DNA of 64,000 nt from Candidatus Hydrogenedentota bacterium (GTDB taxonomy: Bacteria; Hydrogenedentota; Hydrogenedentia; Hydrogenedentales; SLHB01): the NCBI GenBank assembly GCA_963668025.2, contig CAXXTH010000018.1, positions 192,001 to 256,000 of the forward strand, written 5' to 3'. This document shows, piece by piece, positions 1-64,000 of the stretch; position 1 is the first letter of the stretch, and each line of letters starts with the position of its first letter. The notes beneath the pieces are model-generated. The model saw only the letters and a program-made list of their open reading frames with translations. It was not told where the DNA came from and ran no database searches. A program made the position numbers and the translations under genes.

Positions 1-2685
1 ATGCATCGCCACGCCGGTTTCATCCTTTTCACCTGAAAACGCCCCCGCCTTTACGCCCACGCCACATACCAGTTTCCCCGCGAGCGCATATGCCTTCTCA
101 TAGAGTCCGTGCGAATAGGCCCGTAGCGCCGCTTCCTGTTGCGCCGCGTAAAAGGCGGTATCAACACCTGCCGCACGCCACTGTTCCAACGCCTTCGCAG
201 CCCCATCTAGTTCCGCCTGCGCCACCTCCGCGGACACCTCAGGCGCGCCCCAAACCAATGCCGTGCTGCGGGGAGGCATGCGCAGTTCCACGCTCGAACC
301 ATCCGGCGCTGCTTCCAGCAGCCTCCCGGCGCTGATCTCCGTAAACCGCCATGGGGTGTCTGCATCGGATGGTGTTTTCAGCGTGGCGCGCGATGCTGAA
401 TCGCCGCCATTTATCAACACGACGGCAAGGGTTCGCCCATCCGTAAGAGGCAGCACGGTGAGTGGACCGCCTTCCCCTTGCACATCCACGGGACGCATCC
501 AATAGGCAGGGATTTCACGGCGCAAGGCTTCTTCCACTGCGGCAATTGGCAACGGCTTGATCACCGCGTCGCTCGTATACGCTCCAGAACCGGTATGTAC
601 GGCATGGTGGACAATGCGCTCCTGCGATTCCGGCTGAACATCCAATTCCTGAGACGCCGCCAGGACATCTTGCGCTTGACCGCTCCAAGGCGCATATAAG
701 GCGTCCTGTTCCGCCAGCGCACCCCAGCGGTATAATTTTCCACCACCGGCGGTATACGCACGCAAGCCCTCCAGCGCTTCTCTGCTGACATATGGATTCT
801 CAATACTAATCAATGCCGGTATACGCTCGGGCAGACTGGCGCTGAGCAAACGGTCACCTATAAATGTAATAGACCATCGGGCGCGCAACGCGTCTTGGAT
901 GAAAGCAGTCCACATGGGGTTCCAGCCCGCGAGCCGCCAGGTGGCGTCCGACACATAGAGGGCGATGCGCGGCTGCACACGCCCCATGCCGGAGAGAATG
1001 GGCTGGGCAGTGGCGATTTCCGCGAAGACCGCTCGCGCCTCGGCCTCGGCAGGAGTATCTTTGATGTGCCAGAGCCCGTCCGGCAGATCGCCCTCCCATT
1101 GCACCATGCCGATGTGGAAAACACCCATGCCCAAGCACTCATACACGAGGCGCCGCAGCATCCACGGCGTAAAGCTCCGTCCACCCCCTTGCACGGCAGG
1201 ATCAAGTGTTTTATTCGCTAAGCGAGGTGTGACCACCGGGACGCCATACGCGGTGAAGCCGGACAGTGTCAGCATATTTAGTGAATCGGCGTCTTCGTCA
1301 ATGGTGATCTGGCCCGTCTCGAAACCGTCGCAAGCCCCGGCGATTCCGCCTGGCGCAAAGCCCATAGCGCGCCTCGACTGTGCAAAAAACGGATTTCCGT
1401 GTGTCGGGTAAAAAACAAACCTCTTCCGTGGATCCGCATTCAGATGCTGCTGGGTGTAATAGGCGGCGCGCCTGCTCTCGACTTCCTCCCGAAATTGCAT
1501 CCATGCTCCGCGCATCCGGGAAGGCGCATCCGCAGCACAAGCCTCCGGTTCAAGCGGCCAATCCCAGCCTTGGCGCTGGGCATATGCGTTGTAATGCGCC
1601 CGTGATTGGGGCCTAAAATCACTGGCGGGCAATCCAAAATAATCGGGATAGCACTCCTCTCCCGAAATCACCCAGTAGGCCAAGCGTTCAGTGTCTTTAA
1701 AATGCGCGCCCGCCCGGCGAATCAAATCCGATGAAAGCTGGTATAAGATGGGCGCATCCATCGCCGGAACCGGATTGCCCGGCGTACCGTCAAAAAAAGC
1801 AGAACGGATGATTTCCCCTTTTACATCCTGCATGAACGCCTCGGGATAGGCCTCTTGAAACCATTGGGGAAACATCGAGAAAAACGGATTGTTGTGTTCT
1901 CCAAGGCCCATGGTAAATTGCATCTGATACGCATCCGCCTTGGCCGCATCGTTCAAAGCGCCCAGCGACCGACATGCCAGCGCACCGCCCTCCCATTTCG
2001 TCCATGACCCATCGGCGTATAAAAGCCAGCCTTGCAGCGCTACGCCAGGCTCCTCATCTTGGGCCGCGGGATCATGCAGCACTGTTGCCGTGTCTTCCAC
2101 CGGTACGGGCCATACCTCGACGCGCTCCTGCTTCAAGGTGATCTCGATGCGGTACACGCCCGGCGGTGAAGGCTGTGCGGATTGGCACACTAGCCAAGGC
2201 TGGCGCAAGGCGTCGGCAATCTCCCCTTTGGCTGCCTCAATGGGCGCGCCTCCTTCAATGACTTGAAGTAAACGTCCCTCCGCCGAAGCGCCCGATACCC
2301 CCGTCGATACTAAAATCCCCACACCAAATAGGGGCTTGGATGCAGTAAACTGAAGGGCAATTTGGTTTCGTGGTGATTCAAACATGGCTTGCGCCTTGGG
2401 ATGGTTCGGGCCGGCAGGAGCAGGCTCTAGGGGAAGGCCATGATGGATGGAAAACGCCGTTGCACCGGTCCGGCGCTGCATATCGGCCAAATCGAGGGCG
2501 TACCAAAATCCCCGCATGGCCCCTGGCCCTTCCGCCCAGCCGTTGTAGGCGGCGTCTAGTTCCGTTTCACGCCACGCGTCCGATACCGGCAAGACGCCGC
2601 TTTGACCCGCCGCCAAGGCGGAGATACAGCAGGCTAGAAACACGAACACGATTCGATAACGATACCCGGAACACGGCTTATTCAT
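1..2685 (-). CDS. Secreted GH42-like (beta-galactosidase-like) glycoside hydrolase, >=895 aa, 3' end beyond window; absent from ORF track
   Basis: Manual translation open from ATG 2685 (GGGAG RBS) to base 1. Signal peptide MNKPCSGYRYRIVFVFLACCISALA; GH42-like segments PQWFQEAYPEAF, HFKDTERLAYWVISGEE, WMQFREE, GVFHIGMVQW; trimerisation-like LRAYTAGGGKL. Confidence 0.75.
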   Translation of the reverse strand, partial: MNKPCSGYRYRIVFVFLACCISALAAGQSGVLPVSDAWRETELDAAYNGWAEGPGAMRGFWYALDLADMQRRTGATAFSIHHGLPLEPAPAGPNHPKAQAMFESPRNQIALQFTASKPLFGVGILVSTGVSGASAEGRLLQVIEGGAPIEAAKGEIADALRQPWLVCQSAQPSPPGVYRIEITLKQERVEVWPVPVEDTATVLHDPAAQDEEPGVALQGWLLYADGSWTKWEGGALACRSLGALNDAAKADAYQMQFTMGLGEHNNPFFSMFPQWFQEAYPEAFMQDVKGEIIRSAFFDGTPGNPVPAMDAPILYQLSSDLIRRAGAHFKDTERLAYWVISGEECYPDYFGLPASDFRPQSRAHYNAYAQRQGWDWPLEPEACAADAPSRMRGAWMQFREEVESRRAAYYTQQHLNADPRKRFVFYPTHGNPFFAQSRRAMGFAPGGIAGACDGFETGQITIDEDADSLNMLTLSGFTAYGVPVVTPRLANKTLDPAVQGGGRSFTPWMLRRLVYECLGMGVFHIGMVQWEGDLPDGLWHIKDTPAEAEARAVFAEIATAQPILSGMGRVQPRIALYVSDATWRLAGWNPMWTAFIQDALRARWSITFIGDRLLSASLPERIPALISIENPYVSREALEGLRAYTAGGGKLYRWGALAEQDALYAPWSGQAQDVLAASQELDVQPESQERIVHHAVHTGSGAYTSDAVIKPLPIAAVEEALRREIPAYWMRPVDVQGEGGPLTVLPLTDGRTLAVVLINGGDSASRATLKTPSDADTPWRFTEISAGRLLEAAPDGSSVELRMPPRSTALVWGAPEVSAEVAQAELDGAAKALEQWRAAGVDTAFYAAQQEAALRAYSHGLYEKAYALAGKLVCGVGVKAGAFSGEKDETGVAMH

Positions 2686-2709
2686 GATGCACTCCCACGA
2701 GGCAAGTTC

Positions 2710-2759
2710 CGTGGCATGGCCGTCATGGCCATGCGCATGGGCGGAACGCCCATGCCACG
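2710..2759. repeat. REP-like palindrome (CGTGGCATGG...CCATGCCACG)
   Basis: Intergenic inverted repeat with two internal hairpins. Confidence 0.65.
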
Positions 2760-2772
2760 TATTAAAGATAGT

Positions 2773-5112
2773 TTATGTATGTTTGTCTGCATACCTAAAT
2801 GCATAGATTCCCCAAACGGCTAACACCATCAAACCTAATCCAAGTCCCTGCGCGGCGGGAAGGCGGCTCAATGCATTATTGGGATTCGTTCCGTTACGGA
2901 GCTCGAAGATATTCGTGTTGCCGTCGCCATCGGGGTCATCGTAGGCAGACCAGTCCAGTGTCTCGAAATACTGCATCTCCCACGGATCAGGAAGACCGTC
3001 CATGTCCGTATCAGGCTCTTCATAGGAGAAGGCCAGCGTATTGGAGGTTTCATTGCCATTTCCGTTTTCGTCCGTAAAAGCATCCGCCGGAATAGATACC
3101 ACCACTTCGCCGAAAGCCAAGGGCGTAAGGATGAAGGAGTAGGAATCGCCGCTCCCGCCGAACCCATTGATAGTAGCGTTTGTAACAGACAGGCTATCTG
3201 CGGTGAAATTGGTGGAGGATTCACTCAACACGGCTGTCACGGAAACCGGACCGGAGATAGTAGAGCCCGCGGCAGTTTCGAGCAGCGCCTTGGGCGGGGT
3301 GATATCGCCATATTGCCGTGCTACATAGGAAACGCGCACCTCGTCGAGATAACCTCTGAAATCCGTACCTGAACCCGTGCCCAGAAACCACCACACGATC
3401 CCGGCTTCATCCCCTTCCGGCGGCTGCATGAGGCCCGTTTTCCCGGAAATGCTCTGGGAATTATCCTTAACACCGTTGATCCAAACCGACAGTTCGCCGT
3501 GCCCACCATCCCATACGCCCGCCACATGCGTCCACTCGCCTATCGGTAGAGACGCCAGCGAGACTAAAGATGCTTCACTGGCATCGCTAAAGGTTACAGC
3601 GATCTCGAGTTTGTCGTCGCGCACGGACAAATGGTAGGCCCCATCCCGGCTGATGAAACGCTGCAACGCGCCACTAGCCCCCGTTTCGCGTTTGACCCAA
3701 GCCTCCAGCGACAAGGCGTTGCCGATATCGGGATTGGATGCGTCATGGTTGATAGCTGAAGAGTGGATGCCCACCCGTGGCCATGGCGCTGTGCCGCCCT
3801 GGCCATCGGAGAAATAAATGCTAGTTCCAAATGCCGAGCTAGGCGAATCCGTGTGGAAGCGTTCTCCGGATGCAGCCACGTCGGCCGCCCAGCCGCCCCA
3901 GCCGCCGCTTGCGCTATTGGCCACAAACGCGGGCTCATTGGAATTTCCAGCCGTGTCCATATGAAACAGATAAACAGTGTTGTCATCCGCCGTGTACGGC
4001 GTGGAAAAATCTTCGTATATCCCATCATTCAGTGTTCCTGATATGCTGTGGATGCGATAGGTGTACAGCCAATTGCCGCCTTCATCGGAACCACAAAAGG
4101 CAATCGTAAGGCGGTTAGGTTCGGCAATGCGCCCGAGGGGAGTGCGCAGGATGCCGCTGTTGTGATTGCGCGCCTTGCCTGTGTTTGACGCATTGATGGA
4201 GCCCGCCACTTCCCAGACGCCACTCCCCGCCAGAAAATTGTTATAATCCATCGAGGCGATCTGCAACTCCGAAGCTACGAAGTCCGGCGTGGTTGTGCTG
4301 AAAGGATGGCGCGGCCGCGTTACAAACACACGGCCGCGTATAGGGTCGTACGCATAATCTGCATTGTGCAGAATGGGATTCGATCCATCGATGCTTGTAA
4401 GGCCCGCCGTGGGAACCATTTTGGCAGGGCCTATGGATAGGGCGGCCATGTCCGACATATCGAGCGGACGGCTCATCATGCGCGTGCCATTCTGATCACC
4501 TTGCGAATAAATGAGCTGTATACGCCCCGCGCCGTCAAGGCTGAAAGCGCTCGGTTGGCCTATCCCCCAGTAATAATACGATGCGAAAGGAATGATGGGA
4601 TTTCCATCCCATTTGACCCATGGCCCTTCCAAGTCGTGGGCGAAGGCCACGCCGATCTGGTTATGCGTGCAAATACCATATAATTCTTCATCCGTCATGT
4701 CTTCGCCCAAAAAGAACATGGCCCATTCATATACAGCGCCATTATACTGAAAATTTCCAGCGGTCACCGTCGGATCGCACACATGGCGCGCATCCCATCC
4801 TTCGGCTGAAGGATCGAGCACGAGCTGGTTGGCGGCCAAGATAACGCCATCGCTGTGGCGCACTTTCGTGAGGCCAATGTGATCACGCACCACGTAAGCG
4901 TCTTTGTTCGTGCAATAGAAATGATATTCCACATCATCAATCAAGATGGAACTGGTGGCGTACATGTACTTGCCGTTCCCGGCATCGAAGGCCTTATGGG
5001 CAGGTTCCGGCCAAACCACCACCGTAGCAGATGCGATAGCCGCCATCGAACACAGCAATATAGCAAGCGCCACACGTGATATCGCCTTTGTTATTAAGGA
5101 ATAAACCATCAT
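2773..5112 (-). CDS. Surface-anchored multidomain protein: five-bladed beta-propeller glycoside hydrolase-like + LamG + Ig-like + Asp-rich Ca-binding repeats + C-terminal anchor
   Basis: Signal peptide; WDARHVCDP, IGVAFA..L.GPW.K, WGIGQPS; LamG (LEAWVK, GEWTHVAGVWDG, FRGYLDEVRVS); DTDMDGLPD/DPDGDG; LP+TM+RYADK tail. Confidence 0.8.
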   Translation of the reverse strand: MMVYSLITKAISRVALAILLCSMAAIASATVVVWPEPAHKAFDAGNGKYMYATSSILIDDVEYHFYCTNKDAYVVRDHIGLTKVRHSDGVILAANQLVLDPSAEGWDARHVCDPTVTAGNFQYNGAVYEWAMFFLGEDMTDEELYGICTHNQIGVAFAHDLEGPWVKWDGNPIIPFASYYYWGIGQPSAFSLDGAGRIQLIYSQGDQNGTRMMSRPLDMSDMAALSIGPAKMVPTAGLTSIDGSNPILHNADYAYDPIRGRVFVTRPRHPFSTTTPDFVASELQIASMDYNNFLAGSGVWEVAGSINASNTGKARNHNSGILRTPLGRIAEPNRLTIAFCGSDEGGNWLYTYRIHSISGTLNDGIYEDFSTPYTADDNTVYLFHMDTAGNSNEPAFVANSASGGWGGWAADVAASGERFHTDSPSSAFGTSIYFSDGQGGTAPWPRVGIHSSAINHDASNPDIGNALSLEAWVKRETGASGALQRFISRDGAYHLSVRDDKLEIAVTFSDASEASLVSLASLPIGEWTHVAGVWDGGHGELSVWINGVKDNSQSISGKTGLMQPPEGDEAGIVWWFLGTGSGTDFRGYLDEVRVSYVARQYGDITPPKALLETAAGSTISGPVSVTAVLSESSTNFTADSLSVTNATINGFGGSGDSYSFILTPLAFGEVVVSIPADAFTDENGNGNETSNTLAFSYEEPDTDMDGLPDPWEMQYFETLDWSAYDDPDGDGNTNIFELRNGTNPNNALSRLPAAQGLGLGLMVLAVWGIYAFRYADKHT

Positions 5113-5222
5113 TCATTCACTCCAGATCGCCATTTGGGCATCTCATATTATTTCACATAGGTAATGTGCCAATGCTGTACCTTCGTATAAACATATTTTG
5201 ACTACTTTGTTTGAGTGCGGCC

Positions 5223-6374
5223 TTATTCCTCCAGCTTCTTCTCCACTTCGCGAGGCGTCGTATCTGCATACGCTTTATCGGACAGTGTTCCCGTGATAGC
5301 GTGAATGCGGTAGGAATACAGCCAATTCCCACCCTCATCCGAGGCGCAAAAAGACACCGTAAGCTTGTCCAGCTCCGCGATGCGCCCATAGGGAGTGCGC
5401 AAGATACAGGAGTTGTGATTCCGTGCTTTACCGGTATTTGATTGGTTAATATGGCCTATCACTTCCCACGCGCCATTGCCAGCCAGAAAAGACTCATAGT
5501 CCATCGCAGCGATCTGCAATTCCGATTCCATCATAGTTGGCCACTTTGTGCTGAAGGGATGGCGCGGACGCGATACGTACACTTTCTTGCGCACGGGATC
5601 ATATGCGAAATCCGCGTTGTGCAGAATGGGAGCCGAACCATCAATGTTGGTCAGGCCCGTGGTGGGCACGGTCTTCGACTGTCCGAGCGATAAAGCATCC
5701 ATGTCCGCCATATTCACGGGCACGCTGATCATCCGCGTGCCATCCGCATCGCCTCGCGAATAAATGAGCTGTACAGTTCCCGCTTGGTCCAGGCTGAACA
5801 CACTCGGCTGTCCGACTCCCCAGTATTCGTCTGAAGTGAATGGGATGAATGGATTGCCTTCCCATTTGATCCATGGGCCATTCAGGTCTTGGGCGAAAGC
5901 CACCCCAAGCTGGCAATGCATACAGCAGCCATACTTTGACTCATCTGTAAATGCCTCGCCCAGGTAAAACATCGCCCAAGCGTAATCCACGCCATCATAT
6001 TTGAATTTCCCACGAACCACCGCCGGATCACAGGTATGCTGGGCGTCCCATCCGTCCGCTGTGGGAGCGAGCACGATCTGGTTAGGCGACACAACCACGC
6101 CATCACTATGCCGCACTTGAGTAAGGCCGACGTGGTCGCGGATCACAAAAGGATCCTTATTGGTGCAATAAAAATGATATTCCACCCCATCCATCAGAAT
6201 AGAACTGGTGGTATACATAAAATGGCCTTCCCCGGCATCAAATATCTGCTTGGAAGGCCCGGTCCAGGTAACGGCCAACGCGAACCCCTGGGTTGAAAAG
6301 GCCAGCGCGGCGAAAAAAAATAGGCTCACTAGCACATGATGAGATTGCCTTGCTAAGTGCCTATACACTGCCAT
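5223..6374 (-). CDS. Secreted beta-propeller glycoside hydrolase-like protein (stand-alone paralog of the 2773-5112 N-terminal domain)
   Basis: Near-colinear shared blocks with neighbour (EYHFYCTNKD, PILHNAD, NTGKARNHNS, SDEGGNWLY); AGGAG RBS before ATG 6374. Confidence 0.8.
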   Translation of the reverse strand: MAVYRHLARQSHHVLVSLFFFAALAFSTQGFALAVTWTGPSKQIFDAGEGHFMYTTSSILMDGVEYHFYCTNKDPFVIRDHVGLTQVRHSDGVVVSPNQIVLAPTADGWDAQHTCDPAVVRGKFKYDGVDYAWAMFYLGEAFTDESKYGCCMHCQLGVAFAQDLNGPWIKWEGNPFIPFTSDEYWGVGQPSVFSLDQAGTVQLIYSRGDADGTRMISVPVNMADMDALSLGQSKTVPTTGLTNIDGSAPILHNADFAYDPVRKKVYVSRPRHPFSTKWPTMMESELQIAAMDYESFLAGNGAWEVIGHINQSNTGKARNHNSCILRTPYGRIAELDKLTVSFCASDEGGNWLYSYRIHAITGTLSDKAYADTTPREVEKKLEE

Positions 6375-6391
6375 TCGTTCTCTCCTAGTTA

Positions 6392-7960
6392 TCAGGCGCC
6401 CACCGCGCGCCACCCTTGCTTTAGCCTCTTATGCAACGGAATGATTGTATCGACGTACTGCGCCTCGCCCGCCCGGTTCCGGGTTTCATGGGGATCAACT
6501 GTGTGGTCATATAATTCGCGCGCCTTAGGATGCTCCCAGTCCGGTGCCGGAGCGGAAGCGGAAGGCTCAAAAGGAACCCATTCTGTATATCGGTATTGCT
6601 CCGTCCGAATCGAATACCCCATCAGGCCATCACGGAAATATTGGCTGAAAGCGGCGTCCTTTCCCCGCACATCCACATCGCGAAGCATGGGAGCTAAAGA
6701 AGAAGCCTCGACAGCGCCCGGTATGTCCAGTCCGCATAGCTCACATAAGGTGGGATATACATCCATCGATTCCGTGAGCGCGTGGCACGCCTGCCCAGCC
6801 GCCGGGGCATGAGGCGCTCGAATGATAAGCGGGACATGCGTGTCCAGCTCGAAATTCGTCTCTTTACCAAAATAACCGTATTCACCAAGCTTGTAGCCGT
6901 TGTCTCCCCATAACACTATGACCGTGTTTTCCGACAGCCCCAAAGCGTCCAATCCGCGCAACAGGCGTCCGGTTTGGGCGTCCACATAACTCGTAGCGGC
7001 GTAATACGCCCGGATCAATTCGCGCGCTAGCTCTCCATGTACCGGCCCGAGTCTGCGGAAATCCCGGTACCGCGCCCATTCATTCAAGGCCTGTGGATTG
7101 ATCGCCACCTCAGGCGCACCAACAGGCACATCGCAATACTCAGGAAGCACAATGGATTCCGGCGCATACAAGTCGAAATAGCGGCGTGGGGCCACATATG
7201 GCAAATGCGGCTTGACGAAACCAGCGGTGATAAAGAAGGGGCCGTCCTTATGGCGCTCGATGGCGCTCAGCGCTTCGCGCGCCACAATGCCATCCCAGAA
7301 GTATTCATCCGGTACATCTGGCGCTTCCCACGACGGGCCCGGCATGATCAAGAAAAGCGGAAGGCCGGTCTGTGGGTCTGTTGTGATGCCTGTTTTCTCC
7401 ATCTCCGCAAGGCGTTGTTGTTCCTGAAAAAACTTGGGCATTTCCTCGGGCCCATATGGCGGGGTCTTCGGCACATACAACGGTTCCGACCACGAGAGCG
7501 GGTCATCCAGCTTTGCGTCATGATAAACCTTGCCGAACGCCTGCGTGTGATACCCATGGTTCTTGAAGTGTTGGGGTAACGCAAGCGCATCCGGAACATG
7601 CTCCCGAAAATGCGGCCCGATCCACCACACCCGCGAAGTGTCAGGCCTCAGGCCGGATAACAACGCGGTGCGGGAAGGGCTGCATAAGGCCACCTGGCAA
7701 TAGTTTCGCGTGAAAACCACGCCCTCTTTCGCCAAGGCGTCCATATGCGGCGTCTGCACGATCGGATGTCCATAGCACCCTAAGACAGGGCAGAGATCAT
7801 CCACCAGGATGAACAATACATTCATAGGCTTCTTCCTGCTCACGCCGTCCTGTCCGCACAGCGGATTCAAACGGATCGTCGAACATGCTCCCGCCAGCAA
7901 GCTCCCGAGAAGAAAACCTCGTCTCGAAATCGACTGGATGGCGTTGGATTTGGATTTCAT
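6392..7960 (-). CDS. Tat-exported sulfatase (iduronate-2-sulfatase-like, Cys-type)
   Basis: SRRGFL twin-arginine signal; FILVDDL; CSPSR formylglycine motif; GKVYH; KPHLP; GDNGY.LGE. Confidence 0.92.
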   Translation of the reverse strand: MKSKSNAIQSISRRGFLLGSLLAGACSTIRLNPLCGQDGVSRKKPMNVLFILVDDLCPVLGCYGHPIVQTPHMDALAKEGVVFTRNYCQVALCSPSRTALLSGLRPDTSRVWWIGPHFREHVPDALALPQHFKNHGYHTQAFGKVYHDAKLDDPLSWSEPLYVPKTPPYGPEEMPKFFQEQQRLAEMEKTGITTDPQTGLPLFLIMPGPSWEAPDVPDEYFWDGIVAREALSAIERHKDGPFFITAGFVKPHLPYVAPRRYFDLYAPESIVLPEYCDVPVGAPEVAINPQALNEWARYRDFRRLGPVHGELARELIRAYYAATSYVDAQTGRLLRGLDALGLSENTVIVLWGDNGYKLGEYGYFGKETNFELDTHVPLIIRAPHAPAAGQACHALTESMDVYPTLCELCGLDIPGAVEASSLAPMLRDVDVRGKDAAFSQYFRDGLMGYSIRTEQYRYTEWVPFEPSASAPAPDWEHPKARELYDHTVDPHETRNRAGEAQYVDTIIPLHKRLKQGWRAVGA

Positions 7961-7987
7961 ACCTCCACACGCTCCCATCGTTTCTTG

Positions 7988-8887
7988 CTACATTTTGATG
8001 GCGCCCGAAGCGATGCCTTCGATGAACCACTTCATGGTGAACAAGAACAAAATGAACAGAGGGATAGCGGACATGGCGTAGCCCGCCATAAGCGGGCCGT
8101 ATTGCACATAATTCTGGCCTTCCAAAAATTTGAGCCCGATAGATACCGTGAAATGGTCACGTTGCAAGACGACAAGCGGCCAAATGTAGTCATTCCACAA
8201 CGCCACCACATTCATAATGGCCATGGTGGCGATGATGGGCTTGGCCAATGGCAGGGCCACATGCAAATAAAGCTGGAACCGGGTGGCCCCATCCACGCGG
8301 GCCGCTTCAAACAAGGCCTGGGGCTGGTTTTCGAAAAACTGCCGCAGCACGAAAATCATCATGATCTGGCCGCCTGCGGTGGCGGGCAGAATCAGCGCCC
8401 AGTAGCTATTCAGCAATCGTAGGTTGAGGCCCCATCCCAGCTCCTTCAATCCCAGCGCGCCGTTGATTTGGGAGCTCATCGCACGGAGCACGCCATCGAT
8501 CTGAGTCACTAGCACATACATGGGGATGAGATTAAGAATGCCGGGGATCATCATCAGCACGATGATGTAATAGAAGCTGGCCTCTTTCCCGAAAAACTGA
8601 AATTGGGCGAAATAAAACGCGCACAACGAGCCCAGCAGCGTCGTCAGAAAAGTCGCCGTCACCACGACAAACAGCGTCCGTCCGATATAGGGGCCTACGT
8701 ACTCCCAGGCAATCGCATAATTCGCCAAATGGATGGGCCAGGTAGGCACAAAGGGCTGGGTGGCGAATTGCACCGGATCCTTGAAACTAATGACGACCAT
8801 GAAATAAATCGGCACAAACGTAAACGCCGCCACCAGCAAGAGCGCGAATGTCTTTAGGGTCTCGAATAGCGTCCGTTCCGTCATCAA
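7988..8887 (-). CDS. Carbohydrate ABC transporter permease (MalG-like)
   Basis: Multiple TM helices; EAA loop LFEAARVDGA; WNDYIWP. Confidence 0.92.
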   Translation of the reverse strand: MMTERTLFETLKTFALLLVAAFTFVPIYFMVVISFKDPVQFATQPFVPTWPIHLANYAIAWEYVGPYIGRTLFVVVTATFLTTLLGSLCAFYFAQFQFFGKEASFYYIIVLMMIPGILNLIPMYVLVTQIDGVLRAMSSQINGALGLKELGWGLNLRLLNSYWALILPATAGGQIMMIFVLRQFFENQPQALFEAARVDGATRFQLYLHVALPLAKPIIATMAIMNVVALWNDYIWPLVVLQRDHFTVSIGLKFLEGQNYVQYGPLMAGYAMSAIPLFILFLFTMKWFIEGIASGAIKM

Positions 8888-8908
8888 AAAACTACTCCTG
8901 CCGCACGA

Positions 8909-11900
8909 TCAGGCTTCCTGTTGCGGGGTGGATATCAGCTTCATATTAATATATGTCAACAACAGAATTATGATGAACATGGCGACGCCCAGCGCGGCGG
9001 CATAGCCCATCTTGCCGTAGCTGAATGCATTTTGATACATCCAAAGCCCCGGCAGCATCGAGGCGTTGTTTGGGCCGCCGCGCGTCAGCACCAGCGGCAG
9101 CCAGAAATCTTGAAGCGTCCCGATAGTCACCAGCACGGCATTCAGCTTGATCTGCCCCATGATGAGCGGAAGCTCGATTGCGAACAAGCGGCGGGCGACT
9201 CCACACCCATCCATCTGCGCCGCCTCGAAAACGGAAGTCGATATGCTTTGAAGGCCCGCCAGCAAGATCAATACGCCAATCGTGGACACCCACGGAAAAC
9301 CGATGAACAGCAAGGCGGGCACCACGGTATTTTCCGCTCCAAGCCAGTTCACCGGGGCATTGATGAGACCCGCATGCACGAACAGCCAGTTCAGCAATCC
9401 GCCATCCATTCGGTACAAATATTTCCAGATGAGCAAGCCCACGATGCCTGGAATGGCCATGGGCAGCACGAAGATGACGCGGAATATATACTGCATGCGC
9501 TGGTTGGCTAAATGAAACAGCAATACGGATACGATAACCGTGGGAATGAACTTGATGATGTTCACTACAAGAAAGACCAATACAACCATGATCGCATGGT
9601 GAAGCACGCCGTCCGTAAGCAGCGCTTGGAAATTATCCAGCCCGATGAACTCCGATATGTCGCTGCCATTCCATCGGTAGAAGGAATGATATATGGCGGA
9701 AGCCGCGGGCGTATACGCAAAAACGCCTAACAGCAGCAAAGTCGGCGCAAGCACCCGCAGATAGCGAAAATCACAAATGATGCGGGCAAACACGCCGCTC
9801 CAAAGCAGAAACAGCGCCACGCCTCCCAGCAACAACAGAAAAGCGGTAATGATCGTACGTTGAATCTCTTTTTTGGCCCTGAACGATAACGGCAGTTCCG
9901 TATAGCGCGCCGCGCGCATCTCCGGCGCAATCATGCTTTCGCAGCGCGTGACGACTCCGGTGTTGTCCACTATACCGCGCCAAAAATCGGACATGCGGAT
10001 TTCCAGTGTGGCGGCGTCTTGCGCCTTCTCATTTGAGATGGGGAAATAGCGTTCCCGGAACGCCGCCAGCCACCGGTGCTGGAGCCTGCCGACCTCGCGC
10101 TTGCAGTCCTCCGGGTAATCCTCCACCACCCGGCTATAAGCAAACACGAAGTAATCTTGCAGATTCTTGCTAAAATCATCGAACTGCTTGGTGCGCCACT
10201 CCTGGTATGTCTCCCGAGAGCCCCCAAATTGGCGCTGGAAATACTCATAATTGGGAACGCTCCCCATAAGCCGGTTTTGCTCGTTCCACAGCTTGTCGCG
10301 CGCATCCACCCAATAGGGCTCTTTCGTGATGGCTATTGTATAGGGATCAAAAAAAACCTGGAAGGTGCCGCGCCGGTTCATATGCCGCAGGAACGGCTCC
10401 AGTTTGTCTGGCGGTTTGATTCCTCGTATGGGAGCCAAACACACCGCTTCCCGGCTAAGCAGTTCCTGCGCCTCGGGCGAGGTATAAAACATGAGGAAAT
10501 CCATGACCGCATCCGTCGTGCCCCGCTCCTGCGTCACCTTCGGCACGGCGAACTCGAACGCGGAAAGGGTGAACTCCTCGGAATAGACGCCATCGTAACC
10601 CGGTGATTGGGCAAGCAGCGGGAAGGGAAATACGCCCAGCTCGAAATCGCACATTTTCTCGAAAGTGGGCATATCCGTGCTGACCCAATAGATCGTGGCT
10701 GCCTTGCCCCGTGCGAACAACTCGAATGCCTGCTGGATGTCCATCGAGGTGGAGCCAGGCGCCCAATACTCACACTTCTCATACAAAAGCTTCCAAGGCT
10801 CAGCCACTTCTGGATCGCGCAGATCCAGAGAACCGTTAAGAAAACACATGGCCTCCTCGAACGGATCAGGATAATCATCCGGCACGATACAATCGTATTT
10901 GGAAATCAGATTGTTGTAGAGCTGCTTTCGATAGAAAGGAAGCTGCCAGATGATCGGCGCTGGATCTGGGAAAAAATTGCAAACCTCGCCATAAACGCCA
11001 ATATCCTGTAGTTTTTTAAATGCGGCGATCAATTCGTCCCAAGTTTGCGGCTCGGCCACCAGCGGCTTCCCATCGGGGCCAAGCACTTCATTCCCCGCCG
11101 CATCCCGCTGTACAATGCCTGCTTTTCTGAAGACATCCTTATTGTAGAAATAGGCGGTATTCTCTGAAGCCCACGAAATGACCCAATTCCGGCGAAACAC
11201 CGGATCGCGCGCCGCCATAATGAACTGGGGATAATACATGGAAGACCAGCGTATTCCCGTGTAGGGATTGATCTTATCCAGATACGGCGTCGTCTCCACC
11301 AGCTTGCTCTGGTACGCCCCATACCGGATCGCCGAAGTATTGTCGATCTGCACGATATCCGGGATCTCGCGGCCGAGGATTTGGCTTTGCAGCCAGTCGT
11401 GATATCCCGAGAAGGGCAGGTCCACCAGACGCACACGCACTTTAGGCGTCCGTTCTTCATATCGCCGGATGATCTCCTCGATAGCCCGGCGCATACCCGG
11501 TTTCTCGAGTATCCAGAAGCTCACCGCAATTTCCACGGGCTTTTCCGGCGTATACCTATATTCCGCCATCGGGATCGGCGTGAGATCGATTCCCGGAAAA
11601 TAATCTTTCTCGACCGATACGCCTAGTTCGTCCAATCGGTCCAAAACGCGGTCCGGCCAGGTGCCGGATTCATTTTCGCCTTCCGCAAGGATTTGTTTGT
11701 AGACCGCAATCGCTTCATCCCGGCGGCCAAGCTCTTGCAGGAATTTCCCTTGTAAATAACGAAAACCCAAGCGTTCATCCAGAATATGCGTCTCCTTGGC
11801 CACATCCGCCGCCCGGCCATACCAGAGCGCCGCGTTCGCTTTATCATTAAAATGCTCTCTATACAAACCAGCGAGCCCGACAGTGGCGAATGAAGCCAGC

Positions 11901-12379
11901 GCCGTGCCAGGCCCCGCCTCGACGACCTGCTTACTCCATTCGACCGCTTGGGCATAATCGGGATGCAGCGGATCAGTCGAATCAATAAGGCTAAGTAAAA
12001 AAAGGGAAGAAAGTGCAAATGGCGAATGCGGGTCTATTACCAAACATGCCTTGAAGCTTTTCCGAGCTTCATCAAAACGTGGAACGGGCTCCGTCCAATA
12101 AGACCATCCTGATAAAAAAGAAGCCGCGGCGCGTTGCGCTTGGGTAGCATCGGGAGATTGCGCGGCTTGTTCGAAATGCAGCCGTGCGCTTTCCCCGTCG
12201 AAGGGGATATTTTGCGGCACATCGAGGAAATCCAAGCCTTGCTGCAATTGCCGTTCCACGAACGGAAGTCCGTCATACGTCTTTTCTTGAAAACGAGTGG
12301 CGTCAATGCCCCAAACTACAGCGGCCAGCACAACAGCCGAAACGGCGGCGCGGCGAAACATTCGAAAAGAAATACTCAT
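8909..12379 (-). CDS. Fusion: TPR repeats + sugar-binding protein (family 1) + MalF-like ABC permease
   Basis: N-terminal anchor; TPR-like helices (GRRDEAIAVYKQIL); SBP motifs PDIVQ, YFYNKDVFRKAG, PQTWDEL, FLMFYTSPEAQ; C-terminal permease FIGLDNF, FEAAQMDG, GYAAALG. Confidence 0.88.
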   Translation of the reverse strand: MSISFRMFRRAAVSAVVLAAVVWGIDATRFQEKTYDGLPFVERQLQQGLDFLDVPQNIPFDGESARLHFEQAAQSPDATQAQRAAASFLSGWSYWTEPVPRFDEARKSFKACLVIDPHSPFALSSLFLLSLIDSTDPLHPDYAQAVEWSKQVVEAGPGTALASFATVGLAGLYREHFNDKANAALWYGRAADVAKETHILDERLGFRYLQGKFLQELGRRDEAIAVYKQILAEGENESGTWPDRVLDRLDELGVSVEKDYFPGIDLTPIPMAEYRYTPEKPVEIAVSFWILEKPGMRRAIEEIIRRYEERTPKVRVRLVDLPFSGYHDWLQSQILGREIPDIVQIDNTSAIRYGAYQSKLVETTPYLDKINPYTGIRWSSMYYPQFIMAARDPVFRRNWVISWASENTAYFYNKDVFRKAGIVQRDAAGNEVLGPDGKPLVAEPQTWDELIAAFKKLQDIGVYGEVCNFFPDPAPIIWQLPFYRKQLYNNLISKYDCIVPDDYPDPFEEAMCFLNGSLDLRDPEVAEPWKLLYEKCEYWAPGSTSMDIQQAFELFARGKAATIYWVSTDMPTFEKMCDFELGVFPFPLLAQSPGYDGVYSEEFTLSAFEFAVPKVTQERGTTDAVMDFLMFYTSPEAQELLSREAVCLAPIRGIKPPDKLEPFLRHMNRRGTFQVFFDPYTIAITKEPYWVDARDKLWNEQNRLMGSVPNYEYFQRQFGGSRETYQEWRTKQFDDFSKNLQDYFVFAYSRVVEDYPEDCKREVGRLQHRWLAAFRERYFPISNEKAQDAATLEIRMSDFWRGIVDNTGVVTRCESMIAPEMRAARYTELPLSFRAKKEIQRTIITAFLLLLGGVALFLLWSGVFARIICDFRYLRVLAPTLLLLGVFAYTPAASAIYHSFYRWNGSDISEFIGLDNFQALLTDGVLHHAIMVVLVFLVVNIIKFIPTVIVSVLLFHLANQRMQYIFRVIFVLPMAIPGIVGLLIWKYLYRMDGGLLNWLFVHAGLINAPVNWLGAENTVVPALLFIGFPWVSTIGVLILLAGLQSISTSVFEAAQMDGCGVARRLFAIELPLIMGQIKLNAVLVTIGTLQDFWLPLVLTRGGPNNASMLPGLWMYQNAFSYGKMGYAAALGVAMFIIILLLTYINMKLISTPQQEA

Positions 12380-12481
12380 ATGCGCCTGGCTATTCCTTCA
12401 ATGGTTCTACATTGCTTTTCCCAAGAGAAGAGTCTGAGGCGTTCAGTATGTTCCAAGCGTCGGCGAAAATCTAGGCGGAAT

Positions 12482-12513
12482 GGCCGGGAATCTTGTTGTC
12501 AAGACTCCCGGCC
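12482..12513. other. Intergenic stem-loop after DUF1559 gene (possible mRNA stabiliser or attenuator)
   Basis: GGCCGGGAATCTTG-TTGT-CAAGACTCCCGGCC; no clear U-tract. Confidence 0.45.
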
Positions 12514-12558
12514 CTTAGGAAAGGACCCTTAAACGCGAGAAGGCATTAGTTCGAGTAA

Positions 12559-13641
12559 TCAGCCCATGCCGCCATATACATGCGACCATTGGCTGAAGGT
12601 CGCGCCGGGCTGCCATATACTCGGCAGTTGTTCCGCATCTAGCGGCGGCTTTCCGGTCTTCGCATACCGCATGAAAGACACATGGCCGTCCATGTACAAG
12701 GCATTGATTCCGCCCGGCACATGGTTAAACACCAGCACCGCGCCCTGTCCCTGAGCGGCCGCGTCCGCGTTATCATTTCGGCCGTACGCGTCCCACATCA
12801 CCAGTAATTCGCTTTGTCCCATGGCGCCGCTCGCCGGATTATTGATGTCGGTGATGAAGAAACGTTCAACGCCTTCCCGAAGACGGCGTGCCTGGCCGGT
12901 GAACCGGGTGCCATCGTCATCGCGAGCGCCACTGGTTAACCACCATTTAACACCCGTGAAATCCGTGAGATCATCTTCACCAAGCTTCTCATAATAAATG
13001 ATGCTATCCCATGTCGATGGCCCGCCGACAGCGGCGATTTGTGCCTTATTCGAGGACGGGACGGAGTCTATCACCGCTAGCGGTCGCCAGTATTTCTCAT
13101 CTGCTACGGCATGAAATGCGAACATAATCTGCCCTGATGTTCTTGCCGCCCATGGATTATAGATATACGAGATGGGGAAGCTCAGAATAGCGTGGCGCAC
13201 GGCTTTGGCGACTTGGGGGTTCACGTTATCTTTGATGGACGCGACCTGTGCGGACACATCCTCATCAATCCCCGGGAACGGGCTCTGGAAATTAGGAAGG
13301 CTCGATGCGCCTCCCATGGGCGCGCGGGCATCGGACGGGCAGAGCATGATCTTCGCATCATTCCAGTAGTCCGGATAAACTTCCGCGCTGTTGACGCCCC
13401 GCCACCATGTCCATGAATTGGCCTTGTATCCGCCGCCTCCGGGGAACATGCCGCCTTTCGACTCACCGGCGTACATCTTGAAGATAATGCCCCACTGTTT
13501 GAGGTTGCTGGCGCATGAAGCGCGCCGGGCAGCCTCCCGCGCCCTCGCCAATGCCGGCAATAAAATAGCCGCAAGAATAGCGATGATCGCGATAACCACC
13601 AACAATTCGATGAGGGTGAATCCCGATTTGACCTTTCGCAT
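12559..13641 (-). CDS. DUF1559 prepilin-type N-terminal cleavage/methylation protein with H-X9-DG motif
   Basis: [43 protein letters not shown]; [17 protein letters not shown]. Confidence 0.95.
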
Positions 13642-13766
13642 GTTCAGATCCTCCTATGCGAGAAAATAAAGCTCCTGATGAGTCCCGGGCATTCCAGATA
13701 GGCCATCCATCCGAAATACCCATAATGCAGTAATTCAATTGTTTTAACTTACAGGCGTTTCACCTG

Positions 13767-14672
13767 TTAACAGCCTTGCTGCACAAGCTCCGTCCCTAGA
13801 AAATGAGCCGCGAAAAACTCCGCGAACGCGTCATAATCCACCGCCGTGCAGACTTGCACGATGCTTTCTTCATTTTCACGAGCCCGGGTGACCCCATAAT
13901 GCGGGGTGGGGCTCAAATCCACTTCCACATCCATCGGAGTAAACTCGAAAAGCTCAGGAGCGGCCAAACACCCTATCGCAAGCGGATCATGCAAGACCGG
14001 CTGCGTTTTCTCGAAGCGGGCCATCCAGCCACGAGTCATGGCGTTGACATATTGAAAATAGGGCCGACGGTCGCTTCCCAATGCTTCCAATAGTGGCATG
14101 GCCATCAAGCAATTCACCGAAATGTCAAATGGAACCACCCGCATAGGAATGCCCGCGTGGTACACGGTCTGCGCCGCTTCCGGATCTAAAAGCATATTCC
14201 ATTCCGCGACTTCCCGCCCAAAATACGAGCCCATGATGACAATCTCTTCTATCTTCGACTTGCACTCGGGATATTGCATCAACAGAGAAGCAATATTTGT
14301 CAACGGTCCAATCCCGGTTAATGTCAGAGGCTCCTCGGACTCATCCAGCATATGCTTCATGAATTCCACTCCGGGCGTATTGGAAATAGCAGGAAAGGAT
14401 TCGCCCCCATCGAGAATGACAGCTTGCGACGTAATAAAACCCATATGCGGAGGGCGTTTCTTGAGCGGCTCGCCCAAGCCCGCCGCCACTGGAATATCGT
14501 TTCGTCCTGCGGCTTCCAGCAGTTTCGCGGTGATACGGGCGCGAATATCTACCTCGTCATACACGGTCACTACACCCCGGACATCCAGATTGGCCGCATG
14601 AAGCGCTACGGTGAGCGCCAACGCATCATCTATGTCGTCCCCAATATCGGTATCTAGGATGATGTTCTTCAC
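13767..14672 (-). CDS. Nucleoside hydrolase (IU-NH family)
   Basis: DTDIGDDIDD, IGPLTN, AEWN...DPEAA, LHDPLA; probable GTG start after GAAGGA. Confidence 0.9.
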   Translation of the reverse strand: MKNIILDTDIGDDIDDALALTVALHAANLDVRGVVTVYDEVDIRARITAKLLEAAGRNDIPVAAGLGEPLKKRPPHMGFITSQAVILDGGESFPAISNTPGVEFMKHMLDESEEPLTLTGIGPLTNIASLLMQYPECKSKIEEIVIMGSYFGREVAEWNMLLDPEAAQTVYHAGIPMRVVPFDISVNCLMAMPLLEALGSDRRPYFQYVNAMTRGWMARFEKTQPVLHDPLAIGCLAAPELFEFTPMDVEVDLSPTPHYGVTRARENEESIVQVCTAVDYDAFAEFFAAHFLGTELVQQGC

Positions 14673-14817
14673 ATTAATTCCTTCATACGCATCCGCGTTG
14701 TTTGCCTTTTGAGCTGCCATTCTTTTAGATGTTTGGGGCCGCCAAGGCGGGTTGAAAGGCCTGCTTCGCACGGCCTTGGCAGCCCCAATACCATGATTCA
14801 ATTACCTGCTTGCTTGG

Positions 14818-15882
14818 TTATGCGGCGCATTTACGCAGTAGGGCAGCGCCCACGCCCAACCCAAGCAACACTAATGCGGCTAAGCCATATCCAGAAAGCG
14901 ACGGAAGATCACCGCCACTGCCGGGATACGACAGCGGATCATTCGGATCCGTCCCAGCGGTGACTTCAGCGCCATCGTTGTACGTATCATCATCGGAATC
15001 CGCGTCATTAGGATCCGTGCCGGTATCCGTCGGGCTCACGTACACGCCCGTATCGGTTTCCACGGAGTCATCTAGTCCATCGCCATCCGAATCCACGGGC
15101 CCTTGGGTCCAAGTACGGACAACAGTGGAGATACGAACTTCGTCAATGTAACCAGTGTAATTCTCGTTTTGCCACGGTGCGGCGCCAATAACAAGCCAAT
15201 CATTGACGGTCGGAACGCGGGGAGGGAGCGCTTCGCCTGTGTCATTGGAGGCCACTTCCTCGCCATTCAAATAGAGAGCAATCCTCTGGCCGTCATAAGT
15301 GCCCGCAACGTGATACCATTGGCCTTCCACCAACCCCAGATCAGGCGCTGCCAATGCCGCGGCCGAACCATCGAAAGGATCGTTCTGGCTACGGGCCACC
15401 CAGAAGTCGATGCCATCTCCATTCTCGTCGTGAATAAGGTCGAGAAAGTAAGTGCTACCCCACGCCACGATGCGCTCATAACCGCCGAAACCCATCGGCT
15501 TGATCCACGCCTCAACAGTTATGGCAGTCCCAAATCCCATGGCATCCAAAGTGCCTTGATCGTTGATCAGGGCATCAACCCGCGGCCAACTGTCGTCGCC
15601 CGAAAAGAAAACACTCTCGCCAAAACCCGTGCCCGGATTATCCGCGGCATAAGGATCGCTCTCCGGATCGTTCGCTACATTGGTGCGCCAGGCGCCCCAT
15701 CCTGTGGGTCCGGCATTTGGCACAAAATTCACGCCATTCGCGTGCTCATGTGTGTTGAAGTCGAATAAGAACGCCGTCGACGCATCCGCGTCATACGGCT
15801 GGGTATAGTCTGTGTAGTTTTGGGCCCATCCACATGAGGCTAGAAGCAGCACGGCAAGAGTAACGGTCACATACTGTCTCAT
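14818..15882 (-). CDS. Surface-anchored LamG-domain protein with Asp-rich (TSP3-like) repeats and C-terminal anchor
   Basis: Signal peptide; ITVEAWIK, QWYHVAGTYDG, GYIDEVRIS; DSDGDGLDD, DSDDD.Y.DG.E; LPSL+TM+RK tail. Confidence 0.85.
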   Translation of the reverse strand: MRQYVTVTLAVLLLASCGWAQNYTDYTQPYDADASTAFLFDFNTHEHANGVNFVPNAGPTGWGAWRTNVANDPESDPYAADNPGTGFGESVFFSGDDSWPRVDALINDQGTLDAMGFGTAITVEAWIKPMGFGGYERIVAWGSTYFLDLIHDENGDGIDFWVARSQNDPFDGSAAALAAPDLGLVEGQWYHVAGTYDGQRIALYLNGEEVASNDTGEALPPRVPTVNDWLVIGAAPWQNENYTGYIDEVRISTVVRTWTQGPVDSDGDGLDDSVETDTGVYVSPTDTGTDPNDADSDDDTYNDGAEVTAGTDPNDPLSYPGSGGDLPSLSGYGLAALVLLGLGVGAALLRKCAA

Positions 15883-16056
15883 CTCCATCTCCTCCATTGA
15901 AGTGTTAGCCGCACCTGAAGAACAGCCCCTTGACTGTCTGGCCACGGCCATTTCTATCAACCACGCACGACTTAGCGCTGTTCACACCGGGAACAGCCCT
16001 TTAACAACCGCTGGAAAATGCCAATCTGAAACATTTAAGTAAACAGGCGAAAAAAA

Positions 16057-16382
16057 TCATACCGAAGACTCTCGAACCGCGAAATATGGGGTGAACAGCA
16101 CCTCGCCAGCATATTGCCCTCTATTCCCAGTCATCCGTACGATAACCTGCATCATGGCCACACCCAGCTTAACCTTGAAAAAACCCATCGCCATCTACTT
16201 CTCTTCCCTCCTTCCCGAGATAATCCGCTCCTCTATACTCGCGCCCTTATGGACATGCTCATTCCGGTAACCCACGTGGCCTTCTACCCTGCCCACCTCC
16301 CTTTGCCGTTCAGGACATAGGAAACCGACGCTGTCGACACATTCGCCAACGCTGCAATATCGCTCAGACGCACCCGCACCAT
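16057..16382 (-). pseudogene. Collapsed LacI-family paralog: HTH fragment (16284-16382) and C-terminal fragment (16057-16194)
   Basis: MVRVRLSDIAALANVSTASVSYVLNGKGRWAG* matches the LacI N-terminus; KVKLGVAMMQVIVRM..EVLFTPYFAVRESSV* matches the LacI C-terminus KVRLGEAMVQAILRM..EVLFPPVLRVRESS. Confidence 0.88.
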
Positions 16383-16451
16383 TGCCACCCTTCTCGCTCG
16401 CCAGGCGAAGCCCGGATTTGGCTTCCAGCACCCTCAGCGGCCCCAAATCGA

Positions 16452-16513
16452 CAACTTAATTGTTTGGGTTAAACAAGTAAGGTTAAAATATACCAAAAAC
16501 TCGATTATGTCAA
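16452..16513 (-). promoter_or_regulatory. Sigma70-type promoter with downstream palindromic operator (copy 1)
   Basis: Minus strand TTGACA-N17-TATTTT followed by TTGTTT-AACCC-AAACAA; near-identical copy at 19917-19978. Confidence 0.75.
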
Positions 16514-16964
16514 TAGGCTTTTTTCACCTCTTCTACCTCATCAAAGAGATCCTCCCGCATGCGTCACGGCCATCCTAGACAGGAGTTCCACAAAAAATGG
16601 GGGTTGATAACTGCAACTAATTGTATTGAATAGAGTTACCCGTCTATAGAAGTTTCCTTGTCGAATTTTGGGGGATTTTTTGCATCCTAGATACTTTACA
16701 ATCCGGAGAACTAGATATATAATGAGTCTTAGAATTTGGTAGGGGGGACTGCTAGGGTAGAAGTGAATTCGTATGGCGGCATAGGCTCCTGACCAAGCTC
16801 TAGTTTTGAGCGCAGTGAGGAATCGCTTGATATTCCGGGCGCTCGTTTTACAGGTGCTCATTCGCTTGCGTTCAGCATAGTTTCGGGATCTTGTTTTTAG
16901 GGGTAGCGTCTAGTTTTTGGTTGGACGGGTCAACATGGAAAAACTCAAAGGGAGGTATCTCGAG

Positions 16965-18467
16965 ATGAACACACGTCATAGAAGACAAGTGGCCTTAGGC
17001 GTCATTCTCATTGCCCTGAGTGTAGCGCCATGGGCATTCGCCGATTGGACCTATTACAAGACACCGCCGACAGATCCAGGTCCGTCATATGCCGGGCTGG
17101 TGATAACTGATGATGCAGGAGGCGATGAGGACCAGATACTCCTACCAGCACATGCCGACACGGCGATCTTTCAAGGGGGATCCGGGAGGTACGCTGCCTA
17201 TTTCGAAGAGGAGACCGATGTAAACGGGAACACATACTACGACCTGGTGTTTGCGACGCACATGTACAATGACACCTGGAGTGTAGAAGATACGGGCATC
17301 TCCGTACCGTACGACAACGGTTACACACCCCCGACAAACTGGGGTGTCAGCAACCTCCGCGTGAGCCTCGCTGTTACATCCTCTGGTTCGCCCGTGATAG
17401 CGTACGCGTATGATGTCCTCCTGGCTGATAGTCTCGCAGTACTTAGCGATAGGTACCAGTACGTCATGTGCGTATGGAAGTCAGGTGCTAACTGGGTCGC
17501 GCCATCAACAGTAGATACCTGGCAACCCTATCCATATGACTATCCTCATAATGGACCACTCGAGGGTGATTTCACGCAGCTCCAGATCTCACTTGCCCTG
17601 CGCAGAGACAACGTACCTGTAGTCGGATACACTCAAAATAGTTGCTGTTCCTTTTGGGATGCTGATGAGGGAAAGTACCTTTGTACCTATCGCTCGCGAA
17701 TAAACTGCAAGTACCAAAACGGTGCTAACTGGACTGACTTGGTCGGAAGCACCATCGGGAACAGCATCTCGGAGTGTTATTTAGGCGACCCGCAAATATG
17801 GAATAAGAATACGGACATTTCACTGGATATGGATCCCTCCGCGAGTTCCGCAGCGACAGAGTGTCGAATAGCATATTCCGGTCACCACCGCGGCCAGAGT
17901 CCGATCATGGATTGTGTATTCTACCTATACTGGAATCCCTCGAATCTGCGTTGGATCAAGGAGGTTCCGTACTGGACAACAACTGTCAAGTCGGCGTGGA
18001 CTCAAAATGATGCGTCCGTGGCGCTTGCTATGGCCAATGATGGCACCGCCCATGTGGCTTTCCAGAACAACGAAGACTCCGACGACGACTCACATACCTA
18101 TTACACGAAACGGACCGCTCCATCGACGTGGACCGCCAAGCAAGACGTGGTCTCGAGTTGGCCAGAAGGTTGGTATCGAACGAAACTTGGCGACATCGAT
18201 CTCGACTATAGTCAGCGGCCGTGCGTTGCGTTGATGTGGTACGACAGCGACGGATACGAGCATCTCGGGTGCTATGTGGCAAGAGCTGCGGACAGCTGGG
18301 CGTATAATGCGAATAACATTGTATTCGGGACTGTATATGCGGCTGATTGGCGACCCCGCTTGTCGACCGGTGGATACTACGGGCTCGTCAGTTGCGCCAC
18401 GGAGCGAATTTCGTTTCCACTCCCGTCGACTTCGTTCGGGGCAATGGCGATGGGAACCCTTTATTGA
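16965..18467 (+). CDS. Secreted hypothetical protein, probable beta-propeller
   Basis: GGAGG RBS; signal peptide ..APWAFA; repeated blades SLAVTSSGSPVIAY, ISLALRRDNVPVVGY, VALAMANDGTAHVAF, DIDLDYSQRPCVAL. Confidence 0.7.
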   Translation: MNTRHRRQVALGVILIALSVAPWAFADWTYYKTPPTDPGPSYAGLVITDDAGGDEDQILLPAHADTAIFQGGSGRYAAYFEEETDVNGNTYYDLVFATHMYNDTWSVEDTGISVPYDNGYTPPTNWGVSNLRVSLAVTSSGSPVIAYAYDVLLADSLAVLSDRYQYVMCVWKSGANWVAPSTVDTWQPYPYDYPHNGPLEGDFTQLQISLALRRDNVPVVGYTQNSCCSFWDADEGKYLCTYRSRINCKYQNGANWTDLVGSTIGNSISECYLGDPQIWNKNTDISLDMDPSASSAATECRIAYSGHHRGQSPIMDCVFYLYWNPSNLRWIKEVPYWTTTVKSAWTQNDASVALAMANDGTAHVAFQNNEDSDDDSHTYYTKRTAPSTWTAKQDVVSSWPEGWYRTKLGDIDLDYSQRPCVALMWYDSDGYEHLGCYVARAADSWAYNANNIVFGTVYAADWRPRLSTGGYYGLVSCATERISFPLPSTSFGAMAMGTLY

Positions 18468-18527
18468 TTCTACGAAAAGGCATCCTTAGCAGTAGGCGAT
18501 ATTTGCCCCATCTCTACCATTCAAAAG

Positions 18528-18556
18528 CCGGGGAGCGCATGCGATGCGCCTCCCGG
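18528..18556. terminator. Hairpin between convergent genes, probable terminator
   Basis: CCGGGGAGCGCAT-GCG-ATGCGCCTCCCGG, followed by TTTT on the minus strand. Confidence 0.5.
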
Positions 18557-18839
18557 AAAGATATCGTGTGAGATAGATCATATCGATCTGATATACGTCC
18601 GCTTAGAAAGATAATCAGCGTAGGATTTCTTCGCTTCTTGCGGTTCTTGTGCAATCCAATTCATCTATACCGCTAGATCGATCAGAACTGTTTAAGTGAA
18701 CACCTCTCAGAAAATACCCTTCTTCTTAAGAAAACCTCACCACCGTCTACTTCTCTTCCCTCCTTCGCGTAGTGGTTAGCCGCTATATATTTGCACTTTC
18801 CAGCACCCTGTTCATTCCGGCGACCCAAGCAGCCTTCTA

Positions 18840-19865
18840 CTATGCCGCTCCGCTCGATTCCCTGACACGCAGCACCGGCGGAAACAACACCTCGTCCGTT
18901 TCCTGGGTCCGGGTCTCGATCATGCGCAAAATCGCCTGCACCATCGCTTCGCCTAGCCGCACTTTCGGCAGCCCAATAGTCGTCAACGTCGGCCTGCTGA
19001 TCTGTGCATATTCGCTATCATCGAAACCCGTTATCATGAAATCTTCCGGGATCCGAATACCGCGCTTGCACAACACATTCATGATGGGTATGGCGGTCCG
19101 ATCCGAAACAGCCGCTATGCCATCCAGCTTTCGGCCCGTCACTTCTTCCATGATCCGCTCCGCGAAATCCGGCGAATTCTCACCCAAATTTACAACCACG
19201 CCGCGCTCGCGCGGTATTCCCGCATCCTCCAGCGCTTGATAATACCCTCGAATACGCGCCTCCTGGACAATGCGCAGATAATCCACCTCGGAAAAAGTGG
19301 GCGCGGTGAAAAATCCGATATTCTGGCACCCCTGTGCGATAAGATGCGCCGTGGCCATATAGGAGCCTTCCCGGTCGTCGAAGGTCATAAATTTCAAATC
19401 CAGCTCCGAATCGGCCCTCCGGCGGAAACATACCGTAGGCACATGATTCTGAATGAAGTACCGCATATGGTCGAGATGGACATCCACCGGCAGAATCACC
19501 ACGCCATCCACCCGGCGCGCCATCAGGCTCTTCATGTAACTGACTTCCCGTTCAATCGAGTTGAACGTGCTGCTGAACAGGATCTGGTAATCGCTTTTTT
19601 CGCCCTCTCCCTCGATCCCGCGAAGCAGATCCGCATAGAAGTCCGCGCAGTGCGGCGAGATGAGCGCGATGAGGTTGTACCGGCCACTCTTCAAGAACGA
19701 AGCCGTCCGGTTGGGCACGAAGCCCTTTTCCTCCGCGATGCGTTTGATGCGCTCGGATGTCTCATCGCTGATGCCCGCCCGCTTTCCCTTGCCATTCAAG
19801 ACATAGGAAACCGTCGCGGTCGAGACATTCGCCAAGGCGGCGATATCACTTAAACGCACACGCAC
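18840..19865 (-). CDS. LacI-family transcriptional regulator
   Basis: HTH LSDIAALANVSTATVSYVLNG; VDGVVI; IPEDFMITGFDD; PTLTTI; VRESS. Confidence 0.95.
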   Translation of the reverse strand: MRVRLSDIAALANVSTATVSYVLNGKGKRAGISDETSERIKRIAEEKGFVPNRTASFLKSGRYNLIALISPHCADFYADLLRGIEGEGEKSDYQILFSSTFNSIEREVSYMKSLMARRVDGVVILPVDVHLDHMRYFIQNHVPTVCFRRRADSELDLKFMTFDDREGSYMATAHLIAQGCQNIGFFTAPTFSEVDYLRIVQEARIRGYYQALEDAGIPRERGVVVNLGENSPDFAERIMEEVTGRKLDGIAAVSDRTAIPIMNVLCKRGIRIPEDFMITGFDDSEYAQISRPTLTTIGLPKVRLGEAMVQAILRMIETRTQETDEVLFPPVLRVRESSGAA

Positions 19866-19916
19866 GAGATGCTATCCTTTTCGCCCATTCATCAAGGCCG
19901 CTGGGCCTCGATTCAT

Positions 19917-19978
19917 CAACTTAATTGTTTGGGTTAAACAAGTAAGCTTAAAATATACCAAAATCCATTATTTGTCAA
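19917..19978 (-). promoter_or_regulatory. Sigma70-type promoter with palindromic operator upstream of lacI (copy 2; probable autoregulation)
   Basis: 47 nt identical to copy 1 except one base, and the same spacing to TTGACA. Confidence 0.75.
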
Positions 19979-20126
19979 TACCTATTTTTGACCCGCAATC
20001 CCCGCAAAATCCACCCTCGATACAAGAGCGAAAAATCCAATCCAAACACCTTGCGCCGCATGCTTTTACCCCTCCCGCCAGGATGGTACAATGCCGCGTG
20101 TATCACCCACATTCGAGAATCCATTC

Positions 20127-21200
20127 ATGCGCTTGGCCCAGATGATATGCACGGATTTCCGGAGCCTGGAACACGTCGATTTCCAGCCGGGACCGGGCGT
20201 CACGGTGATCCGTGGCGGCAATGCCCAGGGGAAAACCTCGCTCCTGGAGGCCGTGCTGTATGCCGCCACTTCCAAAAGCCACCGCACCAGCCAGGAATCT
20301 GATCTGCCCCGCCATGGAGCAGAAGGCTTCAGCCTGCGTGCGCGGGTCGCCCGGCAGGACCGCGAGGTGGCCATCGAGGCCCATTGGTGGCATGGCCAGA
20401 AACGCTTCAAGGTGAACGGCGTGCCCCAAACCCGCATTAGCGACATTCTGGGCAAGGTGCATGTCGTGTTTTTCTCGCCGGAAGACGTGGCCCTCGTGCG
20501 GGGCGCGGCATCCGTCCGCCGCCGTTTTCTCGACATGGAACTGTCCCAGCTCAGCCCGGCCTATCTCCATGCGCTTCAACGGTATCGGCAGATATTGCGC
20601 CAGCGCAATGAGCTGCTGCGGCGCGGTGCATCCGATCCCACCCTGCTCGAGGTGTGGGACGAACAACTCGCCGCCGAAGGCGAATCCGTCATGCAGGAGC
20701 GCTGCGCATTCATCGAGGAATTGTGCCAGAACGCGACGAATGCACACGCCCAAATCGCCGATGGCGAGCAATTATCGGTTCTCTACGAACCGGACATTCG
20801 AGCCGGAGTGTCGTTCCGGGATATCTTGGCCGCCGCCCGCAAATCGGACCTCAAACAAGGCATGACTACACGCGGCCCCCATCGCGACGACATCGAGTTC
20901 ACCATCGGCGGCCAATCCGCCCGCGCCTTCGCCTCACAAGGCCAGCAACGTACAGCGGCTTTGGCCGTAAAACTGGCCGAAGTGGAACTGGTGCGCGGGC
21001 GCGCGGGTGAATATCCCATCCTCATGCTCGATGACGTGTTATCGGAATTGGACGCCCAGCGCTCACGCCATCTCTTCGGCGCTATCGGCCCGCACGTCCA
21101 ATGCCTGGTCACCACCACGGACCTCACCGGGCAAAACGGCCTCTTCGGCCCAGACGCAGCATATGTGCGCATCGAAGGAGGCTGCATTGAGGAAGCGTAA
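20127..21200 (+). CDS. recF: DNA replication/repair protein RecF
   Basis: GGNAQGKTSLLEA, KSHRT, RRRFLD, GPHRDD, SQGQQRT, LMLDDVLSELD. Confidence 0.97.
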   Translation: MRLAQMICTDFRSLEHVDFQPGPGVTVIRGGNAQGKTSLLEAVLYAATSKSHRTSQESDLPRHGAEGFSLRARVARQDREVAIEAHWWHGQKRFKVNGVPQTRISDILGKVHVVFFSPEDVALVRGAASVRRRFLDMELSQLSPAYLHALQRYRQILRQRNELLRRGASDPTLLEVWDEQLAAEGESVMQERCAFIEELCQNATNAHAQIADGEQLSVLYEPDIRAGVSFRDILAAARKSDLKQGMTTRGPHRDDIEFTIGGQSARAFASQGQQRTAALAVKLAEVELVRGRAGEYPILMLDDVLSELDAQRSRHLFGAIGPHVQCLVTTTDLTGQNGLFGPDAAYVRIEGGCIEEA

Positions 21201-21570
21201 AGAGGACACAGCCGGGGCCAATAGCCCCACGCCCAAACGACGCCGGGATAAAAGCCATCCGACTTCCGTCGCCTCTATTCTCGATAGCCTCAAGGCCACC
21301 ACCGCCCTGGGAACTCAACTCGAGCAGGCCCGCATTTGGGAAGAATGGCCCGCCCTCGCTGGCGCCCGCCTCAGCCCCCATGGTTTTCCCGTGACCGTCA
21401 AGGACGGCACCCTCTATATCGAAGCCGACAACACCGTGGCGATGCACCAGTTCGCCTACCAGAAATGGAAACTCATCCAGCGCATCAACCGCCTCGCCCA
21501 AAAAGAACTCATCTCCGACATCTTCATCCTCCTCCAGCCCGAAGATGAAAAACAGGAAGAACAGTCATAA
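21187..21570 (+). CDS. DUF721/DciA-family protein
   Basis: Directly downstream of recF; IWEEWPALAG, PVTVKDGTLYIEA pattern; TTG start inferred. Confidence 0.8.
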   Translation: MRKRKEDTAGANSPTPKRRRDKSHPTSVASILDSLKATTALGTQLEQARIWEEWPALAGARLSPHGFPVTVKDGTLYIEADNTVAMHQFAYQKWKLIQRINRLAQKELISDIFILLQPEDEKQEEQS

Positions 21571-21618
21571 TCATCTCTTTGCGCTTTCGCATTTTCGCGT
21601 GAAAATGCTCCTCCCCCC

Positions 21619-21657
21619 TTGACAACCCGCCCAAAAATGTATTAAAGTATTAATACA
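21619..21657 (+). promoter_or_regulatory. Promoter with YtrA-type operator palindrome
   Basis: TTGACA at 21619; TGTATTA-AAGTAT-TAATACA at 21638-21657 overlaps the -10 region. Confidence 0.75.
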
Positions 21658-21683
21658 ATTTGACAGGAACGGAGGTGGCGGCC

Positions 21684-22097
21684 ATGCGGCTTCATATCGC
21701 GCCTGACGGCGGCGTGCCCATCTACCAGCAAATCGTCAACCAAATGAAGTACCTCCTGGCCTCCGGACGCCTCGCACCCGGCGACGAAGTTCCCCCCATC
21801 CGCACCTTGGCGGAACAACTCCTGATCAATCCCAATACCGTCGCGCGGGCCTACCGCGAGCTCGAAGTCATGGGGCTCTTCACCAAGCGCCAGGGCGCGG
21901 GCACCTATGTGTCCGGTAAAGGTTCGCCGCTGGCCCAGGAAGAACGCCTGCGAATTTTACGTGAAAAAGTGGATGCGCTGCTGGCCGAAGCGGAACAGCT
22001 TGGCGTGTCCGTTGAAGAGGTGTCGCGTTTGATTGCGGAACAATATGCCGCCTTGAGGACGGCGCATGGAGAGGAAAACACACATGAAACCGAGTGA
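21684..22097 (+). CDS. GntR-family regulator, YtrA subfamily
   Basis: VPIYQQI, PPIRTLAEQLLINPNTVARAYREL, GAGTYV; short C-domain; precedes an ABC ATPase. Confidence 0.93.
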   Translation: MRLHIAPDGGVPIYQQIVNQMKYLLASGRLAPGDEVPPIRTLAEQLLINPNTVARAYRELEVMGLFTKRQGAGTYVSGKGSPLAQEERLRILREKVDALLAEAEQLGVSVEEVSRLIAEQYAALRTAHGEENTHETE

Positions 22098-23010
22098 TAT
22101 CGAGCAAATCGAGTATCCCATCCAGGTGAGCGGCCTATCCCGCCAGTTCAGCCAAACGTTTGCCCTAAACAATGTGGACCTGGCCGTGCCTCGCGGCAGC
22201 GTGTTTGGACTGGTCGGCGAGAATGGCGCGGGCAAGACCACGCTGGTCAAACACCTGATCGGACTCTACAAGGCCCAGCGCGGCTCGGTGCGCGTGTTCG
22301 GCCTCGACCCCGTCAAGGAAGTCGAGGCGGTGCTGGGCAACGTCGGCTACCTCTCCGAAGACCGCGATCTGCCCAATTGGATGACCGTGAGTGAGCTTAT
22401 CTGGTACGTGCAGTCATTCTACCCGGATTGGGACGCCACATACGCCGAGGAACTCCGGGAGTCCTTCGAGCTGGACCCCACGATGAAAATCAAGCACCTC
22501 AGCCGGGGCCGCCGCGCGCTGGCGGGACTCCTCGTGGCGCTGGCCCACCACCCCTCGCTCCTCGTCCTCGATGAACCCTCCTCGGGCCTCGACCCCGTCG
22601 TCCGGCGCGACATCCTCACCGCCGTCATCCGCACCGTGGCCGACGCCGGGCGCACCGTGCTGTTCTCCTCGCACCTGCTCGATGAAGTCGAGCGCGTCGC
22701 GGACAACGTCGCCATGGTCCACAAAGGCCAAGTCGTGCTGAGCGCCCCTATCAACGACCTGAAGGGCCGCCATTGCCGCCTCACGCTGCATTTCCCCGAG
22801 CCCCAGCGCACGGCCCCAGCCCTGCCTGGCGCTCTATTCTGGGAAGGTGAAGGCCGCGAATGGACCGCCATCTGCGACGGCGAAGCCGAAGTCCTCCGCG
22901 CCGCCGTGCAAAGCACGCAAGCCCAGATCGTAGAGGAAGGCATCCCCTCACTAGAAGACATCTTCGTGGCCCGCGTCCGCGCCGGCCGCCGCATGAAAAC
23001 GGAGGAGTAA
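22084..23010 (+). CDS. ABC transporter ATP-binding protein (YtrB-like)
   Basis: GENGAGKTT, LSRG, LVLDEP, SSH. Confidence 0.95.
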   Translation: MKPSDIEQIEYPIQVSGLSRQFSQTFALNNVDLAVPRGSVFGLVGENGAGKTTLVKHLIGLYKAQRGSVRVFGLDPVKEVEAVLGNVGYLSEDRDLPNWMTVSELIWYVQSFYPDWDATYAEELRESFELDPTMKIKHLSRGRRALAGLLVALAHHPSLLVLDEPSSGLDPVVRRDILTAVIRTVADAGRTVLFSSHLLDEVERVADNVAMVHKGQVVLSAPINDLKGRHCRLTLHFPEPQRTAPALPGALFWEGEGREWTAICDGEAEVLRAAVQSTQAQIVEEGIPSLEDIFVARVRAGRRMKTEE

Positions 23011-23014
23011 TACG

Positions 23015-24667
23015 ATGTATCGCCCTATACGCGCATTATTATGGGAACAATGGCGGCTGCTCCGCTGGCCTATCATGGCGACCGTGTTGTTATCATTCTC
23101 ACTTGTTGCTATTCCAGCGTTGTCGATGGTTCTATTTCCCCTTACTCCTGGAGAATTCGTCATCGCCGTCTTCATTCTTCTTGGTTTCATTGTTTTACTT
23201 TTATCCTGTTTTGCAGGAAAGCCCGAAGGGAAGACTCCCGTGTTTCCATCTACACTTCCTCTACGCACCTACAAATTCACTGCAGTACGATTCTTCACCC
23301 AAATCATCATTCCTGGAACATTCTTGCTTATTATACTCTCCTTACTACAATCCGCAGACTCGATATCTGCAACGGACCTTGAACCTGTTTCGTATGCACC
23401 ATTATCAACTACACTTATGTTTGTAGCCTTTTTTTCGGCGTTCCATGCGATCTTTAGCTGGCCAAAATTCGAACGCAACTTTCTGATGGGAATTCTGTAC
23501 CTACTATTCCTATTCTATCGAGAACCCATTATTGCTTTGTTCACTCAAGCTACCAAGAGCTGGGCTATGGCCGGCCTGCTCGGAGGCATAACCATCTTGC
23601 TGTTCTTTCTTCTGTCCGTCTTAGGCGATAGCAAACAGCGCCATAACCACAGCCCATTGGCGATGAAGACATTCGGCCATTCTTTCTTGCATCCAAGGAG
23701 GTTGTTCTCACGCGGAAGGCCTCATCTCACACGCGATAGAGCTCAGGTTTGGTTCGAGTGGAACATTTTTGGAAAGGCTTTTCTGTTGACCCCCCTTATA
23801 TATTTTATGTTATTTCTATATTTGTATGTTCCGTTCTATGTACACCTGTTACAGACACATAACTATAGTTCAAGTGATTTACTGCGAAATATTCTTTTGT
23901 CAAAGTTTATTTGGGTGGCAGCCTATTCCTCATTTTTAGTGGGAAACATCGTCACCCAATCCTTTTCCCGCCAGTCTGCACCTTTGAACACCCCAATCAA
24001 TATGGCGCTGCCCGCTCATACCGCCATGCTCTCAAAAGCTAGACTTAAAACAGGACTATACGGTATATCCATAAGTCTCGTAACCACTCTATTGGTCTAT
24101 GTTACTTATTTTTGCTTTTATAATGGCTCATATTCCTCGTTTACCCAATACTTTTTCCAATCAGATCAGTGGTCCGAAGCACTCATTTCTTACGGTTGTA
24201 TGGCGGTACTTGCGGCCTTAGGCGCCTGGACTATGCTATGGTTCGGATTTGTCATATGCGGCGTCTTTCTTTTGTCAATTGTTTTCTCAGGTATATCTAC
24301 AATTCTAGATATCTTTTGCCATAGCAACACATCAAGCATTATGACTTCGCTTTACTATCTTCTCGTAGCCTTTGGAATACTCGTAGGCGTGTTCTTGCTT
24401 TTCCGATGGGCCTCGAAGAACCGCCTTGCCCATTCCCGCACCTTGTATATCTTGGCAACTATGTGCCTCCTGATGCCCGCAGCTTCTGGATTGTTCCTCA
24501 CCAGTTCGCTCGTGTGGCCGTTACCCATTGCCGATTACGTCGCCATATCCGGTCTCGATACTTTCTACAATTGGACAAAACTGCTTTTCTGGATGTCCAT
24601 TGCCATATTGCCTGTTCTTCCCTTTCTGACCGTTCCATTCACTATTCAACACATACGGCACCGGTGA
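23015..24667 (+). CDS. Polytopic membrane protein, ABC-2-type permease-like, paralog 1
   Basis: LLWEQWR start, mid WFEW repeat, many TMs, ends PFLTVPFTIQHIRHR; AT-rich. Confidence 0.7.
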   Translation: MYRPIRALLWEQWRLLRWPIMATVLLSFSLVAIPALSMVLFPLTPGEFVIAVFILLGFIVLLLSCFAGKPEGKTPVFPSTLPLRTYKFTAVRFFTQIIIPGTFLLIILSLLQSADSISATDLEPVSYAPLSTTLMFVAFFSAFHAIFSWPKFERNFLMGILYLLFLFYREPIIALFTQATKSWAMAGLLGGITILLFFLLSVLGDSKQRHNHSPLAMKTFGHSFLHPRRLFSRGRPHLTRDRAQVWFEWNIFGKAFLLTPLIYFMLFLYLYVPFYVHLLQTHNYSSSDLLRNILLSKFIWVAAYSSFLVGNIVTQSFSRQSAPLNTPINMALPAHTAMLSKARLKTGLYGISISLVTTLLVYVTYFCFYNGSYSSFTQYFFQSDQWSEALISYGCMAVLAALGAWTMLWFGFVICGVFLLSIVFSGISTILDIFCHSNTSSIMTSLYYLLVAFGILVGVFLLFRWASKNRLAHSRTLYILATMCLLMPAASGLFLTSSLVWPLPIADYVAISGLDTFYNWTKLLFWMSIAILPVLPFLTVPFTIQHIRHR

Positions 24668-24735
24668 ATACGTAGACCTATCGGTTCCAGAATCATTTGA
24701 AGTCATCGTTTCACACGAAGTTACCGAGATCGATT

Positions 24736-24808
24736 CTTCGTGTACTTCGTGCTCTTCGTGGTGAAAAATTCCGGATCTTTCACCACGAAGAGCACGAAGA
24801 ACACGAAG
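24736..24808. repeat. REP-like long hairpin (CTTCGTG...GGTGAAA / TTTCACCACGAAG...)
   Basis: Near-perfect inverted repeat; homologous copy at 26478-26548. Confidence 0.8.
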
Positions 24809-24847
24809 GAAGAGGCCCTTCTCGAACATGAAAGGAGGTTCTACGCC

Positions 24848-26410
24848 ATGCACGCACCTATCCGCACATTATTATGGGAACAGTGGCAAATGTTACGCGG
24901 TCCCTTGTTGTATGCCGTGGTTTATTCACTGGTGTGCGTCTGCTTCCCAAAGACTCCTGGCGCTTTTCTTATCGGCGCGGTATTTTACATTCTAGCATTT
25001 CTGTCTTTTATTCGTTTTGCAGACAAAATCAAGCTGGATTGGGGTAATTTTGGTACAAACTCCCACGCATTTCAGTTTCTGCTTCCACTGCATACCTACA
25101 AAATTGCAGCAGCGTACTTTTTCCCGCGCATTCTTGTCTTCGGGCTGAGCCTATGCGCGATGCACACTTTGTACGCAACGGTTACCATAGTTTTCGACTT
25201 CAACTTTGGGCTTGCAGCAAAAGATATCCGTTCCACGTTCATTTCATTCGTCCTTATATTCTCCGCGTTGCAAGCCATTTTGTCATTCCCAAAGCTCCAA
25301 CGCGCCATCGTTGGAGCCTCTCTGATTGTGGTGTTGGGGAGCCAAGTCAATACTCTGTCTCATCTGCTTTCTGAGGCAGCGAAATCTTGGTATACTACAG
25401 GTCTGCTGTCCTGCTTCTTCATGTCTGTCTGCTTTGGTATGTCGATATGGGGAATCAGTAGACAGCGCCATCAGCCAGGCAGGACGGTGAGGCCCTATTG
25501 GATATTAACCAGATCTCACAAAACTCGGTGCTCGGTGCCTAAAACCACACCAAGCACACGTGAAAAAGCTCTGTTCTGGTTTGAATGGCGGACTTATTCC
25601 TGGAAAATATGGATTACTTCGTTCGCAGGTAGTTTTGCCTCCTTGCTTATTTTTTTACCCTATGATTCAGCTTATTGCATTAACGCGTTGCATATTCTCA
25701 TGCTTGTTTCTATTATACTTTCATCCTCGATTTGGGGAGGAATAATGCTTCTACACTGTGACCGTGGACAATGCAATGCAAATGCTCTCGTATATATGGC
25801 GCTGCCAATAAGCACTTCCACGATGGCCAGAGCACGTATAAAAGCAGGGGCATGCGGCATAATATCAAGCTTTGCCACCGCATTGATTGTTTCAATGATC
25901 GGTTTATCTGTTTACTATATCTACAATGTACATTTTTCTGTCTATTCATATCTTCCACTTGAGATTAATCCATCTGAATATCTATTTGCCAAAAGTGGGG
26001 TGATACTCATTTCCATTTTTGCTGTTTGGACAATCCTATGGCTAAGTATCTTTCCACCTGCTATTTTTATGTTTGTCTATGTGTTACTTGACCACAATGT
26101 TTATTTGCATTTGTATTTTTTCCCAAGCATCATTATTTGTATATTTTTTCTTTTCAGTTGGCTATTGAAGAAAAAACTACTGACTTTTAATATTCTTCTA
26201 AAGCTCGTAGCGCTATGGATCTTGTTAACCATCTTGTCTATAGCAATCTCACTTTTTCCTGATAAATCGATTACTTTTCCTATTTCACTATTTAATTTTA
26301 CTTTTCAAAAGATCTGTTCATCGTTGTTTTTTTGGTGTCCATTTTCCGTATTGCCTGTTTTGCCATTCTTGACCGTTCCACTCACTATTGAACGCATGCG
26401 GCACCGATAA
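24848..26410 (+). CDS. ABC-2-type permease-like membrane protein, paralog 2
   Basis: GGAGG RBS; MHAPIRTLLWEQWQ; WFEWR; ends PFLTVPLTIERMRHR. Confidence 0.7.
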   Translation: MHAPIRTLLWEQWQMLRGPLLYAVVYSLVCVCFPKTPGAFLIGAVFYILAFLSFIRFADKIKLDWGNFGTNSHAFQFLLPLHTYKIAAAYFFPRILVFGLSLCAMHTLYATVTIVFDFNFGLAAKDIRSTFISFVLIFSALQAILSFPKLQRAIVGASLIVVLGSQVNTLSHLLSEAAKSWYTTGLLSCFFMSVCFGMSIWGISRQRHQPGRTVRPYWILTRSHKTRCSVPKTTPSTREKALFWFEWRTYSWKIWITSFAGSFASLLIFLPYDSAYCINALHILMLVSIILSSSIWGGIMLLHCDRGQCNANALVYMALPISTSTMARARIKAGACGIISSFATALIVSMIGLSVYYIYNVHFSVYSYLPLEINPSEYLFAKSGVILISIFAVWTILWLSIFPPAIFMFVYVLLDHNVYLHLYFFPSIIICIFFLFSWLLKKKLLTFNILLKLVALWILLTILSIAISLFPDKSITFPISLFNFTFQKICSSLFFWCPFSVLPVLPFLTVPLTIERMRHR

Positions 26411-26477
26411 TTACGTAGGAATATCGACAAAAAAACATTTAAGGTCATATTTTCATACGAAGTTTCCGAGATCGATT

Positions 26478-26548
26478 CTTCGTGAACTTCGTGCTCTTCG
26501 TGGTGAAAAATTCTGGAGCTTTCACCACAAAGACACGAAGACACAAAG
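26478..26548. repeat. REP-like long hairpin (second copy)
   Basis: Same sequence family and flanks as 24736-24808. Confidence 0.8.
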
Positions 26549-26591
26549 AGCTTTTCAGACAAGTAGATCAAGTGGAGGAGGAGTTAGTATC

Positions 26592-28214
26592 ATGCGTGCT
26601 ATATACGCCCTGGCTTGGGAACAATGGCGACTAACCAGGCAGGCCCTGTATGTCGCTATAAGTCTTTCTTTGTTTATTGTTTTACCAAGAATGCTTATAT
26701 ATATTTCGCTATCTCAAGTCTCGATGCCGGGACTTATTGCTGATGATATTGTCAATATAGACATGGGCGGAGCCATTGACACGATATTCTTCTTCGTAGG
26801 CGTGTATTTTCTTTTTGCGTGTTCGGATGCGTATGAGATTGGCCCAAGTCCGCAGCGCCATCATTTCGTGCTTCCTCGACGCACCCGAAAAGTCGCAGCG
26901 GCTGTTTTCTTTTCCCGCATCTTCTTTTTTGGACTGAGCCTGTACGCCATGCGCACGCTTCATGCGTTATCATTCCCCAACTATCTTTTCTGGCCAGAGC
27001 AATACGAAATTCTCCTACACACCGTAAAATGGACCTCCCTTCTGGCCATTGCCCAGGCTATCCTTTGGTGGCCGATGTTTGTGCGAGTCATTGTCGGCGT
27101 ATCGGGATTCTTTGTCGTGTTGCATTTCCTGGTGAATCCGCCTCCGGTGTTGCTGAACTTGGTCAACGGTACCACCGGTTTGGTTCTGGCGTTTGGCGTG
27201 ATTATGGCCGCGAGTCTCTGTTTTGCGGAACGGGGATGGAGCCGCTATCGGCATGGCGTCACGGCGTTGCCCGGCTTCGTCCTGCGGCTTGGCGATGCCC
27301 TCCCAACCATGTTTTCGCCACGCACGGATAGTCCATGTTCCAGCAAGTGGACACAGCTATGGTTCGAGTGGCGCATCTTCGGCGTTTATATTTGGCTTAT
27401 CGCAATGGCGATAGTCTTCGTGCCATTTCTCTTTTACGTTCCCTTTATCTGGAAGACTCCATCTTCTATTGCGAGTTATTTTTCCGTACAATATGCGGTG
27501 GGACCTATGGCGGCCGCGGTTATTTGGAACCTCCTATTTTTCATGAAAAGCCCGTTTGAACACGGAAATGCCGACGTGGCGGTAAAAATGGCGCTTCCGG
27601 TGCGGACTTCCGTGCTCGCCACATCACGGCTCTATGCCGGTCTGTTCGGCTTGACGTCCAGTTATGCCGCCATAGCGATACTCTTTACTGCTTGTAACCT
27701 GTTCACAAACATTCAACCTTTGCCACGCAGCCTGGTCTTCCTCGCGCCTGTGCTATTCATAATCACATGGGCCTTGCTATGGCTAGGATCGCCCAAAACA
27801 TACATATTGATTGTTGCCGTCGAGTTCATCCTCTTCGTGCCATCTGGCTGCCTTGCAATAGCAGGCTCTTATGGAAGTCCCTTTTGCTATGATTTCCTGC
27901 TTTCTGCCGCAATAATCACCGTTGTGACGCTCGTTATACTCGTTTCCGTGTTTCGGGAAGACGTGCCCATAAGAGGCAAGCTATTCGCGGTTTTTCTCAT
28001 ATGGCTGCCATTGGCGGTTTTCCTTCACATGAAGGGATATTTCGCTTTTGATTTCCCTGGTTCATACACCAACGCTTTGCGGATGTTCATGGCCGCCTCG
28101 TTCGCTTTGTTGCCCGCGTTGCCGCTGTTGACTGTCCCGCTATCCATCGAACGCATGCGCCACGGAGAGAAACGCGTCGCAAGATTTCAGATCATTCGCC
28201 ATGAAGAGAATTGA
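26592..28214 (+). CDS. ABC-2-type permease-like membrane protein, paralog 3
   Basis: GGAGGAGGAG RBS; MRAIYALAWEQWR; WFEWR; PLLTVPLSIERMRH. Confidence 0.7.
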   Translation: MRAIYALAWEQWRLTRQALYVAISLSLFIVLPRMLIYISLSQVSMPGLIADDIVNIDMGGAIDTIFFFVGVYFLFACSDAYEIGPSPQRHHFVLPRRTRKVAAAVFFSRIFFFGLSLYAMRTLHALSFPNYLFWPEQYEILLHTVKWTSLLAIAQAILWWPMFVRVIVGVSGFFVVLHFLVNPPPVLLNLVNGTTGLVLAFGVIMAASLCFAERGWSRYRHGVTALPGFVLRLGDALPTMFSPRTDSPCSSKWTQLWFEWRIFGVYIWLIAMAIVFVPFLFYVPFIWKTPSSIASYFSVQYAVGPMAAAVIWNLLFFMKSPFEHGNADVAVKMALPVRTSVLATSRLYAGLFGLTSSYAAIAILFTACNLFTNIQPLPRSLVFLAPVLFIITWALLWLGSPKTYILIVAVEFILFVPSGCLAIAGSYGSPFCYDFLLSAAIITVVTLVILVSVFREDVPIRGKLFAVFLIWLPLAVFLHMKGYFAFDFPGSYTNALRMFMAASFALLPALPLLTVPLSIERMRHGEKRVARFQIIRHEEN

Positions 28215-28220
28215 ATTGAT

Positions 28221-28280
28221 ATGCACGCCTATTCGCGCCCTGCTTCGGGAACAATGGAGATTGCGGCGAATAGAAACCCA
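28221..28280 (+). pseudogene. Relic 5' end of a fourth permease paralog
   Basis: ATGCACGC then an out-of-frame PIRALLREQWRL, cut by a REP-like repeat. Confidence 0.65.
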
Positions 28281-28325
28281 TTTCACCACAAAGACACAAA
28301 GGCGCAATGAATTGCTTCTGATTCC

Positions 28326-28607
28326 GTAACACTTTAGCGGACTGAAGCAAGAGCTGCTTTTTTTTTAGACATGATTTACAAGATGAACAAGATTGAACAA
28401 GATCGCCAGGATTATTTACAGATTTGAAAGTTAATCTATGAAGTGTCCGGGCGCGTTCTTTTGTGTAGTAAAATTGCCATTAAAAAAATCTTGTCTCATC
28501 TTGTAAATCATGTCAAAAAAGAAATACCTCCATCATAGGCGGTTTATTATGTATTCTCAGTTCAAAAAACGTCCCGATGCTTTTACTTCAGTCGGCTAAA
28601 GTGTTAC
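28326..28607. mobile_element. MITE (282 bp) with 29-bp TIRs and 8-bp target duplication, nested in a REP-like element
   Basis: TIR GTAACACTTTAGC(G/C)GACTGAAG; CTGATTCC at 28318-28325 and 28608-28615. Confidence 0.85.
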
Positions 28608-28650
28608 CTGATTCCTTGTGTCTTCGTGCCTTTATGGTGAATTGTTTGAA

Positions 28651-31021
<2,371 letters not shown>

Positions 31022-31025
<4 letters not shown>

Positions 31026-31405
31026 GTGCTCGTTTTCCTCGGGATTCGTATCGTCAGATAGCCACAGTCATATTGGGCTTCGATGTGTTCCGCATCCGCC
31101 TCTTCCGGCAACCGGAGCGTCCTCGCGAAATCTCCATACGGGATCTCCATTTGGTGGACATGCAGCGTGTCCGGCGGTACTTGCTTTGTGCGCGCGCCAG
31201 TGATATCGAGAACACCCTGCTTCACCATGACATGCACTTGGCCTTCCCGCACGCCAGGTATCTCCACCAGCACAATGATGTCGGATTCGCGCTCATACAC
31301 ATCAATGGGGGGCTGCCAGGCGGCGTTTTGCATACGGCCCAGCGCATCTTGCTCCCGAAGCCCAGCCGAGTGGATATGAGCAAAAAAACGGCTATATTCT
31401 CGCAT
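31022..31405 (-). CDS. Hsp20/alpha-crystallin small heat-shock protein
   Basis: WQPPIDVYE, VEIPGV, EIPYGDFARTLRLP, GYLTIRIP; overlaps the lon start. Confidence 0.92.
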
Positions 31406-31511
31406 GGCGGCATCCTCGCATAATCAAACTGATAGAAGTATAGCTCCCATTTCGGTAGTGGCGCAACGCGGCGGCAAAGGATGATGCGCACCTATCGGGA
31501 ATGAAAATTAT

Positions 31512-31592
31512 CGCAGAGTCGCAGAGAACGCGAAGTTTCGCAGAGGGAGTGTTACTCTGCGCTTCTTAGCGTCCTTTGCGTTCTCTGCGTTC
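31512..31592. repeat. REP-like imperfect palindrome (CGCAGAG..CGCAGAG / CTCTGCG)
   Basis: Intergenic inverted repeat with internal periodic units. Confidence 0.6.
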
Positions 31593-31899
31593 AATATGTC
31601 TTCGGTTATATATATCACTGCTCGTACATAGCTTGCTTGTCATGTTCATCGGACGAATCATTGTTAGGAGTTTTCCGACATTTCTCAGGCCATTTTGCTT
31701 CTGCAGTGAATCGTTGTACTTTCGGGATGCTATTTATTCGCCACGCCATTACCCTTTATGATTGGCCACCTGAGGTAGCAGGCGCTGGTGATAACACCTC
31801 AGAGGCCAGGTGCATCGGTCTAGTGTCTTTTATTCTCTCGGCGAATCACTCTCCGTCATATATTTCAACACGCTTAATGACGTATCAACTCGCATATCC

Positions 31900-33175
31900 T
31901 CAGGCCTCTTTTGCCGTTTGATCCCGGAAGAAAACGCCAAACACTATCGCCGTCACAAGGCCTATAACCGCGCAGGTATACCAGAATGGCGAATAATTGA
32001 AGACGCCGACATCCGAGGTACAGGCTTTTTGCAGCCACCCGGAAAGCCATCCGCCTAGGATAGGCCCGCCGCCCAGTATGATGATGCCATACACGGTCTG
32101 GGCGCTGTGGCGCACATCTTCCTCGGCCAGCCGATCCACATAGATATATGAACCCGCGAAGAAGCAGGCATAACAGAAACCGTGCAGCGCCTGGCTGGAA
32201 ACCACCGCCCAGACCGGCAGCATTTCGGAAGACCCAAACACCGCGTAACGGGCGAAATAGGCCAGAATACCCACGACCATGATTTTCCGGAACCCGAGTG
32301 AGACCAGCATGCGGCCAAGAATAGCCATGACGGCGATCTCCGCGAATTGGCCAATCGTCATCACTGGGCCAATGTCACTGTCGCGGATGCCCAACGAGGA
32401 CAGAAACGGAGCAGTCTGTAGGAAATAGATTTGATGAATCACACTTACGGCGAGGCTTGCCACCACCAGCAGCGTGAAGGAGGGCCAGCGGAATAAGGCA
32501 AACGCCTTGGCGAAAGCGAGTGGTTCGCGGGCGTCGCGTTTCGGCGGAGTGGTAGGCAGAAATAAACAAAAAGCTGCGTAGCCAAACGACATTAGCCCGG
32601 AGAATTTCAGCGCGTCCACCAAGCGCGCCGTCACCTGGGGCACTTCATCGCCCACCACAAACGGCGGCATCCACTGCAAATGCAGACCCGTTTGCAGCCA
32701 AATCATGGGGAAAACCCAGCTCGCGGCGATCCAGCCCAGCGTTCCCCAAACCCGCACCATGGGGAAATCGCGCTTCTGATCTTCAAGATGGGCAAAGGCC
32801 ATCGAGTTCGACAGCGCCAGTGTGGGCATATACACTACACTATAAAGTATAGAAAGAATCAACCATGCGGAATAACTCTTCTGATAGGCTATACACCATA
32901 TGATGATGCCGCCAGTGAACAAGAGCACGGCAAGACAGCGCTCCGTGCGGAAATACCGATCGGCCACTTGCCCGGCGAGGAATGGGGGCTACGGCCGCGC
33001 CCACGGAGCCCGCAAGGCCTAGAATCATGCCAATTTGCGCGCCGGTGAATCCCAAGCCGCCCTGGCTGGGATCCGCCGCTAGATACCGCGCCGCTAAGGG
33101 CAGCCACGCCCCCCACACGGCATACTGCAAAAACATCATCGTACTGAGTCGAGACTTGATATTTGGCTGCATCAT
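31900..33175 (-). CDS. MFS nucleoside:H+ symporter-like permease (NupG/XapB family), one +1 frameshift
   Basis: MMFLQYAVWGAW, ADRYF, YMPTLALSNS, RVWGTLGWI, GQFAEI, LHGFCY; extra base in G5 at 32984-32988. Confidence 0.88.
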
Positions 33176-33361
33176 GCACACTCCCAAATTCATTGCCTGC
33201 ACACACTACATTGGAGAAAACGCCACACCTGCGTCGTTGTAAAAACGGCGCTACTCTTTCCCCGAATGGGAGTATAACATGCTTAGAAGGATAATCCGCC
33301 ACTCATCCCATTAGTGAATCTTGGTGACACTTTTGCCATCGGAAGTGAATCAGTGGGACGA

Positions 33362-34507
33362 CTAGACATACCCAGAGGCCGCTGCTGCAATAGAATCCAC
33401 CGCCTGGCGGATATGTTCTTCTGTAGTGAAGCGGCCTAAACTGATTCGGATGGCCGTTCTGGCTTCTTCTTCGTTCATGCCGATGGCGTGCAGAACGTGA
33501 TTTGGCTCTGGATGGATGGAACCGCATGCCGAACCCGCCGATGCGGCTATGCCAGGCATTGACTCAAGGAGCGCTTTGGCCGGAACGCCTGGAAAAGACA
33601 TGCAACTGATATGCGGTGCGCGCGCGCAGGCTTGGCCGTGAATACGTGTACCGGTGATTTTCTCAACCAAGGCCGCCTCGAGGCCATTCCGAAGCTCCGT
33701 GAGACGGGCCGTCTCATGAGAGAGTTCTTGCATCGCCAGCTCGCAGGCGAATCCACATCCCGCTACGCCTGGGGCATTCACGGTTCCGCTGCGTAATCCC
33801 CGTTCCTGGCCGCCGCCGCTAAACAGGGGCTCCAGCCGGACGCGAGGCGCCCGCTCCCGCACATAGAGCGCTCCCACGCCTTTGGGTCCATGGAATTTGT
33901 GCGCCGATATCGCCAGCAGGTCAATGCCCATGCGGTGAACATCAAGCGGAATCTTGCCAACGGCCTGCGTGGCGTCGCAAAAGAACAGCACGCCCCGTTG
34001 TTTGCAAATACGGCCGATGGCTTCAATGGGATTGAGCGTTCCAAGGATATTGTTGGCGGCCATGGCGCATACCAGAAAGGTTTCTTTGCGTATAGCAGAA
34101 GCCGTTTGTTCGGGCGCGATACGGCCATGCGGGTCTGGCTGGAGCCAAGTGATTTCCCATCCGGCGCGCTCCAAATGGCGGCACGATTCAAGCACGGCCT
34201 TATGTTCGGCAAGGGAACAAATGATATGCCTGCCCCGGTTTGAATACGCTGCGGCAGCTCCCTTGATCGCCAGATTCGCACTTTCCGTGGCGCTCGACGT
34301 GAACACGATTTCCCGGGGAGATGCACCGAGCGCATGGGCGGTTTGTATACGCGCTTCTTCCACTCGATCCCGCGCCTGGCGGCCCAGCAGGTGTGTCACA
34401 CTGGCTGGATTGCCATATTCTTCACGCAATATCGAGAACATAAACTCCAAGACACACGGGTCGATGGGAGTGGTCGAGGCGTTGTCCAAATAAATAATGG
34501 CTTCCAT
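33362..34507 (-). CDS. iscS: Group I cysteine desulfurase (IscS/NifS-like)
   Basis: IYLDNASTT, SAHKFHGPKG, RSGT.N, SAGSAC. Confidence 0.9.
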   Translation of the reverse strand: MEAIIYLDNASTTPIDPCVLEFMFSILREEYGNPASVTHLLGRQARDRVEEARIQTAHALGASPREIVFTSSATESANLAIKGAAAAYSNRGRHIICSLAEHKAVLESCRHLERAGWEITWLQPDPHGRIAPEQTASAIRKETFLVCAMAANNILGTLNPIEAIGRICKQRGVLFFCDATQAVGKIPLDVHRMGIDLLAISAHKFHGPKGVGALYVRERAPRVRLEPLFSGGGQERGLRSGTVNAPGVAGCGFACELAMQELSHETARLTELRNGLEAALVEKITGTRIHGQACARAPHISCMSFPGVPAKALLESMPGIAASAGSACGSIHPEPNHVLHAIGMNEEEARTAIRISLGRFTTEEHIRQAVDSIAAAASGYV

Positions 34508-34625
34508 ATTATCTCATTTTCTTTAAATGCTGAAGGACGTTTTGCACCAGAGGAATACCGGCTACATGAATTTGAGCCTCGACATGCCGCTCTGAACGAT
34601 TGGGCAAGCCCCATCTCACAGCTCT

Positions 34626-35795
34626 TTATTCATTCGAGTTCCGTTTTTTATCCATCGAGCGGTGAACCGTTTCGATCCAACCGCCGCCCAACAGCATGTC
34701 CTCCGCATACACCACCGCCGCTTGGCCCGGGACCGCACAATCCACGGGCGTATCGAAAACAGCTTGAAATCTGCCAGGGCCAAGCAGATGGATCGTGGCG
34801 TCATATGCGTGGGATGCGTACCGAATTTGGACGCTCGCGCGGAAGCACTGAGGGACCGTCTGCTGCCATAGGGCTTCCGCCGCCTCGATGCCATCTGTAC
34901 GTAGCCGTTCCTGATGACCCACCACTAAGGTATTATGCGGCGCGTCAATCGACACTACATAAAGAGGTTCAGGATGGGCGATTCCCAATCCCCGGCGCTG
35001 GCCAGTCGTATACCGGGCGATGCCTTGGTGTTCTCCGAGCAGATGGCCATCCACGCTATAGATAGGCCCCGGCCTTAAGCCGCTTGCGCCACGGCGCTCA
35101 AGCAAACCGGCATAGCCGTTATGCGGCGCGAAACAAATATCCTGGCTTTCCAGCTTGGCGCGCATATCCAGACGGGCTATATCCGCGATGGCCCGGACTT
35201 CGCTTTTGCTGGACACCTCGCCCAATGGCAGCAGCAGGCGCTGCAACAACGCCTTATCGAGGGTAAAAAGGACATAGGATTGATCTTTTTGCCGGCATGC
35301 GGCGCGGCATATGGTCCACTCGCCCGCATGGGCGCGGATACGCGCGTAATGGCCCGTAGCAAGATACGCGGCTCCTATGGAGTCCGCAAAACGGAGCAAA
35401 TGCGCGAATTTCACTTGCGCATTGCACAGCGGGCAAGGATTTGGCGTACGCCCCTGTTCGTAATCATGCACGAAGTAATCAATGATAGGCTTGATGGAAT
35501 CTCCCGCGCTGACAACATGAAAGGGAATTCCTATTTGTTCCGCCGCCCGCCGGGCGTCTTCCGCATCATCTGGCGAACAGCAAGAACGGCTTCCGACGGT
35601 TTGTTCAATAGCCGTGCTCAAACAGAGAAACACGCCATGCACGTCATAACCCGATTCGCGCAGTAAATAGGCCGTAACCGCGGAATCCACGCCGCCGCTC
35701 ATGCCAACGACGACCTGCTTAGGCCCGCTGTAATGAACGCTTATTTCTTGGCGCACGGAACGTTCTCCTTTATTGAAACGCATGGCCTCGCTCAT
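34626..35795 (-). CDS. mnmA: tRNA 2-thiouridine(34) synthase MnmA
   Basis: MSGGVDS, PNPCPLCN, ATGHY, KDQSY, SQDICF, TGQRRGL, PGQAAV. Confidence 0.95.
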   Translation of the reverse strand: MSEAMRFNKGERSVRQEISVHYSGPKQVVVGMSGGVDSAVTAYLLRESGYDVHGVFLCLSTAIEQTVGSRSCCSPDDAEDARRAAEQIGIPFHVVSAGDSIKPIIDYFVHDYEQGRTPNPCPLCNAQVKFAHLLRFADSIGAAYLATGHYARIRAHAGEWTICRAACRQKDQSYVLFTLDKALLQRLLLPLGEVSSKSEVRAIADIARLDMRAKLESQDICFAPHNGYAGLLERRGASGLRPGPIYSVDGHLLGEHQGIARYTTGQRRGLGIAHPEPLYVVSIDAPHNTLVVGHQERLRTDGIEAAEALWQQTVPQCFRASVQIRYASHAYDATIHLLGPGRFQAVFDTPVDCAVPGQAAVVYAEDMLLGGGWIETVHRSMDKKRNSNE

Positions 35796-35908
35796 AAATA
35801 CCTATCCCCCGCTTTGCCGGGGGATACATGTTCGATTCATAGACGCCGCTAAAGTAGTAATTGGCGTTTCCGTTATGCTCCCGATGATGCAACGGTATGG
35901 GGTGTTTG

Positions 35909-37888
35909 CTACAATCCAGCCCCCCGCCCGCTTTTCAAGTTCCATACGGCTGCGGCCAGCGCGTCGATCTCCTCACAAGTGTTGTAGAACGCCAGCGAAG
36001 GGCGCACGGTGCTTTCCAGGCCAAAGCGGCGCAAAACCGGCTGGGCGCAATGATGGCCAGCTCGCACCGCAATCCCTTCACGGCTTAAAGCCTTGCCGAC
36101 ATCCTCCGTGCTGAAACCATCCAACACAAACGATAGGACGCTGGCCTTTTCCCGGGCAGTTCCTATAAGGCGCAACCCAGGAATACGCTGAAGCGCTTGT
36201 ATGCCATACTGCAGCAGATTATGCTCATATCGAGCAATATTCGCCATGCCGATCCGGCTGGCATAGTCAATAGCCGCGCCAAGTCCGGCGGCGTCAGCGA
36301 TGCTGCCGGTTCCAGCTTCAAAACGTGCTGGGGCATCCTGGTAGATGGTCTTCTCGAATGTCACATCCACGATCATGTTGCCTCCTCCTTGCCAAGGGGG
36401 AGTTGATTCGAGCGCCTCCGGTTTTCCGTAAAGCACTCCGATGCCGTTGGGGCCAAACACTTTATGGCCGGAGAAGACATAAAAATCTGCATCCAGCGCC
36501 TGCACATCCACCGGCATGTGGGAAACAGCTTGTGCGCCATCAACAAGCACACGGGCGCCATGCCGGTGTGCGATAGCAATCATTTCCGCCACCGGCGTGA
36601 TGGTTCCCAGCGCATTGGAGACATGCGCCAAGGAAACGAGCCTTGTTCGCGGTGTAAACAGCTTCTCGTATTCATCTAGCAGAATCTGGCCGCTATCGTC
36701 CACCGGAGCGACCCGCAAGCGCGCGTTCTTCTCGGAAGCCAATTGCTGCCAAGGCACAATATTGGCATGATGCTCCAGCCAGGTAATGATGATTTCTTCC
36801 CCTTGCTGGATATAGCGCCGCCCCCAGCTCTGGGCAACCAAGTTGATGCCTTCAGTTGCTCCCCGGACGAACACGATATCGCTGGCCGCGCTGGCGTTGA
36901 GGAATCGAGCGGCTTTTTCGCGCGCCGCTTCGTACGCATCGGTGGAACGCGCCGCCAATTCGTGTGCGGCCCGGTGCACATTGGAGTTCTCATGCTGATA
37001 GAAGTACGTCAAGCGGTCAATGACCGATTGCGGCTTCTGTGTGGTGGCGGCATTATCGAGCCATACCAGTTGCCGCCCTCCAGAAACCTGCTCTTGCAGG
37101 ATCGGGAAATCTCTCCGGACTGAGGCGACATCAAAAGGCGCGGCCAGCGTGTCCGCCAGTGGCTGCACGGCCGTTTTTGCGTCGAGCGGCTCCAATGCGG
37201 GAACTATGTCTAGTAGAGCGATTGGTCGGGCATTATTGATGAAACCATACGTGGCAGGCAGGCCCCGCTGGACATCATGCGTAACGGCTCCCGGAAGCTG
37301 CGGCGCGGTTGGTTCTTGCGGTTTTGCGTTTACCGGAAGCGGAACTGCCCCAGGCAAGGCAGGCGGTTTGCCAGATAATTCTGTTTCCGCGGGAAACGTC
37401 ACCGTCCCGCCAGGCGGAGCCGCAGGAACCGCCTTTGTTGGTTCAGAGGAAAAGAGCGGGCGCACGTCCTCCACGAATCCATAGGATGGGATCGAAGAAA
37501 AATCCGCCACGGAAATGCCGCCTGGAATGCCGTACACCCTCAACTCTGGAACATCAGGGAGCGCTGTTGGGGCTGGTGTGGCAGCGCTTTGAAGCGCTGC
37601 GGGAATTGCAGCCAGATCAGCTTCTGTCAAATCGCCAGCCGCATCAAGGCCACTCCCATATATGGAAAAGGGAGGCCGTGTTGTGGCGGCTGCGGGCCTG
37701 AACAACGCTGCTACATTTTCATTGTCATGGGCAGGCAGCGCTTCAAAAAACTCGTTTGCCAGCCGCTCAAGTGTGGCGGCATCAGGAAATCCCGCAGCGG
37801 CCGCGCTCAACGAGCCGGGTTGCTCCAAGTTTGCTCCTGCTTCCTGGGCCAATCCCACAATCGTGTCATTGAGATTATTTATAATCAT
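35909..37888 (-). CDS. Family 2A encapsulin cargo cysteine desulfurase (SufS-type with long disordered N-terminus)
   Basis: Pro/Ala-rich N-terminal extension with LERLANEFF; WLDNAATTQKP; SGHK; RAGHHCAQP; overlaps the encapsulin stop. Confidence 0.93.
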   Translation of the reverse strand: MIINNLNDTIVGLAQEAGANLEQPGSLSAAAAGFPDAATLERLANEFFEALPAHDNENVAALFRPAAATTRPPFSIYGSGLDAAGDLTEADLAAIPAALQSAATPAPTALPDVPELRVYGIPGGISVADFSSIPSYGFVEDVRPLFSSEPTKAVPAAPPGGTVTFPAETELSGKPPALPGAVPLPVNAKPQEPTAPQLPGAVTHDVQRGLPATYGFINNARPIALLDIVPALEPLDAKTAVQPLADTLAAPFDVASVRRDFPILQEQVSGGRQLVWLDNAATTQKPQSVIDRLTYFYQHENSNVHRAAHELAARSTDAYEAAREKAARFLNASAASDIVFVRGATEGINLVAQSWGRRYIQQGEEIIITWLEHHANIVPWQQLASEKNARLRVAPVDDSGQILLDEYEKLFTPRTRLVSLAHVSNALGTITPVAEMIAIAHRHGARVLVDGAQAVSHMPVDVQALDADFYVFSGHKVFGPNGIGVLYGKPEALESTPPWQGGGNMIVDVTFEKTIYQDAPARFEAGTGSIADAAGLGAAIDYASRIGMANIARYEHNLLQYGIQALQRIPGLRLIGTAREKASVLSFVLDGFSTEDVGKALSREGIAVRAGHHCAQPVLRRFGLESTVRPSLAFYNTCEEIDALAAAVWNLKSGRGAGL

Positions 37889-38825
37889 AGTAATTGCCCA
37901 CATCGACATGTTCGAGAGCGGCGATGGCGTCGTCCACCAGCACGGCCGCCGAGCAATAGAGCGAGATCAGATACGAACCGATGCCTTGTCCATTGATGCC
38001 CATGAATCGAACGGACAACCCAGGCGTCTGTTCACCAGGCAGGCCGGGCTGATACAAGCCAACCACGCCCTGTTTTTTCTCTCCAACACGCAGCAGGAGG
38101 ATATCGGATTTTCCGCCATTACCTACAGGATTGGCCTCCCCATCAACAAGGAGCTTGTTGGTGGGAATGATTGGAATACCACGCCATGTCAGAAATGGCG
38201 AGCCAAACAAGGTGACTGTCGCAGGAGGAACGCCACGCCGGGTGCATTCGCGCCCGAAAGCGGCTATGGCTCGCGGATGGGCCAGGAAGAATGATGGTTC
38301 TTTCCATACTTTCGCGATCAAGTCATCCAAATCATCCGGGGTCGGCGCGCCTTTTCGGGTTGATATGCGCTGTGCGCGGGGAACGTTTTTCAGCAAGCCA
38401 TATTCAACATTGTTGAGCAATTCGTTCTCTTGCTTTTCCTTGATGGCCTCAATGGTCAATCGTAGCTGCTCGCGAATCTGGTCGAACGGATTACTGTATA
38501 AATCCGAAATACGCGTGTGGACATCCAGCACCGTGCTGATGCTGCTTAGCGTATACTCACGCGGTTTTTCCTGGTAATTCACAAATGTGCGGGGAAGAAT
38601 GCTCTCATCCTTTTTACCGCAAACTAAATCGATGGGCTTGTCTTCATCGACTTGGTTAAGCCGGAATGTTCCTGCTTCCAGCGGCTTCCAATCCAACAGC
38701 CGGACGAGCCATCGTGGGGTAATCGCGCCATATTGTGGCGGAGTTTTGGTGACATTGGCGAGCTGGAACGCCGCTGAGTCGCCGAGAATGTGGCTTTGCG
38801 CTTTTGCTGCTTTGATGTCGGACAT
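37875..38825 (-). CDS. Family 2A encapsulin shell protein (SrpI-like)
   Basis: QLANVTKT.PQ..ITPRWL, VHTRISDLY, PTPDDLD, FLAHP.AIAAFGRECTRRGVPP, GVVGLYQPGL, LSVRFMGI. Confidence 0.95.
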   Translation of the reverse strand: MSDIKAAKAQSHILGDSAAFQLANVTKTPPQYGAITPRWLVRLLDWKPLEAGTFRLNQVDEDKPIDLVCGKKDESILPRTFVNYQEKPREYTLSSISTVLDVHTRISDLYSNPFDQIREQLRLTIEAIKEKQENELLNNVEYGLLKNVPRAQRISTRKGAPTPDDLDDLIAKVWKEPSFFLAHPRAIAAFGRECTRRGVPPATVTLFGSPFLTWRGIPIIPTNKLLVDGEANPVGNGGKSDILLLRVGEKKQGVVGLYQPGLPGEQTPGLSVRFMGINGQGIGSYLISLYCSAAVLVDDAIAALEHVDVGNYYDYK

Positions 38826-38968
38826 GTCTGTTCTCCAATAAGGTTGTATCGAGTTTGTTTCGTACAAAATAAAGCTACTGGGTTTACCAATGTGTTTGCC
38901 TACATCCTTGAGATATCCAGCAAAGCCACATTCACCAAAAAAAATACATACTTACATATCTAAATCAC

Positions 38969-40450
38969 TTAATATTTAGGGGTGCTGGGGTCCACTTGGC
39001 CGGACCAGCCCAAAATGCCGTCTTTAAGATTTACGAGACGGCCGCCATATCCCGACGCGCGCAAATCATTAATCGCCTTAGCGCTGCGTATGCCTACTTT
39101 GCAAAAAATGACCGCAACACGGGCGGGGTCGATTTCCGCGGCCCGGTTTACGATTTGCCCTAGCGGAATGAGCTTTTCATAAGGCAAATTTGCAATCGCA
39201 TATTCATGTGGTTCACGTACGTCGATCAGTTGGAAGTCGCGCTGTTCATCGAACCATTGCTTCAATTCGGCTGCCGAGATCTCATCAGGTGTTCCATTAG
39301 CTGTTTCGCCCACGGCTGGCGCGGGCTGGCGGAGTCCGCAGAATTCCTCATAATCGATCAGTTCATGAAGAACCGGCTTTTCGCCGCAGATAGGGCACTT
39401 AGGATTCTTATGCAGCTTCATTTCGCGGAAACGCATCTTCCACGCATCAAACAACAACAGCCGGTTAATAAGCGGTTCACCGCCGCCCAAAATGAGCTTG
39501 ATTGTCTCATTAGCCTGTATCGAGCCAATGATGCCCGGCAAGACGCCAAGCACGCCTCCTTCCGCGCATGAGGGAACCAGCCCTGGGGGCGGTGGTTCAG
39601 TGAATAGGCACCGATAGCAAGCGCCCACTTTTGCCCAGAAGACACTTGCCTGGCCCTCGAATCGAAAAATCGAGCCGTATACATTGGGTTTACCGAGCAG
39701 CACGCAGGCGTCATTGACCAAATACCGCGTCGGGAAATTATCCGTGCCATCCACAATAATGTCGTAATCACGAATGATATCCAGCGCGTTCTGGCTCGTT
39801 AGACGGGTATCATATGCATCCACTTGCACGTGCCGGTTGATGTCGTAGATGCGATCGGCGGCTGAAGCAATTTTAGGGCGCCCGATATCTCTTGTGCCGT
39901 GGATCACTTGGCGCTGTAGATTGGATTCATCCACCACATCAAAATCTACGATGCCCAGATGGCCAATACCCGCCGCCGCTAGGTATAATCCCACGGGCGC
40001 GCCGAGGCCGCCCGTGCCGATCATAAGCACTCGTGCATTTTTCAGTTTACGCTGCCCTTCGACACCGACTTCTGGAAGGATTAGGTGGCGGCTATAACGT
40101 AGGATCTCCTGGTTAGAGAGTTCCGGCAATTTCATATGACTTGACGCTTCCGCGATTTCCGGGGCTTCTTCGGCAACGCCTCCAGCAATGGACGGCACCA
40201 CCATGATCGCAGCCCCATCAGCTACTGGCGTCTCCAATCCTGACTGATACCGGATGTCCTCATCGTTCACATAGATATTGACGAAACTGCGTAATTCCCC
40301 TTTATCATTGAACAAGTGTTTATTCAGTTCGGTATGCTGCGCTACGAGCTGGCCAAGCGCTTCGCCGACGTTTTTTGCATGCACGGCTATCTCGGGTTGA
40401 TTGCCAGTAAAACGGCGCAACGCCGTGGGAATCTGAATTAAAACGGGCAT
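38969..40450 (-). CDS. MoaD/CysO-like sulfur carrier fused to MoeB/E1 adenylyltransferase and rhodanese (MoeZ-like)
   Basis: 91-aa ubiquitin-like domain ending PSIAGG internally; RYSRHL, GTGGLG, SNLQRQ, CYRC, PSCAEGG, CPIC; rhodanese DVREPHE, CKVGIRS. Confidence 0.92.
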   Translation of the reverse strand: MPVLIQIPTALRRFTGNQPEIAVHAKNVGEALGQLVAQHTELNKHLFNDKGELRSFVNIYVNDEDIRYQSGLETPVADGAAIMVVPSIAGGVAEEAPEIAEASSHMKLPELSNQEILRYSRHLILPEVGVEGQRKLKNARVLMIGTGGLGAPVGLYLAAAGIGHLGIVDFDVVDESNLQRQVIHGTRDIGRPKIASAADRIYDINRHVQVDAYDTRLTSQNALDIIRDYDIIVDGTDNFPTRYLVNDACVLLGKPNVYGSIFRFEGQASVFWAKVGACYRCLFTEPPPPGLVPSCAEGGVLGVLPGIIGSIQANETIKLILGGGEPLINRLLLFDAWKMRFREMKLHKNPKCPICGEKPVLHELIDYEEFCGLRQPAPAVGETANGTPDEISAAELKQWFDEQRDFQLIDVREPHEYAIANLPYEKLIPLGQIVNRAAEIDPARVAVIFCKVGIRSAKAINDLRASGYGGRLVNLKDGILGWSGQVDPSTPKY

Positions 40451-40454
40451 ATGC

Positions 40455-40883
40455 TCATGCTCCTTTCCGTATTGGCTCTGGGTTGAAACGAGAACGATCT
40501 GCTTCCATTTCCCAAGAAAGCAGGCTGCCTGCTTGGCCTTGGCGTATAGCGACAATGACGTACGAATACGTTGGCCAGGCATGGTCCAAATCAAACTGGG
40601 ACGGCTCCGCCGGATGATCGGGATGCGAGTGATAAAACCCGACCACATCAAGCGCTTTCGAGCGGGCAAGTTTCTCTCCCGCCAGCAACTCATTCGGCGC
40701 TATTAAGAATCGGTTGTGCCGGGAGCCTGTATCGCGCGCATTGGCGATGGGATGTATTTCCACAACGCTTTTTCCATGTTGCGAATCAATACGGCCGATA
40801 AGCAGCCCACAACACTCATGGGGATACTCCGCTTCGCCATGCCGCCGGATTGCATCGAGATGCTCGGTTTGAATCAAAATCAT
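40455..40883 (-). CDS. JAMM/MPN+ (M67, Mec-like) metallopeptidase
   Basis: YPHECCG and YHSHPDHPAEPSQFD (E...HxH-x7-S-xx-D). Confidence 0.93.
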   Translation of the reverse strand: MILIQTEHLDAIRRHGEAEYPHECCGLLIGRIDSQHGKSVVEIHPIANARDTGSRHNRFLIAPNELLAGEKLARSKALDVVGFYHSHPDHPAEPSQFDLDHAWPTYSYVIVAIRQGQAGSLLSWEMEADRSRFNPEPIRKGA

Positions 40884-40885
40884 GC

Positions 40886-41851
40886 TCAACCCTCCTCCCA
40901 AAAGAAATCGCCCACATAACGGGAACCGCTGTCGCAGAGTATGGTGGCCACGACAGATCCAGGCGGCAGCGTGCGGGCCAGCCGGATGGCGGCAAATACA
41001 TTGGCTCCTGAACTGACGCCGACAAACAGCCCTTCACGTCGCGCCAAGCGCCGGGCGGTTTCCTGGGCATCTTCGGTGGAGACCTCCACCTGCTCATCTC
41101 CCAACGAAGCATCATAAATGCCAGGGACAATCGTTGTTTCTAGATGCTTCATCCCCTCCAAACCATGCAGAGGGGAGTCTGGCTGCATGCGAATGGCGCG
41201 CAAGCGGGGATTAAGCTCTTTTAGCCTGCGGACCGTACCGGTGAACGTGCCGGACGTGCCCATACCCGCAACAAAATGCGTCACCCGCCCTTCCGTCTGT
41301 TCCCATATTTCCGGGGCCGTCGTCTCATAATGCGCCCGCCAATTTGCTGGATTGTTATATTGATCTGGATAGAAGTATTTTCCAGGTTCTTTAACGGCTA
41401 ATTCGGCGGCCCGAACCTGTGCTCCGTCAGAACTCTGCAACGGATCGGTTTCAATGATCTGGGCTCCATATGCACGCATAATACGCTTGCGCTCTATACT
41501 GGCATTCTTCGGAAGGCATAATACGACCTGGTAGCCCAGAGTCGCACCGAGCATCGCATAAGCAATACCGGTATTGCCGCTGGTGGCGTCCAGAATAGTC
41601 ATGCCTGGCCGGAGCCGGCCCTCTCGTATTCCTTCTTGGATCATGGACCAGGCAGGCCGGTCTTTCACAGACCCGCCGGGATTCAAGTGCTCGGCTTTCG
41701 CATACACTGCCACCTCTTCAGGCAAATCATCCGCCAGGCGCGTGAGCCGCAATAACGGCGTGCGTCCAATGAGTTCGTATAATCTCCGCCCAATCCGAAC
41801 TGGACCAACAGAGGCGGCGAACTGCGTAGGAAGCGGTGCGGCGCAAACCAT
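40886..41851 (-). CDS. cysM: PLP-dependent cysteine synthase (CysM-type)
   Basis: NPGGSVKDR, TSGNTG, DQYNN, GMGTSGT, SSGAN; context with Mec and sulfur carrier. Confidence 0.85.
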   Translation of the reverse strand: MVCAAPLPTQFAASVGPVRIGRRLYELIGRTPLLRLTRLADDLPEEVAVYAKAEHLNPGGSVKDRPAWSMIQEGIREGRLRPGMTILDATSGNTGIAYAMLGATLGYQVVLCLPKNASIERKRIMRAYGAQIIETDPLQSSDGAQVRAAELAVKEPGKYFYPDQYNNPANWRAHYETTAPEIWEQTEGRVTHFVAGMGTSGTFTGTVRRLKELNPRLRAIRMQPDSPLHGLEGMKHLETTIVPGIYDASLGDEQVEVSTEDAQETARRLARREGLFVGVSSGANVFAAIRLARTLPPGSVVATILCDSGSRYVGDFFWEEG

Positions 41852-41982
41852 TGGCTAATACCCTTTCCTTTTCGCTTTGCATCTATCGCCTTCATGTACG
41901 CGTATTTCCATCCGCCCCGCCTTCGTATTAAGAAATGCTTTTACTTGGGCGTGGAATCGTGTAGTATACGCGCTTCAAGGTT

Positions 41983-42016
41983 ATTCTAAAGTATGCAGGT
42001 CGACTTTGTCAAGTAT
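41983..42016 (-). promoter_or_regulatory. Sigma70 promoter of the cysM operon
   Basis: Minus strand ATAC-TTGACA-N18-TAGAAT. Confidence 0.65.
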
Positions 42017-42048
42017 AACGCTAGGGCTGATTCTAGAAGGAGGGCTTT

Positions 42049-42996
42049 ATGAATCCGAATCCGAAAGATGAAATCGCCAATCTGGTGAATACTATCGTCG
42101 CTAGCTACCACGCCGAACCAAAAACACGCCACATTGGCGCGGGCAAACTTCCCAATCACGACGACATTGTCACGGTCATCCATTTGCTGCGGCAGATTTT
42201 GTTTCCGGGCTACTTTGGCAAGCAAGATTTAGAAATAGGCACCGTAGAATACCATGTAGGCGATCTGCTGATTGATATCCATGACCGCCTGCTCGCGCAA
42301 GTGCGCAGTGCGCTGCTTCATGAAGCCGCGCGTTTGGGAGAATCGCCCAGCGACAGTGAAGCCAGGGCGGAGCGTATCGTGAATGATTTTCTTCAGACGA
42401 TTCCGCAATTGCGCGCGGTGCTGGCGACGGATGTCCAAGCGGCTTTCGACGGCGATCCAGCAGCCGGGGACACCGATGAGATCATATTCTCCTATCCTGG
42501 CCTCTTTGCCATTACGGTATACCGGCTTGCCCACGAACTCTACCTGCGTGGAGTGCCGTTAATTCCCCGTATCATGGCCGAGCATGCGCACAGCGCCACG
42601 GGCATTGATATCCATCCAGGCGCTGATATCGATGAATACTTTTTCATTGACCATGGCACAGGCGTTGTCATCGGCGAGACAACCAAGATCGGCAAGCATG
42701 TCAAAATTTATCAAGGAGTCACACTGGGCGCGCTATCCACACGCGGTGGCCAGAAGTTGCGCGGCGTGAAGCGGCATCCTGCGCTCGAAGATGAAGTGAC
42801 CGTCTATTCGGGCGCGTCCATTCTTGGCGGGGAAACTGTCATACGTAAAGGCGTGGTCATTAGCAGCAACGTTTTCGTGACCCAATCCGTTCCGCCCAAT
42901 ACTCGAGTGACCGTGAAAAATCCTGAATTGCAATACCGGGATCAAAAGCCCAAAACATTCAAGCAAGATATGCCGCCTCTCGAATGGCAGATCTAG
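42049..42996 (+). CDS. cysE: Serine O-acetyltransferase (EpsC/CysE type)
   Basis: GDPAA, YRLAH, TGIDIHPGA, FIDHGTGVVIGET, YQGVTLG, KRHP. Confidence 0.92.
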   Translation: MNPNPKDEIANLVNTIVASYHAEPKTRHIGAGKLPNHDDIVTVIHLLRQILFPGYFGKQDLEIGTVEYHVGDLLIDIHDRLLAQVRSALLHEAARLGESPSDSEARAERIVNDFLQTIPQLRAVLATDVQAAFDGDPAAGDTDEIIFSYPGLFAITVYRLAHELYLRGVPLIPRIMAEHAHSATGIDIHPGADIDEYFFIDHGTGVVIGETTKIGKHVKIYQGVTLGALSTRGGQKLRGVKRHPALEDEVTVYSGASILGGETVIRKGVVISSNVFVTQSVPPNTRVTVKNPELQYRDQKPKTFKQDMPPLEWQI

Positions 42997-43072
42997 AGCA
43001 GCTCAAGCCCGTGCGCACATGCCGAAGATGAGGCTTAGCGCAGCGTAGCCGCAACCAAAGATCCGGATTTTG

Positions 43073-43175
43073 CACCACGAAGAAACGAAGAACACGAATA
43101 TTTTCCGCAGATGACACAGATGTCACAGATTAAAATCTAGAATTGATATCGTTTTACTTCGTGCTCTTCGTGGTG
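43073..43175. repeat. REP-like element of the CACCACGAAG family
   Basis: CACCACGAAGAAACGAAGAACACGAA ... TTCGTGCTCTTCGTGGTG. Confidence 0.65.
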
Positions 43176-43352
43176 GAAGTCTGGTCTCTAACGAGTTGAT
43201 GTATATTGATTTACGCAGAAAATCCATGCAAGGAAACTAGATTTCGACAAATAGTAGTTCGAATGAATCATCTCGATATGGCTGCAAGGGCCTTGTCGTT
43301 TTGCCATTCGGATATAGGATGTACGGAAATATCCCTGCCGTCCGTTTTCTAA

Positions 43353-43655
43353 GGGTGTAGCTCTGTTATTACCGCTCCTGGAAGAATATATCATGCGTAC
43401 GTATTGAAGAAATAACGTAAAACCGCCTACCTGTCATCCCCGCGAACGCGGGGATCCAGGGAATTTGCACTGGATTCCCGCTTTCGCGGGAATGACAGCA
43501 AGATAGATTACGGGGTTTTATACAACAAATGCTATTAGGTGGTGAGGCAAATCCACCATGCATTTTGGTTCATCCGCGCGCCCAAGAACGGCTCCAAATA
43601 AGTTGCGGCTATCCCTCGACAAGGCGAACGGAGCGGTAATAACAGAGCTGCACCC
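43353..43655. mobile_element. MITE (303 bp) with 26-bp TIRs and 8-bp target duplication
   Basis: GGGTG(T/C)AGCTCTGTTATTACCGCTCC TIRs; TTTTCTAA at 43345-43352 and 43656-43663. Confidence 0.85.
43431..43498. repeat. dRS3/REP-like double hairpin inside the MITE
   Basis: CTGTCATCCCCGCGAACGCGGGGATCCAG ... CTGGATTCCCGCTTTCGCGGGAATGACAG. Confidence 0.75.
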
Positions 43656-44033
43656 TTTTCTAATAACCTTTGAGCCTTAGCGTCTTTTCGTGTAATAGAA
43701 ATCTAGATTAATTTTACTTATCGCATGAGCCAAAATCATTATGTCCCGCATACTCGTGGCGCGGAAATCCTGAAACACAACGAACGAGTCGTAACTATAT
43801 GCTGAGGAAAAACCTGCTCAAGATGGCCAAAAAGATACCTGATTCTATTCCGCCTCCAATATCATAGAGCCTCCTCCTCCTAATCAGCCGCCTTCTGTTT
43901 CAAAAATAGCCGCCTATTTCCATTTCATTCAAACAAGTAAAAAACCGTAAATATATGTACTTAAAAGACTTACTAGAACTTAGCTTTAAGAAGACAAGGA
44001 TACAGACCGAAAAGAATAAGTATTTCGATTTAT

Positions 44034-44066
44034 ATACTTGACTTTACTCGCTAGGTATGATATTGT
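44034..44066 (+). promoter_or_regulatory. Sigma70 promoter of the nitrogenase-like operon with an overlapping IscR/Rrf2-like site
   Basis: ATAC-TTGACT-N17-TATTGT; ATACTTGAC...AGGTAT resembles the IscR type-1 box. Confidence 0.6.
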
Positions 44067-44110
44067 TTAGTAATCACAAGTAAATAAATCATATTTATCG
44101 GGTTTACGGT

Positions 44111-44992
44111 ATGGCGATCGATCAACAACACACATTCGCACATCTGGTCCGGCGCCATCCGTGCTACAACCCGGAGGCCCATGGGCGGCTTGGACGTATT
44201 CATCTGCCTGTGAGCTCTTCGTGCAACATCCGGTGCCGTTTTTGCCGGCGCTCCTTCAATGCGGAGGAGCATAGGCCGGGGGTAAGCCGGAAAGTGCTGG
44301 CGCCGGAGCAGGCGATGAAGGTGCTCGAACGGGCGTTGCGGCTTTGCCCGGCGATTTCAGTGGTGCGCGTGGCGGGGCCGGGCGAATCGCTGGCGACGGA
44401 GCATGCGCTTATCACGCTTGCTATGGCGCATGAACGCCACCCAGATTTGATTGGGTGCTTAAGTACGAACGGCCTGCGGCTCGCGGAGCATGTGGATGCG
44501 ATAGTGGCGGCAGGCGTATGCACGGTGTCGGTGACCGTCAATGCCGTCGAGCCGGAGATCTTGCAGCATATATGCGGCGGGGTGGAGGACCAAGGGCGTC
44601 TGAAGACGGGCGTAGAAGGAGCGGAAACGCTGATATCGGCGCAGCTCGAGGGAATTCGTTTGGCGGCAGGCCGGGGCCTTGTGGTGAAAACGAATATGGT
44701 GTTGATTCCAGAGGTGAATGATGGCCATGTCGGAGCGGTGGCGCGGACGATGGCGGAAGCGGGCGCGAGCCTGATTAACGTGCTTCCACTCATCCCTGAA
44801 CATGAAATGGCTTATATGCAAGCGCCGGATTGCCATGCAGTGAATGCGGCGCGGGAAGTAGCGGAGCAGTATTTGCCCGTATTCCGGCATTGCCGACAGT
44901 GCAGGGCGGATGCATGCGGGATTCCAGGAGCAGGCGTGGATTTCGCCGAGCAGTTATACGAGCAGCGAGTGGAAACCTTTTCACATGGGTGA
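44111..44992 (+). CDS. nifB: NifB/MarB-like radical SAM cofactor-assembly protein (SAM domain only)
   Basis: HPC, CNIRCRFC, ExRP (EHRP), AGPG, SVTVN, CRQCRADACG. Confidence 0.9.
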   Translation: MAIDQQHTFAHLVRRHPCYNPEAHGRLGRIHLPVSSSCNIRCRFCRRSFNAEEHRPGVSRKVLAPEQAMKVLERALRLCPAISVVRVAGPGESLATEHALITLAMAHERHPDLIGCLSTNGLRLAEHVDAIVAAGVCTVSVTVNAVEPEILQHICGGVEDQGRLKTGVEGAETLISAQLEGIRLAAGRGLVVKTNMVLIPEVNDGHVGAVARTMAEAGASLINVLPLIPEHEMAYMQAPDCHAVNAAREVAEQYLPVFRHCRQCRADACGIPGAGVDFAEQLYEQRVETFSHG

Positions 44993-45001
44993 ATCGAGGA
45001 G

Positions 45002-46477
45002 ATGGTGATTATGCCGCTAGTGAAGCCGGTGGAAACCAGGGAATCGCGTTTACAGTCAACGGTGGCGTATGGGGGCGGATGCCACGGGCTGGCCAATGGC
45101 GGCAAATGCCGTTGCCTGAAGCGCTTGGATAGGCGCTTTTCTCAAGCAACCGTATGCCAGGAATGGTACAGCTTGTTCACGCTGCTGACGGTGCGCAACG
45201 CCGCCGTGGTGGTACATGGGCCGGTGGGATGCGTGAGCAGCGGCGCCACCATGAACATTTTCAGCAGGCTGGGCCAGGAGGCCCGCGGGCATGAAAAAAT
45301 CCGTAGCGCGCGCTGGTTTTCGACCAATTTGGCGGAAATCGACACCATTCATGGCGGCGAGGCGAAACTGCGCGCCACAGTGCATGCCATCGAGCAGCGC
45401 TATCACCCTGAAGCTATTTTCATCTTTACGACGTGCGTGTCTGGAATCATTGGTGATCCGATGGCGGATATCGTGAATCAGCTTCAGGAAGAAGTGCAGG
45501 CGCGGCTGGTCCTCAGCCAATGCGAAGGATTTCGCACATCGGTCTGGGCGACGGGCTTCGATGCGGCGTTTCACGGGATCATTCATTACCTCCTGGAAGA
45601 GCGCCCGGAAAAGGAGCCGGATTTGGTGAATATCATCACACCGCTGACCGTGGGGCGGCTGGATGAATTGGAATTGGAACGATTGCTTCATCAATTGGGC
45701 CTGCGTCCCAATTTCGTACCGTGCTACGCAGGCATTGAAGATTTAAAACGTACGGTAAGCGCGGCGGCGACGGCTGCGGCTTGCTTAACCTATGGCGATT
45801 ATTTCGCACGCGCACTTTCGGAGCGGTATGGCGTGCCCCATATTCGGGAAGTCATGCCATTGGGCATTGCGAGCACGGATCGGTGGCTTCTGGAACTGGC
45901 GCCGCTTTTAGGAAAAGAAGCCGAGGCGGAAGCCTTGATTGCACGGGAGCATGAGCGTATCGCTCCGCGTCTTGAAGAATTGAGGAAACGCTTGGCGGGT
46001 AAGCGGGTGTTTGTCAGCGCGGGACAGGCCCGCGCCACCACGATGGCGGCCATGTCGAAAGAATTGGGCTTCGAGATCGTGGGGGCCACGATTTACCACT
46101 ACGACGAAGTAATTGAACAGAGCATGCAGCGCCTGGCGCAAACGTGCGGCGATTTCGCAGTGAATGTGGCGAATGTGCAGCCGTTCGAGCAGGCGAATTT
46201 GCTCCAGCGGCTGAAACCCGACTTATACATGGCGGATGAGATGACGACGGTATGGGCGGCCCGCCAAGGCATCGCCACAATGATGATCTACGACTATGGC
46301 ATGAATTATTTGGGGTACAACGGCCTTCTGGCCACGGGCGGGCGGATGGCGCAAGCAATGGATAATTCGAGCTTCAATGTGAAGCTGGCCCGGTACAATC
46401 CGCTGCCATACCGCTCATCCTGGTATAACGCGGACCCCTTTAAATACATCACAACGCCAGGAGGCCAGAACATATGA
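45002..46477 (+). CDS. Group IV nitrogenase-like component 1 alpha subunit (NflD/MarD-like)
   Basis: RESRL N-terminus; P-cluster Cys in TVCQE, GPVGC, TTCVSGIIGD; CEGF; AAACLT; LPYR..W...DPF. Confidence 0.9.
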   Translation: MVIMPLVKPVETRESRLQSTVAYGGGCHGLANGGKCRCLKRLDRRFSQATVCQEWYSLFTLLTVRNAAVVVHGPVGCVSSGATMNIFSRLGQEARGHEKIRSARWFSTNLAEIDTIHGGEAKLRATVHAIEQRYHPEAIFIFTTCVSGIIGDPMADIVNQLQEEVQARLVLSQCEGFRTSVWATGFDAAFHGIIHYLLEERPEKEPDLVNIITPLTVGRLDELELERLLHQLGLRPNFVPCYAGIEDLKRTVSAAATAAACLTYGDYFARALSERYGVPHIREVMPLGIASTDRWLLELAPLLGKEAEAEALIAREHERIAPRLEELRKRLAGKRVFVSAGQARATTMAAMSKELGFEIVGATIYHYDEVIEQSMQRLAQTCGDFAVNVANVQPFEQANLLQRLKPDLYMADEMTTVWAARQGIATMMIYDYGMNYLGYNGLLATGGRMAQAMDNSSFNVKLARYNPLPYRSSWYNADPFKYITTPGGQNI

Positions 46478-47784
46478 GCACAGAACAGCATTTGGTCGAG
46501 AATCCCCGGTATTCGTGCGCGCTCGGCGGCGCACTGGCGACGGCCACGGCCATGCACCGGGTGGTGCCCATCCTGCATGGCGGCCCCGGATGCGGGCTCC
46601 AAGTGTATAACGGACAGAATTATGTAGCAGGCTACCAAGGACCGGCGTATATCGGCGGCTCGGCTGTGCCCAGCACGAACACAGTGGAGCGCGAAGTGGT
46701 GTTCGGCGGCGAACAAAAGCTCCATGCGCTGCTCCGCTCCGCCATCGAGCTTATAGATGGCGATTTGTACCTCGTGCTGACCGGTTGCACGGCGGAGATC
46801 ATCGGCGATGATGTAGCGGCCGTGGTGGCGGAATACCGGCGGGAAGGGCGCAACGTGGCTTATGCGGAAACCGGCGGATTCAAAGGTAATACGCTGCTCG
46901 GTTATGAACTGGTGTGGAAGGGGCTGCTGCGCCAAGTCGTGGAGCGGCGTCCTCGCGATCCCAAGCTGGTGAATCTATTTGGCGTCATACCCGCGCAAGA
47001 TATTTTCTGGGAGGGCGGCCTCCAGGAGATCGCCCGGCTGCTCGAAGCGCTCGGCTTGCACGTACATACGTTTTATACCAACCGGCAAGGCGTCGAGGAA
47101 ATAAAGAATTCGTCCGCCGCCGCGCTCAATATCGTGCTAAATCCTTGGCTGGGCGCGGATCTTGCCGCGCAGTATGAAAAAGCGTACAGAGTTCCATCGC
47201 TTCGGTTTGACGGCATGCCGGTGGGCCCCACGGAAACGAGCGCCTTCTTGCGCACCGTGGGGGAAGCGCTTGGCCTGTCCACGGAGGCAGTGAACGCCGT
47301 AATCGAACGTGAAACGCAGGCGGTGTATGACCAATTCGCCAAGGCGTCGCTGGCGGTGACGGGGTTTGGATTCCAGCACCGGGTGGCCATTATTGGAGAA
47401 AGCGGGCCCGCGCTCAATCTGGCGCGCTTTCTTTCCAATGATTTCGGGCAGATTTTAGCCGCCGTGGCGATCACGGACGATCCGCCGGAGCCGGTGCGGG
47501 AGCGGCTGGCCGCGGCACTCGGCTCTTTGGAATTCGGCCCTATTCCAGAAGTGATCTTCACCTCGGAGCAATCCACGATCTGGGAACACATCCGCCAAAC
47601 GGAGCCGACGTACATTATCGGCAGTTCACTCGATAAGGATCTTGCCCAGGAACTGGGGGTGCTGCATCTGAGCGCCACATTCCCAGTCACGGACCGGGTC
47701 GTGCTTAACCGTTCTTACACAGGGTATCGCGGCTGCGTGACCCTGGTGGAAGACTTCATTGCGCAAGCAATCACGGCGTTATGA
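46474..47784 (+). CDS. Group IV nitrogenase-like component 1 beta subunit (NflK/MarK-like)
   Basis: PRYSCALGG, HGGPGCG, PSTN..E.EVVFGG, LTGCTAEIIGDD. Confidence 0.9.
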   Translation: MSTEQHLVENPRYSCALGGALATATAMHRVVPILHGGPGCGLQVYNGQNYVAGYQGPAYIGGSAVPSTNTVEREVVFGGEQKLHALLRSAIELIDGDLYLVLTGCTAEIIGDDVAAVVAEYRREGRNVAYAETGGFKGNTLLGYELVWKGLLRQVVERRPRDPKLVNLFGVIPAQDIFWEGGLQEIARLLEALGLHVHTFYTNRQGVEEIKNSSAAALNIVLNPWLGADLAAQYEKAYRVPSLRFDGMPVGPTETSAFLRTVGEALGLSTEAVNAVIERETQAVYDQFAKASLAVTGFGFQHRVAIIGESGPALNLARFLSNDFGQILAAVAITDDPPEPVRERLAAALGSLEFGPIPEVIFTSEQSTIWEHIRQTEPTYIIGSSLDKDLAQELGVLHLSATFPVTDRVVLNRSYTGYRGCVTLVEDFIAQAITAL

Positions 47785-47932
47785 AGGAGTGGCAAAACTG
47801 AACCTACAAGGAGACGAGTCATGTATGAACGATGTCGAATGCAAACGCTGGGCTTAATGGCGAATCGAACGAAGGAATCTATACGGACGCTGCTCATTCG
47901 ATGGCGCGGACCGGGAACAAGGAGAAAAGAAT

Positions 47933-49378
47933 ATGGGCGTCGCAGTAGCACCTGAAACCATTCGAGCAGAGTCATATGGCCTCAAGGACCAAATCCTCTC
48001 GCCACTCGAGACCTTGGCGCAGTCCATTGCAAACATTGCGCCAACGGCCACGCCGACGGTAGTCATTCCATTGGTGTTTGCCTTATCCGGCAATGGAACC
48101 TGGCTTGCCTACCTCATCGCCACCGTCGCCATGCTGTTTGTGGCGTCGAACATCAACCATTTCGCCCGGCGTTCCGCATCGCCTGGCTCGTTGTACACCT
48201 ATATCGCCACGGGGCTAGGCCCAAGCTGGGGCGTTCTGGCGGGTTGGTCGCTGGTGATCGCGTACATCGGATGCGCATCCGCCGTCACCAGCGGATTCGC
48301 CAATTACGCCAATGTGTTTCTCCTAGCTACGGTGGGATTTGAGCTTCCGCCAGTCCTTTTGATCGCGCTCAGCGTGGCGCTTTCGTGGCTGGTGGCGTAT
48401 AAGGACATCCAGCTTTCCGCACGGCTCATGCTGGTGCTCGAGCTGTCCTCCGTGAGCTTGATCCTGTTGCTGGTGGCCATCACCCTCGTGCGGTTTGGCT
48501 TCCGCCTGGATCTTTCGCAAATCACGCTGGAAGGCGTGACTCCCACGAGCCTTCGCCTGGGCTTGGTGCTCGCCATGTTCAGCTTCGTGGGATTCGAGAG
48601 CGCGACAGCATTGGGCACGGAAGCGCGCAATCCACTGCGCAATATCCCCCGGGCCGTTGTCCTCAGTGCGGTAATCGTCGGAAGCTTGTTTGTGATTGCG
48701 ACGTATGCCGAGGTCATTGGCTTCACGGGTTCTAGCGAGACGCTAGGTGCGAGTTCCGCGCCGCTGCATGTGCTCGCGGAACGAGGAGGAGCGCCTTTCT
48801 TGGGCCTTCTCGTGGACCTAGGCGCGGTGGTGAGCCTGTTCGCATGCACGCTCGCCAGCATCAATGCCGGTGCGCGCGTTCTCTTCCTCATGGGCCGCCA
48901 CGGCATTTTCCATGCTTCCGTGGGCGGCGCGCATGATACGAATGAAACGCCTCACATCGCCGTGACCATTTCCACCGTGCTGGCGTTCCTTCCCGCGGCG
49001 TTCCTCGCCCTGCGCGGCGTCGCCATGTTCGACATTTATGGATGGGTGGGCACTGTTTGCACATTGGGATTCCTGGTGGCGTACGTCATCGTTTCGGTGG
49101 CTGCTCCAGTCTATTTGCGCCGCCGAGGCGAACTACGCCTGCACCATGTGGCGGTGGCTGCGCTGGCCGTGGGCCTTTTGGTCCTGGCTATCGCCGGGAA
49201 CCTCTACCCCGTGCCTCCAGCTCCCCTAAATTGGCTCCCCTATCTGTATTTCGGCCTGCTGCTGTCTGGCGCCGTATGGCTCATGGTGCTGCGCTACTTC
49301 GCACCCAATGTGATCATCCGTATCCAAGATGACGTGGCGGCCATCCGTGAACGGTTCAGTGATGGGGGCGGCATTTGA
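47933..49378 (+). CDS. APC-family amino acid permease
   Basis: ~12 TMs; GSLYTY, FVGFESA, EARNP.RNIPRA, ARVLFLMGR. Confidence 0.92.
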   Translation: MGVAVAPETIRAESYGLKDQILSPLETLAQSIANIAPTATPTVVIPLVFALSGNGTWLAYLIATVAMLFVASNINHFARRSASPGSLYTYIATGLGPSWGVLAGWSLVIAYIGCASAVTSGFANYANVFLLATVGFELPPVLLIALSVALSWLVAYKDIQLSARLMLVLELSSVSLILLLVAITLVRFGFRLDLSQITLEGVTPTSLRLGLVLAMFSFVGFESATALGTEARNPLRNIPRAVVLSAVIVGSLFVIATYAEVIGFTGSSETLGASSAPLHVLAERGGAPFLGLLVDLGAVVSLFACTLASINAGARVLFLMGRHGIFHASVGGAHDTNETPHIAVTISTVLAFLPAAFLALRGVAMFDIYGWVGTVCTLGFLVAYVIVSVAAPVYLRRRGELRLHHVAVAALAVGLLVLAIAGNLYPVPPAPLNWLPYLYFGLLLSGAVWLMVLRYFAPNVIIRIQDDVAAIRERFSDGGGI

Positions 49379-49430
49379 ATTATCCAGCGTGTGCCGAACA
49401 GGCGGAATAAGCCCGAGGAGGATCATCAAA

Positions 49431-49625
49431 ATGGCATATGCACATAATTATGACAATAGGCCTCCAATTTATCGATGGGAACGGCTGTTTAAGCGATTTC
49501 CAAAAAACGAGGCAAAAAACGAGCCGCATATGCTGCGCTCTCTCGAAGACGCCGTGACGCTTGTTCAACAACAGTACCCACACAATACCCGCACTCTCGT
49601 GGTGAAACTGGGTTCACCCGAGTAA
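49431..49625 (+). CDS. Small hypothetical protein (64 aa)
   Basis: GAGGAGG RBS; fills the gap in a co-oriented operon. Confidence 0.5.
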   Translation: MAYAHNYDNRPPIYRWERLFKRFPKNEAKNEPHMLRSLEDAVTLVQQQYPHNTRTLVVKLGSPE

Positions 49626-49631
49626 AGCAGG

Positions 49632-49674
49632 CCTGGCGGGCGGGACTATTGGGGGGTTGGCCCGCCAGGATTTT
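49632..49674 (+). terminator. Possible intra-operon terminator or attenuator hairpin
   Basis: CCTGGCGGGC...GCCCGCCAGG followed by ATTTT. Confidence 0.4.
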
Positions 49675-49706
49675 GGTCAGAAGAGCAAGAACGAAAGGGA
49701 AGTGCC

Positions 49707-51266
49707 ATGACGAAACGAATCTTATTTCTAACGCTGCTGGCCGGACTTTTGCCGCTGCCCGCCATAGCCGAATTGCAGAACGTCGAGATAGGCGGCAAAC
49801 TCCAAATACGTGGGAATTGGTACACCAATTATTTGGCCAGTCCGGATGGAGCCCGCCTGCGGTGGCCTGGCAATTGGCTTGCTGGGCGCGCCATAGGCTC
49901 CTCGGATGGAAGCATCTGGAGCGCCTTTTCCTGGGACAAAGACAGCAATAGCTCCCGCGATGTGAACCAGCGGACCCGGCTAAGCGCCAAGGCCGATTTT
50001 ACAGGTGAGGTGACAGGGCTCATCGAGTTCGACAGTTATGACACCTGGGGTGAGGATTTCCGCTCGAACCACATCACGGGCGCGGATTTTCGCCAAAACT
50101 CGGCGGCGGATGATGTCTCGGTATATCAAGCTTATATCGAGGCGCGCGAATTAGGCGGATTGCCCCTTACGCTCAAAGTCGGGCGGCAGGAAGTGCTGCT
50201 TGGCAGCGGATGGCTTATCGGAACGAATGACACTGGTTCTATTTTCACCGGGCTTTCGTTTGACGCGGTAGCGCTGGTATACGCTCAAGACCCTGTGCAA
50301 ATCGTTGGCTTCTGGGCAAAAGGCTATGATGGCGGCCTTGCGGAAGAAGACGGCGATGTGGACCTCTACGGCGTATACGGCACGTACACCGGGCTTGAGA
50401 ACCAGGCCTTTGATGCGTACTGGATCTTGGGCCGCGATGCGCGCAGTGTCAATGACACCAATTTTAGCTGGGTGGGGGAAACCGTTGAAGGCTTTCTTGG
50501 GCTAGATGACTATAATGTTACCAATCTGCATACGGTCGGCCTCCGCGGAAGTGGCAAGATCGGCGCGTTTGATTATGAAGCGGAAGCCGCATATCAGTTT
50601 GGAGATGCAAGCCAGGAAGGCTCCCTGTTCAAGTTGGGCTTCTATGGCGATGACGATGCTTCTTTTGATGCGCTGGGTGCGAATTTGGAGTTGGGCTACA
50701 CATTCGACACCGCGTGGTCGCCTCGCTTGTTCTTGGGCGGCGCCTATTTCAGCGGTGAAGACAACCGCTCGACATCGTTCTGGGATCAGTTTAATCCCTT
50801 CCGGGAGCCCAAGGCGAGCGTGAGTTTTGACCGCTTGTTCTCGAACTGGGGCTACAGTGAGTTTCTAGATTTCACGGAACTCTCTAACATCTATGTCTTG
50901 AGATCAGGCGTGGTGGCGAAACCCACGGAAGCGCTGACCTTAAAACTGCTCCTCAGCTACTTCAATACGGTCGAGCCCTTTGAAGCCCCTGTAACCTTCA
51001 ATCTGGGTGGTTATCAGATTCCCATTGCTCCAGGCCTGGGGTGGTGGACCAAGGAAAATCCTTCGGATTTGGGCTGGGAGGCCGAGGTTATCGCCAACTA
51101 TCAGTACACCGAAGACCTGTCTTTCGAGGTGGGCTGGGCGCACTTGTTCGTGGGCGACGGCTTAGCCTCGGGCGCGTTTAATTCCAATAATGGACTGGCT
51201 TTTACGGGCGGTTCAGGAAGCGACGACTCAGATTACCTCTATGCGGAGACCAAACTTAAATTCTAG
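49707..51266 (+). CDS. Alginate-export-family outer-membrane beta-barrel
   Basis: Signal peptide then AELQNVEIGG; YQAYIE, KVGRQE..LGSGWLIG, SFDA, DLGWE; C-terminal Phe. Confidence 0.85.
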   Translation: MTKRILFLTLLAGLLPLPAIAELQNVEIGGKLQIRGNWYTNYLASPDGARLRWPGNWLAGRAIGSSDGSIWSAFSWDKDSNSSRDVNQRTRLSAKADFTGEVTGLIEFDSYDTWGEDFRSNHITGADFRQNSAADDVSVYQAYIEARELGGLPLTLKVGRQEVLLGSGWLIGTNDTGSIFTGLSFDAVALVYAQDPVQIVGFWAKGYDGGLAEEDGDVDLYGVYGTYTGLENQAFDAYWILGRDARSVNDTNFSWVGETVEGFLGLDDYNVTNLHTVGLRGSGKIGAFDYEAEAAYQFGDASQEGSLFKLGFYGDDDASFDALGANLELGYTFDTAWSPRLFLGGAYFSGEDNRSTSFWDQFNPFREPKASVSFDRLFSNWGYSEFLDFTELSNIYVLRSGVVAKPTEALTLKLLLSYFNTVEPFEAPVTFNLGGYQIPIAPGLGWWTKENPSDLGWEAEVIANYQYTEDLSFEVGWAHLFVGDGLASGAFNSNNGLAFTGGSGSDDSDYLYAETKLKF

Positions 51267-51279
51267 ATAAGCGCGGAAT

Positions 51280-51325
51280 GGCGGAGCGCCAGGCTTCTTA
51301 ATACGGAAAAGAATGGCGCTCCGCC
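51280..51325. other. Stem-loop after the porin gene
   Basis: GGCGGAGCGCCA...TGGCGCTCCGCC. Confidence 0.5.
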
Positions 51326-51340
51326 CTAAGGAGAAGCGTT

Positions 51341-51679
51341 ATGGCGGTGCGGATTGCTATCACGAGCATAGACAATGTGCTGGTCGAACAGCACTTTGGC
51401 GCAGCGGTGCGTTTTCAAGTATATGAAATCGGAGCAGGTGAATACCGCTTCATAGAAGCGCGCGACACATCGCCTTCTTGTGATCGTGGCGAAACCAACG
51501 CCGCCAGGAGAATCCATCACGTGCTTGATGCGCTTTCAGACTGCACGGCCGTGCTGGCGAGCTGCATAGGCCCATGCGCCGCCCAGGAATTACAGGCGCG
51601 AGGAATGCGCTATTACATCACGTATGAATATATTGAAACAGCACTGAGAAAATTGATAACGCAAAAAGTATTCGCTTAG
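51341..51679 (+). CDS. NifX/NifB-family metallocluster-binding protein
   Basis: RIAITS, QHFGAA..F.VYE, LSDCTAVL..CIG. Confidence 0.88.
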   Translation: MAVRIAITSIDNVLVEQHFGAAVRFQVYEIGAGEYRFIEARDTSPSCDRGETNAARRIHHVLDALSDCTAVLASCIGPCAAQELQARGMRYYITYEYIETALRKLITQKVFA

Positions 51680-51694
51680 CGGAAAGGGGTTGCA

Positions 51695-52570
51695 ATGTCG
51701 AAGAAGATTAAACAAGTGGCGATTTATGGCAAGGGCGGAATTGGAAAATCCACGACGACATCGAATATCAGCGCGGCGCTAGCCGTGGCGGGCTACCGGG
51801 TTATGCAGTTCGGCTGCGATCCCAAGAGTGATTCCACCAATACATTGCGCGGCGGGCATTATATCCCAACCGTTCTGGATTCTTTGCGCGAACATGAAAA
51901 TGTCCGTCCCGAGGAAGTGGTTTATCAAGGCTTCGGAGGCGTTTACTGTGTGGAAGCAGGCGGGCCAGCGCCCGGCGTGGGTTGCGCGGGGCGCGGCATC
52001 ATCACTGCAGTGGATTTGATGAAACAGCTCCATGTCTTCGAGGACCTCGATATCGATATCGTGATTTATGATGTCCTTGGAGACGTAGTATGCGGCGGAT
52101 TCGCCGTGCCCATCCGGGAAGGCATCGCCGAGCATGTATTCACGGTGTCTTCCGCGGACTTCATGGCCATCTATGCGGCGAATAACCTGTTTAAAGGCAT
52201 TCGGAAATACTCGCATGCTGGCGGCGCACTCTTGGGTGGTGTCATCGCCAACTCGATCAACAAGCCGTATGCACGGGACATTATTGATGACTTCGTATTG
52301 CAGACAAGCACAAAAGTCATCGAATATGTGCCCCGCTCCGTGACCGTGACCCAAAGCGAATTGCAAGGTAAAACAGTCATTGAAGCTGCTCCGGCGTCCG
52401 AACAAGCGCGCATTTATAGCAGTTTGGCTGAACGGCTTGTTCAGCACACCGATTCGCGCATCCCCACGCCTCTCGAAAACCAGGGGCTTCGGGAATGGGC
52501 GGAAAAATGGGCCGAAGTGCTGTTGTCCATCGAAATAGGAGAAGTGCAGGGAACCGCCGCCAGTATCTAA
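51695..52570 (+). CDS. Nitrogenase iron-protein-like reductase (NflH/MarH-like, group IV)
   Basis: YGKGGIGKST, GCDPKSDST, GGPAPGVGCAGRG, DVVCGGFAVPIREG; as I recall, close to R. rubrum MarH. Confidence 0.93.
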   Translation: MSKKIKQVAIYGKGGIGKSTTTSNISAALAVAGYRVMQFGCDPKSDSTNTLRGGHYIPTVLDSLREHENVRPEEVVYQGFGGVYCVEAGGPAPGVGCAGRGIITAVDLMKQLHVFEDLDIDIVIYDVLGDVVCGGFAVPIREGIAEHVFTVSSADFMAIYAANNLFKGIRKYSHAGGALLGGVIANSINKPYARDIIDDFVLQTSTKVIEYVPRSVTVTQSELQGKTVIEAAPASEQARIYSSLAERLVQHTDSRIPTPLENQGLREWAEKWAEVLLSIEIGEVQGTAASI

Positions 52571-52776
52571 TGTTTCATTCTCCTCAAAAGCGTCTTCCGT
52601 TGTCTGCCACTGTTGGGTAGAGCTTGCCCCACCGTTCAAGGTTTGAGCTTCCCCCGCATCAGCCAGCTTGAGTGCTGCAAGTTTTGCTTGTTTGCTGGCA
52701 GGCATTCATGGTATTGCATCGCGGCGAAACAAGAAGCCTTACGGTGAATAACATGAACCGCTTTGGAGAAAATACC

Positions 52777-53673
52777 ATGAAGCCTGGCTACGCCCGCATC
52801 TATACGCGGGATGATGATACATTCCATATTCTTCAGATTACGGACCTTCATACGGATCAAAGCGAAGAAGCGAACACGAAGACCTGGAACGATATTCACG
52901 CCATGTGCGCACAGTTCCAGCCGGATTTCCTGGCTGTGACGGGCGATATCTGGTGCGGCGATGCGCGCCCAACAGAAGCGCCATCATGGATGGCCCGGGA
53001 TATCGAGCGTATCGGTGCGCTGGGCATTCCATGGGGTTTCGCCTGGGGCAATCATGACTGGGGCGTTGACACTCCCGCAGCCCAGCGGCAAATCGCCGCC
53101 GCACCCAACGCCGTGGTTCCCGAAGGCGACGGCCAGGGTAATTATCGCGTGGAAATCGTTTCGCCCCAGGCCAGCGAATGCTTGTGGGATCTCTTTTTCC
53201 TCAATTCACACACAATATGCCTGCTCCCCGAGGATGTGGCCTGGCTCGCGGAAGAAGCCCAGCGGCTGCGCACGGCGCGCGGCCGCACAGTTCCAGCAAT
53301 CGTCTTTTTCCACATCCCCCTGCTACAATACGAAACCGCACGCGCCGAAGGGCGCATCCATGGCCCCGGGCCGGAAGACGTGGCTTATTGGGGAGACGAT
53401 GGGACGCGCATCGAGGGCATCCAGCGCGCGGGCAGCGTGCGCGCCTGTTTCGTGGGCCATAGCCACCGCAATGATTTTTGGTTCGAGGATGGCGGCATCG
53501 TGTTCGCGTATGGCCGCGCCACGGGCCATGGTGGGTATGGCGGCGAGGAACTGCCCAAAGGCTGCAAACTGATCAAGCTGGGCGCTGAAAGCGCGTTCCA
53601 GTTCGCCACGGTGTTTCCCAATGGCCGAAGCGAAAACCACGCCATGTTCGGCCTCATGGGGTCGGATACATGA
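52777..53673 (+). CDS. Calcineurin-like metallophosphoesterase (Dcr2-like)
   Basis: TDLH, TGD, GNHD, FHIP, GHSH.ND. Confidence 0.88.
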   Translation: MKPGYARIYTRDDDTFHILQITDLHTDQSEEANTKTWNDIHAMCAQFQPDFLAVTGDIWCGDARPTEAPSWMARDIERIGALGIPWGFAWGNHDWGVDTPAAQRQIAAAPNAVVPEGDGQGNYRVEIVSPQASECLWDLFFLNSHTICLLPEDVAWLAEEAQRLRTARGRTVPAIVFFHIPLLQYETARAEGRIHGPGPEDVAYWGDDGTRIEGIQRAGSVRACFVGHSHRNDFWFEDGGIVFAYGRATGHGGYGGEELPKGCKLIKLGAESAFQFATVFPNGRSENHAMFGLMGSDT

Positions 53674-54818
53674 ATGCTCCCGCCAAACAAAAGAATACGC
53701 GCGACGTAGCGCTTATCTCCGCCGCGTTTTTCTTCGCCTTCATCGGCACGGGCGCAAGCCAGCCCTTTATCATCGACTATGTTGCGGAGGCGAAAAGCAT
53801 TCCTCGGGAGCAAGCCTCGCTCGTGCTCGCCACGGTATATTTCTCGTTTCTTTTCTTCCGTTTTTTCAGCGATTACGTCATCCGTTTCCTAGGCGTCCAT
53901 CGCGCTAAAATCATAGGCGCAGCCGCGTATGCCCTGTTTCCACTGCTGGTGCGGTATGCGCCGTCCTTGCCGTGGCTGCTGGCGGGAAGCTGCTTCTGGG
54001 GATTGGGAGCGATGTTATTGTGGAACAGCTCACTCGTCCAGGTGATGAATACCTCCGCACCGGAGCGGTATAGCGCCAGCACGGGCTATGTGCGCGGGAC
54101 CGTCGTTATCGCGAATTTCCTCGGGGCTTATCTGCTGTCCTTTATTTATGCCCGCCGGGGATATGAAATCCTTCTGTATGCGGCCGCGTTGCTGGGTGCG
54201 GCGGGCATCATATTCATGCTGTTATCGCCCCGGCGCGTCATCGAGGTGGCCAAACCCCATCCTCGCCGTTTTATCGCCCTGATGCGCGAGGGAGACCCCC
54301 TTCTCGTCGGCCTGCTATTTCTCTGCTCCGCCATGGCGTATGGCATCGTGTTGAATGGAATCAAAGGCCATATCGAAGCGGTGAACGGCAAATTCTGGCT
54401 TGAATGGACTATGCCCGCATTCTGGATTGCGGGTATTGTGGCGAATTTCGGCGGCGGGCGCTATTGCGACCGGGCAGGACGGTGGCCGGTTATGATCGCG
54501 GGCTTCACCGTGGGAGCGGCGGGCATGCTGCTCCTTGCCCTCAGCCTTCATCCCCTGGTTATCATGGCCGCCCTGGCTTGCCTGGGCTTTCAACTATCTA
54601 TCGTGCCCTTATCCGTGTTTGGCTGGATAGGCGACCGCGCGGGCCACGCGGAACGCACTGCGGTAGTCGGCTATATCTTTTGCTTCAACGACCTAGGCGT
54701 CGCATTATCCATACAGATGCGCGGCTTGTTCCCCTCCGTGCCCGCCGCCGCTTGGGCTTTTTTCGCGATCTACCTATGCTGCGCCATAGCGGCCCTGGTA
54801 GTGCATATGCGCAAATAA
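53670..54818 (+). CDS. MFS transporter
   Basis: ~12 TMs; GGRYCDRAGR motif A. Confidence 0.82.
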   Translation: MNAPAKQKNTRDVALISAAFFFAFIGTGASQPFIIDYVAEAKSIPREQASLVLATVYFSFLFFRFFSDYVIRFLGVHRAKIIGAAAYALFPLLVRYAPSLPWLLAGSCFWGLGAMLLWNSSLVQVMNTSAPERYSASTGYVRGTVVIANFLGAYLLSFIYARRGYEILLYAAALLGAAGIIFMLLSPRRVIEVAKPHPRRFIALMREGDPLLVGLLFLCSAMAYGIVLNGIKGHIEAVNGKFWLEWTMPAFWIAGIVANFGGGRYCDRAGRWPVMIAGFTVGAAGMLLLALSLHPLVIMAALACLGFQLSIVPLSVFGWIGDRAGHAERTAVVGYIFCFNDLGVALSIQMRGLFPSVPAAAWAFFAIYLCCAIAALVVHMRK

Positions 54819-54861
54819 AGCCAGTCCAAACGCTACATTAGCTTTGGATCCTCATATGGAG

Positions 54862-56226
54862 CTATTCATTTAAAAACAACTCAATCACTGGAATTTCCGT
54901 ATTCGGCTTGATAACAGGCAGGCTCAGATTAAGATCATTTTTAGCTTCTTTTGGTTCGTTTTCAGACTGTTCAATGATCTTGATCTCAGATCCGTCGTGC
55001 AGGAATTGTGCATAATTGATTTTGCCCTTGTAATTGGGCAGTCTTAAATTTTGAAGCGGATAATCAATCAAATGAATGTACAAGCGGTTTGTTTTGGGAT
55101 TGTAAGTCAATAGGCTATGCTCAGGAGCTTCAAATGCCGCCGGAGCTTGGGTGCAACCATAAATGGACCTGCTGTTATGCGCCATCCACTTCCCTATAGA
55201 TTCAAGCGCCTGATCGGCCCGCCAATCGAATTCACCCCTTGCCGTAGGGCCCACATTCAGCAAAATATTTCCGCCTTTGCTCACTGTTTCTATCAAAAGA
55301 ACCAAAAGTTGCTGCGTATTTTTCCACGTGTTCTCGTCCCGGTGGTATCCCCATGAACCGCTGAATGTCTGGCAGGTCTCCCAGGGAACTTGCTTCCCGT
55401 TAATCTCAGGCCATTTGGCCACTTTATATTGCTCCGGTGTAATAAAGTCCCAGCCACCCTCATAATCGCTTAGGTTTAGCCGGTCGTTCACTATGATGCC
55501 CGGCTGTAATTCCCGGACCATTGCCAGTAAATTCTTGGAGTCCCAGTCTTTTTCGCCTTTGCCATATTCGCCCGGATACGAGAAATCGAGCCAGATGATA
55601 TCGATCTTCCCGTAATTGGCCAGAAGCTCACGCACCTGGTTATGAAGGTATTCCCGGTATTTATTCATGTCACGGCCCTTGTTTAGGTTTTCATATTCCT
55701 TGGGATCACCGGGCCGTTGAGGATGAATTTGGTCGATCGTGAAGTCAGGATGGTGCCAGTCGATCAGCGAATAGTAAAACCCGACGCCCAGCCCTTCCGC
55801 CCTAAAAGCATCTACATATTCTTTGATCAGGTCTCTGCCAGCAGGTGTGTTGGTGGCCTTATAATCGGTATACTTTGAATCAAAAAGGCAGAAGCCATCA
55901 TGATGCTTGGCCGTGATAACGGCATATTTCATTCCGGCCTGCTTTGCTTTTTTTGCCCATTCTTTCGGATTGTAGAGGTCTGGATCAAAATGCTCAAAAT
56001 ATTTTTGATACTCTTCATTGGTCATTCGCTCATTGTGCTTCACCCATTCATGACGAGCAGGCAAGGCATAGATGCCCCAATGAATGAACATCCCAAAGCG
56101 ATCCTGGGTCCACCACGCCATGCGTTCCTTTTTTTGTTCTTCAGTTTCCGTTCCCAGCCGGTTCTGTGCAGAAGCAGCTCCCCATACGGATAACATCACT
56201 ACACACGGGAGAATGATTTTTTCCAT
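54862..56226 (-). CDS. Alpha-L-fucosidase (GH29), secreted
   Basis: FGMFIHWG, AKHHDGF, YYSLIDW, IWLDF, PWETC, LLNVGP. Confidence 0.95.
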   Translation of the reverse strand: MEKIILPCVVMLSVWGAASAQNRLGTETEEQKKERMAWWTQDRFGMFIHWGIYALPARHEWVKHNERMTNEEYQKYFEHFDPDLYNPKEWAKKAKQAGMKYAVITAKHHDGFCLFDSKYTDYKATNTPAGRDLIKEYVDAFRAEGLGVGFYYSLIDWHHPDFTIDQIHPQRPGDPKEYENLNKGRDMNKYREYLHNQVRELLANYGKIDIIWLDFSYPGEYGKGEKDWDSKNLLAMVRELQPGIIVNDRLNLSDYEGGWDFITPEQYKVAKWPEINGKQVPWETCQTFSGSWGYHRDENTWKNTQQLLVLLIETVSKGGNILLNVGPTARGEFDWRADQALESIGKWMAHNSRSIYGCTQAPAAFEAPEHSLLTYNPKTNRLYIHLIDYPLQNLRLPNYKGKINYAQFLHDGSEIKIIEQSENEPKEAKNDLNLSLPVIKPNTEIPVIELFLNE

Positions 56227-56317
56227 CGGTTACATTCCTGTTTATATTATCCGCGCCCCACTTACTGTATCAAAAGCACAAATAAATTACAGGACCATTT
56301 GCATTACGTCCCGAGGC

Positions 56318-56986
56318 CTATTTTCCGCTTTTTTTGAGCAGCGGTTCAAGCGGGCAGCATGCGCATTTGGGCGCGCGGCGGCAGAATTCCTTGCCCGTGT
56401 AGACAATCAGGCCGTGATACTCCTTGTATACATGCAGATCCGTTTCCAGTGCATGTTCAAAAAGCGCGCGCAGCTCTTCATATCCGATGGCCTGTTCGCA
56501 TAGCCCATGCCGGCTCAGAATCCGCCGGGTGTAAGCGTCCACCACGAAGACCGGCTTTTCGCAGGTGTATAACAAGATATCATCCGCCGTTTCCGGGCCA
56601 ATGCCAGGCACGTGGAGCAATTCGGACCGTAAAGATTCAAGAGGTTCTTCGGCCATGCGCGCCATCGAGCCACCGTAACGTTCCACTAGATATTGGCAGA
56701 AGGCGCGCAGCCGAACGCTCTTGACCCGGAAGAAGCCCGAAGGCCGCAGATATCCGTGCAGCTCTTCCTCCAAGCATTCCAGAATCGCCCCAGGCGACAG
56801 CATGTCCGCCTGCTTCAGATTCTCGATGGCGCACTCGACATTGCCCCAGGCCGTATTCTGCGTGAGAATAGCCCCAACGGCGATCTCAAACGGCGTGTCG
56901 CCCGGCCACCAATGGGTAGGGCCGAAATGGGCTTCGAGCCGCTGATATATCTCACGCAGCATGCCGCGCGCACTGGCTGGCCTCAC
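56318..56986 (-). CDS. HhH-GPD endonuclease III-like DNA glycosylase
   Basis: GAILTQNT, VPGIGPETAD, FVVDAY, C-terminal Cys cluster. Confidence 0.9.
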   Translation of the reverse strand: MRPASARGMLREIYQRLEAHFGPTHWWPGDTPFEIAVGAILTQNTAWGNVECAIENLKQADMLSPGAILECLEEELHGYLRPSGFFRVKSVRLRAFCQYLVERYGGSMARMAEEPLESLRSELLHVPGIGPETADDILLYTCEKPVFVVDAYTRRILSRHGLCEQAIGYEELRALFEHALETDLHVYKEYHGLIVYTGKEFCRRAPKCACCPLEPLLKKSGK

Positions 56987-57864
56987 TTGCCTTCGGCCTT
57001 CTTCAGTGTGACCGGCGCTTCCACGCCCTCACCGATTTCCTTGACGAGATCACCCAGATTAACGGCAAACTCGATATGGCCCGAGCTTTGCACCATCGCT
57101 AGTTTGCCGCTTTTTTCGACATCACTGTACGTGTTTTTGTATGGCGCGGTGAAATGGGCCTTGCCAATCGTGACATCAAGCAGCCCATCCCGCTTCAGAC
57201 CCGCTTGCGCCATGTCCTCTTCGGTGATATTCGAGACCATGTTGCCATAATCATCCACCCGGTAGATGGCTCCCGTAATGGCCCCATCCTTTATGGTGCA
57301 ACGGGGTATATCAAGCTTGATCATATCCGTTATGATCGGGCCTACATCCTCATACGAGCGGCCACTGGCCAGGCTGGCCGAAATGGGGCCGAAAATATCA
57401 CGCCCATGAAACGTGGAAGAAATGCCCCCTTCCCGCCAGTACGCATGGTTCGTGCATTCCCGCACTTCCTTGACGCCTTGCTGTTGAGCCACAATGGTCA
57501 GCAAGCCATTGTCCGGCCCCACATAAAAATAACCCGCGTCCGTTTCGAGCGCAATAGGCCGCCGCGCTGAGCCCACTCCCGGGTCCACGATACAACAAAA
57601 CACCGTGCCTTTCGGGTACAGCTTCGAAGCCTCGGCAAGCATGAACGACCCCGTCAGCACATCAAACGGAGGAATGCTGTTCGTGATGGAATCCACCCGC
57701 ACCTGCAAACTCTTCTCGTAGATCGCGCCTTTGATCTCGCCGACATATACGCTGTCCGCACCGTAGTCGGTATGCAAGATGACCAGGCCATTGGGCTTCT
57801 CCGCCCACGCGGCTCCCGCCAGCAGAATGGCCGCTAACAACATGGAAGCTGTACTTGTTTTCAT
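56983..57864 (-). CDS. SAM hydroxide adenosyltransferase / chlorinase-fluorinase family protein (DUF62) with signal peptide
   Basis: TDYG, VDPGVGS.R, GPDNG, STFHGRDIF, DDYGN, EFAVN. Confidence 0.9.
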   Translation of the reverse strand: MKTSTASMLLAAILLAGAAWAEKPNGLVILHTDYGADSVYVGEIKGAIYEKSLQVRVDSITNSIPPFDVLTGSFMLAEASKLYPKGTVFCCIVDPGVGSARRPIALETDAGYFYVGPDNGLLTIVAQQQGVKEVRECTNHAYWREGGISSTFHGRDIFGPISASLASGRSYEDVGPIITDMIKLDIPRCTIKDGAITGAIYRVDDYGNMVSNITEEDMAQAGLKRDGLLDVTIGKAHFTAPYKNTYSDVEKSGKLAMVQSSGHIEFAVNLGDLVKEIGEGVEAPVTLKKAEGK

Positions 57865-58234
57865 GGGATGCTTCTCCATATCCATATGCTTTCCTAGCGA
57901 TTGGCGTTCCGTGAATGCCAGAGTCTACATCAGACGCCCACGAGAATGCATCTGGAATGCATAGCCCGGATTCATCCCTCTATTCAAACTTCATTTGCCA
58001 CTTGATCTTCCCTGTGGCGGGACTGTCAATGACCAGCGTCGTAAGGCCGCAAGAGGGATTGTCGTTTCGCTCAATTGCAGCCCTAGCTCCATGGGCCTTA
58101 CAGCGTAATGGCATATGGCCGTTAGTCGCAATGGTGATTTTGCTGGGCTGGCCGCCTATTACCTGAGACTGGCCAGCCAAGGTGCGTGTCAAACCGTGCC
58201 AGCGGCAGTTTTCATCACCTTGCATACTCTGGTT

Positions 58235-59604
58235 GGGTGTTCCCGCAGAATGCTAAAGAAATCCTCGTGTCGGGTCGATAAGTATGCCGGACCCTTAACG
58301 GAGGAAGACCGATGGCAGCGATGGTGACAAGGCGCGACGGCGACACGTTCGAGGTGAGTTTCTCGCTGAGGCTGCGTGGTTCGATGCTCGATATGGAGGA
58401 GGCGGTCCAGGAGGCCCTGAACGGGGTGGGGCGCGCAGTCATGGCCGAGGCCCTGGCCCGTTTCGACACAGACGGCTCGCCCATCCGCGTCGGCGCCACC
58501 ACCTTCAAAACCAAGGGGCGCTTCGGCCAGACCTACGAGACGCCCCACGGCCCGGTCCGCGTCGAGCGGCACGTCTACCAGAACACCGCCACGGGCGGGC
58601 GCACCTTCTGCCCGCTGGAGCGGGACGCGCGAATGGTCATGAACGCCACGCCGCGCTACGCCCGGATCGTCAGCGGAAAATACTCCCGCATGGGCGCCGA
58701 TGTCATGCGCCGCGACCTGCTCGAGTCGACAGGCCGCGCAATCTCGCGCGACTATGTGAAGAAGATCGGCGATTTTGTGGGCGCCCTGGCGCAGGCCAGG
58801 GAGGAGACGTGGGAGTACGAGCTGCCGGAATTGGACAGGCCGGTCGCGTCGGTGGCCGTGGGCCTGGACGGCACCTGCATGCTGCTCAGGGAGGACGGCT
58901 GGCGTCAGGCGATGTGCGGGTCCATCAGCCTGTACGACAAGGACGGGGAGCGGCTGCACACGATCTACGCGGGCGCATCGCCCGAGTACGGCAAGCAGAC
59001 TTTCCTCGAGCGCTTCGGCCGCGAGGTGGAGCGCGTGAGGGCGAGGCACCCGGCGGCGCTGTATATCGGCCTGGCCGACGGCGCGCCGGACAACTGGAAG
59101 TTTTTGACGCCGCGCACGGACCGGCAGATGCTGGATTTCTATCACGCGCGGGAATACGTGGGGAAGGCGGCGGAGGCGATTCACGGTCATGGCGCGCGCC
59201 GCCGGGAGTGGGAGGCGGACTGGAGTCACCGGCTGAAGCACACGAGGGGCGCAGCCGGACGCTTGCTGGAGGAGATGAAGGCGAGCTTGCCAAGCGTGCG
59301 CGCCCAGGCTTGCCGCGAGGAACTCGGCAAGGCGATCACCTACTTCGGCAATCACCGCTCGAAGATGCAATACTGGCGGCACACGGCGGAGCGCCTTCCC
59401 ATCGGCAGCGGAGTGACGGAGGCGGCGTGCAAGACGCTGATCAAGCAACGCCTGGCATGCTCCGGGATGCGGTGGAAGGAAGCGGGCGCGAGCGCGGTGA
59501 TCGCGCTCAGGTCGCTGGAGATGACCGAGGGCCGTTGGGACCAGTTCTGGCAACACGTGGCCCGCCACGGGGTCAATTGAGGTTATCATATTGAGGGAGC
59601 ACCC
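58235..59604 (+). mobile_element. Insertion sequence, ISKra4-like family, 1370 bp
   Basis: TIRs GGGTG(T/C)TCCC..A..ATG; 8-bp target duplication CTCTGGTT at 58227-58234 and 59605-59612; GC-richer than flanks. Confidence 0.92.
58312..59580 (+). CDS. DDE transposase (ISKra4/UPF0236-like)
   Basis: GLDGT, ADGA..NW, LDFYHA, LPIGSGVTEAACK, SGMRW. Confidence 0.92.
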   Translation: MAAMVTRRDGDTFEVSFSLRLRGSMLDMEEAVQEALNGVGRAVMAEALARFDTDGSPIRVGATTFKTKGRFGQTYETPHGPVRVERHVYQNTATGGRTFCPLERDARMVMNATPRYARIVSGKYSRMGADVMRRDLLESTGRAISRDYVKKIGDFVGALAQAREETWEYELPELDRPVASVAVGLDGTCMLLREDGWRQAMCGSISLYDKDGERLHTIYAGASPEYGKQTFLERFGREVERVRARHPAALYIGLADGAPDNWKFLTPRTDRQMLDFYHAREYVGKAAEAIHGHGARRREWEADWSHRLKHTRGAAGRLLEEMKASLPSVRAQACREELGKAITYFGNHRSKMQYWRHTAERLPIGSGVTEAACKTLIKQRLACSGMRWKEAGASAVIALRSLEMTEGRWDQFWQHVARHGVN

Positions 59605-61322
59605 CTCTGGTTGATGGCGTGTTTTAAGGACAGGAATTGTGGATGGTCTTGAGCTTCACGAATGGAAAACAACCGAATCTCGCCAGGCTGTAGCACTTCC
59701 TGTAAACATGCCGAACCGTTCATGCGCCCCACCAAACACTCGCTGCTGATATCGTAAACATAATATGCCTTAAGAGGATTCAGCCGGAGTCCGCCAATTG
59801 CGGCATCGCCAGACAAATGAACACTGACCAGTGCCGGAAGCGGGAGGCCCGAGAAGCGCTCTTTACCAGGAATCATCATCCCATCGCCTGGCCAAACGCC
59901 CCCTGTTGGCGGGGAATTATACAAAGTGACCATATGCCAAGTTGGATCGACTTCAAAATCATACACATTCGAATTCCGGTTCACTGTATCGGCCTGGGCC
60001 GCGCCCATGGAAAGCAAGGCAATCTCATTTACCATACAGTTCGTCACCTGGGTACATGCGCGGCTGTTGCCATCCGACCATAGCTTGGCTCCAGGCTGGA
60101 GTCCAATATCTCCCGCGAAATCACAATGGTCTACATTAAGAATTGGAGCGGCTGATGGTTCTTCCGTCAAATAGATAAACGAAGACGAACAGCAATTCCA
60201 AAAAGCGCAATAACTCAAATTGACCGTTGGTGAATTGGGATGGATAAAGATCGACCATTCGCCAGCCTTTTCGAAGGTCGAGTGGGTGGCATTGACCGTT
60301 CCGGCGCTGATGGTGATGTGCCGTCCGCCATATTTAAATGTAGTTCCATCTACATTCACCGTACAACCGGCATTCGGATTGTAGATATACTGGCAAGCGC
60401 CACCCTCGATTGACGCGCCAAACCGGCAGTTTTTTATGTTAAGCGTGGCGCCGGTGTTGGCTGCCGGGCAACTGTATACCGCGAAGGGATTATTACTGCC
60501 ACTCGCGATATCGAAGAAGTCACAATTGTCGACGATGGTCGTGCTGTTGGTGGCATTATTGGTAATCAGCCCGCCGCCTTTCCACTGGTTTTGGCCATTG
60601 GCATCCGCGCCGGTGAATACGCAATGCTCAATCCTGAGTGTCGCGCCATTGGGCATGGTATTCGATGTGATGCAATAGATGCCATCTTGCCTCGACCGCA
60701 TGATGAGCGGGCCGCCCTCGTTTGTGCCGATCTGGACCCCATCGGCGGCCGGGGCCAGGCCACCCCAAGCTTCTTTCTGCTCCATATTGATCACGGGCAT
60801 CTGGCCGGTCTTGGCGCACAATGTCATTCCCGCTTTCCACTGGCTCTGGATCGCATGCGTTTCGGAATAGACCAAGCTGTCCTGAATCTCGATGATATCA
60901 CCTGGTGCGGCGTTGCCTATCGCCGCACTCAAGACGCCTTCGCCACCGCCACTGACCGGCACAACCGCGCCATGGCCCGCGAGTGTCAACCCCGTCCAAA
61001 TGAATGCACACAACATTCCCACTCGCTTATTAATATTCATTCTATCGCTCCTCAATCGGCTCCAAGTATCAACCGAGATGGATATATCCAGATTTCGTGG
61101 CCTTTGTAATCAGTACCCTACACTCCAGCTTCTACAAGAAAAAATAAGAAGTTTTTCGCCTACAGACGCAAGTAACTTTTTTTTACAATTTTTCGGCGAG
61201 TGCTAAAATCGCCAGATTCATGGCGTTTTATTGGCCGATGGCCAATATCCGCGCCCCGGTATAAAGCGGCCTCAAAATCCAGCTTGTTGATTGCGGTTAT
61301 GCCGCGCATTGAACCTTGTATT

Positions 61323-61420
61323 CTTTGCGGCTTCGTGGCTTTGCGTGAAATATACTATTGAAGATTGAACATGATACTACCACCCGTACGCCCAACCAAT
61401 TCATACTCACGCAAAGCCGC
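61323..61420. repeat. REP-like imperfect palindrome
   Basis: GGCTTTGCGTGA ... TCACGCAAAGCC. Confidence 0.55.
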
Positions 61421-61537
61421 CAAGAAGAATGCAAAGGTAAACGTGGATAAACACTGTTATGCCGTTCCATTGGGTTATGGGCAACGCCCATGCCAGGTCC
61501 ACTTAACGAACGTCGGGACAGCGGTGCCCATTCTCGA

Positions 61538-64000
61538 CTATTTAAATTGCATTGTCCACTCGACCGTTGCATTGTCAGGGCGGTCTATAGCCAGGGCCGC
61601 TAGGCCGCTCGACGCATCATATGCTTCGATCCGTGCCGTTGCGCCTTTGGCCTTACAGGCAATCGGCGTGCGTCCGTTGGTGGCGACGATGACCTTGTAG
61701 GTTTCGCCGCCGATGACTTTGGAGCGTCCGGCCAGGATGCGCCTCAGCCCGTGCCAGCGACAGCTCTCCATATCTAGATAGCCCTGCATGATGTGGCGAT
61801 TTGTGGAAATGAACTGGGGATGGGGTTGCACTTCATGAATGGAATACATCCTCGCTTCGCCGGGGCGAAGCTCTTCCTGCAAGCGCGCCGAGCCAGCTAT
61901 CTGCCCTACAAAGCGTTCATTCCAGAAATCATAAACATAATAGGACTTTTGAGGGTCGAGCCCCAGGCCGCCGAAGGCGGGATCGCGGGACAAATCTGCG
62001 CCTATCTCCGCTGGAACAAGCCGGCCCGCCGCTTTTTCTTGATTCAGCAATGACATCCAGTCGGAGGACCACGTAGCGCCCTCCAGCGTGGTATTGTAGA
62101 ACGTCAACAAATGCCATGAGGGATCGACTGCGAAATCATACACCTGTGGATACGGCGCTCCAGTGAAAGCATCGACTGGCCGGGCCGATTGAGGCGTTGC
62201 ATGGTAGGGAACCGTGCGCGTAAGGTCATACAGATTATCGTCGGTCATTTTTTCAAAACTGCGGCCCAGTAGCAGGCGGCCGCCCGCCACGTAGCACATC
62301 GTAAACATCGCACGCACGCCGTCGCGGTTATTCGGAAAAGCATGATCGGGATTCTTTGCATCCATGTCATAACTGAACAATACGCGGTTCTTGTACCAGC
62401 GTAATCCCGGAACAGAGGCTATGGCCGGGTTGATGCGGTCGTTATCGCCCATCGTGCGTTGGGAGGCCACCAGTCCGGCCGTGATATCAGACCCGACTCC
62501 GATGTTGCGCTCATGCACCCAGTTGGGCTGGCCCAGGCCACGATAAGGTAACTCGAATATTCTACGATACGCCGCCGCGGTGGTGGCGTATGGGTCTTCA
62601 AAGCCTCCTTCGCTGGCCCAGCCCGTATCAGGATAATCGAACATCAGCCCCTTGATACCTCCCCGCTTCATGTTGGCGTACACATCCTCCATGTGCTTGA
62701 GAAAATCGGGATCAGTGAAATCATAGCCCCATAAAGAAGGCCGATTGAGCCGTTCATCCCACCAACACGGAACCGGCCGGATATGGGTGGAGTCATTATT
62801 GAAAAGCATATGGCCGGGATACTGGGCGCAATAATCGTCGGAGCGCCTGGAGGTTTGAACATACATCAAGGGAACGCCGCCCCGTTCCGTCACGGCCTGG
62901 CCCCATTTCTCGGAGGTTTCATAGGGCGGGCAATAACACGGTAGATTGTGGTCGGAGTTGGCGATTTTTTGCCAGTGTGCATCATCCCACCATCCCTGCT
63001 GATTGTTCTCGTCGTAGTTGTCGGGAACCAGCCGGATTCCTAAGCGGGAGTATTTGAGGAAACCGCGCCGAATCGCTTCGTCCAACTCCCAAACGGCTCC
63101 GGCTGAAGTATTGTTGCGACGGCCGTTCCCAAAAGTGGGATGCGCCGAGTACCAGAGGCAGAGCGTGGGAAAATCATAAATGGCCGGATTAGCCTGTTGC
63201 GCCGCGCGCACCGCCAAGGCGTAGCGTTCAAGGGCCTGGAACGGATTGCGCGTTGTAAAGTCCACATAATAACGGTCATCGGGCAAATAGCGGACGCCCG
63301 CATCCACCCGCTTGCCCACGGGATCCTTGCTCGTGATTTCACATGCCAGCGAGCCAGCTTGCCGCCGGATGATCACGAACTTTTCGAACTCATGATAGGT
63401 AAGACCGCCGATCACCAATGAATGATTGGCGCCTTCGGGCCCAAAGGTGGCCAGCAGATTATTTTTACTGGACAGTACATCATCATGGCTCACTTGGGTG
63501 GGGTCACCGCCGCTATTGCCATCGAGCAGGGAAAAGTTACGTGTCAGGCCGGCCCCCCGGAACGCCTTGCCAACAAGCGGACGCAGCATCTTGATTTGAA
63601 GGGGCTGGGGCATCGTATTCACCAGACCGCAATTGAGGGCCAGAAAGCCCTGCCCGCGATAGAGTGTGATTTCCAGAATCTGAGTGGGCCTGTCCGGTGC
63701 GGAACAAGTGATGGCCAGCGCCTTGCCCTGGCCGAGCGGATCTTTCACGGCGCGGCTGGTCCACGTGCGCGTCTGGCCGGGATCCATTGAACTCTGTTCG
63801 TCGATCAACGAGAAGGCCTCTTCAATGACTGCCTGGGCCGATTCACCGTCATAGATCGCATAAGACCCTTTGGCCAGATCATATTCGACCCGTACAATCC
63901 CATTTTCAATGCAAGCCTTGTCTGTATTCTGGCGAACAGCTACGCCACCCACGGGCGTTGCAGAACTCTTCAGCGCTACCGCAGACATCAAGACCAAAAA
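61538..64000 (-). CDS. Putative clan GH-D (GH27/36-like) glycoside hydrolase, 5' end probably beyond the window
   Basis: DFTDP, KGLMFDY, QRTMGDN, LLLG, YYVYDFW; open to the window edge. Confidence 0.65.
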   Translation of the reverse strand, partial: FLVLMSAVALKSSATPVGGVAVRQNTDKACIENGIVRVEYDLAKGSYAIYDGESAQAVIEEAFSLIDEQSSMDPGQTRTWTSRAVKDPLGQGKALAITCSAPDRPTQILEITLYRGQGFLALNCGLVNTMPQPLQIKMLRPLVGKAFRGAGLTRNFSLLDGNSGGDPTQVSHDDVLSSKNNLLATFGPEGANHSLVIGGLTYHEFEKFVIIRRQAGSLACEITSKDPVGKRVDAGVRYLPDDRYYVDFTTRNPFQALERYALAVRAAQQANPAIYDFPTLCLWYSAHPTFGNGRRNNTSAGAVWELDEAIRRGFLKYSRLGIRLVPDNYDENNQQGWWDDAHWQKIANSDHNLPCYCPPYETSEKWGQAVTERGGVPLMYVQTSRRSDDYCAQYPGHMLFNNDSTHIRPVPCWWDERLNRPSLWGYDFTDPDFLKHMEDVYANMKRGGIKGLMFDYPDTGWASEGGFEDPYATTAAAYRRIFELPYRGLGQPNWVHERNIGVGSDITAGLVASQRTMGDNDRINPAIASVPGLRWYKNRVLFSYDMDAKNPDHAFPNNRDGVRAMFTMCYVAGGRLLLGRSFEKMTDDNLYDLTRTVPYHATPQSARPVDAFTGAPYPQVYDFAVDPSWHLLTFYNTTLEGATWSSDWMSLLNQEKAAGRLVPAEIGADLSRDPAFGGLGLDPQKSYYVYDFWNERFVGQIAGSARLQEELRPGEARMYSIHEVQPHPQFISTNRHIMQGYLDMESCRWHGLRRILAGRSKVIGGETYKVIVATNGRTPIACKAKGATARIEAYDASSGLAALAIDRPDNATVEWTMQFK

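Follow-up and report, generated by a model that had tools for sequence, protein, structure and literature searches.

A probable composite island for sulfur limitation, with an encapsulin module and a nitrogenase-like reductase, in a Hydrogenedentota bacterium

A stretch of about 19 kb in the genome of a Candidatus Hydrogenedentota bacterium resembles a kit for life on scarce sulfur. We read it, with a probability of roughly 0.6, as a composite sulfur-limitation island of three blocks with separate histories, whose co-location most likely results from use under the same condition and not from mutual need. Since each block occurs without the others, none of them needs another. Block 1 combines cysteine-making genes with an encapsulin and its cargo, block 2 is an mnmA/iscS-like pair, block 3 a nitrogenase-like reductase. 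The island lies at 33362-52570 of the window, by which we mean the whole stretch of 64,000 nucleotides that was analysed.

Genes were called from open reading frames together with Pfam and NCBIfam profile matches, which were scored against the model cut-offs (Table 1). All genes of the left and the right arm that had been named in an earlier sequence-only reading are there, intact and in the expected order. The exception is a small frame at 49329-49625, which matches no Pfam or NCBIfam family and is probably not a gene. The earlier impression that the combination is undescribed agrees with our literature search, which found no paper joining an encapsulin with a nitrogenase-like system and none joining it with a thiocarboxylate route.

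Table 1. Features of the island, with window coordinates and the profile evidence for each
Feature	Position	Strand	Evidence
IscS/NifS-like class V cysteine desulfurase	33362-34507	-	PF00266, 264 bits
MnmA, tRNA 2-thiouridine synthase	34626-35795	-	NF001138, 362 bits vs cut-off 284
Family 2A encapsulin cargo cysteine desulfurase (CyD)	35909-37909	-	NF041166, 851 bits vs cut-off 800
Family 2A encapsulin shell	37875-38867	-	NF041162, 513 bits vs cut-off 380
Fused ThiS/MoaD-like sulfur carrier, ThiF/MoeZ-type E1 adenylyltransferase and rhodanese	38969-40450, open frame to 40693	-	PF02597, PF00899, PF00581 in one frame
JAMM/MPN+ metalloprotease	40455-40901	-	PF14464, 94 bits
CysM-like PLP-dependent cysteine synthase	40886-41851	-	PF00291, 257 bits
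Divergent promoter region, cysM/cysE	41852-42048		sigma-70-like site
CysE serine O-acetyltransferase	42049-42996	+	TIGR01172, 157 bits (below cut-off); NF041874, 141 bits; hexapeptide repeats
Non-coding spacer of 1.1 kb, cysE to nifB-like gene	42997-44110		two genome-native repeat families
NifB/MarB-like radical SAM cofactor maturase without NifX domain	44111-44992	+	TIGR01290 nifB, 254 bits, model positions 5-278 of 441
Nitrogenase-like subunit D, Group IV, Asp-type clade	45002-46477	+	PF00148, 278 bits
Nitrogenase-like subunit K	46474-47784	+	PF00148, 237 bits
APC-family permease	47933-49378	+	PF00324, PF13520
Outer-membrane beta-barrel porin, Alginate_exp family, signal peptide	49707-51266	+	PF13372, 106 bits
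NifX/NflX-like cofactor-binding protein	51341-51679	+	PF02579, 70 bits
NifH/MarH-type ATP-dependent reductase (Fe protein)	51695-52570	+	TIGR01287, 404 bits vs cut-off 394

Both arms bear marks of use under sulfur shortage, which supports the earlier claim of a sulfur island. The share of Cys plus Met lies below the genome's 5th percentile in 6 of the 15 island proteins (binomial 5e-5; Mann-Whitney p 0.0016), three per arm. On the left these are CyD (1.20%, the genome's 0.6th percentile), the shell (1.52%) and CysE, whose 314 residues include 2 Met and no Cys (0.1st percentile); on the right they are K (1.38%), the APC permease (1.88%) and the porin. The porin contains neither amino acid after its start and is unique in this respect among 3503 open reading frames of at least 200 residues. 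D (4.90%), the IscS-like protein (4.74%), the NifB-like and NifX-like proteins and MnmA are not sulfur-poor. A low content is partly a family trait: in K subunits outside this clade the mean is 2.25%, and outer-membrane barrels and a desulfurase with a long Pro/Ala-rich domain are sulfur-poor anyway.

The thiocarboxylate route to cysteine in Mycobacterium tuberculosis employs CysO, CysM, Mec and MoeZ. The island has the same components in one operon: a ThiS-like carrier with a Gly-Gly end, an E1 that bears a rhodanese domain, the protease JAMM, and CysM. The role of MoeZR in the mycobacterial route is described in the accessible part of PMC3227635. Unlike its mycobacterial counterpart, the island carrier is fused to the E1, so JAMM presumably cuts the precursor first. 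The most likely start of the fusion gene is Met82 of its open frame, at 40450, 4 nt past the JAMM stop, where the ThiS domain begins. Its carrier ends with SIAGG (residues 168-172 of the open frame), a linker follows, and the protein further contains GTGGLG, two CxxC motifs and, in the rhodanese part, FCKVGIRS. This ThiS-ThiF-rhodanese make-up recurs in 120/120 homologues among those listed. The JAMM motif, HSHPDHPAEPSQFD, is intact; the motifs for every step of block 1 (Gly-Gly, JAMM, CxxC, rhodanese Cys) are in place.

The CysM-like protein scores 366 bits with TIGR01138 cysM, below the cut-off of 394, and has paralogues on contigs C9 and C17. Its closest solved structure is CysM of E. coli/Salmonella (265 bits); the O-phosphoserine-using CysM of M. 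tuberculosis is more distant (189 bits). Moreover, cysE adjoins the cysM module, which suggests O-acetylserine rather than O-phosphoserine. CysE would make O-acetylserine, JAMM would cut the fusion so that the carrier's Gly-Gly end is free, the E1 would adenylate the carrier, and the rhodanese domain would turn it into a thiocarboxylate. CysM would then join the loaded carrier with O-acetylserine, and JAMM would finally release cysteine.

The encapsulin cargo has a long Pro/Ala-rich N-terminal domain and a SufS-like domain (PF00266, residues 282-651) with the active-site motif HHCA at residue 619. The shell has PF19307 as its sole Pfam domain and is 82-85% identical to shells from four genomes of one genus, which belongs to the same order as the host; in all four the fusion gene precedes the shell gene. 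Family 2A cysteine-desulfurase encapsulins are reported, in the accessible text of PMC10836720 and PMC8346489, to be induced by sulfur starvation and to store elemental sulfur. Here, shell and desulfurase would hold or buffer sulfur drawn from cysteine. The operons of Synechococcus elongatus (SrpI) and Acinetobacter baumannii (R-AT-Enc-CD), as far as their published descriptions were available, likewise unite shell and CyD with a serine O-acetyltransferase and a rhodanese, the usual accessory genes. In contrast to these, the island rhodanese is the C-terminal domain of the carrier-E1 fusion, and the operon additionally holds JAMM and CysM. None of the four operon types in the accessible part of PMC10836720 corresponds to this fusion form. 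Out of the 7 encapsulin-bearing genomes of the phylum, it was seen in the window and in 4 others; it occurs in 0/11 encapsulin-bearing genomes of the Acidobacteriota order searched.

The six-gene module, cysE diverging from cysM-JAMM-(Ubl-E1-rhodanese)-encapsulin 2A-CyD, is conserved in order, including the divergent position of cysE, and at 64-84% identity in three genomes (G048, G049, G050) from another family of the host's order. Their module contigs contain no match to D/K, mnmA or iscS. In our reading, block 1 is native to the host order.

In block 2, both genes are second copies. The IscS-like protein matches the NCBIfam models IscS (431 bits) and NifS (411 bits) best, both below their equivalog cut-offs, and has a 43% identical paralogue on contig C8. 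The island MnmA is the divergent copy; the other mnmA gene (G000:C23:30723-31751) outscores it at 17/18 loci of relatives. This spare pair would serve tRNA thiolation and Fe-S supply.

Block 3 may be regarded as a minimal nitrogenase-like system with a NifB-like maturase, a NifX-like carrier, a NifH-type ATPase and one D/K pair. A genome-wide search yielded no second D/K pair and no other strong NifH-type match. The maturase shows the CX3CX2C motif (C38, C42, C45), the NifX-like protein gives a further match, to the C-terminal portion of the nifB model, and the NifH-type protein has the P-loop GKGGIGKS, Cys97 and Cys133. The best solved relative of D is MarD of Rhodospirillum rubrum (9FMG, 302 bits); K scores 320 bits with MarK (9D9U/9FMG) and the NifH-type protein 482 bits with MarH (9FMG_D). 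D keeps C52, C77 and C145 as well as C261, the cofactor Cys (Cys270 in MarD), and K retains three P-cluster-type Cys, C15, C40 and C105.

With R. rubrum MarBHDK (PDB 9FMG, 9D9U; Group IV-C) the island system thus shares a maturase without NifX domain, six P-cluster Cys, the cofactor Cys, the equivalents of Trp195, Phe199 and His375, and the two Cys of the reductase. Other features differ. Arg428-His429 of MarD is Ala-Asp in a loop shorter by one residue, His194 is replaced by Val, Ser196 by Ala and Phe374 by Tyr; the cluster encloses an APC permease and a porin, and the host is not a phototrophic alphaproteobacterium. The Asp at the His429 position (Asp412) is found in 18/18 clade members. Contrary to the comparison with MarBHDK in the sequence-only reading, D/K is not MarDK: D branches apart from the clade closest to R. 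rubrum MarD, and the Arg-His pair that has been put forward as hallmark of methylthio-alkane reductase is missing, so this name does not apply in its strict sense. As far as motifs and phylogeny tell, the set is an undescribed subtype.

What D/K might do is suggested by its relatives. The solved structures of MarD, MarK and MarH and the sulfur-gene neighbourhood reported for Group IV systems (PMC13753814, accessible part) argue for a sulfur role. D/K most likely would cleave reductively a sulfur compound that is imported by the APC permease, and would thereby deliver reduced sulfur for cysteine synthesis. The permease is a partner specific to the island's D clade: homologues (41-64% identity) are encoded at 5/13 loci of this clade vs 0/78 other nitrogenase-like loci. 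Neither NCBIfam nor Atlas provided a closer functional name.

Alternatively, D/K may not be a carbon-sulfur reductase at all, but a NifEN-like scaffold left from a mar cluster with several D/K pairs, or an enzyme for another substrate, with incidental sulfur neighbours. NifE is likewise not known to have the His ligand that is missing from D. It is also the best NCBIfam model for D (172 bits), and sources name some clade members NifE. At five loci (L005, L087, L088, L089, L093) the pair has one or two MarD-like pairs, its possible clients, next to it, and a published screen of three thioethers found no methylthio-alkane activity in clades outside IV-C. We give this alternative little credence. 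The three Cys kept in each of D and K indicate a catalytic rather than a scaffold function; as the genome's only pair, it lacks a client, although none of the five genes is damaged; K, permease and porin are sulfur-poor, and the permease is tied to this D clade only.

Two known systems resemble the reductase arm. In Rhodopseudomonas palustris Mar2/NflDK3, as described in the accessible part of bioRxiv 10.64898/2026.08.20.746119, other genes also part B and H from D and K, the NifX homologue is separate, sulfur genes surround the cluster, and sulfate limitation induces it. Several D/K pairs there share a single B and H, as at L005 and L088. All three R. palustris D proteins, however, are reported to have Cys270 and His429, in contrast to the Asp of the island clade, and that part of the account does not mention an encapsulin. 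The isethionate reductase IsrBHDK of Rhodobacter capsulatus (Group IV-F) is likewise a nitrogenase-like system in a sulfur region; its locus, according to the accessible part of PMC13474568, comprises a transporter, cysE, cysK and sufS, all co-induced. Yet Group IV-F is reported there to diverge at the P-cluster Cys, which the island keeps; the Isr transporter is of the ABC and not the APC type, and the described locus is without shell.

The reductase is a stranger in its phylum. D was found in 0/40 relatives at E<=1e-20, and a search of the phylum at E<=1e-60 gave its clade in 0/134 other genomes. The most similar D sequences (61-71%) belong to metagenomes, to a Myxococcales MAG and to a Solibacteraceae MAG. 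On these grounds we regard block 3 as gained from outside the phylum. The lack of the clade in these 134 genomes, together with encapsulin genomes that have no adjoining nitrogenase-like gene, points to three separate histories, one for the left module, one for the mnmA/iscS pair and one for the reductase arm.

Could the parts nevertheless form one pathway? Porin and permease would import an organosulfur compound, the reductase would free its sulfur, rhodanese, E1, carrier and CysM would fix it in cysteine, and the shell would take the surplus, on which MnmA and IscS would draw. All parts are intact within 19 kb, and the composition of both arms is sulfur-sparing. The rhodanese of family 2A operons has been proposed, in the accessible text of PMC10836720, to fetch sulfur from the shell; here it is fused to E1 and carrier. 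In addition, the D clade meets the encapsulin again: at two loci of an unrelated Acidobacteriota lineage (L005, L087) it lies, in a different arrangement, 5-9 kb from a CyD/shell operon. In that order the shell occurs in 11/401 genomes and the D clade in 1/401. The window shell is closer to those of its own order than to that of L005 (69-70%), so the adjacency arose separately twice, in 2 independent lineages.

We nevertheless consider a single pathway unlikely. The left module stands without adjoining nitrogenase-like partner in the three related genomes inspected at contig level, and the D clade is without CyD or shell at 11/13 loci; most of these loci are short, yet neither gene is present at L086 or L089, which span about 21 kb each. 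The closest characterised enzymes yield, in the accessible accounts, methanethiol for methionine, which is no rhodanese substrate. The porin has three paralogues elsewhere in the genome (52-57% identity, 1.9-2.3% Cys+Met) in unrelated contexts; instead of serving as a channel for the substrate, it may thus replace a general porin in sulfur-free form. In favour of the sequence-only reading are the sulfur island and the D clade beside an encapsulin/desulfurase operon in a second lineage; a MarDK identity and a common history of the blocks are not supported. Missing co-occurrence in relatives, one of the two arguments against coupling named there, is seen in the phylum: the five other encapsulin genomes that were searched for the D/K family have no nitrogenase-like gene adjoining the module, although in two of them nifDKEN-like genes occur on different contigs. 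What the analysis shows are gene identities, motifs, phylogeny, distribution and amino-acid composition; the catalytic steps, the substrate and co-regulation are inferred, as would be any direct passage of sulfur from the reductase to the thiocarboxylate route or the shell. The composite island remains our preferred reading.

The arms are separated by a spacer that deserves scrutiny. It contains an element of ~220 bp (about 43040-43258) and one of 307 bp (43351-43657) with inverted ends of 28 nt. As queries they gave 52 and 62 BLASTN matches in the genome; among the first 25 for each, at least 7 and at least 8 are near-full-length further copies (81-95%). Rfam profiles did not match the spacer. 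In four public runs, short-read contigs end on both sides of 43080-43632 and none bridges it; depth in the repeat zone is 694-830 vs about 5 outside, i.e., ~150-fold higher. Because short-read contigs break at this high-copy repeat, the join rests on the source assembly. That the adjacency is due to chance, or to different places or strains being joined through the repeat, is nevertheless highly improbable. Depth is similar on both sides within a run (4.49 vs 5.3 and 4.89 vs 3.9), and the source assembly (24 contigs, 6.1 Mb, two >1.4 Mb; no N in the window) reads through these repeats at many other places within its contigs. Furthermore, a comparable adjacency exists in the second lineage, and sulfur-poor proteins are encoded on both sides.

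Some signals for expression can be recognised. The sigma-70-like site between cysM and cysE lies on the minus strand at 42012-41983 and matches at 11/12 positions. A 13-nt word at 41899-41911 is repeated at 43911-43923; its four other genome copies have unrelated flanks, which makes it weak evidence. Neither a regulator gene nor a convincing shared operator was found. A promoter-like site is present on the plus strand at 44038-44066, and a hairpin (51280-51325) is located 3' of the porin gene.

The island at 33362-52570 would best be explained as a response to sulfur limitation, in which three blocks have been brought together: an encapsulin/thiocarboxylate-cysteine module that is native, a spare pair for tRNA thiolation and a minimal nitrogenase-like reductase that was imported. 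We put the probability of this reading at roughly 0.6. The parts themselves are of known kinds. Their list and order, as the sequence-only reading had given them, are borne out by the ORF list, Pfam and NCBIfam (see table); the small ORF that it had listed matches nothing in either collection and is probably not a gene.

Features of the island and its surroundings (positions in the window)
Feature	Coordinates	Strand	Basis or remark
IscS/NifS-like desulfurase		-	Pfam/NCBIfam
MnmA		-	Pfam/NCBIfam
CyD		-	Pfam/NCBIfam
Encapsulin shell		-	Pfam/NCBIfam
ThiS-ThiF-rhodanese fusion	start most likely 40450	-	Pfam/NCBIfam; start 4 nt past the JAMM stop
JAMM protease		-	Pfam/NCBIfam
CysM-like		-	Pfam/NCBIfam
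CysE		+	Pfam/NCBIfam
Second repeat family	~43040-43258		non-coding, ~220 bp
First repeat family	43351-43657		non-coding, 307 bp, 28-nt inverted ends, inner palindrome
NifB-like radical SAM		+	Pfam/NCBIfam
Two Oxidored_nitro (D, K)		+	Pfam/NCBIfam
APC permease		+	Pfam/NCBIfam
Small ORF	49329-49625		no match
Palindrome	49433-49462		30 nt, permease-porin gap
Alginate_exp-family porin	49707-51266	+	Pfam/NCBIfam
Hairpin	51280-51325		17-bp stem, directly 3' of the porin gene
NifX-like		+	Pfam/NCBIfam
NifH-type		+	Pfam/NCBIfam; TIGR01287, 404 bits (cut-off 394)
SAM hydroxide adenosyltransferase-family gene	56983-57885	opposite	4.4 kb past the island

Among solved structures, D, K and H come nearest to chains of 9FMG/9D9U, with 302, 320 and 482 bits, respectively; 9FMG is the MarDK2H2 complex of R. 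rubrum (PMC12552129). H, which scores its 482 bits against R. rubrum MarH, has the P-loop, Cys97 and Cys133, and the NifB-like protein carries CX3CX2C. The cysteines of P-cluster type are kept in D (C52, C77, C145) and in K (C15, C40, C105), as is the cofactor cysteine of D, C261, which corresponds to Cys270 of MarD. Their retention makes both a site of P-cluster type and one for the cofactor plausible. The set shares these seven cysteines and genes of marB and marH type with the methylthio-alkane reductase (MAR), the MarBHDK of Group IV-C, which releases methanethiol from DMS, EMS or (2-methylthio)ethanol.

The ligand differs. In MarD, His429 of Loop I is a ligand of Fe8, and it has been proposed that the pair Arg428-His429 may be a hallmark of MAR (PMC12552129). 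D of the window has Ala411-Asp412 instead, in a loop shorter by one residue. Asp occupies the place of His429 in all 18 clade proteins from the homologue search; among 80 more distant homologues His is found in 66, preceded by Arg in 22 of these. The sequence-only reading had invoked group IV MarBHDK; with this exchange, and with D lying outside the 100-supported MarD-like clade, an assignment of D/K to MAR in the strict sense is not supported. In our reading, the set looks like a Group IV nitrogenase-like one, near Mar, outside the Mar clade as sampled and, by the ligand test, not MAR. In the published screen, methylthio-alkane activity was confined to Group IV-C, and clades of Group IV other than IV-C also adjoin sulfur genes (PMC13753814).

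A true nitrogenase (Nif/Vnf/Anf) was considered and rejected: the nifD model gives 155 bits against a cut-off of 653, that of nifK 93 against 427, and no more than two genes of the genome match PF00148, which leaves none for nifEN. The second subunit of a NifEN scaffold lacks most of the P-cluster cysteines, and NifE lacks the His ligand. K has lost none of the three Cys columns, which 17/17 aligned K proteins share, and this speaks against a scaffold of NifEN type. A scaffold or non-sulfur role of D/K would agree with the loss of the His from D; in view of the cysteines of K, we consider it improbable.

Phylogenetically, D falls into a clade of 13 rows with a support of 100 in a FastTree of 128 rows and of 99 in an IQ-TREE of 42 rows. 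Its other members are one Myxococcales MAG, one Solibacteraceae MAG and ten metagenome contigs. A separate clade, also supported by 100, holds the row most similar to MarD, L088:6734-8200 from a nitrogenase-like locus used for comparison, which reaches 450 bits with 9FMG_A as against 302 for the window's D; rows from three further clades reach 215, 245 and 307 bits. Neither MarD itself nor any reference from Groups IV-A, D, E or F is included in the trees, and a sister relation of the Asp-type and MarD-like clades is not rejected by the AU test (p 0.142).

The Asp-type D is rare. It occurs in 0/40 relatives, in 0/134 other genomes of the phylum and, in the order to which the Solibacteraceae MAG belongs, in 1/401 genomes, the one being that MAG itself. 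A scan of species genomes had at least two loci from the clade, L004 and L005, within its best 80. In the relatives' loci the Asp-type pair usually lies beside one or two MarD-like pairs, with one X, H and B in common. In the window's genome (93.75% complete) this D/K pair and this NifH-type gene are the sole ones; the Asp-type pair thus has a single B, X and H and no other pair beside them, a minimal five-gene set that could be tested in the published R. rubrum host. The clade also has a companion: a homologue of the APC permease is present in 5/13 of its loci and in 0/78 others. As to the substrate of the permease, NCBIfam and Atlas give a family name only.

Three consecutive D/K pairs (MarD-like, Asp-type, MarD-like), of Acidobacteriota type, are seen in L005:7446-15591, L088:6734-13682, L089 and L093; in each, NifX, NifH, NifB and the APC permease are held in common. 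Upstream in L005 lies a phage-type integrase, and the permease and one K of this locus appear to be frameshifted. By identity (46-50%), the clade nearest to the window's D is that of L006-L011, which keeps the His at the ligand place; its carriers are MAGs of methanogens (Methanosarcinales, Methanobacteriaceae) and one of Desulfotomaculum. Another D clade (L027, L034, L053, L058, L075, L079) comes from gut Bacillota and one deltaproteobacterial MAG. There, cysE, an E1-like and/or an IscS-like gene directly precede D/K, and neither B nor H was matched on the stretch examined; this is a second recurring tie of nitrogenase-like pairs to E1/cysteine genes.

On the other arm, the shell reaches 513 bits with NF041162 (cut-off 380) and has PF19307 as its sole Pfam domain, which places it in family 2A; the family 2B model covers only its C-terminal half, and the cNMP-binding insert of 2B is absent. 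CyD, whose gene overlaps the 3' end of the shell gene, scores 851 bits with NF041166 (cut-off 800) over residues 35-658; a long disordered N-terminal loading domain precedes the SufS domain, which starts at about residue 260. A shell of this kind would be expected to assemble, take up CyD and store sulfur.

Mycobacterium tuberculosis makes cysteine by the CysO/CysM/Mec pathway, and JAMM proteases process precursors of sulfur carriers. One operon of the island holds the corresponding elements: a Gly-Gly carrier and an E1-rhodanese, here fused (motifs SIAGG, GTGGLG, CxxC twice, FCKVGIRS), a JAMM protein with an intact metal site (H-x-H-x7-S-x2-D) and CysM, the genes overlapping or lying 4 nt apart. 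The CysM-like protein is closer to CysM of E. coli (265 bits) than to that of M. tuberculosis (189 bits), the carrier-dependent kind that uses O-phosphoserine, and its 366 bits with the cysM model stay under the cut-off of 394.

The shell gene is found in 7/135 genomes of the phylum. Four of the carriers form a single genus, which belongs to the same order but another family; their shells share 82-85% identity with that of the window. Three of them keep the order cysE, then divergently cysM-JAMM-fusion-shell-CyD, at 64-84% identity; in the fourth the fusion gene likewise lies 5' of the shell. In G039, another relative, no synteny beyond shell and CyD was found. In the Acidobacteriota order that includes the Solibacteraceae MAG, the shell occurs in 11/401 genomes, with a stand-alone rhodanese beside it in 4/11 and the fusion in 0/11. 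As an aside, two genomes of this genus that bear the module each have, on contigs other than the module's, four tandem PF00148 genes with high scores (G048:C740:3902-9493 and G049:C37:81198-86797) that look like nifDKEN; some members of the order may therefore fix nitrogen.

The fusion by itself was rejected as a novelty, its three-domain make-up being shared by 120/120 of the homologues listed. The operon is another matter. Published types (PMC10836720) consist of shell and CyD with or without rhodanese and with or without serine O-acetyltransferase. The module of the window differs from them in that the rhodanese sits inside a carrier-E1 fusion and that JAMM and CysM are added. On these grounds the module is a local variant.

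MnmA of the island passes the equivalog cut-off (NF001138, 362 bits against 284). Its neighbour remains under those of IscS (431 against 548) and NifS (411 against 531) and is for this reason named no more closely than IscS/NifS-like class V desulfurase. In B. subtilis, YrvO and MnmA form a pair. Both island genes are extra copies. The mnmA on another contig of the genome, C23, outscores the island copy in 17/18 relatives' loci.

Do the arms belong together at all? Both repeat families in the gene-free 1.1 kb between cysE and the nifB-like gene are present in many copies of 81-95% identity across the genome's contigs and look like MITEs. They are what breaks short-read assemblies here. Contigs of four runs end on both sides of 43080-43632 with none bridging it, which would suit a false join of the arms; the depth, however, is alike on both sides, and we regard a false join as highly improbable. 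A few contigs from three runs show an apparent joint from 43068-43070 to 52615, i.e., 45 nt past H, which skips the reductase arm. The matching sides measure 22-25 letters, under the limit of trust, and no flanking direct repeat was found; for both reasons repeat noise is the probable source of the joints. It is possible that the locus also exists in a form devoid of the reductase arm.

The sequence-only reading expected the arms to co-occur in related genomes. This failed in the three genomes with the conserved module, whose module contigs hold no homologue of D/K, mnmA or iscS, and it held in a distant lineage. In L005, the Solibacteraceae MAG, two MarD-like pairs flank the Asp-type pair, and behind them come genes for a PIG-L-family protein, a rhodanese, CyD and the shell. 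The same layout, up to the contig end inside CyD, is seen in L087, from a metagenome. L086 and L089, about 21 kb each, have neither shell nor CyD. We count L005 and L087 as one lineage, so that the recurrence sample is two lineages. The window's shell is nearer to those of its own order than to that of L005, and the gene orders differ, which argues for two adjacencies of separate origin. As the shell (5% and 3% of genomes) and the D clade are both rare, a chance meeting within 10 kb is unlikely to have happened twice. The fully coupled pipeline from porin to shell that had been proposed draws on these recurrences and conflicts with the bare module of the three related genomes; we consider it unlikely.

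A further tie is the sulfur content of the proteins. The 3503 ORFs of at least 200 residues in the rest of the genome average 4.08% Cys+Met, with a 5th percentile of 2.12%. Below the latter are 6/15 island genes, three per arm (binomial 5e-5): porin (0%), cysE (0.64%), CyD (1.20%), K (1.38%), shell (1.52%) and permease (1.88%). No such depletion is seen in D, B, X, iscS and mnmA. The porin is the sole ORF of at least 200 residues in the 6.1-Mb genome that lacks Cys and Met past the start; its three paralogues are ordinary (1.9-2.3%), and their neighbours, genes for competence, glycosyl hydrolases and glycosyltransferases, form no pattern. Depletion of this kind is typical of proteins made in sulfur starvation, e.g., in starved cyanobacteria. 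Outer-membrane barrels and Pro/Ala-rich domains are, of course, sulfur-poor by nature, and K subunits are so across all clades (mean 2.25%).

In the preferred reading of a sulfur-limitation island, the reductase would most likely free reduced sulfur from a compound that enters via the APC permease, the blocks would probably be co-used without being mutually dependent, and the porin may be a sulfur-free replacement of a general porin. A bolder version, which we hold for distinctly unlikely, makes the Asp-type D/K a new nitrogenase-family enzyme with a NifB-made cluster on Cys and a carboxylate. Its substrate would be an amino-acid-like organosulfur compound delivered by its own APC permease, and at least two lineages would have wired it to the desulfurase encapsulin. 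In the island, reduced sulfur, freed without oxygen, would pass via the carrier thiocarboxylate to cysteine and be banked in the shell, with the fused E1-rhodanese as the long-sought exit route.

The combination had been thought undescribed. In the literature searched (supplements and some 1.7 million PubMed Central articles outside), no paper joining an encapsulin to a nitrogenase-like system or to a thiocarboxylate pathway was found. Nor did it contain the Asp-type D clade, its permease or its repeated meeting with a desulfurase encapsulin, or an encapsulin operon with carrier-E1-rhodanese, JAMM and CysM. Group IV clades mostly lack a known function, and this one is marked by a clean His-to-Asp ligand change (18/18) and a permease of its own. 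For the encapsulin field, where the recovery of stored sulfur is a question, the rhodanese-E1-carrier fusion with JAMM, CysM and CysE offers a concrete, testable route. Together with the other proteins low in sulfur, the Cys- and Met-free porin gives a pointer, readable from sequence, to sulfur-starvation regulons in uncultured bacteria.

An Rfam scan of the window gave no riboswitch or other RNA family. No regulator gene was seen in the island, and neither regulator nor mobile-element genes in its flanks, which hold genes for a nucleoside symporter, Hsp20, a LON-domain protein, a fucosidase, a glycosylase and a SAM hydrolase-type protein. Two genes 3' of H, for a metallophosphoesterase and an MFS protein, are not sulfur-poor and were left out of the island. 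The SAM hydroxide adenosyltransferase family splits SAM into adenosine and methionine; its member beyond the island shows no sulfur depletion and is probably unrelated to it. A 13-nt word stands 5' of both arms (two in the window against 0.19 expected; six in the genome). The remaining four copies have unrelated flanks and do not reveal a shared operator, so the word is given little weight as such. The hairpin and the 30-nt palindrome of the plus arm are possible terminator or operator sites dividing it into several transcripts.
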